Shown here: positions 1 to 64,000 of the stretch, piece by piece
Numbering within the stretch: the first letter of the stretch is position 1
Layout: each line of letters begins with the position of its first letter
From: an uncultured Chloroflexia bacterium
GTDB taxonomy: Bacteria > Chloroflexota > Limnocylindria > QHBO01
Reading direction: 5' to 3'
Assembly (NCBI GenBank): GCA_963805305.1
Contig: CAWDTM010000008.1
Coordinates: 628,620-692,619, forward strand
DNA length: 64,000 nt
The notes under the pieces: generated by a model
Told to the model about the DNA's origin: nothing
The model's input: the letters and a program-made list of their open reading frames with translations, nothing else
Databases searched by the model: none
Program-made: the position numbers and the translations under genes

Positions 1-356
1 CTGGTAAAGGCGGCCTTGGCGGTTTCGACGATCTTGCCGAAGGCAGCATCATCCCGGACGGCGAGATCCGCGAGCACCTTGCGGTCGACGGCCACGCCTG
101 CGGTCTTGAGGCCCGCGATCAGGCGAGCGTAGGGCAGGCCGTGGGTGCGCGACGCGGCGTTGATACGCTGGATCCAGAGACGACGCATCTGCCGCTTCCG
201 GTTGCGCCGATCCCGGTAGGCATACACGAGGGCGTGGAAGAGCGCCTCGCGCGCGGGACGGACCAGCGTCGATCGCGTGCCGCGCCGACCCGAGGCCTGG
301 GCAAGGAGCCGCTTGTGGCGCTTGTGCGCGGGGACGCCGCGCTTGACTCGTGCCAT
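1..356 (-). CDS. rplT: 50S ribosomal protein L20 (partial; C-terminus runs off the window start)
   Basis: Reverse-strand translation from ATG at 356 reads [23 protein letters not shown]...[18 protein letters not shown], the L20 signature. Classic infC-rpmI-rplT order. Confidence 0.9.
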
Positions 357-364
357 TTAGGGAC

Positions 365-562
365 CTACTCGTACGGCATGAGGCGCTTCAGCTGGGCCTC
401 ATGCACCTTGCTCACGTTTGCCTTGCCCGCGTATCGACGCGTGCGACGGCTGGACTTGATCTCCAGGTGATGACCACGCCACGCCTTGGGCCGGACCCAC
501 TTGCCGGATCCGGTCTTCTTGAAGCGCTTGGCCGTCCCCTTGTGGGTCTTCATCTTTGGCAC
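365..562 (-). CDS. rpmI: 50S ribosomal protein L35
   Basis: 65-aa ORF MPKMKTHKGTAKRFKKTGSGK..., typical L35. Sits between infC and rplT. Confidence 0.9.
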   Translation of the reverse strand: MPKMKTHKGTAKRFKKTGSGKWVRPKAWRGHHLEIKSSRRTRRYAGKANVSKVHEAQLKRLMPYE

Positions 563-566
563 TGTG

Positions 567-1241
567 CTATTGCTCCACGGCTGGCGTTGATGGCTCTTCG
601 GGCGACGCCTGCTGCACGGGCGCCGACGGGGTCATCCCCTTCGCCGCCAGCGCCTCGCCAATCGTCCCGCCACTGCTCTCGGACGATTCGGCCGCCTCGC
701 CGTTCGCCTTTTCGCTCTTCTTCTCGGCGCGCTTGTCGAGCGGCGCCATGACGATGTACATGCTCCGTCCTTCGAGGAGCGGCTGGCGCTCGATGGCCCC
801 GCTCTCGGCGAGCATCTCCGCCGCGCGCTGGAGCAGATCACGCCCGAGGTTCGCGTGCGTCATCTCCCGTCCCCGAAACTGGACCGTCACCTTCACCCGG
901 TCCCCGTCGTCGAGGAACTCGGCCGCCCGGCGGGTCTTGGTCCGCAGGTCGTTGGTGTCGATCTTGACCCGGAGACGGATCTCCTTGAAGGTCTGAGACT
1001 TCTGCTTCTTCTTGGCTTCGCGGTCGCGCTTCTGCAGCTCGTACTTGTACTGACCGTAGTCGAGGATCCGGCAGACCGGCGGGGCCGCGGTGGGCGCCAC
1101 CTCCACGAGGTCGAGCCCCTTCTCCTGTGCCAGGGCAAACGCCTCGGCGGTTGGCATCACACCAAGCTGCTGCCCTTCGTCGTCAATGACCCGCACCTCG
1201 CGGATCCGGATCATTTCGTTGACTCTGAGGTCCCGTGCGAT
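567..1241 (-). CDS. infC: translation initiation factor IF-3
   Basis: The ORF track starts at ATG 1214 (MIRIREVRVIDDEGQQLG...PPVCRILDYG). Homology (RVNEMIRIREVRV vs E. coli RINGEIRAQEVRL) continues in-frame upstream to an ATC at 1239-1241, preceded by AAGGAG 10 nt upstream. IF-3 genes classically use rare start codons. Confidence 0.85.
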   Translation of the reverse strand: MARDLRVNEMIRIREVRVIDDEGQQLGVMPTAEAFALAQEKGLDLVEVAPTAAPPVCRILDYGQYKYELQKRDREAKKKQKSQTFKEIRLRVKIDTNDLRTKTRRAAEFLDDGDRVKVTVQFRGREMTHANLGRDLLQRAAEMLAESGAIERQPLLEGRSMYIVMAPLDKRAEKKSEKANGEAAESSESSGGTIGEALAAKGMTPSAPVQQASPEEPSTPAVEQ

Positions 1242-1382
1242 CTTCGTCCAGCTCCTTCAACAAACAGGCCACCGGCCGCTAGGGTCGGAGGCCTACATCC
1301 AACGCGAAAACGCCGCGAGACTATACCTCGGACCGGCGTGCTCAGTCAACGCGTCGCGACCGTGGACGGGACCGATGGCGCC

Positions 1383-1748
1383 CTAGGTCGGCCAGTCGAA
1401 GAAGACGGCCACCTGCCGTCCATCGGGATCTGCGACGCGGAAGGACCGGCTGCCCTCCCATCGGTCGCCGGATGGTGGCGCGACCAGCGCGAATCCGCGC
1501 TGACCGAGCTCCTGCGCCCAGCCGTCCACCTCTGCCGCGGTGTCGACCCGAAATCCGATCTGGATGCCGTCGCGGGTCGCGGTCTCGGCTCGCCGGAACG
1601 AGAGCTCGAACCCGCCCAGCTCCAGGTCCACCCCACCATCGTCGCCGGCGCGCAGACGAAAGCCAAAGGCATGCTCGTAGAACTCGGCGCAGCGCATCGG
1701 GTTCGTGGAACGGAGCGCCAGCTGGCCCACGCCGCGCATCTTCCTCAT
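1383..1748 (-). CDS. VOC/glyoxalase-bleomycin resistance family protein
   Basis: 121-aa ORF with a glyoxalase-like fold signature (FGFRL...GGFELSFRR...IGFRVD). Confidence 0.65.
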   Translation of the reverse strand: MRKMRGVGQLALRSTNPMRCAEFYEHAFGFRLRAGDDGGVDLELGGFELSFRRAETATRDGIQIGFRVDTAAEVDGWAQELGQRGFALVAPPSGDRWEGSRSFRVADPDGRQVAVFFDWPT

Positions 1749-1758
1749 GGGTGGTGGC

Positions 1759-3570
1759 TCAGTCCGCCGGCGCGTTGTCTTCGTACGGCCACAGCTCGCG
1801 TCGAGCGTTGCGGCCGGCCAGCTGCTCCACGAACTCGGCGAGGGGCACGCCCTGGCGCGAGCGGCCGGTGCGCAGCCGCGGGCTGACCGCTCCGGCCTCC
1901 TGGTCCCGGTCCCCCACCACCAGCATCACGGGGATCTGCTGCTCCTGCGCATCGCGCAGCTTTGCCTGCATCCGCTCCGAGCGATCATCGACCGCCGCGC
2001 GAATCCCCGCGGCGGCAAGGGCATCCCGGACGGAAGTCGCGTACTCGATATGCCGATCGGCGATGGGAATGACCACGGCCTGGACCGGGGCCAGCCAGAG
2101 CGGAAAGGCGCCCGCGAAATGTTCGACGATCACGCCGACGAAGCGCTCGAAGGTGCCGTAGATGGCGTAGTGGATCATCACCGGGCGCTCGAAGCCGCCC
2201 TCGCCGGTGCGGTATTCGAGGTCGAAGCGCTGGGGCAGCTGGTAGTCGAGCTGGACGGTGGCCATCTGCCATTCGCGTCCCAGCGCATCCTCGATGAAGA
2301 CGTCGATCTTCGGGGCATAGAAGGCCGCGCCACCGGGATCCATCGTGTACGCCAGCGCCTCGGCGTCGAGCGCCTCGCGCAGGCGCCCCTCCGCCATGTC
2401 CCAGAACTCGTCGGAGCCCAGCTTCTTGGCCGGTCGTGTGGCGAGTTTGAAGCGCGGCTGGAAGCCGAATGGCTCGTACTGGCGCAGGACGAGGGCGAGC
2501 GCGAGGCGCAGCTCGTCGGCGACCTGGTCGTCGCGGCAGAACACGTGGGAGTCGTCCTGCGTCAGCTGACGAACGCGGAACATGCCGGCGAGGGCGCCGG
2601 TTCGCTCCTTGCGGAAGAGGGTCGAGTAATCGGCGAAGCGCATGGGTAGATCGCGATAGGAGCGCGATCGCGTCTTGTAGACCAGGATCTCCTGGGGGCA
2701 GTTCATGGGCTTGAGGCCGGACGGATGGTCGGAGTCGTCCAGGATGAACATGTTGTCCTGGTACAGCTCCCAGTGGCCGGACTGCTCCCACAGCTCCCTG
2801 CGGACGAGGGACGGTGTCCGCACCTCGGCGAAGCCGCCCTCCGTGCGGACCTGCAGCGACCACGCTTCCAGGACGCGCCAGAGCGCCATCCCCTTGGGGT
2901 GCCAGAAGGGTGCCGCCGGCGACTCGGGATGGAAGGTGAACAGGTCGAGGTCACGTCCCAGTCGCCGGTGGTCGCGCGCCTTGGCCTGCTCGAGCCTCCA
3001 GAGGTACTGATCCAGCTCCTCCTGCGTCTCCCAGACCGTTCCGTAGATGCGCTGGAGCATTGGGCGGTTCTCGTCGCCGCGCCAGTACGCGGCGGCGCTG
3101 TTCAGGAGCTTGAAGGGACCCAGGCGTCCGGTCGAGGCCAGGTGCGGGCCGCGGCACAGGTCGCTGAAATCGCCGTGCCGGTAGAAGCTGATGATGCGCG
3201 CCTCCTCATCGGGAAGCTCGCGGACGATCTCGACCTTGAACGGCTGGGTCTCCGACTCGAGCCGGGCAAGCGCTGTGGCCCGGTCGAGCTCCGTGCGCTC
3301 GAAGGCGAGGTCCGCAGCCACCTGCTCGCCCATCCTGCCCTCGATCGCCTCCAGGTCGGCAGGGGTCAGCGGCCGGGGCAGGTCGAAGTCGTAGTAGAAG
3401 CCGTCCCTGATGGCCGGTCCGATGCCCAGCTTCGCGTCGGGAAACAGCCCGAGGACGGCGGACGCCATGATGTGCGCCGCGGAGTGCCGCATCGTGTCGA
3501 GCGGCTCGTGGGCGCCCGCATCGAGGAGCTCGTCCGCGGCGGAACGGATCTCGTCAGAGTCGATGGCCAT
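1759..3570 (-). CDS. thrS: threonine--tRNA ligase (apparently lacking the N-terminal TGS domain)
   Basis: 603-aa ORF with MRHSAAHIMA (editing-domain HxxxH) at residue ~27 and class II aaRS motifs. ATG at 3570 is only 48 nt downstream of the upstream gene's stop (3619). Confidence 0.9.
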   Translation of the reverse strand: MAIDSDEIRSAADELLDAGAHEPLDTMRHSAAHIMASAVLGLFPDAKLGIGPAIRDGFYYDFDLPRPLTPADLEAIEGRMGEQVAADLAFERTELDRATALARLESETQPFKVEIVRELPDEEARIISFYRHGDFSDLCRGPHLASTGRLGPFKLLNSAAAYWRGDENRPMLQRIYGTVWETQEELDQYLWRLEQAKARDHRRLGRDLDLFTFHPESPAAPFWHPKGMALWRVLEAWSLQVRTEGGFAEVRTPSLVRRELWEQSGHWELYQDNMFILDDSDHPSGLKPMNCPQEILVYKTRSRSYRDLPMRFADYSTLFRKERTGALAGMFRVRQLTQDDSHVFCRDDQVADELRLALALVLRQYEPFGFQPRFKLATRPAKKLGSDEFWDMAEGRLREALDAEALAYTMDPGGAAFYAPKIDVFIEDALGREWQMATVQLDYQLPQRFDLEYRTGEGGFERPVMIHYAIYGTFERFVGVIVEHFAGAFPLWLAPVQAVVIPIADRHIEYATSVRDALAAAGIRAAVDDRSERMQAKLRDAQEQQIPVMLVVGDRDQEAGAVSPRLRTGRSRQGVPLAEFVEQLAGRNARRELWPYEDNAPAD

Positions 3571-3618
3571 GGTGCCCGCAAGCGTAGCGCATCGGCCCCG
3601 TGGGCTCCGGCTGCCTCG

Positions 3619-4401
3619 TCAGCGTGGGGCGAGGGTCCCAGCGAAGACCTGCCAGGCCAGCGCGGACTTGGCCAGGAGCGACAACGCGATGTACACCGCC
3701 TCGCCGAAGAGGTAGTCGCGCCAGGGCCCCACGCGCCGGTACTGGAGCACCATGTTCACGGCAAAGCTGTTGAAGAACACGAAGAGCGACACGAAGATCG
3801 CGTAGACGAACGTCGGCGCGGCGACTTCGGACCCGGGGTTCCACAGGTAGATGCCGATGAGGACCCAGGGGACCGCCCCGGTCATCACGCCGAACCAGTA
3901 GCTCATCCAGTTCGGCCTGCCGGGCTGCTCGTAATGCTCCATAAGCAGGCCGAACAGAATCATGGCCGCGTTCACCCCGAAGATGGCGCCCAGTGCGGCG
4001 ACGTCGCTGATCCCCGGGAGCATGGCGATGAGCACGACCATCAGCGACGAGCTCAGGGCGTACTCGATCCAGCGGGCGTAGTTCCGGCCGTGGAGGAGGT
4101 TGGACCGATACCACCCGAAGATGCCGGGGCTGGCCACGATGAAATGGGCCGCCGCGGAGAGGAGGAGGAAGCCGGCGATGGCCGGGCCGAACGGCAGCTC
4201 GAACAGGGTGGCGTTGCGGACCAGGCCGGATCCCGGTGGTCCGTCCATGAAGGTGGCCGTTACCGGCAGGGCGAAGTCGTTGGCGAGGAGCAGGATGGCG
4301 ATCGCCTGGGCCAGGTGCAGGAAGCCCATGACGACGTTGTAGGCACGGAGGCGGATGAGGCGACGATCCTGCTGCGCCCCGGCGGCAATGGCCTGATTCA
4401 T
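3619..4401 (-). CDS. heliorhodopsin (retinal-binding 7TM, inverted topology family)
   Basis: The 260-aa ORF shares hallmark blocks with heliorhodopsin 48C12: ALANDFALP, NGPPG, RWIEYALSSS, FGVNAAMILFGLL, FVFFNSFA, VLQYRR. The helix-7 retinal lysine context SLLAKSALAWQVFAG is present. Seven hydrophobic helices. Confidence 0.85.
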   Translation of the reverse strand: MNQAIAAGAQQDRRLIRLRAYNVVMGFLHLAQAIAILLLANDFALPVTATFMDGPPGSGLVRNATLFELPFGPAIAGFLLLSAAAHFIVASPGIFGWYRSNLLHGRNYARWIEYALSSSLMVVLIAMLPGISDVAALGAIFGVNAAMILFGLLMEHYEQPGRPNWMSYWFGVMTGAVPWVLIGIYLWNPGSEVAAPTFVYAIFVSLFVFFNSFAVNMVLQYRRVGPWRDYLFGEAVYIALSLLAKSALAWQVFAGTLAPR

Positions 4402-4478
4402 GACTGCGATACGGTATCCCTGCGCGGGTGGATCAGGGAAGGGGTCCGGAGCGATCCACGCGCCCGGCGGTTCGCGCC

Positions 4479-4946
4479 CTACGGCCTCGGCGAGGGCGCA
4501 GGGTAGGTGACCTCTCGAACGAGCGCTCGGTCGATTGGGGCGGTCCCCTGGTCGAGCACCTCGATGCTGCCGTCGGTGTCGCGGCGTTCGAAGCGATAGT
4601 CGAGGATGACGCCCACTGACAGGTCCTCGATCCGGATCGTGAACGGGTACGGCGACGGATCGCAGGGCGGCGTGTCGCCTCCGCCGGTTCCACAGAAGAC
4701 GCGCTGCGGCCTATCGATGGATGCGGGGTTGGTCTGGACGAAGAGGCCGAACGACGCCGTATGCGCGGGCGGCTCGCCAAGGAACAGGTTGAACTGGGCG
4801 GTGGCGGGCCCGGTCCTCGATGCGGGTGGCGTCGAGGACGCGGGAGACGTGCTGGGCGATGACGAGGGAGCGAAGCCGCAGGCGGCGAGCATCAGGAGCC
4901 CGAGCACCAGGGAGCCGGCAGCAGCACCGCGGCGGCGCCGTCGCAT
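4479..4946 (-). CDS. putative secreted lipoprotein (hypothetical)
   Basis: N-terminal MRRRRRGAAAGSLVLGLLMLAACG: signal peptide plus lipobox LAAC. Start is 4 nt after the paaD stop. Confidence 0.5.
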   Translation of the reverse strand: MRRRRRGAAAGSLVLGLLMLAACGFAPSSSPSTSPASSTPPASRTGPATAQFNLFLGEPPAHTASFGLFVQTNPASIDRPQRVFCGTGGGDTPPCDPSPYPFTIRIEDLSVGVILDYRFERRDTDGSIEVLDQGTAPIDRALVREVTYPAPSPRP

Positions 4947-4950
4947 CGGC

Positions 4951-5466
4951 TCAGACCGCCTTGAACTGCTCGAATGGCTGATGGCAGGCGTCGCAGTGAT
5001 GGATCGAGCGGCAGAGCGTGGGGCCGAACGGGTTGTCCATCGTCGTGTTGCGCGAGCCGCAGTACGGGCACGGCGTGGTACCCAGCATGGTGACGAGGCC
5101 GCTCTGGGGCGGAACGAGCTCGGGTGGCGCGAAGCCGCTCGAGCGCAGCTTCTCGCGTCCCTCGGCGCTGATCCGGTCCGAGGTCCACGGCTCGGCGAAG
5201 CTGAGCTCGACGATGACCTCGTCGGCGAGCCGCAGGGCCGTCAGTCGCTCCCCCACCTGTGCGCGCATGACGTCGATCGCCGGACAGCCGACGAAGGTGG
5301 GCAGCAGCTCCACCCGCAGCCACTCTCCGCCGTCTGGCTTCTCCTCGAACGCGAAGCCGCGGATGACGCCCAGCTCGACGACGCTGATGGTCGGGATCTC
5401 CGGATCGGCGACCTCGTCGAGGGCAGCCCACACGACGGTGTCGCGCGGATCGCGCACCGCTACCAC
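4951..5466 (-). CDS. paaD: phenylacetate-CoA oxygenase subunit PaaD (PaaJ)
   Basis: 171 aa, DUF59/MIP18-like N-terminus and C-terminal cysteine cluster CPYCGS...CDAC, typical of PaaD. Confidence 0.8.
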   Translation of the reverse strand: MVAVRDPRDTVVWAALDEVADPEIPTISVVELGVIRGFAFEEKPDGGEWLRVELLPTFVGCPAIDVMRAQVGERLTALRLADEVIVELSFAEPWTSDRISAEGREKLRSSGFAPPELVPPQSGLVTMLGTTPCPYCGSRNTTMDNPFGPTLCRSIHHCDACHQPFEQFKAV

Positions 5467-6242
5467 GTCGCCTCCGGATCGGAGCGGGCCACCATCGTGA
5501 ACTCGCCATGCAGCCAGCGGAAGTCGTCCGTGCGACGGGTGCGACTGTCCGGCGGAGGCTCCAGGTCAGGGTCCGCAGCCGGCAGGCCAAGCGAGTGCAG
5601 CGTCTCCCCCACCATCGCGACCCAGCGGCGTCGGAGGGTCGCCATCGGCGCCGGCAGGATCGCGGCATCGGTCAGCGCCGCCTCGCCGATGAGGGGTGCG
5701 AAGATCGCCTGCGCATCGGGCCACAGCGTGTCGAGCGACTCGGACAGCCGCTGGCGCGCCGCGGTTCCGCCCTCGGCCAGCCGCTTCATCCAGGCCCCGA
5801 GGTGCATCAGGTGGTAGCGCTCTTCGCGCCGCATCTTTGCCGCGAGGCGCGCGAGCGGCTCATACGATGACGCGCTGAGCGCCTCCAGACGCACGGCATC
5901 GGCCGTTTCGTACAGGTAGCGGCGGGCGACGGTGAAGGCCCAGTCGGTCCGCGGATGGTTCAGCAGCGCGGCATGCCGATAGGCGTGCGCTTCGCGTCCG
6001 AACGCGATCCGGTCCGGGTCGTCGCCGGTCAGCTCGGCCAGGAGCTCGTAGAGTGCCTTGGCGTGGCCGATCTCGTCCTGGCTGATGGAGCTGGTGGCGA
6101 CATCCTCCTCGAGCATGGGCGCGATGCCGGTCCATTCGGAGTCCCAGAAGCCGATGACGAACTCGTCGTCGGCCACGCTCAGCAGCAGCTCGGCCAGCGC
6201 CTCGCGCGGCAGGGATGGGTCAGGGGCAGGCGCCGTCCTCAT
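5460..6242 (-). CDS. paaC: 1,2-phenylacetyl-CoA epoxidase subunit C (PaaC/PaaI)
   Basis: 260-aa ferritin-like ORF in paaABCD order. Overlaps its neighbours by a few nt. Confidence 0.75.
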   Translation of the reverse strand: MRTAPAPDPSLPREALAELLLSVADDEFVIGFWDSEWTGIAPMLEEDVATSSISQDEIGHAKALYELLAELTGDDPDRIAFGREAHAYRHAALLNHPRTDWAFTVARRYLYETADAVRLEALSASSYEPLARLAAKMRREERYHLMHLGAWMKRLAEGGTAARQRLSESLDTLWPDAQAIFAPLIGEAALTDAAILPAPMATLRRRWVAMVGETLHSLGLPAADPDLEPPPDSRTRRTDDFRWLHGEFTMVARSDPEATW

Positions 6243-6622
6243 GCCGGCTCCCCGACTGTCTCCGGCTCATCCTCGCCCGGCGCGGCGCCTGCGCGTGCCT
6301 TGGCTGCCTCGAGCTTGTGCTTGATGATGTAGCCGCCCGGGCGCTTGAAGGACCGATCGAATGGCGGCTTGAGCAGGTCCGGGTCGTCGAGCTCCGCGAT
6401 CTGGTCACGGTCAACCACCCAGAGCCGATGGCTCTCCTGGCGCCGCCCGTAGAACTCGCGCGCGTAGTGCAGCGCCAGCTCCTCGTCGGGTGCCCTGACG
6501 TTGCCGGAGTGGATCATGGGATCTCCCTCCGCCTCCTGGCGAAAGACCTCCCATACCCGATCGCCGCTCCCGGACTGCTGCTCCATGCGGGAAGGGTACC
6601 GCGCGGTCATGGCGGTCGCCAT
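6239..6622 (-). CDS. paaB: 1,2-phenylacetyl-CoA epoxidase subunit B (PaaB)
   Basis: WEVFRQEAEG...IHSGNVRAPDEELALHYAREFYGRR...LWVV matches PaaB. True start may be the internal Met at ~6586. Confidence 0.75.
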   Translation of the reverse strand: MATAMTARYPSRMEQQSGSGDRVWEVFRQEAEGDPMIHSGNVRAPDEELALHYAREFYGRRQESHRLWVVDRDQIAELDDPDLLKPPFDRSFKRPGGYIIKHKLEAAKARAGAAPGEDEPETVGEPA

Positions 6623-6668
6623 CCGGATGGGAAACGCTCGAGGTTGACCGGCGGAGGGAGCCGGCGGG

Positions 6669-7649
6669 TCAGGCGGCGGCGCCGGTTCCCGCGGGCGCCT
6701 GGCCCAGGACGGCGTCGCGTACCCACTGGGTCGCCGCGAAGCTCTCGCGGCGGAACGCCAGCCGCTCCTGGGAGCGCGGGCCGTGTCCGGTGACGACCGA
6801 TCGGAGCTCGTTCCAGTCCGGCTCGGTGTACTGCCAGCGGCCCATCGCCTCGTCGTAGCGCAGCGCCGGATCCGGGATGGTCAGGCCCAGCTCGCGAATG
6901 CGCGGCACGTAGATGGTCAGGAACTCCTGCCGCAGCTGCTCGTTGCCCTTGGCCTTGATCTTCCAGATCAGGTCGCGATCCGTCGCCGGGTCGGTTGGCG
7001 GGCCGTGCATCTGCATCAGGGGCCCCCACCATCGGTCCAGGGCGTCCTGGACCAGGGCGCGCTGGGCGGTCGAGCCGTTCATCATGGTCAGGACGACATC
7101 GCGCCCGTGCATGATGTGGACGCTCTCCTCCCAGCAGATCTTCTTCATGGTGCGCGCGTACGGCGCGTACGAAGAGTCGCGGAGCGCCTGCTGGCTGACG
7201 ATGGCCGCGGCGTCCACGAGCCAGGCGATGATGCCGACATCGGCCCACGACTCGGTCGGGTAGTGGAAGACGTTGTGGAACTTCGTCTTGCCGGCCATCA
7301 GGTCGGCGAGCATCTGCTCGCGCGGCTTCCCCAGGTCCTCCGCGACGCGGTACAGCAGCTGGGCATGGCCCACTTCGTCCTGGATCTTGCTGGTCAGCGC
7401 CAGCTTGCGCTTGAGCGTGGGTGCGCGAAGGATCCATTCGCGCTCCGGGAGCACGCCCATCAGCTCGGAGTTGGCGTGCATCTCCACGAACTTGAGGACC
7501 GCGGCCCGGTAGTCATCGGGCATGAAGTCGTCCGCCTCGACCCGACCCCCACCCGAGACGCGGGCGTAGAAGGCTTCGGCGCGGGCGGAGTCGTCGATGG
7601 TCGCGGTCACGAGGGCACCTCCAACGGGTCTGCTCGTAGGGTAGCGCAT
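6669..7649 (-). CDS. paaA: 1,2-phenylacetyl-CoA epoxidase catalytic subunit A (PaaA)
   Basis: 326-aa diiron oxygenase-like ORF (EMHANSELMG...QDEVGHAQLLY...EESVHIMHG). Confidence 0.85.
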   Translation of the reverse strand: MRYPTSRPVGGALVTATIDDSARAEAFYARVSGGGRVEADDFMPDDYRAAVLKFVEMHANSELMGVLPEREWILRAPTLKRKLALTSKIQDEVGHAQLLYRVAEDLGKPREQMLADLMAGKTKFHNVFHYPTESWADVGIIAWLVDAAAIVSQQALRDSSYAPYARTMKKICWEESVHIMHGRDVVLTMMNGSTAQRALVQDALDRWWGPLMQMHGPPTDPATDRDLIWKIKAKGNEQLRQEFLTIYVPRIRELGLTIPDPALRYDEAMGRWQYTEPDWNELRSVVTGHGPRSQERLAFRRESFAATQWVRDAVLGQAPAGTGAAA

Positions 7650-7665
7650 GCCCCGCGCCGGTGCC

Positions 7666-8040
7666 TCAGCGCGGGATCAGCTCCAGCGTCGTGGAGAGCA
7701 CGCCGTCGGCAACCATCGCCGGCGTCGCCGAATCGCCCGCGTACTTGTCGAGGAAGCCGCGACTGGCCGCCTCGATCCGCTCCTCGTCGGTGGCCACCTG
7801 GGCCGTCGCGGCAATGCGCCGGCTTCCGAGCTGCAGCGTGACGGACGAGCGTGAGAGGGCCTCGCGGTACCAGCGAGCCGTGGGGCCGCGGTATGACCGG
7901 ATCAGTGCGCGGCCCCTGTCGTCCACGACCACCCAGATGATGGTGCTGTGGACCGTGCCCGCGTCCGACGCGGTCTCGATGCGGATCTCGGGCATCTCGC
8001 GCAGCAGGGCGCGCAGATCGGTCGGGAATCGATCGGGCAT
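7666..8040 (-). CDS. hypothetical protein (DUF2255 / PNPOx-like split-barrel, tentative)
   Basis: 124-aa ORF, co-directional and 16 nt upstream of paaA. No firm motif recognised. Confidence 0.45.
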   Translation of the reverse strand: MPDRFPTDLRALLREMPEIRIETASDAGTVHSTIIWVVVDDRGRALIRSYRGPTARWYREALSRSSVTLQLGSRRIAATAQVATDEERIEAASRGFLDKYAGDSATPAMVADGVLSTTLELIPR

Positions 8041-8096
8041 GCGGGAAGCGTAGCAGCCCGGCGCGGATCCACCGGCGTGGCCTGGTTGCGCAGTTA

Positions 8097-8349
8097 GTCG
8101 TGCGGGGCGCGACGCAGGGGCCGATGCCAGCGCTGGTAGGCGCCGTCCGATGGCTCGCCCAGGGCGACCCGGTCACCCTCGGCACCGGCGAGGGCGCTGA
8201 GGGGGACGTAGAGGTCCACCGGCACGAGCCCGGAGGTGCGAACGAGGAGATAGTCGGCGAAGACGGCGTCCACGCGCCCGAGGAGACGCCCCTCGGAACC
8301 GAAGACGCTGCTGCCCACCGTGACGGCGGGTATCGGACGGGCGTTCATG
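8097..8349 (-). CDS. PRC-barrel domain protein (hypothetical)
   Basis: Internal Met of the longer ORF: MNARPIPAVTVGSSVFGSEGRLLGRVDAVFADYLLVRTSG...VPLSAL resembles PRC-barrel proteins. Its ATG overlaps the DagK stop (ATGA). Confidence 0.45.
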
Positions 8350-9316
8350 CCGGGGGTACCGTAGCCGATCCACCGGTGCCCGGCACCGAGGGCGGCGCCG
8401 CCACGTCCAGGGCAGCGTGCACGAGCTCGACGCGAACGGGGATGGACCCGAACGGCTCCCCGTCGAGGTGCACCCGGGTCTGGTCGTCCCCCTCGAGGAT
8501 CACGGAGCGCGCACGGACGAACTCGACCGCGGGATGCGAGACGTGGGCCCCCCGATACATGCCGGGCAGCTGGCGGATCGCCTCGAGGCGGCTGATGTTG
8601 CCAACGATGCACAGGTCCAGCCAGCCGTCCGTGACGGTCGCCGCGGGACAGATCTGCATGCCCCCTCCGTAGTACATGCCGTTCGCGAACGCGACGAAGA
8701 GGGCGGTTCGCTCGAGACGCCGCTCGCCGTCGGGGGTCTGGAGCACCAGGCGCAGCGTCTGGTTACGGAACCGCTGGAGTTCCCAGAGGGTCGAAAGGAG
8801 GTAGCCCAGCCGCCCGCGCTGCCACCGGGAGCGGTGGGCCATGGCCGCCGCGACCTGGGCGTCGAATCCGGCGCCGCCGGCGGCCGCGAAGTACCGCCGG
8901 GTGCCGGCAGGCCCTTCCCCGCGGGTGGCCAGGCCCACATCGATTCGGAGCAGGTCGGCCCCCAGTGCCATGGTCAGGGCATCCTCGCCGTGATGCGGGA
9001 GACCGAGGCTGCGGGCCAGGTCGTTCCCGCTTCCCCCGGCCAGGATGCCCAGCGAAAGGTTCGAACCGGCCTCCATGATCCCGTTCACGATCTCCTGGAC
9101 CGTACCGTCGCCCCCGACCGCCACGACGCGGTCATGCCCTGCTGCGGCCGCGTGGAGGGCGATCTCGCGCGCGTGATCGGGTGCCTCTGTCTCCACGAGC
9201 CGGGCCGCCGGCGCGGTGGCGTCCAGCCGCCGCCGCAACCACGGTTCAAGGTGGAGCGCCCGGCCGTCACCCGCGACCGGGTTCACGATCAGGAGTGGAG
9301 CGGACGACGTCGGCAT
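8345..9316 (-). CDS. diacylglycerol kinase family lipid kinase (YegS/DagK-like)
   Basis: 323 aa with LLIVNPVAGDG...VVAVGGDGTVQEIVNG...GILAGGSGNDLARSLG, the DAGK catalytic-domain motifs. Confidence 0.8.
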   Translation of the reverse strand: MPTSSAPLLIVNPVAGDGRALHLEPWLRRRLDATAPAARLVETEAPDHAREIALHAAAAGHDRVVAVGGDGTVQEIVNGIMEAGSNLSLGILAGGSGNDLARSLGLPHHGEDALTMALGADLLRIDVGLATRGEGPAGTRRYFAAAGGAGFDAQVAAAMAHRSRWQRGRLGYLLSTLWELQRFRNQTLRLVLQTPDGERRLERTALFVAFANGMYYGGGMQICPAATVTDGWLDLCIVGNISRLEAIRQLPGMYRGAHVSHPAVEFVRARSVILEGDDQTRVHLDGEPFGSIPVRVELVHAALDVAAPPSVPGTGGSATVPPA

Positions 9317-9480
9317 GCCGCAGATTGTGCACGGCGGCGGGTGCGCGGCGAGCCCCGCTCGGGACGTTCATCCCGGTGGGTCAGGGTCGGATGTCCACGA
9401 ACGGGACCGGCAGGTCATTCGTTGGAACCGATGGAGCACCGAGCAAGACCCGCCCTCCAGCAAGAGGACATGACCAGCAC

Positions 9481-9882
9481 ATGCATCGTCTTCGAATCTA
9501 CAGCGTGGTCGCCGCGGTGGCGTCACTCGCGCTCACAGCAGGCATCACCACCGCGCACCTGATGCCGGCGGCATCCGATCCGGGCCTCACCACGGCGCGC
9601 CAGGCATCGGGACAGGACGTGCCGATGGGCGTCGACGGCTCGTTCACGGACACCACGGCCACCGGGAATACCGCTGACGCGCCCGCCGACACGCACGGAT
9701 ACACCGTGTCGCAGGCGGCGCAGGGCCCGACGCCGAGCGACGGCGGCTGGGCGAACCACGGCGCATACGTCAGTTCCATCGCGACGGGCTGGGGTCAGCA
9801 GCACGCGGCTGCCCATCAGAGCAACGCCCCGAGCCCTGAGGAGCTGGCGCAGGCAACGGACGGGCTGTCACACCGTCCCTGA
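9481..9882 (+). CDS. hypothetical secreted protein
   Basis: Start taken at internal Met MHRLRIYSVVAAVASLALTAGITTAHLMPAAS (signal peptide). The sequence upstream in the long ORF looks non-coding. Confidence 0.4.
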   Translation: MHRLRIYSVVAAVASLALTAGITTAHLMPAASDPGLTTARQASGQDVPMGVDGSFTDTTATGNTADAPADTHGYTVSQAAQGPTPSDGGWANHGAYVSSIATGWGQQHAAAHQSNAPSPEELAQATDGLSHRP

Positions 9883-9892
9883 GCGTCCCTGC

Positions 9893-11460
9893 CTAGGAGA
9901 TCTGCAGACTGACCTGGTGATAGCCGGTCGCTCCGTTGGGCGCCGGGTCGTGCGGGGTGGCAAGCTGCAGCTCGCCCGTCCCGTCGGTCGCGCGCACCCG
10001 GAGCGTGTGGCGGCCTGAGGTGGCCGCCCACCGGTAGACCCACTGCACCCACGTGCTGCCCGAGATGGGCGTTGCCAGATCGGCCGCCTGCCACGCTCCG
10101 TCGTCGACCTGCACCTCGACCTTGCCGATGCCGCGGTCCGGGGCCCAGGCCACACCCGCGACCGGAACGGTGCCGGCGCGCGGAGACGAGCCAGCGCGCG
10201 GCGTGTCGATGCGCGATGCGGTCTTGATGGGTCCCAGCTTCGACCACCCGAGCGGAACCCAGTAGGCATCGAAGGCCTCGAGCGTCGTCAGCTCGATGTT
10301 CGTCAGCCACTTCGTGGCCGACACGTAGCCGTAGAGCCCGGGAACGATGAGCCGCGCCGGGAATCCGTGCGCGGCAGGAAGCGGATCCCCGTTCATGGCA
10401 AGCGCAATGAGCGCTTCCCGGTCCGAGTCGGTCAGCCACGCCGTGGGGAACCCGCTCGTCCAGCCGTCGAACGCCCTCCCGACGATCTGCGTCGCGTCGG
10501 CATGCACCCCGGCGCGATCGAGCACCTCCCGCAGGCGCACTCCCCGCCAGAGGGCGTTGCCCACGAGGTCACCGCCAACCTCGTTCGAGACGCACTGGAT
10601 CGTGACGTACTCCTCGTGCAGCGGCATGGCGCGCAGCTCGTCGTACGTGAAGCTCAGCTCGTGGTCGACCATGCCGGTCACGGTGAGGTGCCACGTCGAT
10701 GCATCAACATGAGGCGTGAGGAGCTGGGTGTCGATTCGGTAGAAGTCATTGTTGGGCGTGACCAGGGGCGAGATCCCCGGTACGTCGAGCCGGGCGGCGG
10801 CTGGCACCGGCGGGGCAGTCTCGGCCGGCGCGGGCACGTCCCCGAAGGCGACGGCGGAGGAGCCTCGGTTGGTCAGGAGAACGCGGCCGAGCAGCCCGGC
10901 AGCGAGGGCACCGGCGCCGATCCCCATGGTCGTGCCCAGGAAGCGGCGGCGTGACCAGTCCGGCATCTCGGCAACGGGCGCACGGGCAGCCCGCCGCGAC
11001 GCCAACCTGAGCAGGAAGGAGAGCACCTGCCAGGCGACGATCACCGAGACGGCCAGCGACCCGACCGCGAGAATGCCATCGACCAGCGGGTCCCGGAATG
11101 CCGCGACGAGGGCCACCAGGGCCACCACGCCAAAGCCGCCCACCGCCAGGCGGAACCGGAGGTCGCTCCGGTCCTCGTCCCCGCGTCCTGAGCGGGCGAG
11201 CATGCCCAGTCCGGCGGAGATCGCCAACGCCACGAGCAGGACCGCCAGGCTGAGGACCAGCTTGTCGTTCTTCCCCAGCAACCCAACCAGGGCCTGCTCC
11301 GCGCCGGGCGGCTGAAGGGCGATGACGAGCGACCCCATCTCCGCGACCGGGGACGGCGCACCGTCAAAGAGTCCCGCCAGCAGCTCGGCGGCGCCCAGGG
11401 CGGCGCCTCCGGCGACGAGCCCGGCCATGGCTCCGGCGAGACGGGAGGGTCGATGCATGG
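9893..11460 (-). CDS. molybdopterin-dependent oxidoreductase (sulfite-oxidase/YedY family) with N-terminal membrane domain
   Basis: C-terminal Moco-binding region (QCVSNEVGG...GVRLREVLDRAGV...PGLYGYVSATKWLTNIEL) after several TM helices and an internal SRRRFLGTTMG Tat-like motif. Start moved to MHRPSRLAGAMAG (11460). Confidence 0.7.
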
Positions 11461-11511
11461 GCGCATTCAACCCGTTTCGTGTGACGGCCGTGTGAAAGAT
11501 GGGCGAAGGCG

Positions 11512-12051
11512 ATGCGGCGCGCGTATCGTCAGTGGATGCCGCCACGCATCGTTCTCGCCCCCGGCGCATCCGGGTCGGTCGCCGCTCTTGCCCCGCAGCT
11601 CCGTGGCCTCCGGGCGCGCGGCCTGGAGGCGCGCGCGATCACGTTGCCGCGCGGCCTCGCCCAACGCGCCGTCCCCGTCTATCGCGCGGCCGTGCTCGAG
11701 CCGGACGCCACCATCATCGGTGGCCATTCCTTCGGTGGGCGGGTGGCCAGCCTGCTCGCCGCGGATGAGCCGGTGGCCGGGCTGCTCCTCCTCTCGTATC
11801 CGCTTCACCGACCGGGCCACCCGGAGGGATGGGACGAGCGCACGGCGCACTGGGATCGCATCGGCTGTCCGGTGCTGCTGCTCTCGGGGGAATCGGATCC
11901 CTTCGCGCGAATCGACCTGCTTCGGAAGGCCGCGGCACGCCTCCGCGATGCACAGCTGATCACCTATCCGCGGGTACGCCACGGTCTGTCACCGGTGCTG
12001 GGGGACGCGATGGACGCAATTGCAGCGTGGGCCTCTGCGTTCGACGGCTAG
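11512..12051 (+). CDS. alpha/beta hydrolase fold protein
   Basis: 179 aa with GGHSFGGRVASLLAA (GxSxG nucleophile elbow). Confidence 0.55.
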   Translation: MRRAYRQWMPPRIVLAPGASGSVAALAPQLRGLRARGLEARAITLPRGLAQRAVPVYRAAVLEPDATIIGGHSFGGRVASLLAADEPVAGLLLLSYPLHRPGHPEGWDERTAHWDRIGCPVLLLSGESDPFARIDLLRKAAARLRDAQLITYPRVRHGLSPVLGDAMDAIAAWASAFDG

Positions 12052-12103
12052 CCCCCACGCCCGCGGTGCGCCGGTTCGGTCCCACCCTCTACACTCGGAC
12101 GGC

Positions 12104-15100
12104 ATGACGACGGCCGGTTCGATCCCCTGTCCGAGCTGTGGGAGGTCGGTCCCTGATCGGTACCGGCGCTGCGGCTACTGCGCCACGGTCCTCGATCCCG
12201 CTCGCGCGCCGGGGGAGATTCGCCGGACGGCGACCATCGTCACCTCTGACCTGAAGGGCTCCACCAGCCTTGGCGAGCGCCTCGATCCCGAGTCCCTCCG
12301 CGAGCTGCTCACCCGCTACTTCGACGAGATGCGCCTGGTCTTCGAATCGTATGGCGGCACGATCGAGAAGATCATCGGCGATGCCATCGTGGCTGCCTTC
12401 GGCCTGCCGACCCGTCGGGACGACGATCCGCTGCGGGCGGTCGCGGCGGCCGCCGAGAGCCTGCGGACGCTGAGCGCGCTCAACGAGCAGTTCGAGCGCG
12501 CCTACGGGGTGCGGCTCGAGAATCGGACCGGCATCGCGAGCGGCGAGGTGGTCGTCGGGGAGGCGAGCGAAGGGCAGCACGTGCTGACCGGGGACACCGT
12601 CCGGATCGCGACGGTCATGGAGCAGAATTCGCCTCCGATGGAGGTGCTGCTGGCGGCCTCGACCTACGAGCTCGTCGCCGACCAGGTCGAGGTGGAGTCC
12701 CTGCCGGGTGTCGCCGTCAAGGGTGTCGCGGCTCCGCTCGACGGCTATCGGCTGGTCTCCCTCTCGAGCGAGGCCGAGGAACACCTCCGGGCCGGTGCTG
12801 CTCAGACCGCCACGGACGCTCGAATCTGCCCCAACTGTGGCGAGGATAACCTGCCCGCCTTCACGACCTGCGGTACCTGCGGCGGCGCGCTCGATCGAGC
12901 CGCCCCCGCCGCCGAACGACGCAAGACCGTCACGCTCGTCTTCGCCGATCCACGCCCCACCACGACGACCGGCGAGCGGCCCAGTCCCGAGGCGCTCCGG
13001 GCCGTGATGTCAAGCTACTTCGAAACGGTCCATCCGATCCTCGAGCGCCACGGGGGCACGGTCGAGAAGTTCATCGGCGACGCGATGATGGCCGTCTTCG
13101 GACTGCCGGTCCTCCACGAGGATGACGCCCTGCGCGCCACGCGGGCCGCGCTCGAGATGCAGCAGGCCCTGCCGGATCTGAACGCCGCGCTCGAGGCAGC
13201 GTGGGGCGTCACGCTCGAGACCCACATCGGCGTCAACACCGGCGAAGTCATCGCGGGAGATGCCAGCCTCGGGCAGCGCCTGGTCACCGGAGACGCCGTC
13301 AACACCGCCGCGCGGCTCGAGCAGGCCGCGGGGGCCCGAGAGGTGCTTCTCGGTGGTCTCACCTTTCGCCTCGCACGCGACCAGATCGAGGCCGACGAGG
13401 TCGAGCCGCTCACCCTGAAGGGCAAGGCCGAGCCGGTTCCGGCCTACCGCCTGCGATCGGTGGCCACCGTGGACCAGGCCGTCCGGCGTCGCAACGAAGG
13501 GCCGATGGTCGGCCGCGAGAAGGAGCTGGCGGCGTTGACGGAGCTGTATGCCCGCGCCGTGGACCAGGGCTCCTGCGAGCTGGCCGCGGTTGTGGGTGAC
13601 GCGGGAGTCGGCAAATCACGCCTCATCGCCGAGTTCACCTCCGGGACGGCTCCCGCCGCGCATGTCATTCGGGGCAAATGCCTGCCGTACGGTGACGGCA
13701 TCACGTTCTGGCCTCTGCGCGAGGCTGCGCGCGACGCCGCCGGCATCGGCGTCGACGAAGGCGCCGCATCGGCGCTCGAGAAGCTGCGGGCCACGATCGA
13801 GACCGACGAGGTCGTGGACCGCCTCGCGTCGGTGATGGGCCTGTCAACGACGCCGTACCCGGTCCCGGAGATCCAGTGGGGTGCCCGGAAGTTCCTGGAG
13901 CACCTGGGCGGCCGCAGGCCGGTGGTCATGATCGTCGAGGACATCCACTGGGCCGAGACCACGTTCCTCGAGCTCCTGCAGAGCCTCGTGACGAGCGTCG
14001 AGCATGCCCCGGTCCTGCTCCTGTGCACCAGCCGCCACGAGCTCCTCGACCGCGATCCGGATTGGGGGCTGGCCGATGGCGCCGTCCGGCTCGTCCTGCG
14101 GCCGCTGACCGACTCCGATGCCGGTCTGGTGGTGGCTGGTCTGCTGGGCGGCACCGGCCTTCCGGAAGGAATCCGGCAGCGCATCGTGGATGCCTCGGCC
14201 GGCAATCCCCTGTTCGTCGAGCAGCTTCTGTCCATGCTCATCGACAACGGCTCTCTGCGCCAGACCGACGGGCGCTGGGAGCAGGTCCGCGACCTCGCCG
14301 CGCTCGATGTCCCGCCCACCATCCAGGCCCTGCTGGCCGCCCGCCTCGACCTGCTGGAGGCGCCGGAGCGGGCTGTGATCGAGCCCGCATCGGTCATCGG
14401 CCAGACCTTCGCGCAGGCAGCCGTGTCCGAGCTGGTCAGGTCGGACCAGTCACCCGACGTGCCGGAGCGCCTGCTGGCGATCGCGCGCCGTGAGCTCATC
14501 GCCTCCAGCCCCGGCACCGCCGGTGACGAGGCGGCCTACCGGTTCGCGCACATCCTGGTGCGCGATGCCGCGTACAACGGTCTCCTCAAGCGCGCGCGTG
14601 CCGAATTCCACGAGCGCTTCGTGGACTGGGCCGAGGAGCTCAACCGCCGCCAGGGCAGGGCCGGTCACGAGTTCGAGGAGATCCACGGCTATCACCTCGA
14701 ACAGGCGTACCGCTATCTCAGCGATCTGGGCACCATCGACGAGCACGCACGGCGTGTGGGCATTCGCGCCTCCGAGAAGCTGGCCAGCGCGGGGCGCCGC
14801 GCCCAGGCTCGTGGAGACATGCCGGCGGCGGTCAGCCTGCTCCGCCGTGCAGCCGCCACACGGTCGCGCCTTGACCCGGGTCGCCTGTCGCTCCTCCCGG
14901 ACCTGGGAGAGGCGCTCATGGAAGCCGGCGAGTTTGACGATGCGGACAACATCCTTCGCGAGGCAGCGGCTGCCGGCGCCGAGACCAAGAACGAAACCCT
15001 CAGCGCCCAGGCGAACCTGGTTCGGCTGCTGGTCCAGTCCTATTCGGGCGAGAGCGACGACTGGAGCGGACGCGTTGCCGAGGAGGTGGAGCGCGCACTT

Positions 15101-16021
15101 CCGATCTTCGAGCGCGCGGACGATGTGGCCGGAATGATGCAAGCATGGCGCTTGCGTGCCGGACTCAACGGCACGGCCGGGCGCTACGCGGAGGCCGCGC
15201 TGGCGCAGGAGGAGGTGATCCGCTACGTCGCGCGCACGGGAAACCGCCGAGCCGAGACTCGGGCCGCAGCCGGCCTGTCGATCTCTCTGCTGTACGGGCC
15301 GACACCGGTGCCCGAGGCCATCCGCCGCTGCGACGAGCTCGTCCGACGCACGAGCTCCGACCGGCGGACGGTGGCGCTCATGGACGCCCAGCTTGCGCAG
15401 TTGCACGCGATGCTCGGGGAGTTCGACACGGCGCGGCGCCTTTATCGTGAAACGAAGGCGACCCTGGACGACCTCGGCGTCCGTGTCCTTGCCGACTCGA
15501 CGTCAATCGACTCTTCGCGGGTCGAGATCCTGGCCCAGGATTACCCCGCCGCGGAGCACGAGCTGCGTCGGGACCACGAGGCCCTGAGCGCAATTGGCGA
15601 ACGCTTCCTGCTGTCCACGATCGATGGCCTCCTTGCAAGAGTTCTCGAGGCCCAGGGGAATCTCGACGAGGCCGAGGAGGTGACCCACGCCGCGGAGGAT
15701 ATCGCGGCCGAAGACGACGTGGACGCCCAGGCCATCTGGCGCGGCGTGCGGGCACGGATCCTGGCACGCCGTGGACGCGTGGGCGAGGCTCTGGAACTGG
15801 CAAACCAGGCGGTTGCCCTGCGCAACACGACCGACTCCCCCATCCTCCGCGCGGAGGCACTCATCGACCTCGCGGAGGTTCAGCTCGCCTCCGCCGATCC
15901 GGCTGCATGCACCGTCGCCTTGGACCGTGCGCTCGCCCTGGTGAAGGCGAAGGGCGACCTCGTGACGTCCGGGCGGCTCCGCGCCCGACGCGCGGCGATC
16001 ACGGCCGCCTCAGCCGGCTGA
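12104..16021 (+). CDS. tandem class III adenylate/guanylate cyclase - STAND (AAA) ATPase - TPR protein
   Basis: Two units each of zinc-ribbon (CPSCG...CGYC / CPNCG...CGTCG) plus cyclase catalytic domain (TSDLKGST...EKIIGDAIVAAFG; FADPR...VEKFIGDAMMAVFG). Then a P-loop NTPase (VVGDAGVGKSRL) and a long TPR-like C-terminus. Confidence 0.8.
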   Translation: MTTAGSIPCPSCGRSVPDRYRRCGYCATVLDPARAPGEIRRTATIVTSDLKGSTSLGERLDPESLRELLTRYFDEMRLVFESYGGTIEKIIGDAIVAAFGLPTRRDDDPLRAVAAAAESLRTLSALNEQFERAYGVRLENRTGIASGEVVVGEASEGQHVLTGDTVRIATVMEQNSPPMEVLLAASTYELVADQVEVESLPGVAVKGVAAPLDGYRLVSLSSEAEEHLRAGAAQTATDARICPNCGEDNLPAFTTCGTCGGALDRAAPAAERRKTVTLVFADPRPTTTTGERPSPEALRAVMSSYFETVHPILERHGGTVEKFIGDAMMAVFGLPVLHEDDALRATRAALEMQQALPDLNAALEAAWGVTLETHIGVNTGEVIAGDASLGQRLVTGDAVNTAARLEQAAGAREVLLGGLTFRLARDQIEADEVEPLTLKGKAEPVPAYRLRSVATVDQAVRRRNEGPMVGREKELAALTELYARAVDQGSCELAAVVGDAGVGKSRLIAEFTSGTAPAAHVIRGKCLPYGDGITFWPLREAARDAAGIGVDEGAASALEKLRATIETDEVVDRLASVMGLSTTPYPVPEIQWGARKFLEHLGGRRPVVMIVEDIHWAETTFLELLQSLVTSVEHAPVLLLCTSRHELLDRDPDWGLADGAVRLVLRPLTDSDAGLVVAGLLGGTGLPEGIRQRIVDASAGNPLFVEQLLSMLIDNGSLRQTDGRWEQVRDLAALDVPPTIQALLAARLDLLEAPERAVIEPASVIGQTFAQAAVSELVRSDQSPDVPERLLAIARRELIASSPGTAGDEAAYRFAHILVRDAAYNGLLKRARAEFHERFVDWAEELNRRQGRAGHEFEEIHGYHLEQAYRYLSDLGTIDEHARRVGIRASEKLASAGRRAQARGDMPAAVSLLRRAAATRSRLDPGRLSLLPDLGEALMEAGEFDDADNILREAAAAGAETKNETLSAQANLVRLLVQSYSGESDDWSGRVAEEVERALPIFERADDVAGMMQAWRLRAGLNGTAGRYAEAALAQEEVIRYVARTGNRRAETRAAAGLSISLLYGPTPVPEAIRRCDELVRRTSSDRRTVALMDAQLAQLHAMLGEFDTARRLYRETKATLDDLGVRVLADSTSIDSSRVEILAQDYPAAEHELRRDHEALSAIGERFLLSTIDGLLARVLEAQGNLDEAEEVTHAAEDIAAEDDVDAQAIWRGVRARILARRGRVGEALELANQAVALRNTTDSPILRAEALIDLAEVQLASADPAACTVALDRALALVKAKGDLVTSGRLRARRAAITAASAG

Positions 16022-16032
16022 GCCCGGCGATG

Positions 16033-16065
16033 CCGAACGCCGGGGCTGCCTGCCCCGGCGTTCGG
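16033..16065. terminator. bidirectional hairpin between convergent genes
   Basis: Perfect 13-bp inverted repeat CCGAACGCCGGGG-ctgcctg-CCCCGGCGTTCGG between the stop at 16021 and the minus-strand stop at 16089. Confidence 0.5.
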
Positions 16066-16088
16066 ACGAGTTATTGCGCCACCGCGGG

Positions 16089-17042
16089 TCAATAGCCGCG
16101 GTAGTTGCCATTCGTGTAGGTCCAGATGGTGATCGTTGTCGTCGTGCCGTTGTCATGCTCGATCAGGCACGGTGCGTTGCTGGGGTTCGTCGGCGAGTCG
16201 CAAATGTCGCCCCCCTCATTTGCCTCCTCGCCGTTCAGCTGCTCGTAGCCGCCGCTGTCAAGGGCGTGGATGACGTTGACCTCGTTATAGGCGGGGGGAC
16301 CGTCGTCCTCGTTGTCGGGCGTGATCAGCGAGTGGTCGATGGTGAGCGTGATCGGGAAGGGGGCCCCGTACGTCTGACCGTTGCCCACGTTCACGTTGGA
16401 CCACTGGCCGATGCAGCTCAGGTGCAGCTGCGCGCACCAATCAGTACCGGCGATGGTATTGGTCTGCTGCAGAGCAACGACGATGTTCGAACCGGACGGG
16501 GCGGTGACGTTCGTCGATTGCTGCGTGCCCCCAGTGCTCAACTGCTGGCCACCGGAGAGGAATGCGAAGGCGCCGGCAAGGCTCGCATCGCTGGTCAAGG
16601 TTGTGGTTGCCGACACGGTCTGCGCATCGACGATCCACCGCCCGGTGACTGCCTCACCGACCCGAATGGTCATGCTCGTGCCGCTCGATGGCGTCTTGTA
16701 GGCGACCGTGACACCAGCCTGACCCCCCGGTGCAACCGGGCCGATGTCGCACAGGAACGCTCGTGCGGCGCAGGTCCCCTGATCCGGCACGGCCTGCCCG
16801 AACGACGCGCCGCGCGGGGTCGTCGCTGCGAGAACGACATGATTGAAGGCAACGGCTGAGTTGTTGGTCACCACGACACGGTACGCGGCGTCCGAACCCT
16901 TGAGGACGATGGATGGCAGCGGGGTGACGGTCACGCCGGACGGATGGGTGTAGGCAGACGTCGTCCCGGCGAGCGTTCCCGCAAGCAGAGCGCCAGCGAC
17001 GCCACTGACAACGAGCGCGCGGCGGATGCGATGGATGTGCAT
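16089..17042 (-). CDS. secreted DUF11-like (conserved repeat) domain protein
   Basis: Signal peptide MHIHRIRRALVVSGVAGALLAGTLAG, then Thr/Ser/Gly/Asn-rich beta-type sequence. Confidence 0.5.
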   Translation of the reverse strand: MHIHRIRRALVVSGVAGALLAGTLAGTTSAYTHPSGVTVTPLPSIVLKGSDAAYRVVVTNNSAVAFNHVVLAATTPRGASFGQAVPDQGTCAARAFLCDIGPVAPGGQAGVTVAYKTPSSGTSMTIRVGEAVTGRWIVDAQTVSATTTLTSDASLAGAFAFLSGGQQLSTGGTQQSTNVTAPSGSNIVVALQQTNTIAGTDWCAQLHLSCIGQWSNVNVGNGQTYGAPFPITLTIDHSLITPDNEDDGPPAYNEVNVIHALDSGGYEQLNGEEANEGGDICDSPTNPSNAPCLIEHDNGTTTTITIWTYTNGNYRGY

Positions 17043-17311
17043 GCTCGGCAACCTCAGTTAAGGGGCAGGAAGCGGGCCGGAGCCACCCCAGCGTTCGGTG
17101 CGGGGACTCGGTGACCCGGATGTGGGGGCCATGGGCTCAGGGGGATCAGTTGAGAATCCTGAGGCAATCTCCCTTTCAGCGACGTGCTCGGGGCTCCCGA
17201 CAGATTGAGCCGCGCGGCGCCCCATCCGCTGGAGCATGCGTGAGTGTAGCCGAGCACCAGGACGAAGGTAAGGGTGGCCGCCTGCCCGGGTTAGTACCTG
17301 TGGCGCGATCT

Positions 17312-17331
17312 GTGGTGCATACACGCACCAC
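17312..17331. promoter_or_regulatory. 7-6-7 inverted repeat GTGGTGC-ATACAC-GCACCAC upstream of the K+ channel gene
   Basis: Perfect palindrome arms seen directly, 28 nt upstream of ATG 17359. Candidate operator. Confidence 0.3.
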
Positions 17332-17358
17332 GGTGGCGACGGCAGCGCCCCATCTGAC

Positions 17359-18453
17359 ATGATCCGCGGCGTGGATGGTTGGCCAGCTGGCATCGCCGGT
17401 GCAAGCGCGGGGCTGCTGCTCGTTGCCGTGGTGTTGTGGGACATCTTCCAGACGGTGGTTCTCCCGCGTCCCGCCCACACCCGGATTCGGCTGGCGCGGA
17501 CGCTCATTCGCCTGAGCTGGCCCCTCTGGCGGCGGAGGGCCGTACGGAAGGTCACGAACGTCGACCAGGAGAAGATCCTGGGCTCGTACGCGCCGGCGGT
17601 CGTGGTGATCCTGCTGATGACCTGGATCGCCCTCATGATCCTGGGTTTCGGGCTGATCCTCTACGCACTGCGCGGCGAGCTCACACCCAGCCCCGACTTC
17701 GGCGGCGCCCTGTACTTCGCCGGGGAATCGGTCCTCACCATCGGCTTCGGGGACTTCAGCGCGACCGGCGGCCTCTCGCGGCTGGCGGCGGTGGTTGGCG
17801 GGGGCCTGGGCCTGGGCGTCCTCGCCCTGGGCATCACGTACCTGTTCAGCCTGTACGCCTCGTTCCAGCGGCGCGAGACGCTCGTGGTCCGCCTGGAGCC
17901 GCGGGCCGGTGCCCCGCCGTCGGGGGTGGCCCTCCTGGAAGCCTATGGTGCCCAGGACATGCGGGCGGCGCTGCCGGCCTTCTTCCTTGAATGGGAGGTG
18001 TGGGCAGCCGAGGTGCTCGACACGCACGTGGCGTATCCCATCCTCCCCTACTTCCGCTCCTCCCACGACAACGCGTCGTGGGTCTCCGCGCTTGGGGCGG
18101 TGCTCGATGCAGCCGCTCTCGTCCTGACCTGCGTGGAGGACGGCCCGACCGGGGAGGCGACCATGGTCCAGCGCATCGGTGGACACGTCGTCGAGGACCT
18201 GTCGAACTTCTTCGGTTGGGAGCAGGTTCGGCTGGCCCTCGTCGAGCGGGGCGAGTTCGACGAGGCCCGCACCCGGTTGGCAGCCGCAGGCTGGTCGTTG
18301 CGCGAGGCCGATGCGGCGTGGGCCCGCTTCGTGATGCTCCGTTCAGGCTATGCGGCCCGCCTCAACGAGATGGCCCTCTTCTGGGTCACGCCTCCGGCGC
18401 TGTGGATCGGCGACCGGGGCGCGGTCCGACACCTTCCCGCTGCGCCACCCTGA
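17359..18453 (+). CDS. two-TM-type potassium channel (Ion_trans_2 family) with cytoplasmic C-terminal domain
   Basis: TM helices flank a pore loop with the K+ selectivity filter TIGFGD. Confidence 0.7.
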   Translation: MIRGVDGWPAGIAGASAGLLLVAVVLWDIFQTVVLPRPAHTRIRLARTLIRLSWPLWRRRAVRKVTNVDQEKILGSYAPAVVVILLMTWIALMILGFGLILYALRGELTPSPDFGGALYFAGESVLTIGFGDFSATGGLSRLAAVVGGGLGLGVLALGITYLFSLYASFQRRETLVVRLEPRAGAPPSGVALLEAYGAQDMRAALPAFFLEWEVWAAEVLDTHVAYPILPYFRSSHDNASWVSALGAVLDAAALVLTCVEDGPTGEATMVQRIGGHVVEDLSNFFGWEQVRLALVERGEFDEARTRLAAAGWSLREADAAWARFVMLRSGYAARLNEMALFWVTPPALWIGDRGAVRHLPAAPP

Positions 18454-18688
18454 GCCCGGAGCCTCCCCGTAGGGGCCGTAGCCGCGGGTCCCCGGCGGTC
18501 CCCACGCGCAACCCCGCTGGGCGGCATATCCATCGCATGGCGGACCGGGGGTACGTGGAGGGCGGCGCGTCGTAGGCCCGGTGACCCGTCGGGCGAAACG
18601 GACAGCGACTGGGGCGGGAACCGCCGGCCCCGCGCGAGTCAGATATCCCGCGGGGCGGCACAAGGCGAAGGGCGCCCGAGGCGATAAG

Positions 18689-18710
18689 CGGTCGCGAACC
18701 GGGCCGTAAC
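18689..18710 (+). repeat. dispersed intergenic repeat, core CGGTCGYNNNCSGGGYMGTAAC-like copy
   Basis: cggtcgcgaaccgggccgtaac, 18-40 nt upstream of the XRE gene start. Also shares the gcgataagcg box with the region upstream of the paralogue at 49416. Confidence 0.4.
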
Positions 18711-18727
18711 GGTCTCCGCGGACGCTG

Positions 18728-19384
18728 GTGCCGATGTCCAGGCCATCCGAACGTGTCCTGCTCGGCCGCCGCCGGGGCGAGAGGCTGCGCCGGGAGCTGG
18801 GCACCGAGCTGCGACTCGCACGCCGGTCGGCGGGGTTGAGCATCGCCAGCGTCGCCGCGGCGTCGGGATGCTCGGCGGCCGAGGTCTGGCGGATCGAGCA
18901 CGCGGCCGCGTCGTGGGTCTCGATTCAGCGAGCCGCCGTCATCGGCTCCGTGCTTGGGCTCGATCTCACGATGCGGTGCTTCCCCGCCGGGTCGCCGCTG
19001 CGTGACGCCGCTCACCTGGCGCTCATCAGCCGGCTCCGCCCGCACGTCGCCGCGTGGCACGCCAGCCTGGAGGTTCCGCTTCCGATCCTCGGGGATCGGC
19101 GCTCCATCGACGTGGTGCTTTCGTCGGTCGCGGGCAGGATTGGGGTCGAGGCCGAGACGGCGCTGGTGGACATCCAGGCACTGCTGCGCGAGATGCAGCG
19201 CAAGCAACGCGATGCGGGCCTGGATCGCATGGTTCTCCTCGTCCTGCGGTCCAGGCGAAACCGCCTTGCCCTGCGCAGTGCCACGACCGCAATGGCCGAT
19301 GCATTCCCGGTGCCGGCGCGCGCGGTCCTTGGTGCCCTGCGATCCGGTCGGCTCCCGTCGGGAAATGGCATCGTGAGCCTTTGA
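18728..19384 (+). CDS. XRE-family HTH protein with conserved ~140-aa C-terminal domain (paralogue 1)
   Basis: HTH region (LRLARRSAGLSIASVAAASGCSAAEVWRIEHA), then an uncharacterised C-terminal domain ending RAVLGALRSGRLPSGNGIVSL. About 40% identical to the ORF at 49416..50069. Confidence 0.7.
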   Translation: MPMSRPSERVLLGRRRGERLRRELGTELRLARRSAGLSIASVAAASGCSAAEVWRIEHAAASWVSIQRAAVIGSVLGLDLTMRCFPAGSPLRDAAHLALISRLRPHVAAWHASLEVPLPILGDRRSIDVVLSSVAGRIGVEAETALVDIQALLREMQRKQRDAGLDRMVLLVLRSRRNRLALRSATTAMADAFPVPARAVLGALRSGRLPSGNGIVSL

Positions 19385-19597
19385 CAGGAGCCGTACCCGT
19401 GCCGTGACGCGGCACATCCGGCCCACGAGCGGCCCTTCCAGCCCCGGGACGGCTGCGAACCGCGCCCGTCGTTCCGCCCGACGGATCAAGCGCTCCGCGA
19501 GCCCGGGCCCGGAGTGCCTCGTGCGTCAGAAATCCCGCGGGGCGGCGGGGCGGCGGGGCGGGAGGAGCCGGGAGGGCCGGCGCGGGAGGTGCGTGCG

Positions 19598-20041
19598 TCA
19601 GAGGCGCTGCACGAGCCGGAAGCGCTCCGCGATGATGAGGGTGTCGTCGGTGACGTGCCAGTCGGGGTCTCCCAGCCAGGCACGCGTCTCGTCCGCGTAG
19701 TCGTGCCAGAAGCGCTCGTGGGCCTCGCGCCAATCCGCCACGGCGGCGAAGCCCTCACCCTCGTCGTGGGCGAACGACTCGTCGACGTCGCCCACCCGGA
19801 TGGCGCGCGCCTCGAGTATCTCGATGATCGCAACCGGCCGCAGGTCCGAGTCGATCACGACCTGCCGCTCCCCCGGCTGCGCGATGGCGTCGCCCTCCCG
19901 CTCGTAGTCGCTCAACAGGCCGGAGGTGGCCGTCTTCTCGCCGCGCAGGATGGCCGCGATCAGCTCCTCGCGCAGCGGACCCGGGAAGGCGAATTCCACG
20001 ACCGCCAGCCCGTCGATCTCCCGGGGCGCTTGGTCGGTCAT
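19598..20041 (-). CDS. ASCH domain protein
   Basis: 147-aa ORF with an ASCH-like beta-barrel signature (LRGEKTATSG...). Confidence 0.6.
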   Translation of the reverse strand: MTDQAPREIDGLAVVEFAFPGPLREELIAAILRGEKTATSGLLSDYEREGDAIAQPGERQVVIDSDLRPVAIIEILEARAIRVGDVDESFAHDEGEGFAAVADWREAHERFWHDYADETRAWLGDPDWHVTDDTLIIAERFRLVQRL

Positions 20042-21144
20042 GGGCCGATTGTCGCCGATGGCGCCTCCGCCACGAGCTCGCGCGCGCGGTCGATGGTCGC
20101 AAGCGCCGCATCGCGTTCCCGTCTCCCCAGCCCGCAGGAGGTCGCGACATCGACCCGCCGTCCCACGAGGGACTCGATGAGCGCCAGGGTCTCCTGCTGC
20201 TCTGCCAGGGGCCGCGATTCGTGGACGAAGCCGGCGATGAACCGGGTCTGCGACGGAAGCCGCAGCCCACGCAACGGAGTGTAGAACGCGGCCCCATCGG
20301 CGGTCGCGGGCGAGGGTGGGGGCAGGATGGCGGCCGCGAACGGGGCATGGATGAACTCGAGGCTGCGACCCGGCGGCCAGGCGTGCGCGATGGCGTTGGC
20401 GAGCCCCACGAGCGGGGTGACGTCCTTGAGCCGCGCCAGCGCCCGGTGATTCATGTCGCCGACGCAGAGGTGAATCCCGAAGCGCGTGCCGTCCGGCGAA
20501 CGCGCAGCGAGAGCGGCAACTCCCCCACCCAGCCAGTGCGCCACGAGCGGCTGGAGCGGGCCCGGGAATCGCGCGACAAAGACCAGCTCCGCCGGGATCT
20601 CGAGCTGGAAGACAACGTCCGGGCGCCCCGAAGCCTCTCGTCCCGCCAGCGACTGGATCTGCCGTATCTCAGCCAGCGTTGCATCGGCGAACGGGCGGCG
20701 ATGACGGAACGGCCCGGTGGGGCCGAAGACGAAGAGGGCCATGTCGAAGTCCCCGGGGATCCCCACCTGGAAGGCGAGGTCGCCGGCGCCGGGGACGCCC
20801 GCCTCGACCGCGGCCGCACGCCGCCGTACGAACGCGGGATAGGCGGCCTCGAACGGTGCCACGTGCCGGAGGTCCAGCGAGCCGGCACTCAGCCGGTGGC
20901 CTTTGCGCAGGCGGAAGACCGGGGTGCGGTCATAGGCGGACCAGTCGCCCTCCCTGGCGACCTCGAGGTCCGGGTGCGCCCGCAGCGCCTCGATGATGTG
21001 GATGATCCAGTTGCGGCGATCACCGGTCTCGCCGTCGGGGACGCTGTGCAGGTGCCCGCCCAGGCGGTCGAAGGCGATATCGATGGCCTCGTCGGCATCG
21101 GTGAAGGGGGTGCTGCCCACGAGGTGGGCGGCGCGGGTGGCCAT
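20038..21144 (-). CDS. hypothetical protein (MetE/UROD-like fold, tentative)
   Basis: Start set at MATRAAHLVGSTPFTD. No strong motif. 4-nt overlap with the ASCH gene. Confidence 0.4.
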   Translation of the reverse strand: MATRAAHLVGSTPFTDADEAIDIAFDRLGGHLHSVPDGETGDRRNWIIHIIEALRAHPDLEVAREGDWSAYDRTPVFRLRKGHRLSAGSLDLRHVAPFEAAYPAFVRRRAAAVEAGVPGAGDLAFQVGIPGDFDMALFVFGPTGPFRHRRPFADATLAEIRQIQSLAGREASGRPDVVFQLEIPAELVFVARFPGPLQPLVAHWLGGGVAALAARSPDGTRFGIHLCVGDMNHRALARLKDVTPLVGLANAIAHAWPPGRSLEFIHAPFAAAILPPPSPATADGAAFYTPLRGLRLPSQTRFIAGFVHESRPLAEQQETLALIESLVGRRVDVATSCGLGRRERDAALATIDRARELVAEAPSATIGP

Positions 21145-21442
21145 GGTGGTCCTCCATCGGGTCTGTCGCAGGAGAAGCAGGACAGTCGGCGGCGCTCCGC
21201 CGCGGGATGGAGGTGGACCGATGTCGGCCGGTCTACGAACCCTCACCCGAGCAGCGGGGCCGCCCGGGCATCGCCATCGTGGACCAGTGGGGGTTCCAGC
21301 GGGTCATGGTGCGCCGCAGCGTAGCACCCGTGGCAAGGGCGCCGCCCGCGCGTGTCGATTCGGCGGTGCGCCGTTCGTCGAGTGCACGAAGAGGCCGGGA
21401 CAGAGCTCCGGCAATCGACCAGCCCACAGGAGGCACACGGCA

Positions 21443-21781
21443 ATGGCGAACGAGGTCATCCACGTCGAGGTCACCGGGAGCGACGGAGAACGGCTCCAGC
21501 GTTTCTTCCGCGAAGTCTTCGGTTGGGAGATCGACACGAACAACCCGGGCGGCTACGGCATGTACCGCGGCGCGAACGGGATCACCGGAGGGTTCGGCGC
21601 CGCGCCGGAGGGACGGCCCGGCGGCGTCACCTTCTACGTGACGTCGGACGACGCGCAGGCAACGCTGGACCGCGTCGAGGCTGCGGGCGGCCGCGTCCTC
21701 ATGCCGCCCACCGAGGTGGCGCCCGACACCATCGTCGCGCTCTTCGCCGACCCGGAGGGCCACGTCATCGGCCTGATGTAG
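21443..21781 (+). CDS. VOC/glyoxalase family protein
   Basis: MANEVIHVEVTGSDGERLQRFFREVFGWEI...GGRVLMPPTEVAPDTIVALFADPEGHVIGLM. Confidence 0.6.
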   Translation: MANEVIHVEVTGSDGERLQRFFREVFGWEIDTNNPGGYGMYRGANGITGGFGAAPEGRPGGVTFYVTSDDAQATLDRVEAAGGRVLMPPTEVAPDTIVALFADPEGHVIGLM

Positions 21782-22140
21782 TCGCCCCATGGGTACCAGT
21801 CCCATTTCGTCTCTTGCGCCGTCGGGCGGCGTTCCGCAGACTCACGGGGAGACGCTCCGGAGGATTGGTCTTGCCTGCTGACCCATTCGCGACCCAGCCC
21901 GTGGCCACCGGCCTGCTGCTGGCAGCCCTTGCCCTGGCCACCTACCTGTACGGTGCCCTGCTCCGACGGCGCCATGCCCATGAGCGAGCCCTGGAAACGA
22001 GCCTGCACGCCATCGTGGACAACTACGGGCGCTCCGGCCTTCCCTAGGACCCGGATCGTCGTGTCCCGGTAACCGGGGCGTCATCGCGTCGTCACACCCC
22101 CGCGGCATCCTCGGCGGATGACGAGCACGAGGAACCCGCG

Positions 22141-22383
22141 ATGACTGCGAATCCGCGCCGCGCCCTGCGCCTGCTGGGCGCGGTGACCCTTCCGGTCGCC
22201 ATCGCGCTGGCCGCCTGCCAGCCCGCCGGCGCCACCGCCTCCCCCTCCGAAGCGATGATGGACCACTCGGCATCACCCTCGGAGGCGATGATGGAAGAGA
22301 CCGCCTCCCCCTCCGAAGCGATGATGGACCACTCGGCATCACCCTCGGAGGCGATGATGGAAGAGACGGCATCGCCATCGTGA
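22141..22383 (+). CDS. small lipoprotein with Met-rich tandem repeats (putative periplasmic metal/Cu-binding)
   Basis: Signal peptide plus lipobox (LAAC), then four copies of ASPSEAMM(D/E)(H/E)(S/T). Ends 36 nt before the CcdA-thioredoxin gene. Confidence 0.5.
   Translation: MTANPRRALRLLGAVTLPVAIALAACQPAGATASPSEAMMDHSASPSEAMMEETASPSEAMMDHSASPSEAMMEETASPS
22236..22380 (+). repeat. 2.4 copies of a 60-bp tandem repeat (coding)
   Basis: gcctccccctccgaagcgatgatggaccactcggcatcaccctcggaggcgatgatggaagagac is repeated head to tail. Confidence 0.7.
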
Positions 22384-22418
22384 ACCGCCGAGCAGCCGCC
22401 ACGGAGTAGCCGCCGCGC

Positions 22419-23729
22419 ATGGGCCTGGTCCTTGTTTTCGCGTTCGTGGCCGGGGTGCTGACCATCCTGTCGCCCTGCACACTCCCGGTCGTCCCGCTGC
22501 TGCTCGGGAGCGCGAGCGCCGGCGGCCGGCGTCGCGTCGCCGGCCTGCTCCTCGGGTTCTCGGCGATGTTCGTGGCCGTCACCGTCGTGCTGGCATCGAC
22601 CCTTGCGGCTGCCGGTCTCACCACCGACCGGCTCCGCCTGGCGAGTGCGCTTCTCCTTGGCGCCTTCGGCGCGGTCCTCCTGGTGCCCGCCCTGGGTCGG
22701 TGGGTCGAGATGCGCACCGGATCCCTGGCCCGACTGGGAACGACGCTCGCGGGCGCCGCGCCTCCCGGCGCAACGAGCCGCTCCGGATTCGCGGGCGGGG
22801 TCGTGATGGGCGCCGCCATCGGCCTGGTGTGGGCGCCCTGCGTTGGCCCCATCATGGCCGGCGTCATCGCCGTGGCCATCACCTCCGGGCCGTCGCTCCA
22901 GGCCCTGGCCATTGCCCTCGCCTACGTCGCGGGCGCAGCGATCCCGCTGGCGCTGGTCGCCGGCGCGGGGCGCGCGGCGGTCCAGGCGCTCGGCGGGCCG
23001 GAGCGGCGGGGGCGGCTTCAGCGAATCTTCGGGGCGGCCATGGTCGTCGTCGCGCTCGTCGTGGCCAGCGGCCTCGACGTTCCGCTGCAGGCGTCGGTGA
23101 GCAACCTCCTGCCTGATGGATGGGGCTCGGCACTCCTGGCGGTCGAGCAGCAACCGGCGGTGCAGGACGAGCTGGGCCAGCTGGGATCCGACGCCGGCGT
23201 CGCGATTGGCCCCACCACGGACGCCGACGGCAACCCGCTGCCAACGCCCGTGGCCTCCTCGCTGCCCGGGTCGGTCGGCCTGCAGGACCTGGGTCCGGCG
23301 CCTGAACTGACCGGAATCACCGACTGGATCAACTCCGACCCGCTGACCCTCGCCTCCCTGCGTGGCAAGGTCGTCCTCGTCCAGTTCTGGACCTTCGCCT
23401 GCATCAACTGCATCCACGTCCAGCCGTACGTGAAGGCCTGGTATGACCGATATGCCGCGGACGGCTTCGTGGTCATTGGCGTGCACACGCCCGAGCTCAG
23501 TTTCGAGCGCGAGATCGCCAACGTCCGCAGGGCGGTCGCCGATGACGGCGTTCGTTTCCCCGTCGCCTTCGATCCCGCGTACGCCACCTGGAATGCCTAC
23601 CACAACAGCTACTGGCCGGCGTTCTACTTCCTGGACAAGCAGGGTCACATCCGGCATACCCACTGGGGCGAGGGTGATTACGCCGGCTCCGAGCAGGTGA
23701 TCCGCCAGCTGCTGGCCGCTCCTGCCTGA
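22419..23729 (+). CDS. cytochrome c-type biogenesis protein CcdA (DsbD TM core) fused to thioredoxin-like TlpA/ResA domain
   Basis: N-terminal 6-TM CcdA region with the two conserved Cys (ILSPCTLPV...WAPCVGPI). C-terminal redoxin domain with CxxC (WTFACINCIHV). Confidence 0.8.
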   Translation: MGLVLVFAFVAGVLTILSPCTLPVVPLLLGSASAGGRRRVAGLLLGFSAMFVAVTVVLASTLAAAGLTTDRLRLASALLLGAFGAVLLVPALGRWVEMRTGSLARLGTTLAGAAPPGATSRSGFAGGVVMGAAIGLVWAPCVGPIMAGVIAVAITSGPSLQALAIALAYVAGAAIPLALVAGAGRAAVQALGGPERRGRLQRIFGAAMVVVALVVASGLDVPLQASVSNLLPDGWGSALLAVEQQPAVQDELGQLGSDAGVAIGPTTDADGNPLPTPVASSLPGSVGLQDLGPAPELTGITDWINSDPLTLASLRGKVVLVQFWTFACINCIHVQPYVKAWYDRYAADGFVVIGVHTPELSFEREIANVRRAVADDGVRFPVAFDPAYATWNAYHNSYWPAFYFLDKQGHIRHTHWGEGDYAGSEQVIRQLLAAPA

Positions 23730-23803
23730 CCCGCCTCGGCCGGGGAGGCTACAGGGCGTACTCCGGTTCGGGGGCCTCGTGGCTTTGCTTCGCAACGAGG
23801 GCG

Positions 23804-24160
23804 GTGGAGATCCGCGCTGGAAGCAGCGACCCACGCGGCACCATCGAAGGCCCTGAGTACGGTCGCGCCTGGCGCATGTTCGGCACCGATGCCGACGAGG
23901 ACAGCGTGCTGGCATGGTACCGGGCCGCCTACGAAGCCGACGGCTGGGAGCCGGATCGCTATGCGTTTTGCACGATGACCGATGGCAACGGCACGGAGCC
24001 TGGTTGGCGGAAGGGTGATCTGCGGATCGCCGTCGGGTTCATCGACCGTGACTGGGTTGTCCACCTGACACCCAGCTGGGAACCGAAACTGGCCGGTCAC
24101 GCGACGATCTACGAGACGATCATCTTCTACGAACCGCCGAGGGCGAGCCCGTCGGTCTAA
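23804..24160 (+). CDS. hypothetical protein
   Basis: 118-aa ORF. The competing minus-strand ORF 23678..24226 looks less protein-like. Weak call. Confidence 0.3.
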   Translation: MEIRAGSSDPRGTIEGPEYGRAWRMFGTDADEDSVLAWYRAAYEADGWEPDRYAFCTMTDGNGTEPGWRKGDLRIAVGFIDRDWVVHLTPSWEPKLAGHATIYETIIFYEPPRASPSV

Positions 24161-24233
24161 CGGCGCCTTCGCCTCGCCCGGAGCCGGCATCGCGTCGGCA
24201 TATCTTGACGGCGGGGCTACGATCATCTCTCAA

Positions 24234-24249
24234 CCAAACGTTCGTTTGG
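24234..24249. promoter_or_regulatory. palindrome CCAAACG-TT-CGTTTGG (candidate TetR operator)
   Basis: Perfect 7-bp arms 10 nt upstream of the tetR ORF. TTGACG lies at 24205. Confidence 0.4.
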
Positions 24250-24259
24250 CACGCACGAG

Positions 24260-24874
24260 ATGGAGCGCCGCGACCGGCCCATGACCACCATCACCCGTCC
24301 TCGCGAGACCGAGCTGTGGGCCGCCGCCACCCGCCTCTTCCGACAGCGTGGCTACCACGCGACCTCGATGCAGGACCTCGCCGAGGCGCTGGGCATGAAC
24401 CGCGGCAGCCTCTATCACTACATCGCCTCGAAGGACGACCTGCTGTGGTCGATCCTGGACCGGACCTTCGACCTCCTCGAGGAGCGAGTGGTGGGGCTGC
24501 TCGGCGGTGACGCTCCTCCGCTGGACCGCCTGACGGGCGCGATACACGCCCATCTGCGCATCGCGGCCGACCACGCGGACGAGATGAGCCTGATCCAGAT
24601 CGAGCTCCGGTCGTTGAGCCCGGAACGCCGCTCGCTGCTCATCGAGCGACGCGACGCGTACGAGGCTGCCTGGCGCCGGACCATTGGCGAGGCAGTTGCC
24701 GGCGGTTCCGTTCGCGATGTGGACGTGCGCCTGGCCGGCATCGGCATCCTTTCGGTCTGCAACTGGTTCACGCAGTGGTACCGGCCGGGGGGCGCGCTCG
24801 CGGTGGACGAGATCGCCGATGCCTTCGTGAGCCTGTTCGTCCAGGGCCTCGCGCCACGGGTGGATGCCGGATGA
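24260..24874 (+). CDS. TetR family transcriptional regulator
   Basis: N-terminal TetR HTH (LFRQRGYHATSMQDLAEALGMNRGSLYHYIASKDDL). Stop overlaps the fadN ATG (ATGA at 24871-24874). Confidence 0.8.
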   Translation: MERRDRPMTTITRPRETELWAAATRLFRQRGYHATSMQDLAEALGMNRGSLYHYIASKDDLLWSILDRTFDLLEERVVGLLGGDAPPLDRLTGAIHAHLRIAADHADEMSLIQIELRSLSPERRSLLIERRDAYEAAWRRTIGEAVAGGSVRDVDVRLAGIGILSVCNWFTQWYRPGGALAVDEIADAFVSLFVQGLAPRVDAG

Positions 24875-27177
24875 GCCAGATTGCGCGTCTGCGCAGCGTC
24901 GCCGTCCTGGGTGCCGGGACCATGGGAGCCCAGATTGCGGCGCTGCTGGCCGGGAACGGCGTGCGGGTGAGCCTCCTCGACCTCGATGCCGATGTCGCCC
25001 GCGCCGGGCTGGACCGCGCGGCCAGGCTGCGCCCGACGCCGTTCTACCTGCCGTCGGATCGCCGCAACATCCGGACGAACGGCCTTGACGACCTCGCCGA
25101 TGCCGTCACCCACGCCGACTGGGTGGTGGAGGCCATCGTGGAGCAGCTCGAGCCCAAGCGCGAGCTGCTCGCCCGCGTCGAGGAGGCGGTCGCCGAACGG
25201 GATCGACCACCCATCGTCTCGACCAACACCAGCGGAATCTCGATCAGCGCCCTCCTCGCCGGCCGCGGCGAGGCGTTCCGGCGGCGGTTCCTGGGCACCC
25301 ATTTCTTCAATCCGCCGCGCTACACCCGGCTGCTGGAGCTCATCCCGGTTGGCGGCACCGACCCCGCGGTGGTCGACCAGATGGCCGACATCGGCTCACG
25401 CCTTCTGGGCAAGGGCACCGTGGTGGCCCGCGATACGCCCGCGTTCATCGCCAACCGGCTGGGAGTCCACGGCCTGATGGTCAGCCTGCAGCTCGCCCAG
25501 GAGCTGGGTCTGGGCCCCGACGAGGTCGACGAGCTGACAGGAACCCTGATTGGCCGTCCGAAGAGCGCCACCTTCCGCACCCTGGACCTGGTGGGAATCG
25601 ACGTGGCCGTGGCGGTCGCGGACCACTGCCACGCGGATCTCGCCGACGACCCGCGACGAGACGATTTCTCCGTGCCGCCCCTCCTGCGCTCGCTCATGGA
25701 GCGCGGTGCGCTGGGCGAGAAGACCGGGGCCGGTTTCTTCCGCAAGGAGAAGGGCGAGATCCTGGCGCTGGACTTCGCGAGTGGTGACTACCGGCCGCGG
25801 CGTCGGGTCGAGTCGGGCGCGGTGGCGATGGCCCGCAACGAGCAGGACCTGCCGCGCCGCATGGCAATCCTGCTCAACGCGCAGGACACCGCCGGGGAGT
25901 TCCTGCGGCGGACCTTCAGTGCATCGCTGGGCTATGCCGTCGCCACGGGGCCGCAGATCGCGGATGACGCCCGCAGCATCGACAACGCCATGCGCTGGGG
26001 ATTCGGGTGGGAGCTCGGACCGCTGCAGCTGGTCGACGCGCTCGGCACGGAGCTGCGCACAGCCCTTCTCGGCGAGGCCGCCGGCGCGGCACCGGTCACG
26101 TACTACGCCAACGGCTCCGGCTGGAGCTTCACCGACGGCGAGCTGCGGCCGGTGCCCGCACGCCCGGGTGCGCTCGACGTACCGGACGCCCGGGACCGCG
26201 CCGCCGCCGCCGGCCTGCCGACATCCGCATCGGCCTCGATGCGGGAGCTGCCGGACGGCATCCTGGGCCTGGAGCTGCACGGCAAGCTCAACATCATCGG
26301 CCCCGAGACGATCAGCATGGTGCGACGGGCCGTGGAGCTGGCCGTGGACCACTACGACGGGCTGGTGATCGGCACCGATGCTGCAGACTTCTCCGCCGGC
26401 GCCAACCTGGCCCTCATGCTGATCGAGGCCGAGGAGGGCGAATGGGACGAGCTGGACCGGGCGATCCGCGCCTTCCAGGCCGCGACCGGTGCGATCCGCC
26501 ACTCCCCCATCCCGGTCGTCGTGGCGCCGCGAGGCCGAACGCTGGGCGGCGGCACGGAGTTCGTGCTGGCCGCGGATCGAGCCCAGGCGCTGATGGAGAC
26601 GTACATCGGCCTGGTGGAGGTGGGCGTCGGGCTCATCCCGGCCGGCGGCGGCTCGACGGCCATGGCACGCCGGGCCGCCGAGCAGCTTCCCCAGCGCGCA
26701 CACGCGGACCTCTTCCCCATCTTCCAGCACGTGTTCACGGGCATCGCCACGGCCCGCGTGGCCATGGGAGCGCCGGACGCTCGCGACTACCTCCTCCTGC
26801 GTGACTGCGATCCGCTGACTGCGGACCCGGACCGCCAATGGACCGATGCCGCCCGCACCGCCCGCGACCTCGCCGCCGCCGGCTACCGCGCCCCGGGCGA
26901 GACCCGCATCGCGGTGCTGGGTCGCCGGGGCATCGCTGCGGCCGAGTCGCTCACCTACAACCAGCTCGTCGCCCGCCAGATGAGCGAGCACGACCGGCTG
27001 ATCACCCTGGAGTTGGCACGGGTCATGAGCGGCGGCGACGTCGCGGAGGGAACCGCGGTCGGCGAGAACCACCTGCTGGGCCTTGAACGGGAAGCCTTTC
27101 TGCGTTTGCTTGGCGAACGGCTCACCCGGGACCGCATCCGGCACACGCTCAAGACCGGCAAGCCGCTGCGCAACTGA
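24871..27177 (+). CDS. fadN: 3-hydroxyacyl-CoA dehydrogenase / enoyl-CoA hydratase fusion (FadN/FadB-like)
   Basis: N-terminal Rossmann motif VAVLGAGTMGAQIA (3HCDH), C-terminal crotonase-fold region. 770 aa. Confidence 0.85.
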   Translation: MSQIARLRSVAVLGAGTMGAQIAALLAGNGVRVSLLDLDADVARAGLDRAARLRPTPFYLPSDRRNIRTNGLDDLADAVTHADWVVEAIVEQLEPKRELLARVEEAVAERDRPPIVSTNTSGISISALLAGRGEAFRRRFLGTHFFNPPRYTRLLELIPVGGTDPAVVDQMADIGSRLLGKGTVVARDTPAFIANRLGVHGLMVSLQLAQELGLGPDEVDELTGTLIGRPKSATFRTLDLVGIDVAVAVADHCHADLADDPRRDDFSVPPLLRSLMERGALGEKTGAGFFRKEKGEILALDFASGDYRPRRRVESGAVAMARNEQDLPRRMAILLNAQDTAGEFLRRTFSASLGYAVATGPQIADDARSIDNAMRWGFGWELGPLQLVDALGTELRTALLGEAAGAAPVTYYANGSGWSFTDGELRPVPARPGALDVPDARDRAAAAGLPTSASASMRELPDGILGLELHGKLNIIGPETISMVRRAVELAVDHYDGLVIGTDAADFSAGANLALMLIEAEEGEWDELDRAIRAFQAATGAIRHSPIPVVVAPRGRTLGGGTEFVLAADRAQALMETYIGLVEVGVGLIPAGGGSTAMARRAAEQLPQRAHADLFPIFQHVFTGIATARVAMGAPDARDYLLLRDCDPLTADPDRQWTDAARTARDLAAAGYRAPGETRIAVLGRRGIAAAESLTYNQLVARQMSEHDRLITLELARVMSGGDVAEGTAVGENHLLGLEREAFLRLLGERLTRDRIRHTLKTGKPLRN

Positions 27178-27190
27178 AGGAGAACGAGTC

Positions 27191-28405
27191 ATGCGTGACG
27201 CCGTCATCGTCTCGGCGGCCCGGACGGCGGTCGGCAAGGCGCCGCGCGGCACGCTGCGCGAGACGCCTCCCGAGGAGCTGGCCATGGCCGCCATCCGCGC
27301 GGCCCTCGAGCGTGCTCCCGGCTTCGATCCCGCTGAGGTCGAGGACCTGGTCCTGGGCTGCGCCATGCCGGAGGGTGCCCAGGGGCTGAACATCGCGCGG
27401 CAGGTGGCCCTGGGCGCCGGCCTGCCCGTCAGCGCCAGTGCCATGACCATCAACCGCTTCTGCGCCTCGGGCCTGCAGGCACTGGCGCTCGCCACCCAGT
27501 CCGTCCAGGCGGGCGTCCACGACGTGGTGATGGCCGGCGGGATGGAGTCCATGAGCTTCGTGCCCATGATCGGCCATCGGTTCACGCCCGACCCGCTCCT
27601 CGCTGATACCCGACCGCAGGTCTACCTGTCCATGGGGCTCACCGCGGAGAACGTGTCGGAACGATTCGGCGTGAGCCGCGAGGACCAGGATGCGTGGGGC
27701 CTTCGCTCGCACCAGCGCGCGTCTGCGGCGCAACGGGAGGGCCGGTTCCGTGACGAGATCACGCCGGTCGCCGCTCGGATCACCGAGGTGGATGCGGATG
27801 GGCGGCCATCCGCACGCGAGGCTGCCTTCGACGCCGACGAGGGGATCCGCCACGACTCCGATGCCGCCAGGATGGCGGCCCTGCGCCCCGTCTTCGCCAC
27901 CCGCGGCACAGTGACCGCCGGCAACTCCAGCCAGATGAGCGACGGTGCGGCCGCACTGCTGGTGATGACCGGCGAACGCGCCGCGGCGCTGGGACTGGAG
28001 CCGCTCGGGCGACTCGTGAGCTTCGCGACCGCCGGGGTCGAGCCCGCGATCATGGGGATCGGTCCCGTGGATGCTGTGCCCCGGGCGCTTCGCAAGGCGG
28101 GCCTTGCGCTCGATGACATCGCGATCACCGAGCTCAACGAGGCGTTCGCCGCGCAGGTCGTGGCCGTGGTCCGCCAGCTGGGGCTCAACGAGGAGACCAC
28201 CAACGTCAACGGCGGGGCCATTGCCCTCGGCCATCCCCTGGGCGCGACCGGCGCCAAGCTGACCGTGCAGGCGCTCGCCGAGCTGGCGCGGCGCGGCGCG
28301 AAGTACGGCCTGGTGACCATGTGCGTGGGAGGCGGGCAGGGCGCTGCGGGCGTCATCGAGTGGCTCGGCGGGCGCCAGCCCGCGCGGGCAGAGGAGGCGG
28401 CATGA
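27191..28405 (+). CDS. fadA: acetyl-CoA C-acyltransferase (thiolase)
   Basis: Thiolase motifs: NRFCASGLQA active Cys, C-terminal GLVTMCVGGGQGAAG. Confidence 0.9.
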   Translation: MRDAVIVSAARTAVGKAPRGTLRETPPEELAMAAIRAALERAPGFDPAEVEDLVLGCAMPEGAQGLNIARQVALGAGLPVSASAMTINRFCASGLQALALATQSVQAGVHDVVMAGGMESMSFVPMIGHRFTPDPLLADTRPQVYLSMGLTAENVSERFGVSREDQDAWGLRSHQRASAAQREGRFRDEITPVAARITEVDADGRPSAREAAFDADEGIRHDSDAARMAALRPVFATRGTVTAGNSSQMSDGAAALLVMTGERAAALGLEPLGRLVSFATAGVEPAIMGIGPVDAVPRALRKAGLALDDIAITELNEAFAAQVVAVVRQLGLNEETTNVNGGAIALGHPLGATGAKLTVQALAELARRGAKYGLVTMCVGGGQGAAGVIEWLGGRQPARAEEAA

Positions 28406-30189
28406 CCACGGAGACCCGGACACCCGCGCAGGCCGCGAGGGGCGGGACCTTCCTGACCGGTCCGGCGCCTGCGGCAGGCGTCTTCACCCCCGAACAGCTC
28501 TCCGACGAGCACCGCGCGATCCGCGATGCGGTCGGCGCCTTCGTCGAGAAGGAGGTCCTCCCCCGCCGTGATGCCGTCGAGGGGACGGGCGGCAAGGACT
28601 ACGCCGTCCACCGGGCCCTCCTGGAGCGGCTCGGTCGTGACGGGTACCTGGGGATCGACGTCCCGGAGGCCTACGGCGGTGCCGGGCTGGACCGCATCAG
28701 CTCCCTCGTGGTCAACGAAGCCATGGCCGGCGCGGGCTCGTTCGCCGTCACGTACGCGGCGCACACCGGGATCGGGACGCTGCCCACCGTGTTCTTCGGG
28801 ACCAATGAGCAGAAGGAGCGGTATCTCCCCGGTCTGGCCGATGGCACGATCGTGGGCGCCTATGCCCTCACCGAGCCGGGCGCCGGGTCCGACGCCATGG
28901 GGATCCGAACCCGGGCGACCCGCGAGCCGGACGGCTCCTGGCGCCTGGACGGCGCGAAGCAGTTCATCACCAACGCCGCCTTCGCCGATCTCTTCACCGT
29001 GTACGCCAAGATCGACGGCGAGCAGTTCACGGCCTTCCTCGTCGAGCGCGACACACCTGGCCTGACCATTGGGCGCGAGGAGGAGAAGATGGGCCTCCAC
29101 GGCGCCTCGACCTGCCCGGTCACCCTGGACGGGGTCGTGGTTCCGGCCGGCAACCTCCTGGGCGAGCCGGGAAAGGGCCACCGGGTCGCCTTCAACGTCC
29201 TGAACGTCGGCCGGTTCAAGCTGGGCGCGGCCTGCCTGGGCGGGATGCGCCCGGCACTCGCGGTGGCCACGCGGTATGCGAAGGACCGATCCGCGTTCGG
29301 CCGCAAGCTGGCGGATTTTCCGCTCATGGGGGCCAAGCTGGCCGGGATCGCGGCGCGCACCTACGCGGTCGAATCGTCCGTGTACCGCATCGCGGGGCTC
29401 CTGGAGGGAAGCCTCGCGGCAGCAGAGGACGCCGCCTCGCCCGATGCCGTCCGCAGCGCGCTCGAGGAGTACGCCGTCGAGTGCAGCGTGGCCAAGGTCC
29501 TCGCCAGCGAGGAGCTGGGCGCGGTCGTGGACGAGGTGGTCCAGATCCACGGCGGGTACGGCTACATCGAGGAGTACCCCGCGGCGGGCTTCTACCGCGA
29601 CGCACGGATCCATCGCATCTGGGAGGGCACCAGCGAGATCAACCGCCTCCTCATCCCGGGGACGCTGCTGAAGCGGGCGATGACCGGTCGGCTGGATCTG
29701 CTGGGTCCCGCGCAGCGCTCGTCCGATCTCCTGATGGGCGGCGAGCTGCCCGCCTTCGATGGGGCGTTTGCCGCGGAGGACGCGGCCGTATTCGCCACGC
29801 GTACCGTCACCCTGCTCCTCGCAGGCGCGGCCGTGCAGCGCCATGCGACGGCCCTCGAAGAGCAGCAGGAGCTGCTTGCCGGCCTCGCGGACCTGGCCAT
29901 CGACCTGTTCGCGATGGAGAGCAGCGTGGAGCGAGCCCGCCAGGCGGCGAGCGCCGGCGGGGCATTGGCATCTGTGCACGCGGATCTCGCGCGGCTGATC
30001 GTGGCGGACCGGCTGGGTGCCGTCGAGCGCCGCGCAAAGGGCCTGGCCGCGTCGGTGGCCAGCGGGGACGAGGCACGCACCCTGGTCGCTGGCATTCGGC
30101 GCATCCTCCGCGCCGATCCGGTGGATGTCATTGGCGTTGCCCGGCGGATCGCCGCCGCGGTGGTGGAGCGCGGAGGGTATCCGGTCTAG
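28402..30189 (+). CDS. fadE: acyl-CoA dehydrogenase
   Basis: ACAD fold, ATGA overlap with fadA. 595 aa. Confidence 0.8.
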   Translation: MTTETRTPAQAARGGTFLTGPAPAAGVFTPEQLSDEHRAIRDAVGAFVEKEVLPRRDAVEGTGGKDYAVHRALLERLGRDGYLGIDVPEAYGGAGLDRISSLVVNEAMAGAGSFAVTYAAHTGIGTLPTVFFGTNEQKERYLPGLADGTIVGAYALTEPGAGSDAMGIRTRATREPDGSWRLDGAKQFITNAAFADLFTVYAKIDGEQFTAFLVERDTPGLTIGREEEKMGLHGASTCPVTLDGVVVPAGNLLGEPGKGHRVAFNVLNVGRFKLGAACLGGMRPALAVATRYAKDRSAFGRKLADFPLMGAKLAGIAARTYAVESSVYRIAGLLEGSLAAAEDAASPDAVRSALEEYAVECSVAKVLASEELGAVVDEVVQIHGGYGYIEEYPAAGFYRDARIHRIWEGTSEINRLLIPGTLLKRAMTGRLDLLGPAQRSSDLLMGGELPAFDGAFAAEDAAVFATRTVTLLLAGAAVQRHATALEEQQELLAGLADLAIDLFAMESSVERARQAASAGGALASVHADLARLIVADRLGAVERRAKGLAASVASGDEARTLVAGIRRILRADPVDVIGVARRIAAAVVERGGYPV

Positions 30190-30203
30190 CGAGCGAGGCG
30201 ACC

Positions 30204-31922
30204 ATGACTGCCAGCCCAACAACGATGCAGCCTGCCAGGGCGGATCGGCCGTGGCTGGCCCACTACGAGGCCGGCGTCCCGGCGGAGATCCAGGTCCCCG
30301 AGCTGACCGTGGACGGCCTGCTGCGCCGGGCGGCGGAGCAGCATCCGGGGCGGACCGCGCTCGTCTTCTTCGGTGCGAGGACCAGCTATCGGCAGCTCGA
30401 TGCCGCGGTGGACCGCTTCGCCCACGTCCTGCACGGGATGGGGATTGGGCATGGCGATCGGGTCAGCCTGCATCTGCCGACCTCGCCGGCCTTCGTGATC
30501 GCCTTCATGGGAGCCCTGCGCGCCGGCGCGGTGGTGGTGTCGATGTCGCCGCTCTACGTCGAGCGCGAGCTTGGCATCCTGTTCGAGCAGACCCGGCCAA
30601 GCGTCGCGGTGGTCCTGGACGCCCTGGTCCCACGCCTCCGGCGCCTCAGCGGGGACCCTGGCGTGCCGGACCGGATGATCGTGACCGGAATCCAGGACTC
30701 GTTGCCCATCCCGCTGCGCTGGCTGTACCCGATCAAGGCGCGGCGCGACGGGACCTGGCATCCGTTGCCGCACACCCCGGAGACGCCGAACCTGTTCCGT
30801 CTGCTGGCCGAGGCACCGTCCGGGCCGTTCGTCTCCGCCGCGGCGCCGGACGACATCGCAGTCCTGCAACCGACCGGCGGCACGACCGGCACCCCCAAGG
30901 CCGCCATGCTCACCCACCGCAACCTCGTGGCGAACGCCGAGCAGGTCTCCGTGTGGTTCCCCGGCGCGGACGAGTTCCCGGTGGTGTTGGCCGCGCTCCC
31001 GTTCTTCCACATCTATGGACTGACCGTGGACCTCGACTACGCGATGCTGCGTGCCGGGACCTTGATCCTGCTCCCCCGCTTCGATCCGCACCAGGTCTTC
31101 GCCGCCATCGCGAAGCATCGACCCAGCCTCTTTCCCGGCGCCCCGATCATGTACCAGACCCTCGCCAACCACCCGGACGCGGCGAAGTACGACCTCAAGA
31201 GCATTCGCGCCTGCATCAGCGGCGCGGCGCCGCTCGCACCGGAGGTGCAGAACGGATTCGAGGCGGCAACCGGCGGCCGGGTGGTCGAGGGCTATGGGCT
31301 CACGGAGGCTGCGCCGGTCACGCACTGCAACCCGGTGATGGGCGAACGGCGCAATGGAACCATTGGCCTGCCGTTCCCCGGCACGGAGGCGCGCGTGGTC
31401 CGTCCCGGAGGCGGCGAACCCCTCCCGGTGGGCGAGGTCGGCGAGCTGGAGGTGCGCGGTCCCCAGGTGATGAGCGGCTACTGGGAGCGTCCGGAGGAAA
31501 CGGCCGCGGTCCTGCGCGACGGCTGGCTGTGCACCGGGGACATGGCTCGTATGTCGCCCGACGGGTACTTCACCATCGTCGACCGCAAGAAGGACCTCGT
31601 CATCGTGGGAGGCATGAACGTCTATCCCCGAGAGGTCGAGGAAGTGCTGCTCAGCCATCCGGCGGTCCGCGAAGCGGCCGTCATCGGCGTGGCGGAGGAG
31701 CGGCACGGGGAGGTGCCCCGCGCCTTCGTGGTCCTCAACCCGGGAGCATCGGTGACATCCGAAGCGCTCGTGAAGCACTGCGAGGGGAACCTGGCACGGT
31801 TCAAGGTGCCACGCACGATCGAGTTCCGGGCCGAGCTCCCCAAGACCATGATCGGAAAGGTGCTCCGCCGGGACCTGCGCGCGGAGGTGGAGCGCGAAGG
31901 CGCGAACGACGACCGACGGTAG
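30204..31922 (+). CDS. fadD: long-chain fatty acid--CoA ligase
   Basis: AMP-binding motifs (LQPTGGTTGTPKAAMLTHRNL; GYGLTEAAPV; VGGMNVYPREVEEVL). Confidence 0.85.
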   Translation: MTASPTTMQPARADRPWLAHYEAGVPAEIQVPELTVDGLLRRAAEQHPGRTALVFFGARTSYRQLDAAVDRFAHVLHGMGIGHGDRVSLHLPTSPAFVIAFMGALRAGAVVVSMSPLYVERELGILFEQTRPSVAVVLDALVPRLRRLSGDPGVPDRMIVTGIQDSLPIPLRWLYPIKARRDGTWHPLPHTPETPNLFRLLAEAPSGPFVSAAAPDDIAVLQPTGGTTGTPKAAMLTHRNLVANAEQVSVWFPGADEFPVVLAALPFFHIYGLTVDLDYAMLRAGTLILLPRFDPHQVFAAIAKHRPSLFPGAPIMYQTLANHPDAAKYDLKSIRACISGAAPLAPEVQNGFEAATGGRVVEGYGLTEAAPVTHCNPVMGERRNGTIGLPFPGTEARVVRPGGGEPLPVGEVGELEVRGPQVMSGYWERPEETAAVLRDGWLCTGDMARMSPDGYFTIVDRKKDLVIVGGMNVYPREVEEVLLSHPAVREAAVIGVAEERHGEVPRAFVVLNPGASVTSEALVKHCEGNLARFKVPRTIEFRAELPKTMIGKVLRRDLRAEVEREGANDDRR

Positions 31923-31989
31923 ACGCCATTGGTCCCTCCTGGACGCGGCTGCGATGATGAGTGGCCGCAAACCCGAGGAGGAAGGATCC

Positions 31990-32367
31990 ATGGCCGAGCA
32001 TCCGAACGCGGCCCTTGTGCGCCGTTCCATTGATGCCATGAACAAGGGCGACGCCGATGCCATCACCGCTGCGTTGGCGCCCGACGTCGAATGGCACGAG
32101 ATCGGCCGGGATGACGCCATCCACGGCCTCCAGGCGCTGGGCGAGCGCTACAGCCAGGGAACTGCCGACTTCACGATCACCGGGACCATCCACGACGTCG
32201 TGGCCAACGACGACCACGTGGTGGCCCTGGTCGAGGCGGAGGCGGATCGCAACGGGAAGCACCTGTCCTACCGGACCGCGGAGATATTCCACGTGAAGGA
32301 CGGCAGGATCACCGCCCGATGGGCCTTCTCGGACGACACCGCCGCCATCAACGCCTTCTTCGCCTGA
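31990..32367 (+). CDS. SnoaL-like / NTF2-fold protein
   Basis: 125-aa ORF with a SnoaL-type pattern (WHEIG...RITARWAF). Confidence 0.55.
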   Translation: MAEHPNAALVRRSIDAMNKGDADAITAALAPDVEWHEIGRDDAIHGLQALGERYSQGTADFTITGTIHDVVANDDHVVALVEAEADRNGKHLSYRTAEIFHVKDGRITARWAFSDDTAAINAFFA

Positions 32368-32386
32368 CCAACCCGGGTCGCGGCCG

Positions 32387-35300
32387 ATGTCGGGCCCGCT
32401 GCCCCCTGCTCCAGCAGCCGAAGGCCGCGGGAGCGATAATCGGCGCGTGGCCCTCTCCGATACCGAGCAGACCAGCGGGGAGATCGGCAAGCCCACCGAG
32501 ACCCCATGGGTCCAGACGCTTGGCGGCAGTGCGCTGGACCCGCGCGTCCAGCCGCAATGCTCGCTCGTGGTCCAGATGCGGCGGGTCACCGGTTCGCTGG
32601 TCGGGCGGTCGAGCGAGCTGGCCACCATCACCAAGGAGCTCAAAGAGGCGGCGGATCGGCTCTGTGCGCTGACCCTGGAGGGTGAGCCCGGTGTCGGCAA
32701 GACGCGCCTCCTGCTGGCCGCGGCCGAGATGGCGGCCAGCTCCGGCTTCACGGTTGTCGCGGTCACCGCCGACGAGGAGATACGCGGGCCCTTCCTGCTG
32801 GCGCAGAGCATCTTCGCGGCGCCGGCCCTGCGGGACGTCATCGGCGGCACCCCGGCCGACGAGGCCGTCCAGCGCGTCATCGAGGCCATCTCCGGGCGGA
32901 GCGAGCCGGGCCTCGAGACGCTGGGTGCCGACTCGAAGGTTCTGCGCGCCTTCGACCTGGCCGGCATGGCCCTAGGTTCGGTGGCATCGCAGCGACCGCT
33001 TGCCCTCCTGATCGACGATGCGCAGTGGGCCGATGCCGACACCCTGCGCCTCCTGCGCTACGTCGTCCGCGCCGATGCCGACCGTCCGATCTTCCTGCTG
33101 CTCACCATTCGGCCTGACGAGTTCGCCACGGTCACGGAGGCCGTGAACTTCGTCGCGGACATGGAGCGGATGGGCCTGGTGCACCGCATGCGCCCGGGCC
33201 GCTTCAGCCAGCTGGAGAGCGGCGAGCTGGCGCGCCAGGTCCTGGGCGGCAGCATCGACCCCGCCTCGGGGGCCGCCATCCACAGCCAGTCGGAGGGCGT
33301 GCCGTTCATCATCGAGGAGCTGGTCCGCACCTACCGCGAGGCCGGGATGATCCAGCAGATCGACGGCGCCTGGACGCTGGGTCGCAACGCGGCGAAGCTC
33401 GTCCCCTCCGCGGTGCGGACCCTCATCGCGCGGCGCTCTGCCCGCCTGCCCGCCGAGACGCGTTCGATCCTTTCCGACGCCGCGGTCCTGGGGCGCAGCT
33501 TCAGCCTGCGTGACCTGCGCGAGATTCGCTCCCGCCTGGACGGGGCGACCGACGCCCCTGGCGCCCTGGCCGATGCGCTGGCCCCCGCGACCGCGGCAGG
33601 TCTCCTCCTCCGGCATGCCGAGGGAGCGCCCGCCGACTACACGTTCACCCATGAGCAGGTCCGCGAGTTCGCCACCAGCGAGCTGTCGCAGGCACGCCGG
33701 CGCGCGGTGCATCGAACCATCGTCGATCTGCTCCTCGAGGCCGGCGAGCCCACGCCGGCTGCGCTTCCCCTCATTGCCCATCACGCGCTCGCAGGGGGCG
33801 ACGCGGAACGCGCGGCGCGCCTCTCCATCGATGCCGCCCACGCGGCTCTGCAGGCCAATGCCCCCGAGGAGGCACTGCGCCTCGTGGTCCAGGCCCTCCC
33901 CAACGTGGCCAGCTCGCAGGACCGCCGCCAGCTCCTGGTCGCCCGTGACGACGCCTACGCCAGCCTGCGCAATGCGGAGGATCGCCTGGAGGGCCTGGCC
34001 GAGCTGGCCGCCCTGGCGGAGGCCATGGGCGAGCCGGCCCTGGAGCTCGACGTGCAGCTGCGGCGGGCGGCGGCCCTCCGTCTTGCCCACGACGAGGAGG
34101 GGGCCGCAGACCTCGCGCGGCGCGTGCAGGCCCGGGCGGCACAGCACGATGACGCCCGATCCGAGCTGCGCGCCGCCCTGGAGCTGGGCCAGGCGCTCAT
34201 GCGCTCGGCGCTGGGTGAGTCCTTCGGGGCATCGGCGGTCGAGGTCGACCTGGATGGCGCTGAGGCGGCCTACCGGGCGGCGATCGCCCTGGCCGAGCGG
34301 CTCGGTGATCAGCGGAGCCTGGCGGGCGCCCTGCGTGAGCTGGCCATGATCCTGCTCTCGCGCATTCGAGCCTGGTTCGTGGGGCAGGTCCAGACCGGGG
34401 AGGTCATGGCCCTCAGCCAGCGCGTCCTTGCCGGAGAGGCCGTCGACGCGGTGCTGTCGACCACGGTGGTCGCGCCCCAGGTCGTCGAGACCACTGCGTG
34501 CCTGGAGCGCGCACTGGCCATCTACGAGGAGCTGGGCGACCGGACCGGCGTGATGTCCACGGTCATCGCCATGGCCTACGTGAACTACGCGCCCACCATC
34601 CACATCAGCTCGTCGGCCCGGCATCTCGAGGAGATCCGGCGGGTGACCTCCCGCCTCTCGGACCTGGTCACGGAGAGCGAGCGTGCCCGCCAGGAGCTCC
34701 AGATGCTGTATGGCGTCCACGTCTACGCCCGGGCCAAGGTGGTCCCCGACCTGATGATCGCGCGCGGGGTTGAGGCGCACCGCATGGCCCGCCTCCTCGG
34801 CGATCGCTCCATCGAGTTCCTCGCCGCCGGCGGGGTGGCCATGAGCCACCTGGATCTTGGCGAGCAGTCCGATGCGGAGGAATGGGTGAGCCGCGCCGCG
34901 ACGGCTGCGGCCGCCTCCCCCACCCCACTGCGTGCGCGACAGCTCGCCCGGTGGCGCGGCCTGTGCAGCACCGCCGCGCGGAACGCCGAGGGCCTGCGCG
35001 AGCACCTGGGGCAGGCGGTGCAGATGGCGACCGACACGGGCCGGCCGGCGGCTCGCTGCGAGGCGCTCTCAGAGCTGGCGCTGGCCGCAGCGCGCCTGGG
35101 TGCCGCCAGCGGCGACGAGGGCCTTCTGGACCTGGGCGAGCGTTCCGCGCACGAGGGGCTCGAGCTGATCGGGGTCCTTCCCGGCCACGCGCCGTGGGGC
35201 GCCCGATCCCAGGCCGCCCTCGCAGCGGTTGCCCTGGCGCGAGGCGAGCGCGAACGAGCAGCGGCCGCCGGAGGAACCGCGATCCAGGCGCTCCAGGAGG

Positions 35301-35749
35301 CGCTCCAGGAGGACAGCAACCTCGACATCCTGCTTCCCGCGGCACGGGCCGTCCTGGCCGGTGGGCCCCCGGAGGCACAGCAGATGACCCGATGGTGGCT
35401 GCAGATGACCCTCTCACGGATCGCCCAGGGCGTCGTCGACGACGAGGTGCGCGTCCGCTGGCTCCGGGGCCCCGTGGGTGGCGAGCTCGCGGAGCTCGCC
35501 GGACCCATGGACGAGCCGGCTCCCGCGCCCGCCGGCGCGAATGGCGGCGAGGTCGGCGCGCTGGACCCCGCCGACCGGGAGCTCCTGCGGCTGCTCACCC
35601 AGGGGAGCACCAACCGGGAGATCGCCGAGCAGCTGGCACTCGACGAGAACGAGGTCGCCCAGCGACTCGCCAGGCTACTGGCCGCCATCGGCGCATCCAC
35701 CCGGGCGCAGGCCACCTCGCTCGCCTTCCGCAGCGTGGCCCGGTCATGA
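32387..35749 (+). CDS. LuxR-family regulator with N-terminal STAND/AAA ATPase and TPR region
   Basis: Walker A GEPGVGKTRLL, long helical repeat region, C-terminal LuxR HTH (LTQGSTNREIAEQLALDENEVAQRLARLL). 1120 aa. Confidence 0.8.
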   Translation: MSGPLPPAPAAEGRGSDNRRVALSDTEQTSGEIGKPTETPWVQTLGGSALDPRVQPQCSLVVQMRRVTGSLVGRSSELATITKELKEAADRLCALTLEGEPGVGKTRLLLAAAEMAASSGFTVVAVTADEEIRGPFLLAQSIFAAPALRDVIGGTPADEAVQRVIEAISGRSEPGLETLGADSKVLRAFDLAGMALGSVASQRPLALLIDDAQWADADTLRLLRYVVRADADRPIFLLLTIRPDEFATVTEAVNFVADMERMGLVHRMRPGRFSQLESGELARQVLGGSIDPASGAAIHSQSEGVPFIIEELVRTYREAGMIQQIDGAWTLGRNAAKLVPSAVRTLIARRSARLPAETRSILSDAAVLGRSFSLRDLREIRSRLDGATDAPGALADALAPATAAGLLLRHAEGAPADYTFTHEQVREFATSELSQARRRAVHRTIVDLLLEAGEPTPAALPLIAHHALAGGDAERAARLSIDAAHAALQANAPEEALRLVVQALPNVASSQDRRQLLVARDDAYASLRNAEDRLEGLAELAALAEAMGEPALELDVQLRRAAALRLAHDEEGAADLARRVQARAAQHDDARSELRAALELGQALMRSALGESFGASAVEVDLDGAEAAYRAAIALAERLGDQRSLAGALRELAMILLSRIRAWFVGQVQTGEVMALSQRVLAGEAVDAVLSTTVVAPQVVETTACLERALAIYEELGDRTGVMSTVIAMAYVNYAPTIHISSSARHLEEIRRVTSRLSDLVTESERARQELQMLYGVHVYARAKVVPDLMIARGVEAHRMARLLGDRSIEFLAAGGVAMSHLDLGEQSDAEEWVSRAATAAAASPTPLRARQLARWRGLCSTAARNAEGLREHLGQAVQMATDTGRPAARCEALSELALAAARLGAASGDEGLLDLGERSAHEGLELIGVLPGHAPWGARSQAALAAVALARGERERAAAAGGTAIQALQEALQEDSNLDILLPAARAVLAGGPPEAQQMTRWWLQMTLSRIAQGVVDDEVRVRWLRGPVGGELAELAGPMDEPAPAPAGANGGEVGALDPADRELLRLLTQGSTNREIAEQLALDENEVAQRLARLLAAIGASTRAQATSLAFRSVARS

Positions 35750-35762
35750 GGGAGCGCGGCGC

Positions 35763-36497
35763 ATGCTGAAGGCGCGCGTGGACCGGCACAAGTGCATTGG
35801 GGCCGGCAACTGCATCACCATCGCGCCCACCGCCTTCGACTGGCTCAAGGGAGACTTCGGCAAGGCCGATGTCGTCGGACCGGGGAGCGTGGAGGAAGAG
35901 CTGCTGCGCACTGCCGCGGACGCCTGCCCCACCGCCGCGATCATCATCGAGGACGTCGAGGAGCTGCTGCCCTGGCAGCTGCGCGGCAAGGCGGGACCGT
36001 CGCGGCGGGTGCTGAAGACCTTCATGTTCACCGACATCGTTGGCTCGACGAACCTCGTCGAGGCCCTGGGCGACGAGGCCTGGGAGACGCTCCTGCGCTG
36101 GCACGACAACACGCTGCGCGAGATCTTCGCCGCGCATTCGGGCGAGGAGGTCTCTTCCACCGGGGACGGCTTCTTCGTGGGCTTCGACTCCCCGGATCTG
36201 GCACTGGCCACGGCCGTGGCCGTCCAGCAGCGCCTGGCAGAGCATCGCGCCAAGAACGGGTTCGCGCCTCAGGTCCGGATCGGGATCCATGTCTCCGACG
36301 CGACCCAGGCCGGTGGCTCGTTCAGCGGGAAGGGCGTCCACGAGGCGGCACGGATTGCCGCCCTCGCCTCCGGGGGCGAGATCCTCGCCAGCGTCGCCAC
36401 CGTGGCCGACACCGCCATCCCCACCTCGGCGCCCCGCAGCGTGATGCTGAAGGGCCTCTCCGAGCCCGTGGACGTCGTCGCGGTGGAGTGGCGCTAG
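35763..36497 (+). CDS. ferredoxin (single [4Fe-4S]-type) fused to class III nucleotidyl cyclase domain
   Basis: N-terminus RVDRHKCIGAGNCITIAPTAF...ADACPTAAI (Cx2..Cx..C ferredoxin pattern). Then a cyclase domain FMFTDIVGST...STGDGFFVGF...RIGIHVSD. Starts 13 nt after the LuxR-STAND stop. Confidence 0.75.
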   Translation: MLKARVDRHKCIGAGNCITIAPTAFDWLKGDFGKADVVGPGSVEEELLRTAADACPTAAIIIEDVEELLPWQLRGKAGPSRRVLKTFMFTDIVGSTNLVEALGDEAWETLLRWHDNTLREIFAAHSGEEVSSTGDGFFVGFDSPDLALATAVAVQQRLAEHRAKNGFAPQVRIGIHVSDATQAGGSFSGKGVHEAARIAALASGGEILASVATVADTAIPTSAPRSVMLKGLSEPVDVVAVEWR

Positions 36498-36537
36498 GAC
36501 CTGCCCGCCGGCCGCCGCCCGCCGCTCCCACGACCGC

Positions 36538-36568
36538 TTGACTCTTACGTTACGTAAGGGTGCATAGT
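36538..36568 (+). promoter_or_regulatory. MerR-type promoter: TTGACT - 19-bp spacer with perfect palindrome CTTACGT-T-ACGTAAG - CATAGT
   Basis: -35 TTGACT at 36538-36543, 19-nt spacer carrying the 7-1-7 inverted repeat, -10-like CATAGT. Immediately upstream of the TipA-like MerR gene. Confidence 0.55.
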
Positions 36569-36575
36569 GCCGCCC

Positions 36576-37355
36576 ATGAACGAATCGGCGGGGGCGAACA
36601 GTCTCAGGGTGGGTGCCGTGGCCCGCATGGCGGGCATCACGGTGCGGACCCTGCACCATTACGACCAGATCGGGCTGCTCCGGCCGGCCGGGCGCTCGGA
36701 TGCGGGCTATCGGCGCTATACCGATGCCGACCTCGAGCGCCTGCAGCAGATCCTCTTCTATCGGGAGCTGGGGTTCGCCCTCGACGAGATCGAGCAGGTC
36801 ATGGCCCGCGGAGCCGCCAGCCCGCTGCTCCACCTTCGGCGGCAGCACGCCCTGCTGCTCGACCGGATCACACGACTCAGGCGGATGGCCACGGCCGTCG
36901 AGAAGGCAATGGAGGCACGAACCATGGGAATCTCACTCACCCCCGAGGAGCGGCTCGAGGTCTTCGGCGACTTCGACCCCGAAGAGCATGCGGCCGAGGT
37001 GCAGGAGCGCTGGGGCGACTCGGACGCGTACCGCGAGTCGCAGCGCCGCGCAGCGCGCTACACGAAGGCTGACTGGGCCCGGATCCGCGACGAGATGGCG
37101 GCGATCACGGAGCGTGCCGCCGCGGCGCTGCGGTCCGGACTGCCTGCCGACGCAACGGAGGCGATGGACGCCGTCGAGGCGCATCGGCTGCAGATCAGCC
37201 GCGACTTCTATCCGTGCTCGCACGAGATCCATGTCGGCCTGGCCGAGATGTACGTCGCAGATCCGCGGTTCACGGCAACGTACGAGAAGGTTGCGCCGGG
37301 CCTGGCGCAGTACGTCCACGACGCGATCCTGGCCAACGCCGCCCGCCATCCCTGA
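36576..37355 (+). CDS. MerR family transcriptional regulator, TipA-like (HTH + TipAS drug-binding domain)
   Basis: MerR HTH VGAVARMAGITVRTLHHYDQIGLL plus a C-terminal TipAS-like domain. ATG at 36576 sits ~8 nt after the -10 box, so the mRNA may be leaderless. The ORF track uses GTG 36567. Confidence 0.8.
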   Translation: MNESAGANSLRVGAVARMAGITVRTLHHYDQIGLLRPAGRSDAGYRRYTDADLERLQQILFYRELGFALDEIEQVMARGAASPLLHLRRQHALLLDRITRLRRMATAVEKAMEARTMGISLTPEERLEVFGDFDPEEHAAEVQERWGDSDAYRESQRRAARYTKADWARIRDEMAAITERAAAALRSGLPADATEAMDAVEAHRLQISRDFYPCSHEIHVGLAEMYVADPRFTATYEKVAPGLAQYVHDAILANAARHP

Positions 37356-37492
37356 CGGGCTCGCCCCGCAGGAACCCGGGCAACGAGGCGGGTGTTGCAC
37401 GCCCGCAACCAACCCTCCTCCGAACGGGACAACCATGCCGGTTCGGCGGACGTGCGGTTACCGGCCCGGAACGATTTGGGTCAGGCGGGATC

Positions 37493-38563
37493 GGCGTAGC
37501 GCCAGGCGGATCGATACTCCCGGACGCAGCCGTAGCAGGTGCCGCCGTCCCACGGCTGGCGCGGGTGCCCGCAGGCATAGACCGATGTCGCGCGTTCGCG
37601 GGGCGGGAACGACGGCCGGGCGCCCACGCCCACGGCCACCGGCGCGACAGCGCGGGCGGGCGCGGCGGTGCTGGAGGCCGACAGGGGCGCGAGCGTGCGA
37701 GCATGGAGGGAGCGCGCGAACCGGGCGAAAGACGTATCGAGACCGCCCGTACGGAGCAGTGCTGCCCAGGCGCGAAAGGCGGGCGAGGTATCGGCGCGCT
37801 GCCAGACCTCGAGCAGGGGCTTCTCCCCGTCCTCGAGGACATGGAGCAGGTCGCGCCACACGGCTTCGCGCTCCGGTTCAAGCATGGTCCTGCGGCGAAC
37901 GCGCAGCGGGAGGTCGGCCGTATCGGCGAGGCCGTCGACGCGATCGATGAGCTGCGCATCCCCAACCGTGACCGGCTCCACCCAGACGGCAACCACGTCG
38001 TCGAGAGGCAGGGATCTGCGCGCGTTCAGCGCCAGCTCCACGCTCCGGGCCCGCGGCCGGTCGAGCGCCACGGCCAGGTCATGTCCGATCCGTGTTCGCT
38101 CGCTCCACGGGAATGCGTCCGAGGCGGGCCGCAGGAAGCACCGGTCCAGGTCGCCGGGATCCGAGAGCAGGTCGGTCGTCGCGTCGAAATCAGGGGCCGA
38201 GAACGGGCGCAGCGCGATCTGCACCGTCGCGGCGCGCTCGAGCACCCGGGGATGGAGCTGAAGGGTGATGGGACCCCGGAGGTTGGGCAGCATCCGCCAG
38301 CCGCGGGCGAACCCCTGGCCGACGTCATCGAGGTCCAGCAGGACGCGCTCCGGCTCGACGTGTGCGCGCTCGATCGGATCCGTCTCGTCCGCGGCGGAGG
38401 CCTGGCCGGCGCGTTGGAGCTCAGCCGGGGAGCCGACACCCGCCAGGCGCAGGTAGCCGGCGAAATCGGTCAGGCCGCAGGCATGCCACAGCGACGCCTC
38501 GCGCGCGCGCAGGGCGGCCACCATCGTCGCGACCTGGTTCGGACCGAACGAGTTCCCTCTCAT
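37493..38563 (-). CDS. hypothetical protein with C-terminal Cys cluster
   Basis: 356-aa ORF, no family recognised. C-terminus has CGHPRQPWDGGTCYGC. Confidence 0.4.
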
Positions 38564-38748
38564 GGGCGTGCGGCAGCGTAGGTGCCACGCCCCGCGGTGG
38601 TCGATGTGACGGAAGTCCTAGGCGTGGGTCGGCTTGGCGAACCCACCGCGCACAAACCGGCCGACATGGAGCACGATGCGCGACATGGACAAGCCCATCG
38701 TCCCCCGTTCCCGCACCGCCGAGGCCACGACCGCGGGGGAGGCACCGC

Positions 38749-39145
38749 GGTGACGCACGAGTACACCGTTCTCACCGGTGGCGTCGTCCTCCCCGGCGGG
38801 GGCGCACCGCCGGCGACGGCCATCGCCTGGGCGGGTGACACGATCCTGGCCATGGGTGCGGACGCCGAGGTCCGCGCGATCTCGCGTGGCGACTCGCACT
38901 TCGTGGACCTCCGCGGTGCGGCGGTCATCCCGCGCGCGCCGGGCGCCGAGCCGGCGTGGCCCACCACCGCGACGCTCGAGGTGGGAGGTCCGGCAGACCT
39001 CGCCGTGCTGAGCAGGGATCCGCGACTGGCGCCGCACGATCCGCCGGAGGAGCTCGCCGTGTTCCGCGCCGGGCGGCTGGCCGCCGGTTCTCTCGCCGGA
39101 GCGGCGCAGGCCCGAACCGCGCCGGCCGAGCGCGACCCGGGCTAG
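38749..39145 (+). pseudogene. amidohydrolase remnant (N- and C-terminal segments only)
   Basis: THEYTVLTGGVVLPGG...DTILAMGADAEV resembles an amidohydrolase N-terminus. EVGGPADLAVLSRDP...ELAVFRAGRL resembles the C-terminus. About 280 aa of the core are missing. Confidence 0.35.
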
Positions 39146-40824
39146 TCCTCCGCCGGGAGAGGAGCGGGCTCGGCCCGCATGGGGCCAGCGGTCACGGGCG
39201 CGCCCTCGCCCATCCGACCTGCCGGCATGATGAGCAGGACGAACAGGGCCGCGGCGAGCGTCGCGACGATCCCGATCCCGAAGGTCGCGGCGGTCGCCAG
39301 GGAGAAGGCCTGGTGGATGGCGGAGACCATGGCGCCGATGAACGGCTGAACCTGGGCACGGGCTGCCTCCGGCACCTGGGCCAGGATGGCGGCGCCCAGG
39401 TCACCCACGCCCTGGATGTTGCCGAGGGTCGCGCTGCCGCCCGACCCGAAGCCGCTGGCCACCTGCTGCGGAACGCCGCTCGCGGCCATCTGGCGCGGAA
39501 CCTCCGTGCTGAACGTGGTGGCGAATGCCGATCCCACGATCGCCAGGCCGACCGTGCCGCCCACCTGCTGGAAGAGCGTCAGGCTCGACGTGGCGGTGCC
39601 CAGCTCGCGCACCGGCACGGCGTTCTGCACCACCAGGGTGAAGACGGCAAAGGCCGGTCCCACGCCCAGGCCGGTCACGAGCATCCAGAGCCAGACCAGC
39701 GGCGCCGGCGAGTCGGGGCGCAGGTTGGTCAGCAGGAAGAGGCCAACCGCGGTGGTGACCAGGGCGGCGACGATGAGCGTCTTGTAACGGCCGGTGCGTG
39801 CCACGAGCTGCCCGGAGGCGATGGCGGCCACGATCAGGCCCAGCAGGAGCGGGAGGATCTGGTAGCCGGCCTCCGTCGCGGATGATCCCTCCACGACCTG
39901 GTACCAGCGAGGCAGGAAGACCACCGCCGCGAAGAAGCCCATGGCGACCAGGAAGAAGGCGACGACGCTGGCGGTGAAGGCACGGATCCGGAAGAGCTCC
40001 AGCGGGAGGATTGGCTCCCTGGCCCGCGACTCGATCCAGACGAACGCCGCCAGGAAGAGTGCGCCAACTGCGATCAGGCCGCCCACGGCCGGATCGGTCC
40101 AGTCGCCCGCCTGCTTGTTCGTGAAGCCGATGAGCACCGGCACCAGGGCCGCGACGAGGAGCGAGGCGCCCAGGTAGTCGATGTGGCGGTCCGCGTCGAC
40201 CTCGTGGTGGGTGGGCAGGGTGCGCCAGATGACGAACAGGCTGATGGCGCCCAGGGGCACGTTGACGTAGAAGACCCAGTGCCAGCCGACCGTGTCGGTG
40301 ATGATCCCGCCAATGGCCGGGCCAATGAGGCTGGAGAGCCCGAAGACCGCACCAAAGAAGCCCTGGTACTTGCCGCGCTCCGAGGGCGCGAAGATGTCAC
40401 CAATGATGGCGAGCGCCACCGGGAAGAGCGCGCCCGCACCCAGGCCCTGGATCCCGCGGAAGGCGATGAACTGCCACATCGACCCGGACAGGCCCGAGAG
40501 GATGGACCCGAACAGGAAGACGGTCACGCCGAAGAGGAAGATCGGTCGCCGACCGTAGATGTCGGAGAGCTTCCCGTACATCGGCCCGCTGATGGTGGCC
40601 GTCAGCAGGTAGCTCGTGAAGGCCCAGGTGTAGACGTCGTTCCCGTGCAGGTCGGTGACGATCCTGGGCAGGGCGGTGCCTACCACGGTCTGGTCCAGCG
40701 CCGCCAGGAAGATGCCCAGCAGCACGGCCACCAGGATCTCCATCCGCGTCCGATGGGGCAGCTCGATGGGGGCTCGGTCGTAGGGCGCGGCGCTGTGCGT
40801 CGCGGCAGGGTTGGTCGCGGTCAT
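39142..40824 (-). CDS. MFS transporter, DHA2 (EmrB/QacA-like) 14-TM drug:H+ antiporter family
   Basis: 560 aa, 14 predicted TM segments, motif A (GKLSDIYGRRP). Sits near the TipA-like regulator. Confidence 0.85.
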   Translation of the reverse strand: MTATNPAATHSAAPYDRAPIELPHRTRMEILVAVLLGIFLAALDQTVVGTALPRIVTDLHGNDVYTWAFTSYLLTATISGPMYGKLSDIYGRRPIFLFGVTVFLFGSILSGLSGSMWQFIAFRGIQGLGAGALFPVALAIIGDIFAPSERGKYQGFFGAVFGLSSLIGPAIGGIITDTVGWHWVFYVNVPLGAISLFVIWRTLPTHHEVDADRHIDYLGASLLVAALVPVLIGFTNKQAGDWTDPAVGGLIAVGALFLAAFVWIESRAREPILPLELFRIRAFTASVVAFFLVAMGFFAAVVFLPRWYQVVEGSSATEAGYQILPLLLGLIVAAIASGQLVARTGRYKTLIVAALVTTAVGLFLLTNLRPDSPAPLVWLWMLVTGLGVGPAFAVFTLVVQNAVPVRELGTATSSLTLFQQVGGTVGLAIVGSAFATTFSTEVPRQMAASGVPQQVASGFGSGGSATLGNIQGVGDLGAAILAQVPEAARAQVQPFIGAMVSAIHQAFSLATAATFGIGIVATLAAALFVLLIMPAGRMGEGAPVTAGPMRAEPAPLPAED

Positions 40825-41037
40825 GGAATCTGCTCGGTCCTTGTTCGGGTTGGGCGGCGCAGCGTCGCGGCTGCTGCCAACGAGTGCGCGCGGAAGTCTA
40901 CCGCGGATTCGTCAAGAGGTCGTTCCCCTGATCCTGCAGTGCGTTCCTGCCACCTGCTGGCGCGAATCGTCCGTCCCGGCGGCCCGGATCCTCCGCATGG
41001 TTAGCCACACGAGCCTTACGACGCCCGGCGCGGTCTC

Positions 41038-41064
41038 CAATGGTCATTTGGTTACCGATTCGAG
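41038..41064 (+). repeat. dispersed intergenic repeat copy (aatGGTCATTTGGTTACCGATTCGAGC)
   Basis: Near-identical to 61816-61836 (cGGTCGTATGGGTAATCGAGC) and 55787-55808. Confidence 0.5.
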
Positions 41065-41291
41065 CCGGGTGACCCTCGAACCGCCAGCCAGGGCCGCCCA
41101 GAGCTCCGCCGGCGGTCACAGGGTTCGCCACGCTAACCGCGCGCGGGTCCCCCACCCGGCGGTGGGCGCGAATCCATCGACGGGACGAGCGGGATCGCGC
41201 AGAATGTGCCGCACGTTCGCCGCCGGCGGACGGCAGCAGTCCGAGGGGACCCCGCGTTGGCGCTGACCAGCACCGCCCCGGATCCGAACCC

Positions 41292-44200
41292 ATGACGAAA
41301 CCTTCCCCGTCCGCCGAGCTGGCTGCAGCACGGAAACGGATCGCGGAGCTCGAGGCGCGCGAGGCCGCGCACGAGCGCGCCGCCCAGGTGCAGGCGGCGT
41401 TGTATCGCATCGCCGAAACCGCCGCATCGGCTCAGGACCTGCCGACCTTCTACGCCACCGTGCACGAGATCGTGGGCGGCCTCATGTACGCGGACAACTT
41501 CTACATCGCGCTCTACGACGCCGAGCGCGAGCGCATGAACTACCCGTACTTCGTCGACACGTACGACTCGGACGTGCCCGATCCCAACGCGTGGGAGCCG
41601 TTCGGCGTGGGGCAGGCCCGGGGTGTCACCGCCTACGCCCTGCGCAGGGACCAGCCATTGCTCATCGATCCGGCCGAGTATCAGCGCCTCCTGGAGGCCG
41701 GCGAGATCGAGACCCTGGGCGTCGTCAAAGACGAGAGCCAATGGTTGGGCGTGCCACTGCGCGCCGAGGGGAGGACTCTGGGTCTGCTGGTGGTCCAGAG
41801 CTACTCCGCCGACCACCGCTACACCGATGCGGACAAGGACCTGCTGGTGTTCGTTGCCCAGCACGTCGCCTCCGCGCTGACGCGCGCCCGGGCCCTCAAG
41901 GAGACGCGCGAGCGGAACGCCGAGCTGGCGATCGTGAACGAGGTCGGCCTGGCGCTGGCGAAGCAGCTGGATTTCAGCGCCGTGATCAACCTTGTCGGCG
42001 ACCGGATCCGCGAGATCTTCGCGGTCGACACGGGGAACATCGGCCTCTACGACGAGGCAGCTTCCACGATCCAGCTCCCCTACTCCATGGACCAGGGCCG
42101 GCGGCTGGAGATGATCTCGCGACCGTTCGGGACCGGGCTGATGTCGGAGGTGATCAGCACCCGGGCGCCACTGCGTCTCAACACGAACGCCGAGGCGGAG
42201 GCGCATGGAGCCTTCATCTACGGATCCGACGAAGCGGAGTCCTGGCTCGGCGTCCCCATCCTTGCCGGTGATCGCGTTCTGGGCGCCATCGGCCTGGAGC
42301 GAGCCGCCCAGCACGCCTTCAGCGAGTCCGACGAGCGCCTGCTCTCCACGCTCGCCGCCAGCATGGGCGTCGCGCTCGAGAACGCGCGCCTCTTCGACGA
42401 GACCAAGCGGCTCCTGGCCGAGACCGAGCAGCGCAACGCCGAGCTGGCGGTCATCAACGAGATCGGTGCAGCGCTGGCGAAGCAGCTGGATTTCGATGCG
42501 ATCACCGAGCTCGTCGGAGAGCGGGTGCGGGCCATCTTCTCCGCGTCGTCCGTGTTCGTGGCCCTCTACGACGAGGCGTCCGGCGTCATCCGCTTCCCGT
42601 ACGAGATCGGCGAGGGCCAGCGGATGCACACCGAGCCCATGCCGCTCAACGAGGGTCTGACCTCGCAGGTCATCCGCTCCCGGACGTCGTTGCGGCTGGG
42701 GTCCACCGCGGAGTCGAGCGCCGCGGGAGGCATCAGCGTGGGAGATGCCTTCACGGAGTCGTGGGTCGGGGTGCCGATCCTCAGCGCCGGCCGCGTCATT
42801 GGCGTGATTGGCCTCGAAAGCCCGCAGGTCAACGCCTACACGGAGGCCGACGAGCGGCTGCTCGCAACGCTCGCCTCGAGCATGGGCGTGGCCCTGGAGA
42901 ACGCGCGTCTGTTCGGTGAGACGAAGCGCCTCCTGGCCGAGACCGATGCGCGCGCCAACGAGCTCGCGGTCATCAACGAGATCGGTGCGGCCCTGGCGCG
43001 GCAGCTCGATTTCAACGCCATCATCGAGCTCGTCGGCGACCGCGTCTCTCAGATACTCCGCTCCAGGGACGTGTCCATCGCCATCCACGACCCGGCGACA
43101 GACCTCATCAGCTTCCCGTACCAGACGGAGGACGGCAAGCACTTCGTCGATGAACCGATTCCCCTGGGGGCTGGGATCACCTCGCGGATCATCCAGACCA
43201 GGGAACCCCTCCGGATTGGTACGGCAGCCGAGGCCGATCTCCTGGGTGCTCACTGGACGGGGAACACCGCCGAGCGCAAGGACTCGTATCTCGGCGTTCC
43301 CATCCCCGCCAGCGACCGCGTGCTGGGAGTCGTCTCGGTGGTTGCCAGCGCCCCGAACGCCTTCTCGGATGCCGACGAACGCCTGATCTCGACCCTCGCC
43401 ACCTCGATGGGCGTTGCGCTGGAGAACGCGCGCTTGTTCGGCGAGACGAAGCGCCTCCTCGCGGAGACGGACGAGCGTGCGGCCGAGCTGGCCATCATCA
43501 ACAGCGTCCAGCAGGGCCTCGCGGCAAACCTGGACATGCAGGCCATGTACGACCTGGTGGGTGACAAGATCCAGGAGATCTTCGATGCGCAGGTGGTCGA
43601 CATCGGCATCCTCGACAGGGACGCCAACGCGATCCAGTTCACGTACACCATCGAGCGTGGGGTGCGCTTCCCGAACGAGACCATGGCCGTCATCGGGCCC
43701 CGCCGCCACGTCCTTGAGACCCGCGAGCCACTCGTCTTCAACGAGGACCTGCTGAACCAGGTCCGGCAGTACGGGCAGGAGGGCGTGGTGTCCGGCGAGC
43801 TGCCGCAGTCGGCGGTCTACGCGCCGCTCATCAGCGGCGGCGAGGCGCGCGGCGTCATCAGCCTCCAGAACCTCGACCGCGAGCACGCGTTCTCGGATGC
43901 CGACGTCCGGCTCCTGATGACCCTTGCCAGCAGCCTGGCGGTCGCGCTCGACAATGCGCGGCTCTTCGGTGAGACGAGGCGCCTTCTGGGCGAGACGGAC
44001 GAGCGTGCCGCCGAGCTGGCGATCATGAACAGCGTCCAGCAAGGCCTTGCCCAGAACCTGGACATGCAGGCGATGTACGAGCTCGTCGGGGACAAGATCC
44101 AGGAGATCTTCGACTCCCAGGTGGTCGACATCGGCATCTTCGACCTCGAGGCAGGGGTGGTCCGCTATCCATACACCATCGAGCGCGGCGTCCGGTTCCC

Positions 44201-47200
44201 GGACCTGCCCACCCCGCTGGCCATGGCCGACCTGTCGCGCGAGATGCTCGCGACCGGCAGCGCCATCCTGATCAACGACGTCCCGGCCTGGGAGGCCGAG
44301 CGCGAACGTTCGGGCGTTGTCCAGGGAGAGCCGCCCCTCTCGGTCCTTATGGTCCCCATCACCTCTGCCGGCACCATCACCGGGCGGATCTCCCTCCAGA
44401 ACCTCGACCGCAGGAATGCCTTCAGCCAGGCCGATCTCCGGCTTCTCTCGACCCTGGCCGCCAGCCTGTCCGTGGCGCTCGACAACGCCCGGCTCTTCGA
44501 CGAGACGAACCGGCGCGCGGCCGAGCTCGCCATCGTCAACGACCTGCAGCGTGCGCTCGCATCGCAGGTCGACGTGCAGGCCATGTACGAGCTGGTGGGC
44601 GAGCGGGCGAACGACGTCTTCGACACGCACGTCGTGGACATCGCCGTCTTCGACCAGGCCGCTGGGACGATGCGGTTCCCCTTCAGCGTCGAACGCGGCA
44701 GCCGGTTCCCGGACGAAGTGCGGCCCATCATGGGCTTCCGCAAGCACGTCCTCGAGAGCCGCATGCCCCTGCTCATCAGCGAGAAGCTGCGCGAGATCGG
44801 CGCCCAGTACGGGCAGGGAGCGCAGATCAAGGGAGAACCGGCGAAGTCGGCCCTCTTCGTGCCGCTCCTCGTTGGCGAGGAGGTGGCCGGCGTCATCAGC
44901 CTCCAGAACCTCGACCGGGAGCATGCATTCACGGACCGCGACCTCTCCCTGCTGACGACCCTGGCCGCCAGCCTCTCCGTGGCGCTGCGGACCGGGCGCC
45001 TGATCGACGAGACCCGCGCGCGCGTGGCGGAGCTGGCGACCATCAACTCGGTGGGCGAGGCGCTGACCGCGCAGGTCGAGATCGCTCCCCTGCTCGAGGT
45101 GGTTGGCGACAAGCTGCGCGACGCCTTCGGGGCCGATATCGCCTTCATCGCGCTGCTGGACGAGGCGGCGGGCCTCATCCGCTTCCCGTACTACGTCGAA
45201 GCCGGAGCCCGGGAGCCGCAGGAGCCCATGGCCCTTGGCGAAGGCCTCAGCTCGCAGATCATCACCACCCGTGAGCCAATCCTCGCCAACCGCGCAGCGG
45301 AGCTCGAGCACGCCCCGCTGGTCGGCACCCGTCCGCGCTCGTTCCTGGGCGTGCCCATCGTGGTCGGCGAGCGCGCCATCGGCGTCATCAGCGTCCAGAG
45401 CACCACCCAGGAGGGTCGCTTCCAGGAGTCCGATGCCCGCCTGCTGTCGACCATTGCCGCGAACGTGGGGGTCGCCGTCCAGAACGCCCGGCTGTATGAC
45501 GAGACCCGGCAGCGCGCGGACCAGATGGCGGCCCTGGCCGACGTGAGCCGCGAGATCTCCGCCACGCTGGAGCGTTCCGCGGTGCTGCACATGATCGCGG
45601 AGCGCGCGAAGACGCTGCTGCGGGGCGACTCCAGCGTCGTGTACCTGCGCACCGACGACCCCGACGTCTTCCGCGCGGAGGTCGCCATTGGACAGCTGGC
45701 GGATGCCGTCCAGGGATTCCCGCTCCTGCGCGGGACGGGGATCATGGGCGCCATCATCGAGTCCGGCCGCGCCGAGGTCGTGAACGACGCCCGCAACGAC
45801 CCGCGCGCCCAGACCATCCCCGGCACGGAGGACGACGAGGAGGACCGCCTCATGGCGGCACCGCTCATCGTCCGCGGCGAGGTGAGCGGCATGCTCGCGG
45901 TCTGGCGGTCCGTTGGCGTCGAGGACTTCAGCGAGCTGGACCTCAGCTTCCTGGTGGGCCTCTCGCAGCAGGCCGCCATCGCGGTGCAGAACGCCGCGCT
46001 CTTCGAGGACACCCTCGAGGCCCGCCAGGCCGCCGAGCAGGCGAACGAGGCCAAGAGCTCGTTCCTGGCGGCCATGAGCCACGAGATCCGGACCCCGTTG
46101 AACGCGGTGATCGGGATGAGCGGACTGCTCGTCGACACGCCGCTCAACGAGGAGCAGCACGACTACGCGGAGACCATCCGCACCTCCGGAGACGCGCTGC
46201 TGACCATCATCAACGACGTCCTGGACTTCTCGAAGATCGAGGCGGGCCGCGTGGAGCTCGAGGCGCGACCGTACGTTCTCCGCGAGGCCGTCGAGGCGTC
46301 GCTCGACATCCTGGCGCCCACGGCGGCCAAGAAGGGCCTGGAGCTGGTCTACGCCATCGACGAGGACCTGCCAACGGTCCTCGTCGGCGACGCCGGCCGC
46401 CTGCGCCAGGTGGTCCTGAACCTGCTCTCGAACGCGGTGAAGTTCACCGAGCGCGGGGAGGTGCTCGTCACCGTGGCCGGGGCGGAGGTGCGCGCCGCGA
46501 CCGGTCGTGCCGCGGCGACCTGGGAGATCCGGGTCGACGTGCGGGACACCGGCATCGGGATCCCCGCCGCCGCCATGGATCGGCTCTTCCAGTCCTTCAG
46601 CCAGGTGGACGCCTCCATTGCACGCCGGTACGGCGGCACCGGACTGGGCCTGGCCATCAGCCGCCGCCTGGCCGAGCTGATGGACGGCTCCCTGACCGCG
46701 GAGAGCAGCGGCAAGGCCGGGGAGGGCAGCACCTTCCACCTGGTGATCCGCAACCCGGTCGGCAGGGCGGACGCCGTGGCCTCCACCCGCGCACCGCGCA
46801 TCGAGGCGGACCTCGGCGGCAAGACGGTCCTGATCGTGGACGACAATGCCACGAATCGCCGCATCCTCGTCGCCCAGACCGCTCGGTGGGGCATGGTCCC
46901 GCGGGAGACGGGCTCCCCCACCGAAGCGCTGGCCTGGCTTGCCGGCGGGGAGCGGTTCGAGGTCATCCTCTCCGACCTGATCATGCCGGAGATGGACGGC
47001 CTGGAGCTCGCCGCGCAGGTTCGCGCGTCGAACGGCAAAGGCGTCCCGCCACCGGTCGTGATCCTCTCCTCCATAGGGCTCCGGGAGCGCGACGACGGGA
47101 GCGTCGCCGGCTGGCTCGCCAAGCCGGTCAAGCCCTCCGCCCTGCATGACACCATCGCAACCATCCTGCTCGGCGGGGTTGCCACCCAGGCGGCTGCGGT

Positions 47201-47684
47201 CGCCACCAGCGGGGCCGACGCCGACACCGTCCTCGGGGAGCGGCACCCGCTGCGCATCCTCCTCGCGGAGGACAACGCGGTGAACCAGAAGCTTGCCCTC
47301 CGGCTCCTGGCCCAGCTCGGCTACGCAGCCCCGGTGGCAGGGGACGGGCTGCAGGCCATTTCGGCGCTCGAAGGCGGCGACTTCGACGTTGTCCTCATGG
47401 ACGTCCAGATGCCGGAGCTCGATGGGCTGGAGGCGACCCGCCGCATCCGCGCCCGCTGGCCGGACCGTCCGCTGCGGATCGTGGCCATGACCGCCAACGC
47501 CATGGCCGGCGACCGCGAGGCGTGCCTCGCGGCGGGCATGGACGACTACATCAGCAAGCCCATTCGCGTCGCGGAGCTCACCGCGGCGCTCGAGCGGGTG
47601 CCGGGCACCGGTCCGACGATTGGCCGGCATCGGACCCGCAAGCAGTCCTCCAGGACCAACGGCAAGAGGAACGCACGTGCCTGA
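41292..47684 (+). CDS. multi-GAF (about 9-10 domains) hybrid sensor histidine kinase with two receiver domains
   Basis: Repeating units: GAF domains separated by conserved coiled-coil linkers (ENARLF(D/G)ETKRLLAET(D/E)...AELA(V/I)IN). Then HisKA ([20 protein letters not shown]), HATPase_c ([13 protein letters not shown]) and two REC domains ([13 protein letters not shown]; [13 protein letters not shown]). 2130 aa. Confidence 0.85.
41886..45560 (+). repeat. intragenic diverged tandem repeat array (~525-bp period, about 8 units) encoding linker+GAF modules
   Basis: Linker-coding blocks recur at ~41886, 42381, 42900, 43425, 43950, 44475, 44990 and 45480. Adjacent units share up to ~85% nucleotide identity by eye. 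Confidence 0.55.
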
Positions 47685-48048
47685 CCAAACACCGGTGCTC
47701 GACGAGTCCGTCCTGGCCGAGCTGCAGACCTCGACGGGAGACGACGCGGCCTTCGTCCGCGAGCTGATCGACACCTTCCTGGCCGATGTCTCGGTCCAGC
47801 TGGACGGCATCGCCGCAGCAGTGCAGGCCAATGATCCCGCTGCCCTCGTCCGGCCGGCGCACACCCTCAAGTCCGGGAGCGCCACCGTGGGTGCCATGCG
47901 GCTGGCCGCGGTTGCGCGCGAGCTGGAGTTTGCGGGCAGATCCGGTGCCCTGGACGCCGGCGCGCAGCGCGGCCTGGAGACCGCCCGAGCAGAAGCCGAT
48001 GCGGCACGCCAGGCCATGGCGGCCTGGCTGGACCGGGAGGTCGGCTGA
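47677..48048 (+). CDS. Hpt (histidine phosphotransfer) domain protein
   Basis: [13 protein letters not shown] (Hpt HxxKG motif). GTG start overlaps the kinase stop. Its stop overlaps the next gene's ATG. Confidence 0.7.
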
Positions 48049-49133
48049 TGGCCAGCGGTATCGCCCTGGTCGTCGACGACTCCCCGGTCAACCGGCTGGT
48101 CCTCACCAAGCGCCTCGAGGCGCTGAACCTGGAGGTGCTCCAGGCCGAGAATGGCATGCAGGCCCTGGAGCTGCTGGGCGCCAGGCCCGGCGTGGTGGAC
48201 GTGGTCCTGCTCGACGTGGTGATGCCCGAGCTCGACGGATACGAGACGCTCGCCGCCATGAAGGGCGACCCTGCCACGCAGCACATCCCGGTGCTGGTGG
48301 TCTCCAGCGTCGAGGAGCTGGACTCGGTGGTGCGCTGCATCGAGCTGGGTGCGACCGATTACCTTCCCAAGCCCATCGACCCGCCCATCCTCGCGGCACG
48401 CATCAACGCCTCCCTGGCCGCCAAGCGCCTGCACGACGTGCAGCAGGAATCGCTCGAGCGCGAACGGGCGCTGAACAGGACCATCGAGCGGCAGAAGGAG
48501 GAGCTGAGCCGATTCCTCTCCCCCCAGATCGCGGCGCTCGTCTCCTCGGCCGAGGGCGAGCAGCTGCTGGCAGGGCATCGGCGGGAGATCACGGTGGTCT
48601 TCTGCGACCTGCGCGGCTTCACAACGTTTGCGGAGCAGGCGGACCCCGAGGCGTTGTTCGCCCTCCTCGGGGAGTACCACGGCATGCTGGGGCAGGCGAT
48701 CATCGAGCACGGCGGCACGCTCGAGCACTTCGCCGGCGACGGCGTGATGGTCTTCTTCAACGACCCCATCGCCCAGGAGGACCATGTCGAGCGCGCGGTC
48801 CGCATGGCGGTGACCATGCGCGAACGCTTCGCGGAGCTCGGGGCGCTCTGGCACAAGCGCGGCTACGAGCTGGGGCTGGGTGTGGGGATCGCGGTGGGAT
48901 ACGCCACGCTGGGAAGGATCGGATTCGAGGGGCGGCACGACTACGGCGCCATCGGCAACGTCACGATCCTCGCGTCGCGTCTGTGCAGCCAGGCCCAGGC
49001 GGGGCAGATCCTGCTCAGCCCGCGGGCGCAGACCATCATCGAGGAGCTCGTTGAGTCCGAGTCCGTTGGCGAGCTGACCCTGAAGGGGCTGACCCGGCCG
49101 GTCCTGGCCAGCAACGTGGTTGCCCTGCGCTGA
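48048..49133 (+). CDS. response-regulator receiver fused to class III nucleotidyl cyclase
   Basis: REC (IALVVDDSPVNRLVLTKRL...DVVLLDVVMPELDGYETL...KPID) then a cyclase domain (TVVFCDLRGFT...LEHFAGDGVMVFFNDP...GVGIAVGYATLGRIG). Confidence 0.8.
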   Translation: MASGIALVVDDSPVNRLVLTKRLEALNLEVLQAENGMQALELLGARPGVVDVVLLDVVMPELDGYETLAAMKGDPATQHIPVLVVSSVEELDSVVRCIELGATDYLPKPIDPPILAARINASLAAKRLHDVQQESLERERALNRTIERQKEELSRFLSPQIAALVSSAEGEQLLAGHRREITVVFCDLRGFTTFAEQADPEALFALLGEYHGMLGQAIIEHGGTLEHFAGDGVMVFFNDPIAQEDHVERAVRMAVTMRERFAELGALWHKRGYELGLGVGIAVGYATLGRIGFEGRHDYGAIGNVTILASRLCSQAQAGQILLSPRAQTIIEELVESESVGELTLKGLTRPVLASNVVALR

Positions 49134-49174
49134 GGCGCCGCGGCGGCACGGTGGGGCGCGAGCCTGCGCCGGCC

Positions 49175-49185
49175 GGGTGGTAACC
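49175..49185 (+). repeat. dispersed repeat core (GGGTGGTAACC)
   Basis: Lies in the 282-nt intergenic region upstream of XRE paralogue 2 that holds three motif copies. Confidence 0.35.
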
Positions 49186-49230
49186 CCATTGCCGGTGTGA
49201 CCGCCCGGCCACGAGCGGTCGGCGCCGGAC

Positions 49231-49247
49231 GGTTGGCCGGGTAATCC
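49231..49247 (+). repeat. dispersed repeat copy (GGTTGGCCGGGTAATCC)
   Basis: Same intergenic region. Confidence 0.4.
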
Positions 49248-49311
49248 AGCAGACCGCGCAGCCGGTGGGCCTGTCCCTGGGCGGAGACCAGCTCCCGAAC
49301 GGCGTCTTCGG

Positions 49312-49330
49312 CGGTCGTTCGGGCAATGCC
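49312..49330 (+). repeat. dispersed repeat copy (CGGTCGTTCGGGCAATGCC)
   Basis: Same intergenic region. Reads in-frame as GGRSGNAMTGRAWAARGRVVTPR. Confidence 0.45.
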
Positions 49331-49415
49331 ATGACCGGCCGGGCGTGGGCGGCGCGGGGGCGGGTGGTAACGCCGCGATAAGCGTGCGGTGGGCGTCCCG
49401 CGGCAATGATCTGGC

Positions 49416-50069
49416 ATGGCCGCGCGCACGAACCGCGTCGACGAGGCTGGACGGCGGGCCTCATGGCAGCTGGCCGGCCTGGTTCGTGAGCTCCGCGCGG
49501 CTCGCGTCAGCGCGGGCCTCAGCCAGGCCACGGTCGCCCGCGCGGTGGGCTGCTCCCGCGAGCTGGTGAAGGCCTGGGAAAGCGGCCGTTCGAGTCCCTC
49601 GGTCACGCGGCTCGCCCGCTGGGCGTGCGCAGTCGGGCTGGACGTTCCGCTGCGGACCTATCCCGGTGGATCGCCGCTTCGCGACGCGGGGCAGCTGCGC
49701 GCGCTGGGGCGCGCTCGCGCCACCATCGGCGGCGAATGGGCGTGGCGTGCAGAGGTGCCGGTCAGTTCGGACCCGCTGGACCGCCGGGCGGTAGATGCGG
49801 TGCTCGAGCTGGACGAGGTGCGCGTCGGCGTGGAGGTCGTTTCCCGGCTCGGCGATGCTCAGGCCGAGGTCCGCCGGGCCATCCTGAAACAGGAGGTCGC
49901 ACAGCTGGACCGGTTGCTCCTGGTGCTGCCCGATACCCGTCACAACCGGCGCGCCGTGATGGAGGGCGCCGCGACGCTGCGAAGCGCGTTCCCTCTTGCC
50001 TCGCGGGCGGTCCTGGCCGCCTTGCGCGCAGGGCGGCTTCCGGGCGCCAATGGAGTGCTGCTCGTCTGA
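49416..50069 (+). CDS. XRE-family HTH protein with conserved C-terminal domain (paralogue 2)
   Basis: HTH (LRAARVSAGLSQATVARAVGCSRELVKAWESGRSSPS). C-terminus ends RAVLAALRAGRLPGANGVLLV, homologous along its length to 18728..19384. Confidence 0.7.
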   Translation: MAARTNRVDEAGRRASWQLAGLVRELRAARVSAGLSQATVARAVGCSRELVKAWESGRSSPSVTRLARWACAVGLDVPLRTYPGGSPLRDAGQLRALGRARATIGGEWAWRAEVPVSSDPLDRRAVDAVLELDEVRVGVEVVSRLGDAQAEVRRAILKQEVAQLDRLLLVLPDTRHNRRAVMEGAATLRSAFPLASRAVLAALRAGRLPGANGVLLV

Positions 50070-50156
50070 TCCGCGTGGCCGCGCCTCGCTGAATTGGTAA
50101 TCCACGTACCCGCACGACCGCGGGCCGGACACCAGCGCCGTTCTTCCAGGCACGTG

Positions 50157-50176
50157 GGGGTCGCCCGGGTAACGCC
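50157..50176 (+). repeat. dispersed repeat copy (GGTCGCCCGGGTAACGCC)
   Basis: Between XRE paralogue 2 and the methyltransferase gene. Reads in-frame as GRPGNALT. Confidence 0.45.
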
Positions 50177-50261
50177 CTGACCCATCTGACCGCCGCGGAC
50201 CACCCCGCCGGTGCAACCGGCAACCCCATGACCGAAGGAGCCGGTACGGTATCGTGCCGGG

Positions 50262-50921
50262 ATGAGCCGACCCGATCCGAGCTGCTGCCGCCCCAGGTAC
50301 GCCGTCTTCGACGAGCGCACCGCCCACGAGGAGCTGGAAACGTACCGCCAGGAAGGCCCCGACACCGAGTCGAGCGACCTGGTCGCGGTGCTGGAGCGCC
50401 AGGGCCTGGAGGGGGCGACCGCCCTGGACATCGGCTCCGGGGTAGGCACCATCGGCCATGGGCTGGTGGCTGCCGGCGTCACCCACCTGACCGATGTCGA
50501 CGGGTCCCCGTCCTATCTCGCGGTCGCCCGGGAAGAGGCAGAGCGACGCGGAACGGCGGAGCGCTGGGCGTTCCGCGAGGGAGACTTCGTGGCGCTGGCG
50601 GGCGAGATCGGCCCGGCTGACGTCGTGACCCTGGGCCGGGTCCTGTGCTGCTACGCGGACTGGCGCTCGTTGGTCAGCGCCTCGACGGCCCGGGCGCTTC
50701 GGCTCTACGGCGTGGTCTACCCGATCAGCCGATGGTGGCTTCGACTGGGGGCCGCCATCGCCAATCCCCTCTTCCGCCTGACCCGCCAGACATCGCGGAT
50801 CTTCATCCATCCCGACCGCGAGGTGGATGCGGCCATCCGCGCCGCCGGCTTCGAACGCATCCACGCCCGTCGCGGGCTGGTGTGGCAGAGCGCGGCGTAC
50901 CGGCGGATCGCCGGCGCCTGA
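50262..50921 (+). CDS. class I SAM-dependent methyltransferase
   Basis: Motif I LDIGSGVGTIGHGL and downstream acidic-residue motifs. 219 aa. Confidence 0.7.
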   Translation: MSRPDPSCCRPRYAVFDERTAHEELETYRQEGPDTESSDLVAVLERQGLEGATALDIGSGVGTIGHGLVAAGVTHLTDVDGSPSYLAVAREEAERRGTAERWAFREGDFVALAGEIGPADVVTLGRVLCCYADWRSLVSASTARALRLYGVVYPISRWWLRLGAAIANPLFRLTRQTSRIFIHPDREVDAAIRAAGFERIHARRGLVWQSAAYRRIAGA

Positions 50922-51234
50922 CGTCCCCGCGGGCCCAACCCGAGCCCAAGCGAGGCCATCCCAGGTACCGCGGGGCTACTCGGTGTCGCGCTGCACCGGG
51001 CAAAGGTCCCGAGCGACCCCGGACGGGCTATCGGAGCAGGCCGCCGGGCGCCTAGATTCCCGCCGAACCGTCGCGGCCGATGGCAGACCGGGGGACGTCC
51101 GAGCCCCTCCGCCGGCCGCCACGCCGGGGAGGTGCATGCCCTTGACAGGTCGTCGCTAGGTGATGCGGACCTGCCCTGCCGCGGGTCCCGCCAGCCCCCT
51201 TCAGCTCCACGCTGATCATCCTTGGAGGAAGACC

Positions 51235-53286
51235 ATGTTCCGAGCGCCTCGTCCTGGGGCCGTGCCGTTCCACTCTCCACTCACGAGCAGGGTGCTTGCT
51301 GCGGTGTGCACCGCCGCCGTGACCCTCCTCGCCATGGGGCCGGTCACCGCGCTCGCCGCGACGAGCACCCTTTCGAACCCGACCTCGCTCTCCGGCGACT
51401 CGACCCTGACCGCGGTCGGCTTCACCGCCAGCGGCGCGGGGGTCACCGCCACCGGCACCGCGGAGATCACCGTCCACTGGACGCAGCCGGCGTCGCTGGC
51501 AACCACCTTCGATCCGAACCTCGTCCGCCAGGGCCGGGCCCTGGATCCGTCTGACGCCTACACCCGGACCGGGTCGGGCGCCATGTCGGTGGACTACACC
51601 ATCGACAACCTGCAGGTCTCCTGGGACGGCCTCGGCCCGTTCGACCTCGGGAACCCGACGTACACCACCACGGGCAGCTGCGACCTGATGGCCGGCGGGC
51701 CTGACTACACCTGCCATCTCGAGAGCGACCAGATCACGCTCCTCGACCCCACCCCGCTCCCCGGCCCCTTCGTCAAGCTGCGGCTGGTGTCCGACGTGAC
51801 CGTCACGCCGGACGGGATCGCAACCGTGCGGACCGCGTCGTTTGGCGGCGTGGCGGACGGGACCGCGAACCTGTCGCTGGGGGAATCGCCCATCACCGAC
51901 AACCTCACCATCCCCTGCACCGCCGGCGCCGGTGACGAGATGAGCTACGACCTTGGCTCGGTCTCGGCCACCCCGGGGATCAGCGTCGACAGCGGCCTCG
52001 AGTTCGACGTCGGCACCTCGATCCCCAACCCCTTCTTCCCGGTCCCCGACCCGGTGGACCCGGTCATCTACATCACCTTCGCCTCGCCCACCATCGACCT
52101 CGGCTCGACCGCGGGTGACGTCACCGTCAGCGGCGCGGGCGCGACGTTCGACATGGGCGCGGTCCAGGCCAACAACATCCCGCCCACGGTCGACGCGGGC
52201 GGCCCGTACGCCGGTGCCGAGGGCAGTCCCGTCACGTTCGACGGCTCCGGCTCCTCGTCCATCTGCGGCTTCCCGACCCTCCGTTGGGACTTCTCCGATG
52301 GCGGCGTCGCCTTCGGCGCAATGCCCCAGCACACCTTCCAGGGCCCGGGCGTGTTCAGCGGCCTGCTGACCGCCACCGATCCCACGGGTCTCTCCGCCAT
52401 GACGACCTTCTCCGTGACCATCGCGAACCTGGCACCGGTGGTCGAGGCCGGACCGGACACCACGGCGGCATGGGGGCGCCTCGTTGCGTTCAACGGCAGC
52501 GCCACCGATCCAGGGGCCGATGACCAGTCGACCCTGGCCTACGCGTGGACCTTCGGCGATGGGTCCCCGTCCGCGAGTGGCGGTGGAAGCACGTTCCACG
52601 CCTACTCGGTCCCAGGTGACTACGTCGCCACCCTGACCGTCTGCGACCGATGGTCCGCCTGTTCCTCCGACACCCGGACGGTCCACGTCCGGAAGCGGAC
52701 CGTCACCGTGGGCGACCTGGGCGACACCGCCGGGACGTACGACACGCCCGGAGCCCTGAGCGCCTCCCTCGTCGATGAGTTCGGCGAGACGGTGAACGGA
52801 CGCACCATCGCCTTCTCGGTGGATGGCGCAGCCGCGGGTTCGGCGGTGACGAATGCGTCGGGTACCGCCTCGGTGGCCTACACGCCGCTCGTCGACGCAG
52901 GCACGCACGCCACCGGCGCATCGTTCGCCGGCGACAGCCTGTACGAGGCGGGTGCCGGGTCGAGCAGCATCGCCATCGGCGTCAAGGCGACATCGGTGAC
53001 CTACACCGGTGCGCTTTCGAGCAAGCCGAACAAGACCATCACCCTCAGCGCCGTGCTGAAGGACGCGACCGGCAAGCCGCTTGCCGGCCGGACCATCGTG
53101 TTCGTGCTGGGCAGCCAGACGGCGGCCGCGGTCACCGACGCGTCGGGACTGGCCTCCACCGACCTGAAGCTCAAGCAGAAGAACGCGATGTACCTGCTGA
53201 CCGCCACCTGGACGCCGTTGGGAGCCGATGCGAACCGCTACGCGGGCAGCGCCGACTCCGCGACGTTCAGCCTCCAGGCCAAGTAG
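51235..53286 (+). CDS. large secreted protein with PKD and Ig-like (Big) domains
   Basis: RBS GGAGGAAG 5 nt upstream of ATG 51235. Signal peptide (VLAAVCTAAVTLLAMGPVTALAA). Two PKD-like modules (FDGSGSS...WDFSDGG; FNGSATDPG...WTFGDGS) and C-terminal Ig-like repeats. Confidence 0.7.
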   Translation: MFRAPRPGAVPFHSPLTSRVLAAVCTAAVTLLAMGPVTALAATSTLSNPTSLSGDSTLTAVGFTASGAGVTATGTAEITVHWTQPASLATTFDPNLVRQGRALDPSDAYTRTGSGAMSVDYTIDNLQVSWDGLGPFDLGNPTYTTTGSCDLMAGGPDYTCHLESDQITLLDPTPLPGPFVKLRLVSDVTVTPDGIATVRTASFGGVADGTANLSLGESPITDNLTIPCTAGAGDEMSYDLGSVSATPGISVDSGLEFDVGTSIPNPFFPVPDPVDPVIYITFASPTIDLGSTAGDVTVSGAGATFDMGAVQANNIPPTVDAGGPYAGAEGSPVTFDGSGSSSICGFPTLRWDFSDGGVAFGAMPQHTFQGPGVFSGLLTATDPTGLSAMTTFSVTIANLAPVVEAGPDTTAAWGRLVAFNGSATDPGADDQSTLAYAWTFGDGSPSASGGGSTFHAYSVPGDYVATLTVCDRWSACSSDTRTVHVRKRTVTVGDLGDTAGTYDTPGALSASLVDEFGETVNGRTIAFSVDGAAAGSAVTNASGTASVAYTPLVDAGTHATGASFAGDSLYEAGAGSSSIAIGVKATSVTYTGALSSKPNKTITLSAVLKDATGKPLAGRTIVFVLGSQTAAAVTDASGLASTDLKLKQKNAMYLLTATWTPLGADANRYAGSADSATFSLQAK

Positions 53287-53292
53287 CCCACG

Positions 53293-53323
53293 GGTGGGCG
53301 GGCTCGCCGCGAGCTCGCCCACC
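53293..53323 (+). terminator. GC-rich hairpin after the PKD-protein gene
   Basis: GGTGGGCG-ggctcgccgcgagct-CGCCCACC, 7 nt after the stop. No U-tract. Confidence 0.35.
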
Positions 53324-53367
53324 GCGCACCGCAGGGAGTAGGCTGCGCTGGCAGGGAGGTTTCACGG

Positions 53368-53694
53368 ATGGTGCCATTGGCTCACCCCCGTACGAAGCAG
53401 CTCATCGTCGTGCTCCTGGGGATCGCGCTTGTGCTGGCGGCCTGTGTCGCGGGCCCGAATCCCGACGTCGGCACCGCAGCCGCCGGGGGAAGCTCTGCCG
53501 GCTTCTGGCTGGGTCTCTGGCACGGCTTCATCGCCCCCATCACCTTCATCGTGTCGCTCTTCACCGAGTCGGTGAGCGTCTACGAGGTCCACAACAGCGG
53601 CAACTGGTACGACTTCGGCTTCGTGCTGGGCGCCGGCATCCTGTTCGGTGGCGGCTTCTTTGGCGCCGGGCGCTCCCGGGGGAGCACGCACTAG
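53368..53694 (+). CDS. small membrane lipoprotein (hypothetical)
   Basis: Signal/lipobox LVLAACVAG plus two hydrophobic segments. 108 aa. Confidence 0.4.
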   Translation: MVPLAHPRTKQLIVVLLGIALVLAACVAGPNPDVGTAAAGGSSAGFWLGLWHGFIAPITFIVSLFTESVSVYEVHNSGNWYDFGFVLGAGILFGGGFFGAGRSRGSTH

Positions 53695-53737
53695 CGCCGC
53701 TTCCCCAATGGCACTGTTCCGGCCCAGGAGCCGCCGC

Positions 53738-54086
53738 TCAGGGGGTTCCCGCGCCGTTGCAGCCCACCCAGATCACGGGCCGCCAGCCGATTCCCGCGAC
53801 GTTCACGCTCACCGCGGCGAAGTGAACGTTCTCGATGGGACTCGTCGACGGGGGCAGGCACTCCGGGCGGCCACGATCGTGGAGGCTGCCCCGGCTGTCG
53901 GTCCAGGAGCCGTCCATCGGCACGCCGTAGGACCAGCCATCCGCCTCGATGGTGATCGCGCCTTCCGCCGATTGGGCGGTGCCCGTCAGGTACATGACCG
54001 TCGACCGGGCGCCCAGGTAGTAGGCCCCGACCACGGCCAACAGCAGGAACACGACGATCACCCGCATCCGTACGTCTGTGCTCATG
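53738..54086 (-). CDS. small membrane-anchored hypothetical protein
   Basis: Strong RBS GGAGGGAGGG 7 nt upstream of ATG 54086. N-terminal TM helix VIVVFLLLAVVGAYYL. Confidence 0.45.
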
Positions 54087-54260
54087 ATCCGGTCCCTCCC
54101 TCCGCGGCGCCCTGCCGCTCCATCGCCCACTGTAGGTCGCCAGTCTGCGCTTGACACGATCCCGGAACGTTGACGGCGCCAACATTCCGGTCCGGGTGGT
54201 GATCTGGGGACCCGTCCGACCGCCGAAACGTCCCTGACCCGTGCGCAGGGGCCTCTCCGT

Positions 54261-54278
54261 GGTCACTCGGGTGATCCC
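54261..54278 (+). repeat. dispersed repeat copy (GGTCACTCGGGTGATCCC)
   Basis: Downstream (3' side) of the membrane cyclase gene. Confidence 0.4.
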
Positions 54279-54310
54279 ATGACCACCACGACCGGGCAGC
54301 CGTCAGCCGA

Positions 54311-54330
54311 CGGTCGTACCGGTAATCAGG
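54311..54330 (+). repeat. dispersed repeat copy (CGGTCGTACCGGTAATCAGG)
   Basis: In-frame DGRTGNQAT. Inverted partner at 55725-55759. Confidence 0.5.
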
Positions 54331-54380
54331 CCACCATCCGGAGACTCCACCCTCGACGCCGCGAGCGAGAACGACGGGAC

Positions 54381-55802
54381 TCAGGCCCGGGCAACCTGCG
54401 GCGAAGGCACCGCTCGCCGGCCGAGCAGGAACCAGGTCTCCATGTCGCCCTTGCCCTTGATGGGCACGCTGCCCCTCGCCTCGCACGCGAACTCGTCGCG
54501 GAGCAGCTCGTACGTCGCCTGCGTGATCTGGATCCGGCCCGGCGTGCCCTGCGTCTGCATGCGGCCCGCGGTGTTCACCGCGTCTCCCCACAGGTCATAG
54601 AGGAACCGCTTGCGACCAATGACCCCGGCCACCAGGGGTCCCGAGTTGATCCCGATCCGCAGCTCGAAGCCCAGGGATCCCATGGCGCCGGTCGAGCGAA
54701 CCGCATCGAGCATGTCGAGGGCCAGGAGGGCAACCGCCTGAGCATGGTCGGGACGGGGCGCCGGGATGCCGGCGGCGGCCATGTAGCAGTCGCCGATGGT
54801 CTTGATCTTCTCCAGGTCGTAGCGCTCCACCAGCTCGTCGAAGTGACCGAAGAGCTGGTCCAGCATCTCCACGATCTGGGCCGGCGGGAGGTGCTCGGCC
54901 AGGGGCGTGAAGTCCACGACATCGGCGAACAGGACCGATGCCGACGTGAAGGAATCCGCGATGGTCCTGGTCTCCGTCTTGAGCTTCTCCGCGATGGAGC
55001 GTGGCAGCACGTTGAGGAGCAGGTTCTCGGCGCGCGCCTGCTCGGCGCGCAGGGCGGCCAGCGCGTCCTGCCGCTGGATGGCGAAGACAGCGAGCAGGGT
55101 GAAGACGATGGTTCCGCCGACCGTCACGTTGAGGGCCAGCATGATGCTCGTGAACCAGGCCGGCACCGGCGACAGCGGATGCCACAGCTCGCCCGCGATG
55201 CCCGAGACCACGAACAGCGCCAGGAATCCCACGAACCAGCGGATGCCGGCCCGCACGCTGTCGAAGACCAGGGCGCCCATGGGGCCCAGGAGGCCCCACA
55301 GACCCACACCGCCCGAGGCGAGGAAGCCGCCGATGGGGATCATGGACAGGCACGTGGTGAGCATGATGTCCAGCTGTTCGGCGCGGAGGAGGAGCATCCG
55401 GTTCCGGGTGCGGGCGAACGCGAGGATTGCGACGAGGGAGACCGTGAAGTACACGAACGGGAGGTAGCCGAGCGGCGAGCCGAAGGCGAGGTACAGGCTC
55501 CCCCACACCAGGGAGACGGGCAGGATGAGCACCGAGATGAGGACCAGCAGCCCGTTGCGCCGCCTGGTCTCCTCGTCGTCCTCCGGCCTGGCGCCAACCG
55601 TGGCCAGCCACGCGAAGAGCGCCGCACCCGAGTCGCGCAGAGTGGTCACCGCCGCAGGATACCGCCCCCCGCGCGCCTCCGGCCCCCTCGACCCCCTCGA
55701 CGCCCCCCCTTCCACGGTGTGGTTGGTAGCCTGATTGCCCATCCGACCGACGACCGTCCGCACAACGGCCGCACGAGGGTCCTCAGCGGTCATTTGGGTC
55801 AC
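54381..55802 (-). CDS. membrane-anchored (6-TM) class III adenylate cyclase; true start probably downstream of 55802
   Basis: Six hydrophobic helices, then a canonical cyclase domain (VLFADVVDFT...EKIKTIGDCYMAAAG...RIGINSGPLVAGVIG). The first ~55 codons of the ORF are built from the dispersed repeat (..GRMGNQATNH..), so the start is likely an internal GTG/ATG. Confidence 0.75.
   Translation of the reverse strand: MTQMTAEDPRAAVVRTVVGRMGNQATNHTVEGGASRGSRGPEARGGRYPAAVTTLRDSGAALFAWLATVGARPEDDEETRRRNGLLVLISVLILPVSLVWGSLYLAFGSPLGYLPFVYFTVSLVAILAFARTRNRMLLLRAEQLDIMLTTCLSMIPIGGFLASGGVGLWGLLGPMGALVFDSVRAGIRWFVGFLALFVVSGIAGELWHPLSPVPAWFTSIMLALNVTVGGTIVFTLLAVFAIQRQDALAALRAEQARAENLLLNVLPRSIAEKLKTETRTIADSFTSASVLFADVVDFTPLAEHLPPAQIVEMLDQLFGHFDELVERYDLEKIKTIGDCYMAAAGIPAPRPDHAQAVALLALDMLDAVRSTGAMGSLGFELRIGINSGPLVAGVIGRKRFLYDLWGDAVNTAGRMQTQGTPGRIQITQATYELLRDEFACEARGSVPIKGKGDMETWFLLGRRAVPSPQVARA
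55725..55759 (-). repeat. dispersed repeat copy in inverted orientation (revcomp GGACGGTCGTCGGTCGGATGGGCAATCAGGCTACC)
   Basis: Reverse complement matches 54311-54330 (GACGGTCGT...AATCAGGC.ACC). With that copy it forms an inverted pair bracketing the cyclase gene. Confidence 0.5.
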
Positions 55803-55808
55803 CCGATC
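55787..55808 (+). repeat. dispersed repeat copy (CGGTCATTTGGGTCACCCGATC)
   Basis: Direct-orientation copy similar to 54261-54278 and 41038-41064. Confidence 0.5.
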
Positions 55809-55893
55809 ACCACGCTGACCGGGGACCCATCCTCCGGCGGTCGCACGGGTACGTGGGCCGCCACTCCCGCGCGATCAAAACGCTGCCGGACGG

Positions 55894-56592
55894 CTACGTC
55901 TCTGCTGGAGCTCCCCCGGCGCGCAGGAGCCCGGACTCGTAGGCGACCACCACGGCCTGCGCCCGGTTGTGGAGTTCCAGCTTGGCCAGGATTCCCGCGA
56001 CGTGGGTCTTGACCGTTGCCTCGGAGACGACCAGGGCCTCCGCGATCTCGGCGTTGCTCATGGCGCGGGCCACCAGCCGGAACACCTCGAGCTCCCGCGC
56101 GGTCAGCGCGGAGAGGGCCTGGGTGGCGGCGGGCGGCGGCGCATCGGTCCTGGCGTAGCGCTCCACCAGGCGACGGGTGATGGTGGGGGCCAGCAGGGCG
56201 TCGCCGGCCATGACGGTGCGAACCGCGGCGACCAGTCGTTCCGGCGAAACGTCCTTGAGCAGGAACCCGCAGGCGCCCACCTGCAGCGCGGCGTACACGT
56301 ACTCGTCGAGGTCGAAGGTGGTCAGGATGATCACCCGGGGCGCAGCCGCCCCCGGGCCGGCGGATCCCGCCATGATCTGGCGGGTCGCCTCGATGCCGTC
56401 CATGCCGGGCATGCGGACGTCCATGAGCACCACGTCCGGCCGATGGCGCCGGACAAGGCGGACTGCCTCCTCGCCCTGGGTGGCCTGCGCAATGACGGTG
56501 ATATCCGGCTGCGCCTGCAGGATCATCTGCAGCCCGGCGCGCACCAGCTGCTGGTCGTCGGCGACAAGGACGCGCACGGGCTGGTCGGTCAT
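55894..56592 (-). CDS. NarL/FixJ-family response regulator (REC + LuxR HTH)
   Basis: VLVADDQQLVRAGL...DVVLMDVRMPGMDG; C-terminal LTARELEVFRLVARAMSNAEIAEALVVSEATVKTHV. Confidence 0.85.
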   Translation of the reverse strand: MTDQPVRVLVADDQQLVRAGLQMILQAQPDITVIAQATQGEEAVRLVRRHRPDVVLMDVRMPGMDGIEATRQIMAGSAGPGAAAPRVIILTTFDLDEYVYAALQVGACGFLLKDVSPERLVAAVRTVMAGDALLAPTITRRLVERYARTDAPPPAATQALSALTARELEVFRLVARAMSNAEIAEALVVSEATVKTHVAGILAKLELHNRAQAVVVAYESGLLRAGGAPAET

Positions 56593-57785
56593 GGCTCGAC
56601 CTCGCGAAGCGGCAGCCATGCCCGCACCGCCCACCCCCCGCCCAGGCGCGGCCCCGCCTCGAGCTGGCCGCCGGCAAGGGTCGCTCGTTCTCGGAGCCCG
56701 GCGAGACCCGCCCCGGCGCCCTGCGATGGCGCGGCATGCCCGGGTCCGGCGTCGAGCACCTCGATGCGCAGCTGCGCTGCTTCGTAGGCAATCTGCACGA
56801 GCGTTGCCGCGTGCGCGGCGTAGCGCAGCGCGTTCGTCAGCGCCTCCTGGACGATCCGATAGGCGGTCACATCGACGCTCGGAGCCAGCGGTCGCGTCGC
56901 GCCCGACGTTTCCAGGGTGACGGGCAGCCCCGCGTCCCGGACCCGCGCGACAAGCTCGTCGAGGCGATCCAGGCCGGGCTGCGGCGCGAGCCCGCCACCG
57001 TCGGCTCCGGCGTCCGCCGCGTCGTCGCCCAGGGCGCCCAGCAGGGTGCGCAGCTCGGCCATGGTCTCGCGGCCGGTCTTCTCCACCGCGCGGAGCGCCG
57101 CCTCCGCCTCCTCCGGCGTCTTCTCCATGACCTGGCGCGCGGCACCGGCCTGGATGACCATGACGCTCACGCTGTGGGCCACGACATCATGGAGCTCGCG
57201 CGCGACGTGCCGGCGTTCCTCCGCCACCGCCGCGCGCAGGGCGGCCTCGCGCTCGTGGATCTCCTGCCGTGCCGCCTCCGCCCGGGCCACCCGGGCCTCG
57301 CGCCGCCCGCGGACCAGGTCCCCGGCCAGCCACGAGGGCAGGAGGACGACGTACGGCAGGGTGATGGCGCTGCGAGCCTCCGCGCCCAACGCCAGCAGAC
57401 CGGCCATGAGGCAGGCGGCCACCAGGAACGTGACGGCCACGGACCTCGTCCGGTCCGTGGATCGCTCGCCCATGGTGTAGCTCGCCAGCGCCATGGCAGC
57501 GACGTACGTCCAGATGCTGGACGCGCCCGTAGCAGTGAGCAGGGTCGCCACTGCCTCCGTGAGGAGCACCGCGGTCGGGGCAACCCGGCGCAGGAGGATC
57601 GGCAGGATGACGATCGCCGCGCCGGCGGCCACCATGGGGCGATCGAAGAAATGGGTGGCTCCGGCCAGGATGACCAGCGCGGCCACCGGCAGCACCTCGG
57701 GGGCCACGCGGCAGGCGAGCCGCCACGCCGCCAGCCAGGCCGGCGCGCCACGCGGTGGCGCGGTGGGCAGGGCAGGGCCGGACAT
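56589..57785 (-). CDS. sensor histidine kinase (HisKA_3/NarX-like) with N-terminal membrane domain
   Basis: TM helices, then ARELHDVVAHSVSVMVIQAGAA (H-box of HisKA_3) and an HATPase_c domain. ATGA overlap with the regulator gene. Confidence 0.8.
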   Translation of the reverse strand: MSGPALPTAPPRGAPAWLAAWRLACRVAPEVLPVAALVILAGATHFFDRPMVAAGAAIVILPILLRRVAPTAVLLTEAVATLLTATGASSIWTYVAAMALASYTMGERSTDRTRSVAVTFLVAACLMAGLLALGAEARSAITLPYVVLLPSWLAGDLVRGRREARVARAEAARQEIHEREAALRAAVAEERRHVARELHDVVAHSVSVMVIQAGAARQVMEKTPEEAEAALRAVEKTGRETMAELRTLLGALGDDAADAGADGGGLAPQPGLDRLDELVARVRDAGLPVTLETSGATRPLAPSVDVTAYRIVQEALTNALRYAAHAATLVQIAYEAAQLRIEVLDAGPGHAAPSQGAGAGLAGLRERATLAGGQLEAGPRLGGGWAVRAWLPLREVEP

Positions 57786-57840
57786 GCGGGCACTCTAGCC
57801 CGCCGTCCGCCGTTGCGCCTCGGCGGGAAGGCGTACCAGC

Positions 57841-57860
57841 CCTCATCCGATCGGATGAGG
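57841..57860. promoter_or_regulatory. perfect 20-bp palindrome CCTCATCCGA|TCGGATGAGG in the divergent intergenic region
   Basis: Seen directly. 55 nt upstream of the histidine kinase start codon (minus) and 113 nt upstream of the ABC ATPase start (plus). Confidence 0.45.
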
Positions 57861-57972
57861 CCGCGCGGGAATCAGCCCATCGGCCGAGGATGGTCAGACC
57901 GCACGGTGGACGACGAGGATCAACCAGCCCCGCACGCTGGCAGTCGATTCGCAACCCACCCTGGAGGCACCC

Positions 57973-58644
57973 GTGCCACCCCTCATCGAGCTTCGCGGCG
58001 TGACCAAGCGCTACAACGGCTCCGCCCTTCCCGCACTGGACGAGGTGAACCTCGCGATGGAAGCCGGCACCACCACGGCGGTGCTGGGTCCGTCCGGCTG
58101 CGGCAAGTCGACCCTGCTCAACCTGATGGGCGCGCTCGACCGTCCCACCACCGGCGAGGTGACCCTGGACGGAACCCGGGTGGACCACCTCTCAGAGGCC
58201 GATGCCGCCCGCCTGCGCCGAACCCGGGTCGGCTTCATCTTCCAGTTCTTCCACCTGCTCGACGACCTGACCGTCCTCGACAACATCGCGGTGGGCGCTC
58301 AGCTGGCCGGGGTGCCGCGTCGGGACGCTGTGGAGCGTGCCGCGCTGCTCCTGGGGCAGCTGGGCCTGTCCGAGCGGGCTCGTCGCTTCCCCGCGACCCT
58401 CAGCGGCGGCGAACGCCAGCGGGTGGCCATTGGTCGCGCGGTGGTGAACCAGCCGGCCGTGCTGCTCGCCGATGAGCCGACGGGCGCCCTGGACAGCCAC
58501 AACGGGGCGACCGTCCTGGCCCTCCTGGACGACCTGCAGCGCCAGGGCCAGACCGTGGTCCTGGTGACGCACAGCGAGGAGCTGGCAGCCCACCACGCCC
58601 AGCGCATCGTCCGCATGATCGACGGCCGGATCGAGGCCGCCTGA
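57973..58644 (+). CDS. ABC transporter ATP-binding protein (MacB/LolD-like)
   Basis: Walker A GPSGCGKSTLL, signature LSGGERQRVAIGRA, Walker B LLADEPTGALD. GTG start. Confidence 0.85.
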   Translation: MPPLIELRGVTKRYNGSALPALDEVNLAMEAGTTTAVLGPSGCGKSTLLNLMGALDRPTTGEVTLDGTRVDHLSEADAARLRRTRVGFIFQFFHLLDDLTVLDNIAVGAQLAGVPRRDAVERAALLLGQLGLSERARRFPATLSGGERQRVAIGRAVVNQPAVLLADEPTGALDSHNGATVLALLDDLQRQGQTVVLVTHSEELAAHHAQRIVRMIDGRIEAA

Positions 58645-61055
58645 TGGGGGCGCTGCGGACGACCCTGGGCGCCCACCTGCGACATCGGCGACTGCAGGCG
58701 CTCGTCATCGGCCTGGTGCTCTTCCTGTCCACCGCCTCAGCCGCGCTCGCGCTCAACGACGCACTCGAGGCCCAGGCACCGTTCCAGCACGCCTTCGCGC
58801 AGGCCAACGGCGCACACCTGGTCATCGACTACGAGACCTCCGTCAGCGACGCCCAGCTGCAGGCCACGACGAGCACCGGCGGCGTCACCGCCAGCGCCGG
58901 ACCGTGGTTGACCGCCCCGGCGGCACTCACCATCCAGGGGCGATCCGACGGCCCGGACGGGGGCAAGTTCCTCGAGTTCGGGATGATTGCCGACCGCCAG
59001 GACCCCGCGGCCGGGGTCGACCGCATGACCCTCAGCGCCGGGCGCTGGTGGCGCACACCTGGCGAGGTGGTCGTGTCCCAGTCGTGGGCCGAGCGACACG
59101 ATGCGCGCGTTGGCGACAGCGTGGCGGTCCAGGAGGTCATCGCGGCGAAGGGAGGAGGGGGCGGGGGCGCGGTGAAGGTGGCTCCCGGACCGGCACAGCT
59201 CCAGGGCCAGGACCTGAGAAGCACGACGCTGGTGATCGTGGGGATCGCCGGCTCGGTCAGCACCCCGCAGATTGCAGCGTGGATGAGCCCTGCCGACCTG
59301 GAGGCGGTCAGCGCGCCGGTGGCCCGCTCGGCCCAGATGCTCTACCGCGTCACCCCGTCCGCGACCACCGCGGACCTGGCGACCGCGACGGCGGCCATCA
59401 CCGGCGCTCTGCCTGCCGGTGCCGTCGACACGGTGACCACCTATCTCTCACTGCAGCACGACGTGGACCGCACGGCCGCGGTCTTCATCCCCATCCTGCT
59501 CGCGTTCTCCCTCTTCGGACTGCTTGCCGCCGCGTTCCTGATCGCCAACGCGGTGAGCGGCATCGTCCTCGCCAGCTATCGCCAGATCGGGATCATGAAG
59601 TCGGTGGGCTACACGCCCTGGGGCATCACCGGCATCCTGCTGGGCGAGATCCTGCTGCCCGCGGCGGTCGGGACCGTCGCCGGCGTGATCGCCGGGACCA
59701 TCGCCAGCCTCCCCATCCTGCGGAGCACGGCGCGCTCGTTCGGGCTGCCCGCCGCGACCAGCCTGTCGATCCCCCTCCTGGCGGGGCTCGCCGTGGCCAC
59801 GCTCGCCGTCGCCGGACTGGCGGCCCTGGGTCCGGCGGTGCGCGCCGGCCGGCTGAGCGCGGTCCAGGCCCTGACCCGCGGCAGCACGCCGTCACCCCGG
59901 CATCACTCCGGCTGGGCGGCCCGCCTGCCGCTGCCGCTGTCCGTGGTCCGCGGCATCACCGGCGCCACCGCGCATCCGGGACGGACGCTGATGACCTTCG
60001 GGGCACTGACCGTTGGCGTGGCCGCGGTGGTCTTCGCCGTGGGCCTGCAGTCCTCGCTGCGCCTGGTGGCCAGGGACCTCATCCGCGATCAGGCCAGCCC
60101 GGTGCGTATCGAGCTCCGGGGCCCCGCATCCGGCGCCGCCTCGATCACGACGGCGATCCGGAACGCGCCAAGCACCGGGCACTGGGTCGCGGTCGGGACG
60201 GAGCAGGTCTCCATCCCCCAGCTGGGTCGCGTCACGTATGCCGCGTACGAGGGCGACACGACCTGGATGGGATACCAGCTCATCAGCGGTCGATGGTTCT
60301 CGGCACCCGGCGAGGTCGTGGCTCCGGCGAACCTCTTCCGCGCGTCCGGCCTGGCGGTGGGCGATCGAACGACCATCAGCGAGAACGGCAGATCGGTGAC
60401 CGTCACCCTCGTCGGCGAGATCTTCGACCAGGGCGACGACAGCCAGGACGGACTCGTCCTGCGCGGGAGCTGGGACGACCTGCTGGCGCTGGATCCGGGG
60501 CTCACGCCGGACCGATGGGAGGTCCGCCCCGCGGCCGGCGTCAGCGGCAGCGAGTACCTCACCGCGCTGGCGTTTCCCGTCAGCGAAGTCGACGCCGGAA
60601 CGGTGAGCAACTCGGACGCCAACAGGACGTTCCTGCTGTTCGAGGGTGCGGCATGGCTGATCGCCGTCGTGCTGGTTGCCGTCTCGATCGGCGGGGTCTT
60701 CATCACGGTCCTGCTGGAGACGCGCCATCGCGCCCGCGAGATCGCCGTGCTCAAGACGCTCGGGATGACGCCACGCCAGACCATGGCCACCGTGATCGCC
60801 GCCGTGCTCCCGGCCGGCCTCGCCGCCGGCGCCGTGGGGGTTCCCGTCGGCCTCGCCTGCCAGCGGGTCGTGATCGGCTTCATGGCCGATGCCGCCGGCC
60901 ACCTGGGCGTTCCGGAGAGCGTCTTCGCGGTCTTCGGGCCGCTGACCCTGCTGGGCCTCGGTGTGGTGGGGCTGCTCATCGGCGTCGCGGGGTCCCTGGT
61001 GCCGGCCCGCCGTGCGGCTGCGTCGCGGATTGCACCCGTCCTGCAGGCCGAATAG
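58644..61055 (+). CDS. ABC transporter permease, FtsX-like (duplicated 4+4 TM with large extracytoplasmic domains)
   Basis: 803 aa with two FtsX-type TM bundles (…IGIMKSVGYTPWGI…; …LKTLGMTPRQT…). ATG overlaps the ATPase stop. Confidence 0.8.
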   Translation: MGALRTTLGAHLRHRRLQALVIGLVLFLSTASAALALNDALEAQAPFQHAFAQANGAHLVIDYETSVSDAQLQATTSTGGVTASAGPWLTAPAALTIQGRSDGPDGGKFLEFGMIADRQDPAAGVDRMTLSAGRWWRTPGEVVVSQSWAERHDARVGDSVAVQEVIAAKGGGGGGAVKVAPGPAQLQGQDLRSTTLVIVGIAGSVSTPQIAAWMSPADLEAVSAPVARSAQMLYRVTPSATTADLATATAAITGALPAGAVDTVTTYLSLQHDVDRTAAVFIPILLAFSLFGLLAAAFLIANAVSGIVLASYRQIGIMKSVGYTPWGITGILLGEILLPAAVGTVAGVIAGTIASLPILRSTARSFGLPAATSLSIPLLAGLAVATLAVAGLAALGPAVRAGRLSAVQALTRGSTPSPRHHSGWAARLPLPLSVVRGITGATAHPGRTLMTFGALTVGVAAVVFAVGLQSSLRLVARDLIRDQASPVRIELRGPASGAASITTAIRNAPSTGHWVAVGTEQVSIPQLGRVTYAAYEGDTTWMGYQLISGRWFSAPGEVVAPANLFRASGLAVGDRTTISENGRSVTVTLVGEIFDQGDDSQDGLVLRGSWDDLLALDPGLTPDRWEVRPAAGVSGSEYLTALAFPVSEVDAGTVSNSDANRTFLLFEGAAWLIAVVLVAVSIGGVFITVLLETRHRAREIAVLKTLGMTPRQTMATVIAAVLPAGLAAGAVGVPVGLACQRVVIGFMADAAGHLGVPESVFAVFGPLTLLGLGVVGLLIGVAGSLVPARRAAASRIAPVLQAE

Positions 61056-61194
61056 CGTGTGCGACGGTGGGTGCGGGGTCCACATGGAGTATGCTTGATG
61101 CCTGCCGTCTCCGGCAGACTCGCTTGGTCGATGGGTTCTTCTCGAACCGGCCGCGCGCCGTTGTTTCGTTCGAGAAGAGACCAGAGGAACCATC

Positions 61195-61398
61195 ATGACC
61201 AGCGGTACCGTCAAGAAGCTCATCAGTGAGCGCGGCTTCGGCTTCATCACCGCCGAGGACGGCAAGGACTACTTCTTCCACAAGGACGGCCTGTCGAGCT
61301 CGCTCGATTTCGACCGCCTCGTGGGCGGCGAGGCCGTGACCTTCGAGGTCGAGGCAGGCCCCAAGGGCCCGCGCGCCATCCAGGTCCAGTCCGCCTAG
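61195..61398 (+). CDS. cspA: cold-shock protein (CspA family)
   Basis: MTSGTVKKLISERGFGFITAEDGKDYFFHKDGL: RNP1/RNP2 motifs. Long 5' UTR region upstream. Confidence 0.9.
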   Translation: MTSGTVKKLISERGFGFITAEDGKDYFFHKDGLSSSLDFDRLVGGEAVTFEVEAGPKGPRAIQVQSA

Positions 61399-61452
61399 TC
61401 CAACCGGTCACGGTGGCCGGTCGCATGGCCGGCCACCGCGGCTTCATCTCCC

Positions 61453-61677
61453 ATGACCGATGAGTCCCGCCTGCGCAAGGTCCTGCGCCTGCGCGGGTTA
61501 TGGCGCAGGGGATCCGAGCAGGCTCCCGACGCGCATCGGTCCACAGAGGATCAGGCGGCGCACCGCCGCTCGGATGCCCTCGACTCCAACGATCGGATTC
61601 GCGCCGAGGCTCCCAACGACCTCGAGACGCGCCGCCGCGCCGACCAGCTCGAGCGCGAGATCAAGCGCACCCACTGA
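61453..61677 (+). CDS. hypothetical small basic protein
   Basis: 74-aa ORF only. Low-complexity Arg/Asp-rich. Confidence 0.25.
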   Translation: MTDESRLRKVLRLRGLWRRGSEQAPDAHRSTEDQAAHRRSDALDSNDRIRAEAPNDLETRRRADQLEREIKRTH

Positions 61678-61743
61678 CCGCACCCCCCGCCCGGTAACCA
61701 GGTGACCACCGCGACCGCCGGCGAGTCGCTCCGGACCCCTCCG

Positions 61744-61761
61744 CGGTCGCCCGGGTAAGCC
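61744..61761 (+). repeat. dispersed repeat copy (CGGTCGCCCGGGTAAGCC)
   Basis: In-frame GRPGKPVTATTGEGPRAPAAHRANGRMGNRA*. Confidence 0.45.
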
Positions 61762-61815
61762 CGTTACCGCGACGACCGGCGAAGGACCCCGCGCGCCCGC
61801 CGCGCATCGCGCCAA

Positions 61816-61836
61816 CGGTCGTATGGGTAATCGAGC
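61816..61836 (+). repeat. dispersed repeat copy (CGGTCGTATGGGTAATCGAGC)
   Basis: Identical core to 63097-63116. Confidence 0.5.
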
Positions 61837-61852
61837 ATAGGGAAGGTCCCGG

Positions 61853-62575
61853 TCAGGACTCGCCGGAGAGGTCCCGGTCCTCCATCTCCCAGGCATGGTC
61901 GAGCACGTGGTACGCGGCGTGGCGGATCACGAACTGGACGGTCCAGTTCCGCGCCGCAACGCCATGCGCGTTGGCCTCGCGGATCGCGGCGCAGAACGCA
62001 TCGCGGTACGCGCGCAGGGCAACGGGATCTCGCTGCGCTTCGATGGGCGTGTCAAGGCCCACCTTCCGCGCGAAGTCGCTGATCTCCACGTTGTTCACGT
62101 GCTCCACGATCCGGTCGCGGTCTCGCCCACCACCCCGCGGCCCCTTGCGCAGCACCGCGGACACCCGCGAGGCAACGTCGTCGAAGTAGGTCCAGCTCGC
62201 TCGCAGCAGGGCAATCTTGCGGTCGCAGGCCGCCTCGCTGATCTGCTCCTGCTCGGGTCCGGCTGGCCGCATGGAGAGCCCGTAGAAATCGGTCATGCCA
62301 ATCCCCTCGATGCGCTCGACCACCACCGGGTCGCCGATGTCGCCGAACTCCTTCGCGAGGCCGGCACGCTCCGCGACCCCGGCGTACCGCGGGCCATACC
62401 GGGAGAGCACCTCGATGGCATCGTCTTCCGAGCGCCCGCTCCGCTCCCAGCCCGGCCAGTCGAAGGCCACGGCCACGGCGACGGGCTTCTTCCTGCCCCG
62501 CTCGATCATCACGCGGATGGGGTCGCTCACGCGCACATGGTCGCACACGAGGGATGCTCGTCCCGGCGCGACCAT
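61853..62575 (-). CDS. hypothetical protein (DinB/YfiT-like helical bundle, tentative)
   Basis: Start set at MVAPGRASLV. The sequence upstream within the ORF is low-complexity Asp/Gly-rich. Confidence 0.4.
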   Translation of the reverse strand: MVAPGRASLVCDHVRVSDPIRVMIERGRKKPVAVAVAFDWPGWERSGRSEDDAIEVLSRYGPRYAGVAERAGLAKEFGDIGDPVVVERIEGIGMTDFYGLSMRPAGPEQEQISEAACDRKIALLRASWTYFDDVASRVSAVLRKGPRGGGRDRDRIVEHVNNVEISDFARKVGLDTPIEAQRDPVALRAYRDAFCAAIREANAHGVAARNWTVQFVIRHAAYHVLDHAWEMEDRDLSGES

Positions 62576-62629
62576 CGGCTGCGGTCCGCCCGGCACTGGA
62601 CCTGGGGCCGCCCAATGGGCTCTACTACG

Positions 62630-62992
62630 CCGATGGCGACTGCCAACCTTGCCCTGCGCTTCCTGCTGGAGCTCGCAGGATTCGCCGGCGCCGGCTACGC
62701 CGTCTACGAGGTGACCAGTGGCGTCCCCTCCATTCCGCGCTGGATCCTGGCCATCGGCGGTGGGCTGGCGGTCATCGGCCTGTGGGGATTCGTCGTGGCT
62801 CCACGAAGGCAGAACGGGCTCTCGCAGGCGCGGAAGGACGTCATTGGCACGGTCATCCTGCTGGTCATTGCCGGTGTCGTCTGGGTGGCCGGCCAACCGG
62901 GACTGGGCATCGGGTTTGGCGTCCTGCTGATCGTCAACTCGCTGCTGCTCTTCGTGTTCGGCCAGGACGCCCGCGAGCGGTTCGAGGCATGA
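62630..62992 (+). CDS. small integral membrane protein (YrdB/DUF2568-like)
   Basis: MATANLALRFLLELAGFAGAGYAV... with three to four TM helices. ~120 aa. Confidence 0.45.
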   Translation, partial: PMATANLALRFLLELAGFAGAGYAVYEVTSGVPSIPRWILAIGGGLAVIGLWGFVVAPRRQNGLSQARKDVIGTVILLVIAGVVWVAGQPGLGIGFGVLLIVNSLLLFVFGQDARERFEA

Positions 62993-63096
62993 CCAGGGGG
63001 CGGATCCCCGTCCAGCGACCAGCCAACGGTCAGGACCCGGCGCCGGTAATCAGCGGACCACAACGACCGCCGTGCAGCGACGCCCGGCTCGCTCCG

Positions 63097-63116
63097 CGGT
63101 CGTATGGGTAACCGCC
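63097..63116 (+). repeat. dispersed repeat copy (CGGTCGTATGGGTAACCGCC)
   Basis: Contains the ATG of the 62-aa ORF 63104..63292 (MGNRPTRTTDERPESPAAHGINGRLGNPVTT...). Confidence 0.5.
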
Positions 63117-63168
63117 CTACCCGGACGACGGACGAACGCCCCGAATCGCCGGCCGCGCACGGCATCAA

Positions 63169-63193
63169 CGGTCGTTTGGGCAACCCGGTTACC
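63169..63193 (+). repeat. dispersed repeat copy (CGGTCGTTTGGGCAACCCGGTTACC)
   Basis: Second copy, 72 nt downstream, in the same frame (INGRLGNPVTT). Confidence 0.5.
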
Positions 63194-63290
63194 ACCCGCG
63201 GGCGAACTCGCGGCCCGTTGGCGGTTCCGGAGCGACGCGCTACGCTCTGCACGGTTATCGGATCACCCCACGAAACTCGGAGAGATGCCT

Positions 63291-63483
63291 GATGAAGTGG
63301 TCGACCCTGGCCGTCGCGGCAGCGGTGGTCCTGCTGCTGCTGGCTGACTTCCTGGCCTTCCACGACCTGTTCGAGCCGCACACCGTCCGCGACTGGCTGA
63401 TGCTGGCGGGCTCGCTGCTCGCGATCGTGGGCCTGGTCGGCGCGTCCATGGACGGGTTGCGTAGCACCGCGCGCGGCGCCTGA
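63291..63483 (+). CDS. small two-TM membrane protein (hypothetical)
   Basis: MKWSTLAVAAAVVLLLLADFLAF...LMLAGSLLAIVGLVGA. 63 aa. Confidence 0.35.
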
Positions 63484-63502
63484 CCGGCAGGCGGAGCTGC
63501 CC

Positions 63503-63886
63503 GTGCCACGCGATCCCAACGTTCCCGACGCGTTCGACGTCTGCACCATGGTCCTGCTGCGCAGCGCCCCGGATGCGCCAGCCTTGACCGATGCCGAGCT
63601 CAGCGAGCTGCAGGCGCGCCACCTCGCCTATCGCGCCGAACTGGGCCGGCGGGGCGTCCTGGTCGTCAACGGACCGCTCGCCGAGCAGTCGGACCCGCGG
63701 ATGCGCGGCCTCTCCATCTTCGCCTGCGACCTGGCGGAGGCGGCACGCCTCAGTGATGGGGATCCATCGGTTCAGGCCGGTCGCCTGACGTATGAGCTGT
63801 TCGAGTGGTGGATGGGGGCGGGCTCGCTCGCCTTCCCGCGCGCCTCCGGTCCTGTGGGCGAACGGCGGTCCTTGCCGGAGGACTGA
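63503..63886 (+). CDS. YciI-like (Dabb/DGPF) family protein
   Basis: MVLLRSAP...LSELQARHLAYRAELGRRGVLVVNGPL, typical of YciI-like proteins. Confidence 0.5.
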   Translation: MPRDPNVPDAFDVCTMVLLRSAPDAPALTDAELSELQARHLAYRAELGRRGVLVVNGPLAEQSDPRMRGLSIFACDLAEAARLSDGDPSVQAGRLTYELFEWWMGAGSLAFPRASGPVGERRSLPED

Positions 63887-63928
63887 GCGCCCCGGCGCCC
63901 CGATGGCGGTGTGGCCACCGGGTTCGTG

Positions 63929-64000
63929 TCAGAAGACCACGAACCGCCCCATCACCCCGAAGGCGCTCAGCAGGCCGATAGCCACCAGCGCCACCACCGC
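63929..64000 (-). CDS. C-terminal fragment of a membrane protein (partial; continues beyond the window end)
   Basis: Reverse frame reads ...AVVALVAIGLLSAFGVMGRFVVF*. Confidence 0.25.
   Translation of the reverse strand, partial: AVVALVAIGLLSAFGVMGRFVVF

Follow-up and report, generated by a model that had tools for sequence, protein, structure and literature searches.

A heliorhodopsin gene between paaABCD and thrS in a Chloroflexota genome, with a putative ECF11-type promoter of its own

The 260-residue open reading frame (ORF) on the minus strand at 3619-4401 of the window, the 64-kb stretch of DNA analyzed as a whole, is a canonical heliorhodopsin (HeR) according to the ORF list and profile searches. 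The gene was probably acquired once at the junction between paaABCD and thrS and would be expressed from an ECF11-type stress promoter of its own, with its neighbors expressed separately and the adjacency positional rather than functional.

The heliorhodopsin and its gene string

Pfam family PF18761 (Heliorhodopsin) matches the ORF over the full profile (positions 1-242 of 242) with an E value of 2.2e-99 and 332 bits (threshold, 26.7 bits), and the NCBIfam equivalog NF038020 scores 330 bits (threshold, 100 bits). A PDB sequence search identifies the solved heliorhodopsins, among them 48C12 (6su3, E = 5e-78), with which the ORF shares 54% identity over 244 aligned residues. These matches bear out a sequence-only reading, which had called the ORF an unambiguous heliorhodopsin with its helix-7 lysine at the Schiff-base position. 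Lys245 aligns with K241 of 48C12 in phmmer and global alignments and is unchanged in 25 relatives. The other key residues are Glu113 (counter-ion), His29, His86, and Ser241, and residue mapping shows 29 of the 30 functional residues named in PMC7049168 to be identical, the sole exception being Q213M. Among the sequence blocks quoted in that reading, SLLAKSALAW, RWIEYALSSS, and FVFFNSFA are present, but ALANDFALP and NGPPG are the 48C12 spellings; the window has LLANDFALP and DGPPG. As was also anticipated, the N-terminus is predicted to be cytoplasmic, corresponding to an inverted topology. The N-terminus and loops 2-3, 4-5, and 6-7 together carry 11 Lys and Arg residues, compared with two in loops 1-2, 3-4, and 5-6 and the C-terminus.

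The genomes closest to the HeR locus are Ca. Limnocylindria and "uncultured Chloroflexia" MAGs of the Chloroflexota, whose syntenic loci are 84-90% identical. This agrees with the rule that heliorhodopsin hosts are monoderm prokaryotes (PMC8612252). The window HeR is an ordinary family member at a lineage-specific position.

On the minus strand, the gene order is DUF2255, paaA, paaB, paaC, paaD, a lipoprotein-like ORF, HeR, thrS, a glyoxalase gene, infC, rpmI, and rplT. The DUF2255-paaABCD block (4951-8052) was assigned from Pfam and NCBIfam matches. Of the phenylacetyl-CoA 1,2-epoxidase subunits, PaaA, PaaC, and PaaD exceed their equivalog cut-offs (390 vs 280, 206 vs 133, and 148 vs 108 bits), whereas PaaB passes in Pfam but falls below its equivalog cut-off (56 vs 85 bits), and no PaaE reductase is found in the gene neighborhood. 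Downstream of HeR, a 48-nt spacer (3571-3618) leads to thrS (1759-3570), which encodes a 603-residue threonine-tRNA ligase lacking a TGS domain (TIGR00418, 640 bits; Pfam domains). The glyoxalase/VOC-family gene (1383-1748) begins 10 nt past thrS and stays with thrS in HeR-less relatives as well. It is followed by infC (567-1214), rpmI (365-562), and rplT (1-356, extending past the window edge), all identified as ORFs with family matches. The co-directional string described from the letters alone is real, all of it on one strand, though the glyoxalase-family gene had been left out. The spacings given for it are exact, with 48 nt from the HeR stop codon to the thrS ATG and 77 nt (4402-4478) from the lipoprotein stop codon to the HeR ATG. 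An Rfam scan of positions 1-9000 (E up to 1) identified no T-box, thrS operator, or L20 leader, and returned one chance lncRNA match. The annotated genes of the window include none for retinal or carotenoid biosynthesis, photolyase, or glutamine synthetase.

The lipoprotein-like ORF (155 residues, 4479-4946) begins 4 nt after paaD. It features a signal peptide, the lipobox LAAC, a Ser/Pro/Thr-rich linker, and a β-sandwich domain of ~100 residues with two conserved Cys residues. It matches no Pfam or NCBIfam family and has three homologs among 5.8 billion proteins; its AF2 model (pLDDT 71) gives a weak CBM20-like fold match. The gene is confined to the window and the four closest genomes and is absent from L008, L009, L016, and L018. 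Judged from these gene orders, its insertion between paaD and the putative HeR promoter is confined to the nearest relatives.

Promoter-like elements along the string

The element TGATCC-N16-CGTA occupies 4410-4435 of the minus strand (TGATCC at 4435-4430, CGTA at 4413-4410), and 8 nt separate CGTA from the HeR ATG. It fits perfectly the -35 TGATCC, 16-nt spacer, and -10 CGTA of the ECF11 consensus. This consensus was derived as TGATCCnnnnnnnnnnnnnnnnCGTAnnnn by ChIP-seq of the RpoE/ChrR homolog in P. syringae, where the promoter candidates considered include phrB and a bacteriophytochrome operon that carries the motif (PMC5507510). The RpoE2 promoters of S. oneidensis, with mapped starts, also read TGATCC/CGTA (PMC4336711). 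The element is the sole match within the 64-kb window, where 0.28 are expected. It is in register across eight orthologous loci, with 94% pairwise identity in the blocks and 32% in the spacer, and the ATG lies 8-11 nt 3' of CGTA in nine loci. Short paired blocks kept 16 nt apart while the sequence between them drifts freely are the signature of -35/-10 recognition. Folding and block comparison reveal neither dyad symmetry nor a conserved fold.

Over 1.18 Mb, eight of the 12 strict matches sit 8-11 nt before a HeR ATG, including one (L013) whose HeR is remote from paa and thrS. With at most one mismatch allowed, 11 of 80 loci carry the element ahead of HeR, where 0.25 are expected (~45-fold enrichment); the 80 loci are a sample of the more than 590 HeR matches in the species collection. 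The element-bearing loci span several Chloroflexota classes and the Acidimicrobiia, and thus two phyla. In L004 and L006, the element falls within the coding end of the lipoprotein gene, and in the other loci it follows paaD, indicating that its position is tied to HeR rather than to the upstream gene. The housekeeping -10 element of this clade, most frequent 6-7 nt (and also 10 nt) ahead of start codons, is TAnnnT, a pattern missing from the HeR element. TGATCC-N16-CGTA therefore seems to be HeR's own RpoE/ChrR-type (ECF11) promoter-like element, with the sigma factor itself presumed from the consensus. The HeR start codon coincides with the expected transcript start, which implies a leaderless mRNA.

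The neighboring genes appear to carry promoters of their own. The element GCGCTACGCTT (3580-3590, minus strand), within the HeR-thrS spacer, includes a -10-like TACGCT (3586-3581) 10 nt before the thrS ATG and is unchanged in seven loci. In the form GCGCTAC(G/C)CTT it also precedes thrS in the HeR-less relatives L085 and L088. It is likely the promoter of thrS itself, from which the mRNA would start with no leader or a very short one. The gene has no Shine-Dalgarno sequence, and a leaderless mRNA fits this better than an internal cistron does. The same block was considered as an anticodon-like operator hairpin, but the pairing is inconsistent between genomes and the -10 element is preferred. 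Comparison with relatives reveals an unchanged sigma-70 promoter (TTGAC-N18-TATAGT) ahead of infC, here TTGACT-18-TATAGT at 1349-1320, together with a conserved leader of ~105 nt (1215-1349 in all). At the other end of the string, a leaderless-type -10 TACGCT lies at 8052-8047, 6 nt 5' of the DUF2255 ATG.

In neither HeR-flanking spacer did a terminator scan, or folding in six genomes (z from -1.7 to +1.7), identify a terminator-like site or a significant, conserved hairpin. Read-through into thrS from HeR, and into HeR from the lipoprotein gene, is possible, as neither gene is followed by a terminator-like structure. The gaps thus lack terminators, as a single operon permits, yet promoter-like elements precede thrS and infC, and the genes are not adjacent wherever they co-occur. 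Comparison with relatives splits the co-directional string into at least four predicted transcription units, and HeR seems to form one of these, apart from the operon of neighboring translation genes. This speaks against the co-transcription of HeR with thrS-infC-rpmI-rplT proposed from the sequence alone, given the HeR element, the thrS -10-like element, the infC promoter, and a 9.5-kb HeR-thrS gap in L001 and L006. Nor does co-transcription with the upstream paa genes find support, HeR carrying its own conserved promoter-like element. We note that paaD, HeR, and thrS stay in this order even among considerably diverged genomes (69-88% identity for HeR, 77-90% for ThrRS), for which selection for co-expression is another possible explanation.

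No ECF sigma or ChrR-like gene is present among the annotated window genes, which come from a scan of a subset of the ORFs. In sister Chloroflexota, HeR resides in clusters with a CarH-like regulator, an ECF sigma, amine oxidase, DUF1365, a cfa-like methylase, SDR, SRPBCC, YbgA, and photolyase. These clusters contain homologs of sigmaE-ChrR core-regulon members (as listed in PMC5507510, PMC4336711, and PMC6852236) and lend the ECF11 reading independent contextual support. For the ECF sigma adjoining HeR in L011 and L026, R. sphaeroides sigmaE (2q1z) and M. tuberculosis SigK are equally good top PDB matches, and the 365-residue ORF downstream of it has no family match. The element was not found before the sigmaE-regulon homologs (cfa, amine oxidase, phrB) in L011, L026, L027, L035, or L036, which leaves a shared regulon hypothetical. 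A copy in L011 seemingly ahead of the cfa-like gene lies inside its coding sequence, is not kept in L026, and was dismissed as chance. ECF11 systems are described mainly in Proteobacteria. This bias, and the absence of an ECF sigma or ChrR-like gene from the annotated window genes, are points against an ECF11 reading.

The paaABCD-thrS junction and alternative readings

The order paaABCD-[lipoprotein]-HeR-thrS-glyoxalase-infC is kept in L004, L005, L008, L009, L016, and L018, and partially in L053. Further genes besides the glyoxalase separate thrS from infC in L016 and L018, and in many metagenomic relatives infC follows thrS at about 150-250 nt. The HeR-thrS adjacency, singled out for comparison by the sequence-only reading, is thus preserved in seven genomes. 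It is broken in L001 and L006 by ~9.5 kb of other genes, and HeR is missing at the junction in L085, L087, and L088. In L013, the element-bearing HeR is found in a different genomic context, near neither paa nor thrS. L085 and L088 have paaD directly followed by thrS (208 and 275 nt, respectively), and L086 has ABC genes of an Opp-like cluster in place of HeR. On a neighbor-joining tree of thrS, the HeR-less lineages are basal and two are nested. The HeR-less paaD-thrS junctions and the basal position of this state both support the insertion proposed earlier. In terms of gene order, the junction is a variable slot, filled by HeR, by the lipoprotein gene, or by an Opp-like ABC cluster and empty in some relatives, and the comparison shows HeR to be an apparently dispensable insert there. 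The context had been called unusual, and rightly so; it is absent from the neighbor classes of two surveys (PMC8612252, PMC11109279).

One alternative is that HeR is functionally coupled to ThrRS and the translation cluster, with read-through adding a light or stress input to thrS-glyoxalase, or with HeR binding and modulating ThrRS. Other heliorhodopsins act on a neighbor's product, namely glutamine synthetase, photolyase, and an ABC transporter (PMC9529153, PMC9769723, PMC11109279), and the HeR-thrS spacer measures 40-65 nt without a terminator in all seven syntenic genomes. In a 79-locus census, thrS is the commonest HeR neighbor family (12 loci, two phyla). HeR also stands between thrS and infC, in another order, in the Thermoleophilia/Actinomycetes loci L048, L050, L057, L060, L062, and L070, where ThrRS is only 46-51% identical; 3 nt separate the thrS stop codon from the HeR start in L070. 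The occurrence in a second phylum was weighed as a striking signal and set aside. The HeR tree resolves only two separate, independent clades, and the chance of finding thrS within 6 kb in at least one of ~46 other independent contexts is p ~0.14; the linkage is therefore retained only as a rival explanation. The usual Thermoleophilia layout places 1-4 kb of variable genes between thrS and HeR, which is paired with marR and nudix instead. Coupling is also difficult to reconcile with a thrS proximal element that is identical in HeR-less relatives, with a HeR that is dispensable in L085, L087, and L088 and 9.5 kb from thrS in L006, with the same promoter-bearing HeR away from thrS in L013, and with the lack of a Shine-Dalgarno sequence at thrS, which fits a leaderless mRNA better. 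We regard it as improbable. The literature searched yielded no work on heliorhodopsin with threonyl-tRNA synthetase or with Limnocylindria.

HeR could instead belong upstream, either closing a DUF2255-paaABCD-(lipoprotein)-HeR operon or acting together with the extracellular lipoprotein, in which case the element would be a regulator site or act at the RNA level. HeR always follows paaD, or paaD and the lipoprotein gene, on the same strand at 30-100 nt, and the lipoprotein stop codon overlaps the HeR ATG in L004 and L006. With no terminator after the lipoprotein gene and a leaderless-type -10 ahead of DUF2255, a single long transcript is conceivable. However, the fixed 16-nt block spacing is that of a -35/-10 pair, with no dyad symmetry or conserved fold, and the element follows HeR and not the upstream gene (L004 and L006 vs the other loci). 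Furthermore, paaABCD occurs without HeR in L085, L086, and L088, HeR with its element occurs without paa in L013, and the lipoprotein gene is limited to the four closest genomes and the window. An upstream association therefore appears unlikely. We are equally doubtful that the element has no regulatory meaning, with HeR a neutrally kept, horizontally acquired gene under a housekeeping promoter and the ECF11 match a coincidence. The consensus is short (10 specified bases), the annotated window genes include no cognate sigma, and HeR contexts are very diverse (47 context groups among 80 loci). Coincidence would nevertheless have to account for the ~45-fold enrichment upstream of HeR across several classes and two phyla, the exact register to the ATG (8-11 nt), and the missing TAnnnT of the clade.

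In the explanation that we favor, a single acquisition would have placed HeR between the paaABCD block and thrS in a Limnocylindria-type Chloroflexota lineage. RpoE/ChrR-type (ECF11) sigma factors turn on a singlet-oxygen or photo-oxidative stress regulon (PMC5507510, PMC4336711). Light-generated oxidative stress may likewise free an ECF sigma here, and a leaderless HeR mRNA would then be made from TGATCC-N16-CGTA. The product would be a seven-helix retinal protein with a cytoplasmic N-terminus, retinal on Lys245, and Glu113 as the counter-ion. Once in the membrane, it may sense green light within a photoprotective response. By family precedent, it could sense light without pumping ions, through a long-lived photointermediate that modulates a partner protein. 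The thrS-glyoxalase and infC-rpmI-rplT genes would be driven by their own promoters, HeR being adjacent by position and not by function.

A bolder version makes HeR an integral, autoregulated part of an ECF-sigma photo-oxidative stress pathway in monoderms, feeding a light signal to the anti-sigma in positive feedback. It appears quite improbable. On this version, HeR would be transcribed from the RpoE/ChrR- or SigK-type promoter of the pathway itself, an arrangement usual for sigma/anti-sigma operons. If true, HeR would have a defined signaling output and its scattered neighborhoods would be explained.

Inferences about HeR function rest mostly on gene neighborhoods, and this locus illustrates that a tidy co-directional string can mislead. 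What is new is a testable regulatory lead, a singlet-oxygen-sigma-type element just before HeR in several Chloroflexota classes and the Acidimicrobiia. If confirmed, it would place HeR expression under photo-oxidative stress control. Bulzu et al. have reportedly proposed that heliorhodopsins serve to mitigate light-induced oxidative stress, and confirmation would lend that proposal promoter-level support.

Comparison with known systems

The window HeR shares the Schiff-base Lys, the Glu counter-ion, and the His23/His80 pair (48C12 numbering) with 48C12 (PDB 6SU3/6UH3) and TaHeR (6IS6). It likewise shares the Ser76/Ser111/Ser237 triad, the Arg104-Glu149-Glu230-Tyr226 cluster, the Pro172 bulge, and the Ser242-Gln26-Trp246 cluster. 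The cavity residues H23, H80, N101, Y108, S76, S111, S237, R104, E149, and E230 and the counter-ion E107 (48C12 numbering) are conserved. Gln213 of 48C12 is replaced by Met217, a variant described as common in PMC7049168. The hosts differ: 48C12 and TaHeR derive from freshwater Actinobacteria or archaea, whereas the window HeR, known from sequence alone, belongs to a high-GC soil Chloroflexota of the Limnocylindria type.

The idea that gene neighborhood predicts a HeR partner underlies the sequence-only reading. AbHeR with glutamine synthetase (PMC9529153), TfHeR with photolyase (PMC9769723), and OcHeR with the OmrDE ABC transporter (PMC11109279) are members of the same family, but none of the ten published frequent HeR neighbor classes adjoins the window HeR. 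Given the evidence for separate transcription units, no partner can be named from context here. The genes downstream of HeR match the classical bacterial thrS-infC-rpmI-rplT(-pheST) cluster in content, order, and orientation. They differ from it in the glyoxalase gene between thrS and infC and in an infC with its own promoter and leader, for which no Rfam leader or T-box was found.

The literature searched contained no report of a heliorhodopsin as an RpoE/ChrR target, nor any linking heliorhodopsin with ChrR, an ECF sigma, or singlet oxygen. The HeR element has the same TGATCC, 16-nt spacer, and CGTA as the promoters of R. sphaeroides sigmaE, S. oneidensis RpoE2, and P. syringae PSPTO_1043. 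Published RpoE/ChrR regulons hold light-related genes, including phrB photolyase, cfa, amine oxidase, SDR, ybgA, and glyoxalase. Those systems are proteobacterial, whereas the hosts of the element-bearing heliorhodopsins are monoderm Chloroflexota and Acidimicrobiia.

Identity of the heliorhodopsin

The ORF at 3619-4401 (minus strand; HeR) encodes a heliorhodopsin of 260 residues, as the sequence-only reading had proposed from the Schiff-base lysine of helix 7 and other sequence blocks; the protein is well conserved and ordinary for its family. It matches the heliorhodopsin profile of Pfam over its full length (E = 2.2e-99), scores 330 bits against the NCBIfam HeR equivalog (cut-off 100) and matches every solved heliorhodopsin in the PDB, including 48C12 (E = 5e-78; 54% identity in global alignment) and TaHeR (E = 2e-61). 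Alignment to 48C12 shows that 29 of the 30 functional residues singled out by Kovalev et al. (48C12 numbering; PMC7049168) are the same in the window protein. These include the Schiff-base lysine, the counter-ion, the Schiff-base cavity, the Arg104/Glu149/Glu230 cluster, the Pro172 bulge and the retinal pocket; Lys245, Glu113 and His29/His86 are equivalent to K241, E107 and H23/H80 of 48C12. The sole difference, Q213M, is a frequent variant in heliorhodopsins (PMC7049168). Lys and Arg residues favor the N-terminus and even-numbered loops by 11 to 2, which matches the expectation for the predicted inverted topology with a cytoplasmic N-terminus. More than 7,700 homologues were found, and the closest (83-89% identity) belong to "uncultured Chloroflexia" and Ca. 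Limnocylindria MAGs. The spacings reported earlier, 48 nt to thrS and 77 nt from the lipoprotein gene, are exact, but two of the sequence blocks quoted with them are 48C12 spellings rather than those of the window.

Gene order at the paaD-thrS junction

HeR was inserted in a variable slot that separates paaABCD from thrS, and this position is specific to the lineage. Window proteins were searched against 10-kb flanks of the closest HeRs from 80 species-level genomes. The HeR-thrS adjacency recurs in six relatives (L004, L005, L008, L009, L016 and L018), which share the order DAGK-DUF2255-paaABCD-HeR-thrS-glyoxalase-...-infC-rpmI-rplT-pheST on one strand; L053 keeps this order in part. Over the syntenic loci, HeR is 69-88% and ThrRS 77-90% identical to the window protein. 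The earlier description of the gene string was correct except that it left out the glyoxalase-family gene that separates thrS from infC. This small glyoxalase/VOC-family gene always lies ~10-50 nt after thrS, HeR-less relatives included. No paaE is present near the HeR locus in the window. ThrRS itself (1759-3570) has 603 residues and lacks the N-terminal TGS domain, in which it differs from the Thermoleophilia enzymes of 680-730 residues.

A second, ThrRS-seeded scan of metagenomes yielded five close relatives (L085-L089). In L085 and L088, paaD is followed directly by thrS, with gaps of 208 and 275 nt and no HeR; ABC genes occupy the slot in L086, and L087 and L089 have no HeR upstream of thrS. 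In a ThrRS neighbor-joining tree, HeR-less L088, L089 and L086 are basal, and L085 and L087 branch from within the HeR-bearing group. These loci bear out the earlier wording that HeR was "inserted". The simplest history has paaD-thrS as ancestral, with HeR gained once at the junction and later lost twice, and the lipoprotein gene and ABC cluster as further insertions into the same slot.

HeR and thrS stand ~9.5 kb apart in L001/L006, where the intervening genes include a LuxR-type regulator and an Opp-like ABC cluster. The opposite-strand Opp-like peptide ABC cluster occupies the junction in L001/L006 (10925-14629; L006 with HeR) and in L086 (3059-5703; without HeR), which identifies it as a hot spot for insertions. 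The lipoprotein-like ORF (window 4479-4946; L004-L006 9418-10004) is confined to the nearest relatives of the window, with three homologues among 5.8 billion proteins. Its product contains two conserved cysteines and a linker rich in Ser, Pro and Thr, and is predicted to form a seven-stranded β-sandwich with weak resemblance to CBM20 starch-binding domains. Elsewhere, the window encodes a 2130-residue hybrid histidine kinase with nine GAF and two receiver domains (41292-47684), followed by a response-regulator/adenylate-cyclase fusion (48048-49133), and two further large cyclase proteins (12020-16021 and 54381-55802).

Probable transcription units and the element upstream of HeR

Co-transcription of HeR with its neighbors, as first suggested, is not borne out: a thrS block kept without HeR, a separate infC promoter and a two-block element of HeR's own argue against an obligatory operon. 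In every genome of the spacer alignment (A2), an invariant GCGCTAC(G/C)CTT ends 6-9 nt before the thrS ATG. This block belongs to thrS, because it also precedes thrS in HeR-less L085 and L088. Its core, TAC(G/C)CT, fits TAnnnT, which is sharply position-specific in 124 upstream regions from this clade, its end lying 6-7 nt (and also 10 nt) ahead of the start codon, though the signal is qualitative because the regions include orthologues and are not independent. This position corresponds to the geometry of leaderless mRNAs. There is no Shine-Dalgarno sequence before thrS, HeR or DUF2255, and TAnnnT hexamers without one occur at window 8047-8052 and 3581-3586 and in relatives' upstream regions, which suggests that leaderless mRNAs are common in this Limnocylindria-type lineage. 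The infC promoter and leader (1215-1349, minus strand) comprise an invariant TTGAC-N18-TATAGT and a ~105-nt leader that is highly conserved in all relatives and has no Rfam match. L088 has CTG in place of the infC ATG, so the start codon may be a non-canonical one that serves autoregulation. Neither HeR-flanking spacer contains a terminator-like site or significant hairpin, so read-through is possible, though not indicated. Judged from these motifs, the string probably splits into four or more units: DUF2255-paaABCD(-lipoprotein), HeR, thrS-glyoxalase and infC-rpmI-rplT.

Most informative of all, HeR carries a promoter-like element of its own. This element agrees with the consensus of photo-oxidative-stress ECF sigmas and is found again before HeR genes in several lineages. 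TGATCC-N16-CGTA (4435-4410, minus strand) ends 8 nt from the HeR ATG and is the single match in the 64-kb window (0.28 expected). In the upstream alignment (A3), GATCC and CGTA are conserved exactly 16 nt apart, both in genomes where paaD comes before HeR and in those where the lipoprotein gene does; the lipoprotein ORF of L004/L006 contains the element in its 3′ end. Element-anchored pairwise identity among orthologues is 94% in the two blocks and 32% in the spacer, a pattern that would represent the footprint of -35/-10 recognition. Strict GATCC-N16-CGTA has 12 matches in 79 non-redundant HeR loci (1.18 Mb), eight of them 8-11 nt ahead of a HeR start, including that of L013, where HeR does not adjoin paa or thrS. 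With at most one mismatch to TGATCC-N16-CGTA, the element is present no more than 140 nt ahead of the HeR core in 11 loci (0.25 expected from the remainder of the same loci), which adds Acidimicrobiia L025 and L054 (TCATCC) and Dehalococcoidia L049 (TGATCG).

The element fits the published RpoE/ChrR-type (ECF11) sigma consensus. ChIP-seq of the RpoE/ChrR-type P. syringae PSPTO_1043 gave 'TGATCCnnnnnnnnnnnnnnnnCGTAnnnn' (PMC5507510), and RpoE2 promoters whose starts have been mapped in S. oneidensis contain TGATCC and CGTA(A/T)T (PMC4336711); both motifs are described as similar to the R. sphaeroides RpoE-dependent promoter. ECF promoters generally have a CGT -10 and spacers of 14-17 nt (PMC5758882). 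A perfect TGATCC-N16-CGTA also occurs in a Limnocylindria MAG (L081 2948-2973), where a gene for a ClpC-like AAA+ chaperone (3000-5525) begins 26 nt further downstream; the putative sigma may control this gene too.

Neighbors of HeR and a possible link to photo-oxidative stress

Genes within 6 kb of HeR were tallied by Pfam and NCBIfam annotation. The commonest neighbor family is thrS (12 of 79 loci), because a second, unrelated clade of Thermoleophilia and other Actinomycetota (L048, L050, L057, L060, L062 and L070) also has HeR near thrS, in the order thrS-...-marR-HeR-nudix-...-infC-rpmI-rplT-pheST. The ThrRS proteins of this clade are 46-51% identical to that of the window, its HeRs are separate from the window type in the HeR tree, and in L070 only 3 nt lie between the thrS stop and the HeR start. 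The strongest case for HeR and ThrRS being functionally linked is that two separate HeR clades are both near thrS. However, with ~47 independent context groups, the chance of at least one other group having thrS within 6 kb is ~0.14. Moreover, the genes between thrS and HeR vary in Thermoleophilia, HeR in both phyla lies in a variable stretch that borders a conserved core cluster, and thrS is absent from the neighbors given in either of two published HeR surveys. A ThrRS link is possible but less likely, as is one to the paa or lipoprotein genes.

Other neighbors recur as well. A marR-HeR-nudix trio, with marR overlapping the HeR start, lies between thrS and infC in L048, L050, L057, L059 and L060 (~9400-11400) and L070 (6875-9817). 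A fused NmrA-like NAD(P)-binding/DUF2867 protein of ~480 residues immediately adjoins HeR at eight loci (L021, L027, L028, L036, L059, L065, L066 and L076) from Dehalococcoidia, Acidimicrobiia and Thermoleophilia. Several loci of Dehalococcoidia have DegV at position +1 (L073, L075 and L078), or at +2 in L083.

We lean toward a reading in which HeR would be induced within a light/oxidative-stress response and would act as a retinal light sensor with a partner. RpoE/ChrR-type sigmas govern the singlet-oxygen/photo-oxidative stress response (PMC6852236), and their regulons hold photolyase, cfa-like methylases, an amine-oxidase-like flavoprotein, SDR, ybgA and glyoxalase. A bacteriophytochrome operon was among the motif-bearing candidate promoters examined in P. 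syringae (PMC5507510). None of the papers searched brings heliorhodopsin together with ChrR, an ECF sigma or singlet oxygen.

A recurrent gene cluster of other Chloroflexota has HeR within it or next to it (L011 3202-9222, L026 3191-9598, L027 1-8788, L036 131-9917 and L035 12194-14716). The first four feature a CarH/LitR-like B12 photoreceptor regulator, an ECF sigma, amine oxidase, DUF1365, a cfa-like methylase, SDR and SRPBCC; L027 also has a YbgA/DUF1722 gene, and L035 has CarH and photolyase near HeR. For the L026 ECF sigma, M. tuberculosis SigK and R. sphaeroides σE tie as best PDB matches. TGATCC-N16-CGTA was not found ahead of the cluster genes, and the annotated part of the window has no ECF sigma; the two lines of evidence, element and cluster, do not yet join. 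The cluster genes are homologues of the proteobacterial σE-ChrR singlet-oxygen core regulon, and the clusters agree with the published HeR neighbor classes of photolyase, MerR and SDR (PMC11109279).

Follow-up and report, generated by a model that had tools for sequence, protein, structure and literature searches.

Copies of a repeat fill the intergenic spaces over the right-hand third of the window, by which we mean the whole 64,000-nucleotide stretch of Chloroflexota DNA analysed here, and we believe, with a probability of roughly 0.6, that these intergenic sequences at 41-64 kb constitute a lineage-specific, non-coding and non-autonomous family of modular palindromes of the REP/BIME- or BOX-like kind. 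This hairpin-forming, three-part repeat is new, has not been described before, and is confined to a few uncultured soil Chloroflexota. The window holds six composites (~49.2, 50.1, 54.2, 55.7, 61.7 and 63.1 kb) and a relic at 41.04 kb, all of them intergenic (Table 1).

Identification and anatomy of the repeat

That the family occurs far above chance is confirmed. The 16-nt core from which the original prediction set out is matched, with at most three mismatches, 16 times against 1.9 expected; GGTAA[CT] occurs 11 times in the 64 kb, 10 of them inside arrays; and a stricter hairpin-plus-arm pattern matches five times with 0.00 expected, while giving only 47 matches, all single, across IMG/VR as a whole. 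With a covariance model derived from the modules, ~20 sites score 22-44 bits in the window, all within seven intergenic gaps, and no site exceeds 18 bits in 102 kb of DNA from relatives with equal G+C. All copies lie at 41-64 kb; the numerous gaps between 1 and 40 kb contain no copy. By enrichment and covariance model alike, the dispersed intergenic family proposed originally is real, and it is larger than first described.

The core proves to form one arm, the left, of an imperfect palindrome of ~42 nt, CGGTCG-n3-4-GGTRAY-loop-RTYACC-n4-CGACCG, in which outer arms (CGGTCG / CGACCG) and 3-4 variable bases enclose an inner stem of 5-6 bp (GGTRAY / RTYACC) with a loop of 2-5 nt. The module HMM matches identical sites on both strands, as expected of a palindrome, and the module alignments agree. 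The ~17-25-nt element of the original prediction was correctly seen, but as part of a unit that is this palindrome, set in a three-module composite. Twelve of the 14 positions listed there are modules (49175, 49231, 49312, 50157, 54261, 54311, 55725 on the minus strand, 55787, 61744, the half module 61816, 63097 and 63169), and about seven more had been missed (49357, 50085, 50207, 54187, 55836, 61683 and 63037). The copy at 41038 is a degenerate relic, and that at 18689 is not a member: neither the HMM nor the covariance model matches it, and its likeness stems from a box, GCGATAAGCG, found exactly twice in the window, each time ~40 nt upstream of an XRE paralogue. The family begins at ~41.0 kb, not at 18.6 kb.

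Modules are strung head to tail, two to five per array, into composites of ~140-225 nt of the type A-B(n)-C, with the left outer arm missing from A and the right one from C. A-B1-C is the usual form, and A-B2-C and A-B3-C also occur. Alignments show the spacers between modules to be homologous from copy to copy, with modules mostly ~51, 61, 72 or 82 nt apart (outliers 48.5, 57 and 69.5). Terminal inverted repeats are present in some copies, whose C module matches A in reverse complement; in one related locus, L193, the loop of C reads inverted (GGTAGTGGGGCTACC versus GGTAGTCCCACTACC), and the module comes close to A in reverse complement. Composites sit in intergenic spacers only, in either orientation relative to transcription and usually beginning 4-44 nt past a stop codon, and no target-site duplication is visible at their ends. 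In the relic, the inner hairpin of one module has been reduced to its right half (GGTCATTTGG/TTACCGATTCGAGC), with a weak second site behind it.

Table 1. Repeat arrays of the window and the XRE-type gene that lies between two of them. CM, covariance model; HP, hairpin pattern.
Feature	Position	Strand	Modules	Support	Flanking genes	Counterpart in related loci
Relic	41037..41149	+	one, plus weak second site	nhmmer 12.7 bits (41040-41081); CM 17.9 bits (41108-41149)	divergent gap, MFS gene / giant GAF kinase	L193 1996-2146, full three-module array
Four-module composite	49167..49392	+	49167, 49228, 49310, ~49357	HMM, CM	response-regulator/cyclase (stop 49133); XRE-HTH/nuclease-like (start 49416)	L193 9682-9903, four modules; L002, decayed traces only, XRE gene missing
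Gene for 217-aa protein, XRE-type HTH and C-terminal PD-(D/E)xK nuclease-like domain	49416..50069	+			array on either side	
Composite A-B-C	50084..50243	+	50084, 50156, 50207	HP, HMM, CM	XRE gene (stop 50069); methyltransferase (start 50262)	L193 10687-10847
Composite A-B-C	54186..54350	+	54186, 54258, 54309	HP, HMM, CM	both minus: small gene (start 54085); cyclase (stop 54381)	L002, C alone (4931-4970), 1-kb gene in place of A and B
Three-module composite	55710..55871	+	55710-55754 (higher score on minus strand); 55785-55826; 55833-55871 (weak)	HMM, CM	both minus: cyclase (GTG start 55646); LuxR-type response regulator (stop 55894)	L002 6996-7156
Composite A-B-C	61681..61848	+	61681, 61742, 61814 (C without right hairpin half)	HP, HMM, CM	convergent: stop 61677 (plus); stop 61853 (minus)	L002 13102-13277, complete C
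Composite A-B-C	63036..63206	+	63036, 63095, 63167	HP, HMM, CM	DUF2568 gene (stop 62992); 63-aa membrane-protein gene (start 63292)	2-kb carrier segment 61853-63920 absent from L002

Distribution and divergence among genomes

The carriers are three Microflora Danica-type Chloroflexota MAGs, represented by the window, L002 and L134/L193 (~116 kb of sequence read in all), which share the arrays at partly orthologous sites. The family was not found in seven other related loci (102 kb in total), no arrays were seen in 725 kb of metagenome loci with a single pattern match, and searches of Rfam, a plasmid collection and a phage collection returned no match, so that the Rfam comparison suggested originally points to no known family.

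The self-complementary inner stem differs from genome to genome and is the same at all loci of one genome (GGTAA/TTACC, GGTGA/TCACC or GGTAG/CTACC): stem pair 10 is G-C in all eight L002 modules and A-T in all 12 from L134/L193, and stem pair 11 is G-C in those same 12 and A-T elsewhere. Because each genome carries its own inner stem at every locus, the family appears to have undergone concerted evolution. Some paralogous copies are at least as similar as orthologous ones (w61.7/w63.1 71% versus w61.7/L13.1 62%), and the 61.7- and 63.1-kb copies are 73% identical over 100 nt. In L134, positions 10040-10324 form an A-B3-C array of five near-identical units with a period of 60-61 nt.

Arrays have been gained, lost or decayed between related genomes. 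The slot between the response-regulator/cyclase and methyltransferase genes holds no cassette and one decayed array in L002, one cassette and two arrays in the window, and two cassettes and three arrays in L193, and an L002 array at 3236-3411 has as its window counterpart a 42-nt gap. Arrays at the borders of such indels are in part trivial, since whole-gene indels necessarily have intergenic borders.

Of the three origins that the original prediction had offered, a MITE- or REP-like element is best supported, by the palindrome, intergenic location, modularity, lineage restriction, presence differences, tandem amplification and genome-specific stems, and on these sequence grounds we regard the copies as putative mobile elements. 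Counting against this are the lack of any visible target-site duplication, predicted RNA folding no better than that of shuffled controls, and a formal covariation test on pooled modules that was not significant. Copy number changes through tandem duplication of the ~61-nt B unit, and an active process would keep the copies alike. This process might be a trans-acting, sequence-specific protein that reads the hairpin or dyad and co-evolves with the element, as RAYT transposases do with REPs, or it might be gene conversion among dispersed copies. Effects on the host would be secondary, through stable hairpins placed in intercistronic and 3' RNA, and dispersed copies could offer direct homology where gene cassettes get deleted or inserted. 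The dispersing enzyme would be encoded outside the window: a Pfam scan of its 38 ORFs, together with the gene lists of related loci, gave no transposase, integrase or Y1/HUH gene, and in this respect the original statement that the window has no transposase or integrase holds for the ORFs scanned.

Alternative explanations

The suggestion that a duplicated Arg/Gly/Thr-rich leader peptide, uORF or other small ORF left these repeats behind draws on a stop-free frame through some copies and on the ATG of the ORF at 63104-63292, within the 63.1-kb composite, but stops break that frame in other copies, the elements match both strands equally well, and the common G-R-x-G-N peptide is merely a translation of the DNA repeat, whose palindrome GGT AAC CCN GTT ACC reads G-N-P-V-T. 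The 62-aa ORF itself is spurious: its GC1/2/3 is flat (0.65/0.68/0.68, versus 0.70/0.47/0.94 in the adjacent real gene and a GC3 of 0.84-0.94 in neighbouring genes), it is not called in the Logan annotation, and it has zero homologues (E<=10) among 5.8 billion proteins. The 55 N-terminal cyclase codons once thought to consist of the repeat are likewise an artefact of longest-ORF extension; the extension is non-coding in its composition, gene order shared with the relative ends at ~55655, a GTG stands at 55646, and the 55.7-kb array is upstream of the cyclase start. Non-coding composition, lack of homologues and frame stops thus refute, by sequence analysis, the peptide-coding reading. Hardly more credible are degenerate CRISPR arrays, or integron attC-like sites separating mobile gene cassettes, as might be imagined from palindromic repeats of ~36-42 nt at 61-72-nt periodicity and from the slot described above, where arrays number cassettes plus one in three genomes. 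Homology from one array to another, and identity inside L134, show that the "spacers" are not CRISPR spacers; the 38 ORFs scanned include neither a cas gene nor an integrase, the attC core GTTRRRY / RYYYAAC is absent, and flanking genes are found on both strands. Improbable, too, is that the arrays act as RNA with their flanking genes, retaining a function as U-tract-less terminators or attenuators, processing sites, or 3'-end stabilisers that uncouple cistrons. Co-transcribed REP and BOX elements are known to work so (PMC3733652, PMC3049150), and the composites here abut stop codons, occupy co-directional or convergent gaps, and show compensatory differences between genomes and some G-T wobble pairs in their stems. 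At the same time, predicted folding energies are no better than those of shuffled controls (z +0.3 to -2.1), no U-tracts or terminator-like sites occur within the arrays, no Rfam family matches them, both orientations relative to transcription are used, and the stem-end sequence is strictly conserved beyond mere pairing, which is unusual for pure structure.

The unexceptional RNA folding would suit double-stranded DNA platforms for a lineage-specific dimeric or tetrameric protein, whether a nucleoid-associated or global regulator or the HTH-nuclease-like protein whose gene stands between two arrays, a reading we consider unlikely overall. Each module would present four GGTN half-sites (-> -> <- <-) about one helical turn apart, and the phasing of modules would put bound proteins on one face of the helix. 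CGGTCG, GGT, ACC and CGACC hardly vary, if at all, among old, diverged copies while spacers drift; the main spacing classes lie ~10.5 nt apart and are integral multiples of ~10.2 nt; and half-sites change symmetrically and throughout a genome, as would follow from a shift in protein specificity. A dimeric DNA-binding protein would produce symmetric changes in a palindrome just as readily. Given the phased modules and the unvarying short cores, the binding-site array of the original prediction still has a place among the possibilities. However, the spacing classes amount to few independent observations, since they derive from homologous composites, and slippage between ~10-nt internal sub-repeats would give the same 10-11-nt steps. 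Arrays between convergent genes or right after stops (61.7 kb; L193 10.7 kb) are unexpected places for operators, and the five-unit near-identical expansion, together with array loss and decay in close relatives, is typical behaviour for repeats rather than for conserved regulons. Several arrays do lie upstream of signalling genes, and in two genomes an HTH protein gene stands between two arrays, which makes the HTH/nuclease-like protein a lead, and only a lead, to a partner. The specific tie to the XRE paralogues is weak: L002 has arrays and lacks the XRE gene in the orthologous slot, and both the paralogue at 18728 and the homologue in L133 are without arrays of this family.

Comparison with known repeat systems

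Several known systems resemble the modular palindromic family in part. Mycobacterial interspersed repetitive units (MIRUs) measure 40-100 nt and form short tandem arrays in many intergenic places scattered over a high-G+C genome; unit number differs between strains, and ORF-like frames run through the units. Our family shares the unit size, the short intergenic tandem arrays, the variable unit number and the ORF-like frames, whereas its two-tier palindrome, which is not strongly developed in MIRUs, and its distinct end modules set it apart, as does the position of MIRUs within operons whose start and stop codons overlap.

BOX elements of Streptococcus pneumoniae and S. suis have the form boxA-(boxB)n-boxC, with a variable number of boxB and with spurious ORFs (PMC3049150). 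Judged from the published description only, there is no likeness in length or composition: the window modules are self-palindromic and ~42 nt long, whereas boxes are non-palindromic and ~45-59 nt; the window element is G+C-rich, not AT-rich, and has no known IS with matching ends. Nonetheless, both are modular: the end modules are of their own kind, and those between them are repeated in tandem a variable number of times. Both also combine terminal inverted repeats, intergenic location, extensive predicted secondary structure, a narrow clade and spurious ORFs (PMC3049150).

Among proteobacterial repeats, the comparison is with REP/BIME elements (repetitive extragenic palindromes and bacterial interspersed mosaic elements); each species has its own REPs, which evolve in step with RAYTs (PMC2817692). 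Our family lacks their consistent unpaired GTAG or CGTC tag, GTAG being confined to the stem variant of a single genome and to a few copies that read CGGTCGTAG; its modules run head to tail and do not alternate in orientation, the stem of each is two-tiered and holds an internal loop, the spacers belong to the repeat, and no RAYT gene was seen in the ~116 kb of carrier sequence. What the two share is imperfect G+C-rich palindromes of 20-40 nt, strictly extragenic and mostly in co-directional or convergent gaps, in regularly spaced composites that are rearrangement hot spots, with species- or genome-specific sequence implying co-evolution with a trans factor (PMC2817692, PMC3333891, PMC3733652). 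Compared by description, not by sequence, the GTAG-23 REPs of Thermomicrobium roseum, the only REP family reported for Chloroflexi, have in common with the family described here the phylum, a G+C-rich host and mostly clustered elements (PMC3733652).

The repeat unit and its composite form

The original prediction of a dispersed repeat family is borne out, and the repeated unit proves to be larger than was proposed. In the window, where G+C is about 70% over the full length, the proposed core CGGTCGTNTGGGTAAY is matched at 16 sites with three or fewer mismatches against 1.9 expected, and of the 11 occurrences of the rare hexamer GGTAA[CT], 10 fall inside the gaps that had been named. Alignment of 18 instances, by eye and with MAFFT, shows that the 17-25-nt element first described is indeed recurrent, but is the left half of a module of about 42 nt composed of CGGTCG, three or four variable bases, GGTRAY, a 2-5-nt loop, RTYACC or KKACC, four variable bases and CGACCG(CCGAA). 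A profile HMM built from the aligned instances matches the same window sites on either strand, and the module is thus an imperfect palindrome. The stricter pattern GGTRAYCNNNKBACCNNNNCGACCG, which covers the inner hairpin and right arm, is found five times in the window against 0.00 expected, and in all of IMG/VR it gives 47 isolated matches and zero arrays. Inner-stem pairs 1-3 show standard pairing in 85-100% of modules, varying by genome and pair, and the units of L134, one of two loci read from a third carrier MAG, form a 14-bp hairpin with one mismatch. A BstEII-like restriction link was considered and dropped: the excess of GGTNACC (37 against 14.8 expected) spans the whole window, mostly as GGTCACC/GGTGACC in coding sequence, and is therefore not specific to the arrays.

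Modules stand in runs of two to five, with centre-to-centre distances of mostly ~51, 61, 72 or 82 nt and outliers at 48.5, 57 and 69.5 nt. Nine composites from two genomes can be aligned over 140-175 nt with their spacers included (A3 alignment), and the repeated unit is therefore the composite, not the 17-25-nt motif. Both outer arms are present in module B; the left is missing from module A and the right from module C. The usual form is A-B1-C; A-B2-C occurs at 49.2 kb in the window and at 9.7 and 13.4 kb in L193, the second locus of the third MAG, and A-B3-C occurs at L134 10040-10324, with five near-identical units of 60-61 nt. Orientation in such near-palindromic modules can be read only from loops and arms, by which A and B have direct orientation. 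Two L193 arrays have C in the opposite orientation to A, which is not so in the L134 array; the inverted C-hairpin loop there makes C approximately the reverse complement of A and so creates terminal inverted repeats in those L193 arrays. The short terminal inverted repeats amount to C/A complementarity over ~25-30 nt in L193 and to TGGTGAYC...GRTCACCA in L002, a locus of a related Chloroflexota MAG. A MITE would pair such repeats with a target-site duplication; the sequences flanking the nine aligned copies show no direct duplication.

Location within the window

A covariance model (R1), built from the modules and used for the window and the relatives' loci, matches about 20 window sites at 22-44 bits. 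Every window match with E<0.05 falls in one of seven intergenic gaps (see table), in agreement with the intergenic location originally proposed, and the coding-like ORFs of the window contain zero R1 matches. The first 40 kb, despite many gaps, also has zero matches, all copies lying in 41-64 kb. Five of the gaps are co-directional, one is convergent and one divergent, and each composite has an end that is 4-44 nt away from a stop codon. The six window composites share one direction; arrays on the L134/L193 contig run in both, and a replication-strand rule therefore cannot be claimed. Strong matches in L193, L134 and L002 all lie between called genes with one exception, a 22.5-bit match at L193 19001-19043 within a called dehydrogenase gene. 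Over the DNA read from the three carrier genomes (64 + 17 + 11 + 21 kb), array density is ~1 per 4-9 kb.

The copy proposed at 18689 is not a member of the family. Its likeness stems from the box GCGATAAGCG, which has exactly two occurrences in the window (18681-18690 and 49375-49384), one before each of the two paralogous HTH-nuclease ('XRE') genes at ~40 nt upstream of the start codon, and which is probably a promoter or operator element that the two genes share.

By a Pfam scan of the 38 window ORFs, housekeeping and catabolic genes occupy 1-40 kb and signalling genes 41-64 kb, the latter including a nine-GAF hybrid kinase, cyclases and a LuxR-type two-component pair. The giant hybrid histidine kinase (41292-47684, +) combines its nine GAF domains, which are ~520-nt tandem coding repeats of 60-79% identity, with HisKA, HATPase and two receiver domains. 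Elsewhere in the window a heliorhodopsin gene (3619-4401, -; Pfam PF18761, E 2e-99) adjoins the threonyl-tRNA synthetase and IF-3 genes, and a 33-nt tandem repeat (66-nt units, copies 100% identical) lies at 22234-22398.

Repeat arrays, HTH-nuclease genes and associated repeats
Feature	Locus	Position	Detail
Array gap	window	49.17-49.39 kb	covariance model R1
Array gap	window	50.08-50.24 kb	covariance model R1
Array gap	window	54.19-54.35 kb	covariance model R1
Array gap	window	55.71-55.87 kb	covariance model R1
Array gap	window	61.68-61.85 kb	covariance model R1
Array gap	window	63.04-63.21 kb	covariance model R1
Decayed relic	window	41.04 kb	HMM and covariance model
Array	L002	3.2 kb	
Array	L002	4.9 kb	one module
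Array	L002	7.0 kb	
Array	L002	13.1 kb	
Array	L002	15.4 kb	
HTH-nuclease gene	window	49416-50069	+
HTH-nuclease gene	window	18728-19384	+
HTH-nuclease gene	L133	5419-6072	-
HTH-nuclease gene	L193	10001-10627	
Local repeat of paralogue 18728	window	18582-18659	
Local repeat of paralogue 18728	window	19470-19546	
153-nt repeat	L133	5247-5383	
153-nt repeat	L133	6141-6293	
153-nt repeat	L133	6343-6495	
153-nt repeat	L133	12849-12976	
153-nt repeat	L133	13653-13780	
153-nt repeat	L133	16930-17080	
153-nt repeat	L133	19516-19646	

Distribution among relatives

The search for copies in related genomes had a divided outcome: arrays are present in L002 and in L134/L193, but seven further related loci (102 kb), with cyclase homologues 69-80% identical, contain no R1 match above 18 bits. 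L002 comes from uncultured Chloroflexia bacterium MFD02416.bin.1.132, the sole close genome in GTDB (permease 81% identical), and its synteny covers 48-64 kb of the window; a homologue of the cyclase carries the name 'Candidatus Limnocylindrales bacterium'. The third MAG (ERZ25039483 contig_29201) has arrays at six loci, three of them orthologous to the window sites at 41.04, 49.2 and 50.1 kb. That this is not an obviously known element, as was originally suggested, agrees with zero Rfam matches at gathering thresholds over the whole window, with chance-level matches only in Rfam E-value searches of two array regions, and with zero BLAST matches in plasmid and phage collections. A pattern scan of metagenomes returned at least 120 single, chance-level matches, and no arrays in 725 kb of those loci.

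Concerted evolution and turnover

Tabulated genome by genome, L002 modules carry G-C at the fourth inner pair (8/8), where L134/L193 modules carry A-T (12/12); at the fifth pair the L134/L193 modules are all G-C (12/12) and the others A-T; window modules have mostly A at the fourth and fifth positions, with several mismatches. The state of the stem thus tracks the genome rather than the locus, orthologous arrays included, and some paralogous arrays equal or exceed orthologous ones in similarity, from which it follows that the dispersed copies evolve in concert. This tabulation is more informative than a pooled covariation test on the modules, which gave no significant result, most pairs being invariant and the changes following lineage. 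That a stem base pair has switched genome-wide, at orthologous loci, clearly exemplifies concerted evolution among dispersed repeats, and implies either a trans-acting factor or efficient ectopic gene conversion; one or the other would keep the copies alike, with effects on RNA and on cassette turnover being secondary.

The arrays also turn over. The B unit has been amplified in tandem in L134. L002 carries an array at 3236-3411 where the window has a 42-nt gap, directly followed by a short tandem repeat (CCGATGGGG, four to five copies, 3404-3445) that is absent from the window, and in place of the window's A-B-C at 54.2 kb it has module C alone, with a 1-kb gene where A and B would be. The RR-cyclase/methyltransferase slot holds no cassette and one decayed array in L002, one cassette and two arrays in the window, and two cassettes and three arrays in L193; in both L002 and L193 a cold-shock gene copy follows the methyltransferase gene. 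A 2-kb segment of the window (61853-63920), comprising genes for an unknown 225-aa protein, a DUF2568 protein, a 63-aa membrane protein and a YCII-like protein together with one array, is missing from L002 (13253-13320). An origin of this segment by insertion into the module C loop at 61.83 kb was considered and dropped on realignment: the module has a 12-nt internal hairpin deletion and homology runs ~12 nt further, and the segment junction therefore lies just past the array. An indel at the border of an array is suggestive only, because whole-gene indels must end in intergenic DNA. Overall, the intergenic and palindromic nature of the family, its tandem amplification, its turnover between genomes and its concerted evolution are seen directly in the loci compared.

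The repeats as peptide, hairpin or binding site

A Gly/Arg/Thr-rich peptide shared by the copies had been proposed, and at the level of sequence analysis it is refuted. The 62-aa ORF at 63104-63292 has a flat codon-position G+C of 0.65/0.68/0.68, against GC2 of 0.43-0.52 and GC3 of 0.84-0.94 in the adjoining genes; it is not among the gene calls of the Logan annotation of the same DNA, its frame finds zero matches at E<=10 among 5.8 billion proteins, and stops break the peptide frame in other repeat copies. The proposed repeat-derived N-terminal codons of the cyclase fare no better: the cyclase ORF spans the 55.7-kb array solely under a longest-ORF rule, homology with the relative ends at ~55655, a GTG lies at 55646, and the composition of the extension is non-coding. 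The common 'GRxGN...PVT' frame is a mere translation of the palindrome GGT AAC CCN GTT ACC, and the G-N-P-V-T reading is a coincidence of palindromic codons. The same codons arise by chance in genes for Ig-like (Big) domains, for example at 150-185 of the metagenome locus L060, whose GGTAATCCCGTTACCGGGGCGACCGTC codes for ...SGNPVTGATV....

Two readings are consistent with the palindrome and its symmetric changes: a hairpin, whether of RNA or of single-stranded DNA, and a site for a dimeric DNA-binding protein. A role as structure fits the near-perfect 14-bp hairpins of the L134 units and the compensatory A-T pairs in the outer stem (CGGTCA...TGACCG) at two independent loci. Counting against it, or neutral, are folding energies in seven array regions that cannot be told apart from those of shuffles, a pooled covariation test that is not significant, and strict conservation of the stem-end sequences. 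A DNA-level platform for a dimeric protein fits the main spacing classes, which lie ~10.5 nt apart and are multiples of ~10.2 nt, but these classes represent few independent observations, and slippage between internal ~10-nt sub-repeats gives the same pattern. A scan for terminators and promoters found nothing within the arrays.

The HTH-nuclease gene family

The 217-aa 'XRE' proteins join an HTH to a PD-(D/E)xK nuclease-like domain, the fold of which is NucS/XisH/Hjc-like. Their family is small, with 105 matches that are apparently confined to these Chloroflexota, and has invariant residues E113, D127, D147, Q149 and K158; the C-terminal domain is covered by no Pfam or NCBIfam model. Repeats of some kind bracket every inspected copy of the gene. 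The paralogue at 18728 has its own local repeats, consisting of inverted 19-nt arms (TGACCCGTCGGGCGAAACG / CGTTCCGCCCGACGGATCA) and a direct 30-nt repeat (..GTCAGAWATCCCGCGGGGCGGC), which were not found elsewhere in the sequences compared. L133, a locus of a related MAG without the GGTRAY family and one of the seven loci lacking R1 matches, contains a different, dispersed intergenic repeat of 153 nt. The 7 copies, spread over 21 kb, are 73-100% identical, and three of them bracket the HTH-nuclease homologue of L133. This group of organisms seems to be generally rich in lineage-specific intergenic repeats.

These associations allow a speculative model, to which we assign a probability of only about 0.1, wherein the arrays serve in cis as the sites of a DNA-rearrangement system particular to this lineage and the HTH-nuclease is its trans factor, an arrangement akin to REP/RAYT with a different class of enzyme. 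Recognition or cutting of the two-tier hairpin or dyad by the protein would lead to genome-wide homogenisation of the stem and to gain and loss of cassettes between arrays. Bracketing of the gene by arrays in two genomes speaks for such a system, as do the flanking repeats of the 18728 paralogue, the position of the L133 homologue amid copies of a separate repeat, and the conserved acidic and lysine residues of the C-terminal fold. Against it, L002 has arrays and no HTH-nuclease gene at the orthologous slot; with repeats this dense in these regions, the association is therefore only a lead. Were the HTH-nuclease the factor, it would represent a new kind of repeat-associated enzyme.

Significance and comparison with known repeat systems

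Small interspersed palindromic repeats are well known in proteobacteria, firmicutes, mycobacteria and cyanobacteria. To our knowledge they have hardly been described in Chloroflexota, and we know of none from the uncultured lineages, abundant in soil, that are related to Limnocylindrales. Where present, the arrays occur once per few kb, fill whole intergenic spacers and differ between close relatives; they will therefore fragment metagenome assemblies and lead gene callers and CRISPR finders astray. At the same time, the family provides a ready strain-typing marker for these MAGs.

Two other classes of element were considered and rejected. A CRISPR array, with its identical repeats, unique spacers and usually cas genes, does not account for spacers that are homologous between arrays and identical within L134, and the 38 window ORFs scanned contain no cas domain. 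Integron attC sites (R''-L''...L'-R') are defined by RYYYAAC / GTTRRRY cores and go with co-oriented cassettes and a nearby intI. The cores are absent here because GTTACC differs from GTTRRRY; the genes lie on both strands, and no integrase is found among the scanned window ORFs.

The closest parallels are with REP/BIME and BOX elements. Like REPs, which are 20-40 nt long, the modules are short imperfect palindromes that can fold into a stem-loop, and they lie in extragenic DNA apart from the one L193 match noted above. REPs number more than 100 per genome and are dispersed around the chromosome; the arrays stand at ~1 per 4-9 kb of the carrier DNA read, and those of the window all lie in 41-64 kb. 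The unpaired GTAG (or CGTC) end tag of the two REP super-families is not a feature of the Chloroflexota family: the left arm CGGTCG is followed by TAT, TTT, TAC, CCC, TAA, GAT and others, an arm followed by GTAG is found only at L002 4934 and in two right arms read as their reverse complements, and GTAG in L134/L193 falls within the paired stem. REP orientation alternates within a BIME; here, as far as loops and arms show it, A and B are direct and C is inverted in two L193 arrays and not in the L134 array. REPs flank a cognate RAYT (Y1 / IS200-IS605-like) gene, and none was seen in the carrier loci scanned; no Y1_Tnp or other transposase domain appears in the 38 window ORFs or in the Pfam lists of the related loci, and the original statement that the window lacks transposases and integrases holds for those 38 ORFs, which also lack cas genes. 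The composite architecture matches that of BOX, with distinct 5' and 3' end modules (A and C) and a variable number of tandem internal ones (B = 1, 2 or 3); kinship in sequence with pneumococcal boxA/B/C is very unlikely for a host of this phylum and base composition. In common with REP/BIME and BOX, the arrays are palindromic, extragenic, clustered, modular, clade-specific and of variable length, and they give rise to spurious ORFs (PMC2817692, PMC3333891, PMC3733652, PMC3049150). The repeats thus form a new family within a known type of element and occur in three uncultured, related Chloroflexota genomes; the finding is solid and, for this phylum, new, but the type of element is a familiar one.

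Follow-up and report, generated by a model that had tools for sequence, protein, structure and literature searches.

The 64-kb stretch of DNA analysed here (the window) carries a gene pair, a ferredoxin–nucleotidyl cyclase fusion (Fdx-cyclase) directly behind a STAND-LuxR regulator, which probably serves uncultured soil bacteria as a signalling unit for redox state or iron. In our best overall explanation, to which we give about an even chance of being right as a whole, the Fe-S state and the STAND partner together control cAMP synthesis in this two-gene unit. The Fdx-cyclase gene lies at 35763-36497 on the forward strand, like all features described below, and its translation gives 244 aa plus a stop codon. 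The open reading frame noticed by an earlier sequence-only reading was real, but its product is one residue shorter than the 245 aa reported. The third-position GC of 0.92 is typical for coding DNA in this window of 70% GC. The gap of 13 nt to the upstream frame was also read correctly, as that frame stops at 35749 and Fdx-cyclase begins at 35763; this spacer (35750-35762) holds a putative GGGAG ribosome-binding site (35750-35754) located 8 nt before the ATG.

The proposed fusion of a ferredoxin with a class III cyclase was borne out by the Pfam search, in which all matches exceeded the gathering cut-offs. Fer4_13 matched residues 6-60 (E 4.4e-9, 37.3 bits, cut-off 24.5), Fer4_15 matched with an E value of 1.1e-7, and Guanylate_cyc (PF00211) matched residues 86-177 (E 3e-7, 30.7 bits, cut-off 21.9). 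The motifs CIGAGNC (C11, C17), FTDIVGST (D91) and SSTGDG (S131, D135) are all present as they had been read. More than 3000 homologues of Fdx-cyclase were found at E ≤ 1e-3, and the best 120 of them all share the two-domain architecture (ferredoxin plus cyclase) with a length of about 244 aa. A genome scan further yielded 430 confirmed genomic relatives, while neither protein of the pair was found by its exact sequence in the contig index. Taken together, these homologues, their common architecture and the genomic relatives demonstrate that the frame did not arise by chance. Identity ranges from 72 to 97% across two phyla. The sole "distant" full-length relative (P0141, 50% identity) was rejected as a second subfamily, since it carries a frameshift and its middle part is garbled.

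Judged by its sequence, the N-terminus (residues 1-62, 35763-35948) is indeed a single-cluster ferredoxin domain, about 60 aa in length, as had been suspected. It aligned over its full length with solved ferredoxins (1ROF at E 9e-9, 1DWL, 2Z8Q and 4ID8), covering those of T. maritima, D. africanus, P. furiosus and R. palustris. The motif is C11-x2-A14-x2-C17...C55-P56, with the Cys codons at 35793-35795, 35811-35813 and 35925-35927. C11, A14, C17 and P56 occur in 121/121 family members and C55 in 120/121. These are the only three Cys of the whole protein, which is likewise the case in 109 of the 121 members. Where the CxxCxxC pattern has its second Cys, Fdx-cyclase has Ala, the ferredoxin of P. 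furiosus Asp and that of R. palustris His. With three Cys and an Ala at the fourth-ligand position, the predicted cluster type is [3Fe-4S].

The linker that follows (residues 63-85, 35949-36017) contains the invariant columns L68-L69-P70-W71-Q72-L73-R74 and is conserved more strongly than any other part of the protein: its mean identity to the query is 84%, as compared with 78% for the ferredoxin domain and 75% for the cyclase domain. LLPWQLR is not conserved in cyclase-domain relatives that have no ferredoxin. A weak alignment (EEL..W) was seen between the linker and the N-terminal segment of the Mycobacterium avium cyclase Ma1120. In the AF2 model, which has no cofactor and was built on a shallow alignment, pLDDT was 35-59 over residues 1-70 (ferredoxin plus linker). 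Only the cyclase domain was modelled confidently, and the domain arrangement and gating geometry of the model were therefore dropped. Because of this unreliable ferredoxin and linker region, a gating contact finds no support in the model.

The upstream gene (32447-35749) encodes a regulator composed of a STAND-class (AAA_16) NTPase, a helical region and a LuxR-type HTH. Its longest frame, 32387-35749, starts at ATG 32387 and encodes the 1120 aa given by the sequence-only reading; translation, however, probably starts at GTG 32447, giving 1100 aa. Homologues of the regulator are 1080-1170 aa long, and its residues are numbered here on the 1120-aa frame. Pfam identified an AAA_16 domain (E 4.6e-16; about 32597-33097), which carries the Walker A motif GEPGVGKT and the Walker B motif LLIDDAQW, and a GerE/LuxR HTH (E 1.7e-5; about 35576-35725). 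Thus the AAA and LuxR parts of the AAA/TPR/LuxR architecture assigned earlier were found again, but not the TPR part, as no Pfam TPR model matched the window's regulator at E ≤ 0.1. TPR_12 is carried by some of its homologues.

The pair apparently has its own leaderless promoter. A -10-like hexamer, GATAAT (32435-32440), lies 6 nt before the GTG of the regulator gene, and the pattern SATAAT-N6-RTG has this single match in the 64-kb window (expected 0.12). Among related loci, (C/G)ATAAT was found 6-7 nt (8 nt in one locus) before an in-frame ATG/GTG in 29 of 64, and the consensus is gcGTCATAATCCGCCgcATG. The putative element was found only through this comparison of loci; a generic sigma-70 and terminator scan of 31700-36800 gave nothing useful. 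The promoter region also holds GCGGCG-TCATAATC-CGCCGC.

The link between the two genes turned out to be stronger than could be known from the window. We compared 80 related loci, the best of the 430 confirmed relatives, which come from MAGs of soil Chloroflexota ("Limnocylindria") and Actinomycetota and include no cultured representative. An orthologue of the STAND-LuxR gene was located directly upstream of Fdx-cyclase in all 80, and in 50 of them a TGATG stop/start overlap takes the place of the spacer. Meanwhile, the identities of both proteins co-vary (r = 0.93 over 52 loci). No other neighbour of the pair is conserved, with no other gene in more than 13 of the 80 loci. The commonest are a Rieske VanA-like oxygenase and a ferritin-like/zf-UBP protein (13/80 each), a luciferase-like monooxygenase is found near the pair in 9/80, and the MerR/TipAS gene downstream in the window recurs only in near-identical relatives.

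True fusions of the two proteins were searched for among the best 120 STAND homologues, none of which carries a Fer4 or cyclase domain. A few metagenomic frames (P0123-P0126) continue past the C-terminal LuxR part into the ferredoxin, and loci L023 and L044 lack an in-frame stop between the genes. As these are fragments or long-read MAGs with split HSPs, all of them were treated as probable frameshift artefacts.

The second domain (residues 86-244 plus the stop codon, 36018-36497) has the fold of a class III cyclase. Its closest solved relatives, by sequence as well as by fold, are Rv1900c (LipJ) of M. tuberculosis and Ma1120. Sequence matches in the PDB had E values of 1.7e-23 for Ma1120 and 2.1e-20 for Rv1900c. 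Across this domain the AF2 model has block-mean pLDDT values (10-residue blocks) of about 74-96, and the same two proteins were its top Foldseek matches (E 1e-14 to 1e-16, target TM-scores 0.89-0.94, 34-38% identity). Alignments, conservation and Foldseek agree that the catalytic core is intact, including the two metal-binding Asp claimed previously. D91 and D135 (the latter in GDG) match the metal Asp of Ma1120 and Rv1900c and are present in 121/121 family members. In the family alignment the transition-state residue R197 is invariant, and so is G231 of the LKG motif, in which K230 is kept in at least 90% of members. All three proteins share the LKG motif, the Arg and both metal Asp. The Asn position of the transition-state pair is occupied by His193, which is invariant in the family.

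The base-specifying positions deviate from the textbook pattern. Alignment with characterised cyclases confirmed that a Ser (S131) replaces the purine-specifying Lys, as had been pointed out from the motif; S186 sits at the Asp position, and the two are equivalent to K101 and D157 of Ma1120. The canonical pair, whether Lys/Asp for ATP or Glu/Cys-type for GTP, is thus absent.

Fdx-cyclase might chiefly serve the STAND-LuxR protein as a sensing or regulatory subunit, its cyclase domain docking or dimerising with weak or no catalysis; the Fe-S state would then act on transcription by direct contact between the proteins and not by way of a diffusible nucleotide. We regard this as a less likely but real possibility. 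It would fit the missing Lys, Asp and Asn and the weak and partial Pfam match to the cyclase model (residues 86-177, 30.7 bits), while the obligate pairing and translational coupling of the two genes hint at a stoichiometric complex. Moreover, the role of the cyclase domain in the mycobacterial Mclx proteins is likewise unresolved (PMC4452763). On the other hand, there is little or no variation across two phyla in the two metal-binding Asp, the Arg and the Lys-Gly of the LKG motif, whether in the family or in the wider subfamily, and this would be difficult to account for if the domain had no catalytic role. Rv1900c and Ma1120 are active enzymes although their residues are just as non-canonical.

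We consider Fdx-cyclase most probably an adenylyl cyclase with ATP as substrate and cAMP as product, by analogy to Rv1900c. As the Lys/Asp pair is absent, this preference for ATP follows the Rv1900c precedent only. The altered nucleotide specificity that had been suggested from the Ser was not supported. Rv1900c is accepted as an adenylyl cyclase (PMC4886424) and shows the same pattern in the alignment: an Asn stands where the Lys would be, and the transition-state Asn is replaced by His. Ma1120, in which the Lys/Asp pair is retained, has Ala in place of the transition-state Asn and is an active enzyme (PMC4215837). In addition, position 131 varies among S, V, D and T and position 186 among N, D, S and Q within the family, so that these positions are not tightly constrained.

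A product other than cAMP (cGMP, cCMP, cUMP or another nucleotide), as Ser/Ser in place of Lys/Asp might imply, is unlikely in our judgement. Ser replaces Lys in 105 of 121 members, Rv1900c is said to have both AC and GC activity (PMC4886424), and there are weak matches to Pycsar PycC profiles (E 2.7e-5) and, at E 0.11, to a chain of a uridylate cyclase (8jsz). The PycC matches are, however, no better than generic class III likeness would give, as compared with 1e-20 to 1e-23 for Rv1900c and Ma1120. Both base-specifying positions vary within the family and widely in the wider subfamily (D/K/N/S and others), unlike specificity determinants. The Glu that marks guanylyl cyclases (PMC4215837) is absent from Fdx-cyclase.

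Several known systems resemble the pair in part. The N-terminus of Rv1900c is an alpha/beta-hydrolase domain and that of Ma1120 a short extension; neither has a ferredoxin, and pairing with a STAND-LuxR gene is not reported for either. A likeness in module types is offered by the Mclx proteins, which also combine a class III cyclase, an AAA_16/STAND ATPase and a LuxR HTH; the window's regulator, like Mclx, has the AAA_16-type ATPase with Walker motifs and the C-terminal LuxR HTH. In Mclx proteins the cyclase is N-terminal. Rv0386, Rv1358 and Rv2488c hold all three modules in one chain, a combination described as nearly exclusive to mycobacteria (PMC4452763), and the interrupted pair Rv0890c (882 aa) and Rv0891c (285 aa) has been catalogued as one coding sequence split in two (PMC2277376). 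Here, by contrast, the cyclase has a gene of its own, which follows that of the regulator and also encodes a ferredoxin domain, and the hosts are Chloroflexota and non-mycobacterial Actinomycetota. The split is the conserved state (80/80 loci, with 0/120 of the best STAND homologues fused) and not a pseudogenising frameshift. The earlier comparison with mycobacteria is therefore apt as an analogy, but simply splitting the mycobacterial arrangement in two would not give this pair, because the gene order is reversed, with the regulator first, and the closest fused relatives have a C-terminal cyclase.

These nearest cyclase-domain relatives (57-62% identity) are C-terminal domains of AAA_16-(TPR)-GerE-cyclase, SARP-AAA_16-cyclase and TPR-cyclase proteins, with P0137, P0148 and P0127 as metagenomic examples, and they have neither a ferredoxin nor the LLPWQLR linker. 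The His-for-Asn signature is present in 133 of 144 cyclase-domain relatives. In P0137 the domains follow one another (ATPase ... LuxR ... cyclase) as the genes do here. Orthology of the window's regulator with fused P0137, the one tested, was rejected, since BLASTP found nothing significant; the fusions thus provide an analogy between domain families, not orthology.

Ferredoxin-containing cyclases have also been noted before, namely membrane class IIIb adenylyl cyclases of alpha- and beta-proteobacteria such as R. palustris Q132R4 (PMC4821796; Beltz et al. 2016, eLife). They were noted bioinformatically only, with a coupling of redox state to cAMP being predicted (PMC4821796). As in Fdx-cyclase, the ferredoxin module is N-terminal to the class III catalytic domain. 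The proteobacterial enzymes, however, are class IIIb and carry a haem-binding, cytochrome-b-like 6TM anchor ahead of the ferredoxin, whereas Fdx-cyclase is soluble, 244 aa long and Rv1900c-like, with a three-Cys site and a tie to STAND-LuxR. As its ferredoxin begins at residue 1-6 of 244, there is no room for a membrane segment.

In the preferred reading, in which Fe-S state and STAND partner control cAMP synthesis, the two genes would make up one self-contained signalling unit with its own leaderless promoter and, usually, translational coupling. Fdx-cyclase would be a soluble class III cyclase of the kind represented by Rv1900c and Ma1120, forming a homodimer and holding one three-Cys Fe-S cluster in its ferredoxin domain. 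The presence or redox state of this cluster, and with it cellular redox poise, oxidants or iron and Fe-S supply, may gate cyclase activity through the invariant LLPWQLR linker. The linker would permit or block formation of the catalytic cyclase dimer and can be likened to the autoinhibitory stretch at the N-terminus of Ma1120. [3Fe-4S] clusters are comparatively oxygen-stable, and the cluster could also be a purely structural or electron-transfer cofactor, which counts against gating. Physical contact with the STAND-LuxR protein is suggested by the related cyclase domains fused to the C-terminus of STAND/TPR regulators. ATP-dependent STAND assembly and the Fe-S input might then jointly set cAMP output and LuxR-dependent transcription. 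A stricter version, which we think quite unlikely, would make Fdx-cyclase a detachable, Fe-S-gated effector subunit recruited by a cue-oligomerised STAND-LuxR hub, so that catalysis requires both proximity and the right cluster state (a two-input AND gate); its product might be other than cAMP.

An anti-phage or conflict system of the Avs or Pycsar kind is very improbable. STAND NTPases and class III-like cyclases are both found in defence systems, and PADLOC returned weak PycC matches; no PADLOC system model, however, fits either protein convincingly. The best PycC profile match (E 2.7e-5, 21.7 bits) is too weak for membership in Pycsar, and the only conserved neighbour is the STAND-LuxR gene, no adjacent effector gene with a nucleotide-binding domain being conserved. 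Furthermore, a LuxR DNA-binding domain forms the C-terminus of the STAND protein, ordinary metabolic genes flank the pair, and the pair co-diverges with its hosts in many species, as would be expected under vertical, housekeeping-type inheritance.

Three-Cys ferredoxins of the CxxAxxC...CP type are typically partners of P450s and oxygenases in high-GC bacteria, related chains (4ID8, 8AMP/8AMQ) are among the ferredoxin matches, and redox enzymes lie near some loci (VanA-like 13/80, luciferase-like 9/80); still, an ordinary electron carrier for a nearby oxygenase, with a cyclase fusion of no regulatory meaning, is hardly credible, given that no oxygenase is kept with the pair, that its only constant partner is the STAND-LuxR gene, and that fusion, length of about 244 aa and linker are invariant over more than 120 sequence clusters.

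Class III cyclases borrow many sensor domains. In the literature searched we found no characterised member under the control of an Fe-S cluster, and the only precedent for a ferredoxin-linked cyclase was the bioinformatic note on the membrane-bound proteobacterial enzymes (PMC4821796). If the AND-gate version were true, Fdx-cyclase would be the first Fe-S-regulated nucleotidyl cyclase and would provide the first mechanism for the cyclase/ATPase/LuxR combination, including Mclx of M. tuberculosis. This recurrent combination of cyclase, STAND ATPase and LuxR also occurs outside mycobacteria, and the coupled pairing described here offers an experimental handle on why the three modules come together repeatedly, Mclx included. 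Fdx-cyclase occurs in hundreds of species genomes of abundant, uncultured soil lineages. Being soluble, only 244 aa long, extremely conserved and widespread, it may serve as a tractable test case for the signalling of redox or iron state through cAMP.

The open reading frame at 35763-36497 (+) gives an uninterrupted 244-residue translation, here called Fdx-cyclase, in which a ferredoxin domain is followed by an LLPWQLR linker and a class III cyclase domain. Its third-position GC reaches 0.92, in the ferredoxin half as well as in the cyclase half; the window as a whole has about 70% GC. The in-frame extension 5' of its ATG has a non-coding-like composition, and a GGGAG site lies 8 nt 5' of that ATG. 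In Pfam, Fer4_13 (residues 6-60, E 4.4e-9), Fer4_15 (E 1.1e-7) and Guanylate_cyc (residues 86-177, E 3e-7) all exceeded their gathering scores, so the ferredoxin-cyclase fusion proposed by the sequence-only reading was recovered by domain search. With NCBIfam, residues 58-216 aligned to the cyclase part of LipJ/Rv1900c (E 1e-29), a match that falls far short of the model's 800-bit cut-off.

More than 3000 database proteins match Fdx-cyclase, forming a tight and abundant family. The best 120 clusters among these matches are all 241-247 aa long, share the same architecture and show 72-93% identity; together with the window copy they make up the 121 members compared here. Clustering at 50% reduces the family to essentially one cluster, and a single "distant" member, considered as a second subfamily, turned out to be a frameshifted copy. 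A search of one-genome-per-species contigs gave 430 stretches that encode a relative. Of these, the best 80 are nearly all MAGs, from Chloroflexota ("Candidatus Limnocylindria(les)") and Actinomycetota (Gaiellaceae, Nitriliruptorales and others), with no cultured organism among them. The nearest relatives of the window protein are 96-97% identical, which makes a Limnocylindria-like Chloroflexota of soil the very probable source of the window.

The gene directly upstream, whose longest ORF is 32387-35749, carries AAA_16 and a GerE/LuxR HTH in Pfam, with Walker A GEPGVGKT and Walker B LLIDDAQW. It had been read as an AAA/TPR/LuxR regulator, of which the AAA and LuxR parts stand; no Pfam TPR model was reported for the window protein, and TPR_12 appeared in a few homologues. 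Its stop at 35749 leaves the 13-nt gap to Fdx-cyclase that had been noticed before. When the window neighbours were searched by tblastn in the best 80 of the 430 stretches, 80/80 loci had an orthologue of this STAND-LuxR regulator immediately 5' of the cyclase and in the same orientation, and all other neighbours were restricted to near-identical relatives. The regulator TGA and cyclase ATG overlap as TGATG in 50 loci, and most of the remaining loci, the window included, have a gap of at most 25 nt. When the flanking ORFs were all clustered de novo, no further neighbour family occurred in more than 13/80 loci. The identities of regulator and cyclase to the window copies co-vary (r = 0.93, n = 52 loci), the cyclase evolving more slowly (mean identity 75% vs 61% among distant loci). 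The only neighbours to recur, each in some of the loci, are linked to redox chemistry or iron: a Rieske VanA-like oxygenase (13/80), a ferritin-like/zf-UBP protein (13/80) and a luciferase-like monooxygenase (9/80), with examples at L046 1071-2207, L074 937-2346 and L012 7241-8269 (L numbers denote related loci from other genomes).

Comparison of the loci also revealed a conserved AT-rich hexamer upstream of the regulator, with the consensus gcGTCATAATCCGCCgcATG. Under a strict definition, (C/G)ATAAT stands 6-7 nt before an in-frame ATG or GTG (8 nt in one locus) in 29/64 loci. In the window, GATAAT (32435-32440) is followed by 6 nt and then by GTG at 32447, the sole match to SATAAT-N6-RTG in the 64 kb (0.12 expected). 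Leaderless transcripts of high-GC Gram-positive bacteria have a -10 box placed directly against the start codon, and the window regulator transcript is predicted to be leaderless. Because the hexamer abuts the GTG, the regulator start was moved to 32447, which gives 1100 aa and agrees with the 1097-1100 aa of homologues. In many loci (L013, L026, L030, L068, L079 and others) GCGGCG...CGCCGC flanks the hexamer (GCGGCGTCATAATCCGCCGC); this may be an operator through which the LuxR domain regulates its own gene, and it is not clearly present in the window copy. Because of the pairing in 80/80 loci, the overlaps and the putative promoter, the two genes look like an autonomous, co-translated bicistronic unit.

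Residues 1-64 of Fdx-cyclase align end to end with solved single-cluster ferredoxins from T. maritima (1ROF, E 9e-9, motif CIGCGVC), P. furiosus (2Z8Q, a D14C variant, and 1SIZ; native motif CIGDAIC), R. palustris (4ID8, motif CQGHARC), D. africanus and D. gigas. The cluster motif, CIGAGNC...CP, has Ala where the 4Fe motif has its second Cys. C11, A14, C17 and P56 are invariant in the 121 members and C55 is present in 120; Fdx-cyclase has only three Cys, as do 109/121 members. Three Cys ligands plus a non-ligating Ala constitute the [3Fe-4S] ferredoxin signature, and from this family knowledge we infer a cluster of [3Fe-4S] type. Two residues before C11, an unusual R8-H9 pair (35784-35789) is invariant across the family where the aligned ferredoxins carry D/A/Q-D; it may serve as a fourth ligand or in redox tuning. 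The AF2 model is uninformative for this domain (pLDDT 35-59). The linker is the most conserved segment (mean identity 84%) and contains an invariant motif; it was not found in cyclase-domain relatives without ferredoxin.

Among solved proteins, the cyclase domain lies nearest to Ma1120 (E 1.7e-23) and to the cyclase domain of Rv1900c (E 2.1e-20). Superposing the high-confidence part of the AF2 model on these two gave target TM-scores of 0.89-0.94. These alignments identify D91 and D135 as metal-binding Asp, R197 as the transition-state Arg and K230-G231 as the conserved LKG, while S131 and S186 are equivalent to Ma1120 K101 and D157, and H193 occupies the canonical Asn position (A164 in Ma1120). 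D91, D135, H193 and R197 are invariant in 121/121 sequences. Invariance of this core speaks for catalytic activity; that Fdx-cyclase is instead a sensor subunit of the STAND-LuxR regulator with little or no catalysis is rather unlikely. Position 131 is S in 105/121 and otherwise V/D/T, and position 186 is N/D/S/Q. Further out in the subfamily, 144 cyclase domains again show near-invariance of the Asp, Arg and His, with D/K/N/S/V/H at position 131. In Rv1900c, counted along the alignment, N342 fills the Lys position and H402 that of the Asn, matching the pattern of Fdx-cyclase. Ma1120 is active with Ala at the canonical Asn position, and its change to Asn drastically reduced adenylyl cyclase activity and abolished guanylyl cyclase activity (PMC4215837). 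Since Rv1900c shares the pattern and Ma1120 is active with Ala, the non-canonical residues are a known trait of this class III branch. Ser at the Lys position had been taken as a sign of possibly altered specificity; with position 131 variable and the Rv1900c pattern shared, that reading is not supported, as such residues alone do not indicate new specificity. Another nucleotide product is improbable.

Outside the family, the nearest cyclase-domain relatives (57-62% identity) are C-terminal domains of larger regulators: AAA_16-...-GerE-cyclase (P0137, 1158 aa), AAA_16-TPR-cyclase (P0142), SARP-AAA_16-cyclase (P0148), SARP-cyclase (P0129) and MalT-like-TPR-cyclase (P0127, P0133, P0136). Cyclases of this lineage are regularly joined to STAND/TPR regulators, in an order that equals that of the two genes. 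BLASTP found no similarity between the STAND part of P0137 and the window regulator, and none of the best 120 regulator homologues is fused to a ferredoxin or cyclase; occasional read-through ORFs look like frameshift artefacts. The mycobacterial Mclx proteins Rv0386, Rv1358 and Rv2488c are built from these module types too, and PMC4452763 describes the combination as nearly mycobacteria-exclusive and of unknown function; Rv0890c/Rv0891c is listed as an interrupted version (PMC2277376). The proposed split Mclx-like arrangement holds as an analogy for the modules combined, but the present unit differs in order, is stably split and has a ferredoxin domain added.

Taken jointly, a real Fe-S/cyclase fusion and a functional unit with the regulator are highly probable. 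In the working model, the presence of the cluster, its oxidation state, or its loss under oxidants or iron limitation would control formation of the catalytic homodimer via the linker. Such control would parallel the N-terminal autoinhibitory segment that Barathy et al. reportedly described in Ma1120 in 2015, and a weak EEL..W alignment between the two proteins is compatible with it. By analogy with Rv1900c and Ma1120 the product would be cAMP, and a complex with the STAND-LuxR protein would coordinate nucleotide output with LuxR-dependent transcription. We consider this composite about evenly balanced between right and wrong. That the pair is a defence system, or that the ferredoxin, joined by so conserved a linker, is an incidental electron-carrier fusion, is in each case very improbable.

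The window contains three more genes for class III cyclases. A 1353-aa fused cyclase-STAND protein (11960-16021, +) has two N-terminal Guanylate_cyc stretches followed by AAA_16 and TPR, with no LuxR detected in it; a response-regulator-cyclase (47835-49133, +) directly follows the gene of a giant 2203-aa hybrid histidine kinase (41073-47684, +; nine GAF, HisKA/HATPase_c, two receiver domains); and a canonical cyclase is at 54381-55874 (-; PF00211 E 2e-59). A heliorhodopsin gene (3619-4710, -; PF18761 E 6.6e-99) adjoins threonyl-tRNA synthetase and IF3. Upstream of the pair is a fatty-acid beta-oxidation block (24511-31922, +) with 3-hydroxyacyl-CoA dehydrogenase/enoyl-CoA hydratase, thiolase, acyl-CoA dehydrogenase and an AMP-binding acyl-CoA synthetase (~30201-31922, +; chosen by codon-position GC, not by longest ORFs), followed by a SnoaL-like gene (31954-32367). 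Downstream, a MerR/TipAS gene has a MerR-type long-spacer promoter (36538-36578, +): TTGACT (36538-36543), a 19-nt spacer holding the perfect palindrome CTTACGT-T-ACGTAAG (36544-36558), CATAGT (36563-36568) and then 7 nt to ATG 36576, a leaderless layout. The gene probably starts there, not at GTG 36567.

Full-text literature searches found no characterised Fe-S- or ferredoxin-linked cyclase. The sole precedent found comes from bioinformatics, a cluster of about 30 membrane-bound class IIIb cyclases from alpha/beta-proteobacteria in which a cytochrome-b-like 6TM anchor precedes the ferredoxin and the catalytic domain follows it (PMC4821796). In contrast, the present family is soluble and belongs to another cyclase branch, with a three-Cys site and a STAND-LuxR partner. 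Sensor-domain-coupled class III cyclases and the cyclase/STAND/LuxR combination are already familiar; what is new, and open to direct testing, is the cofactor, how strictly the two genes are coupled and how widely they occur in uncultured soil phyla.
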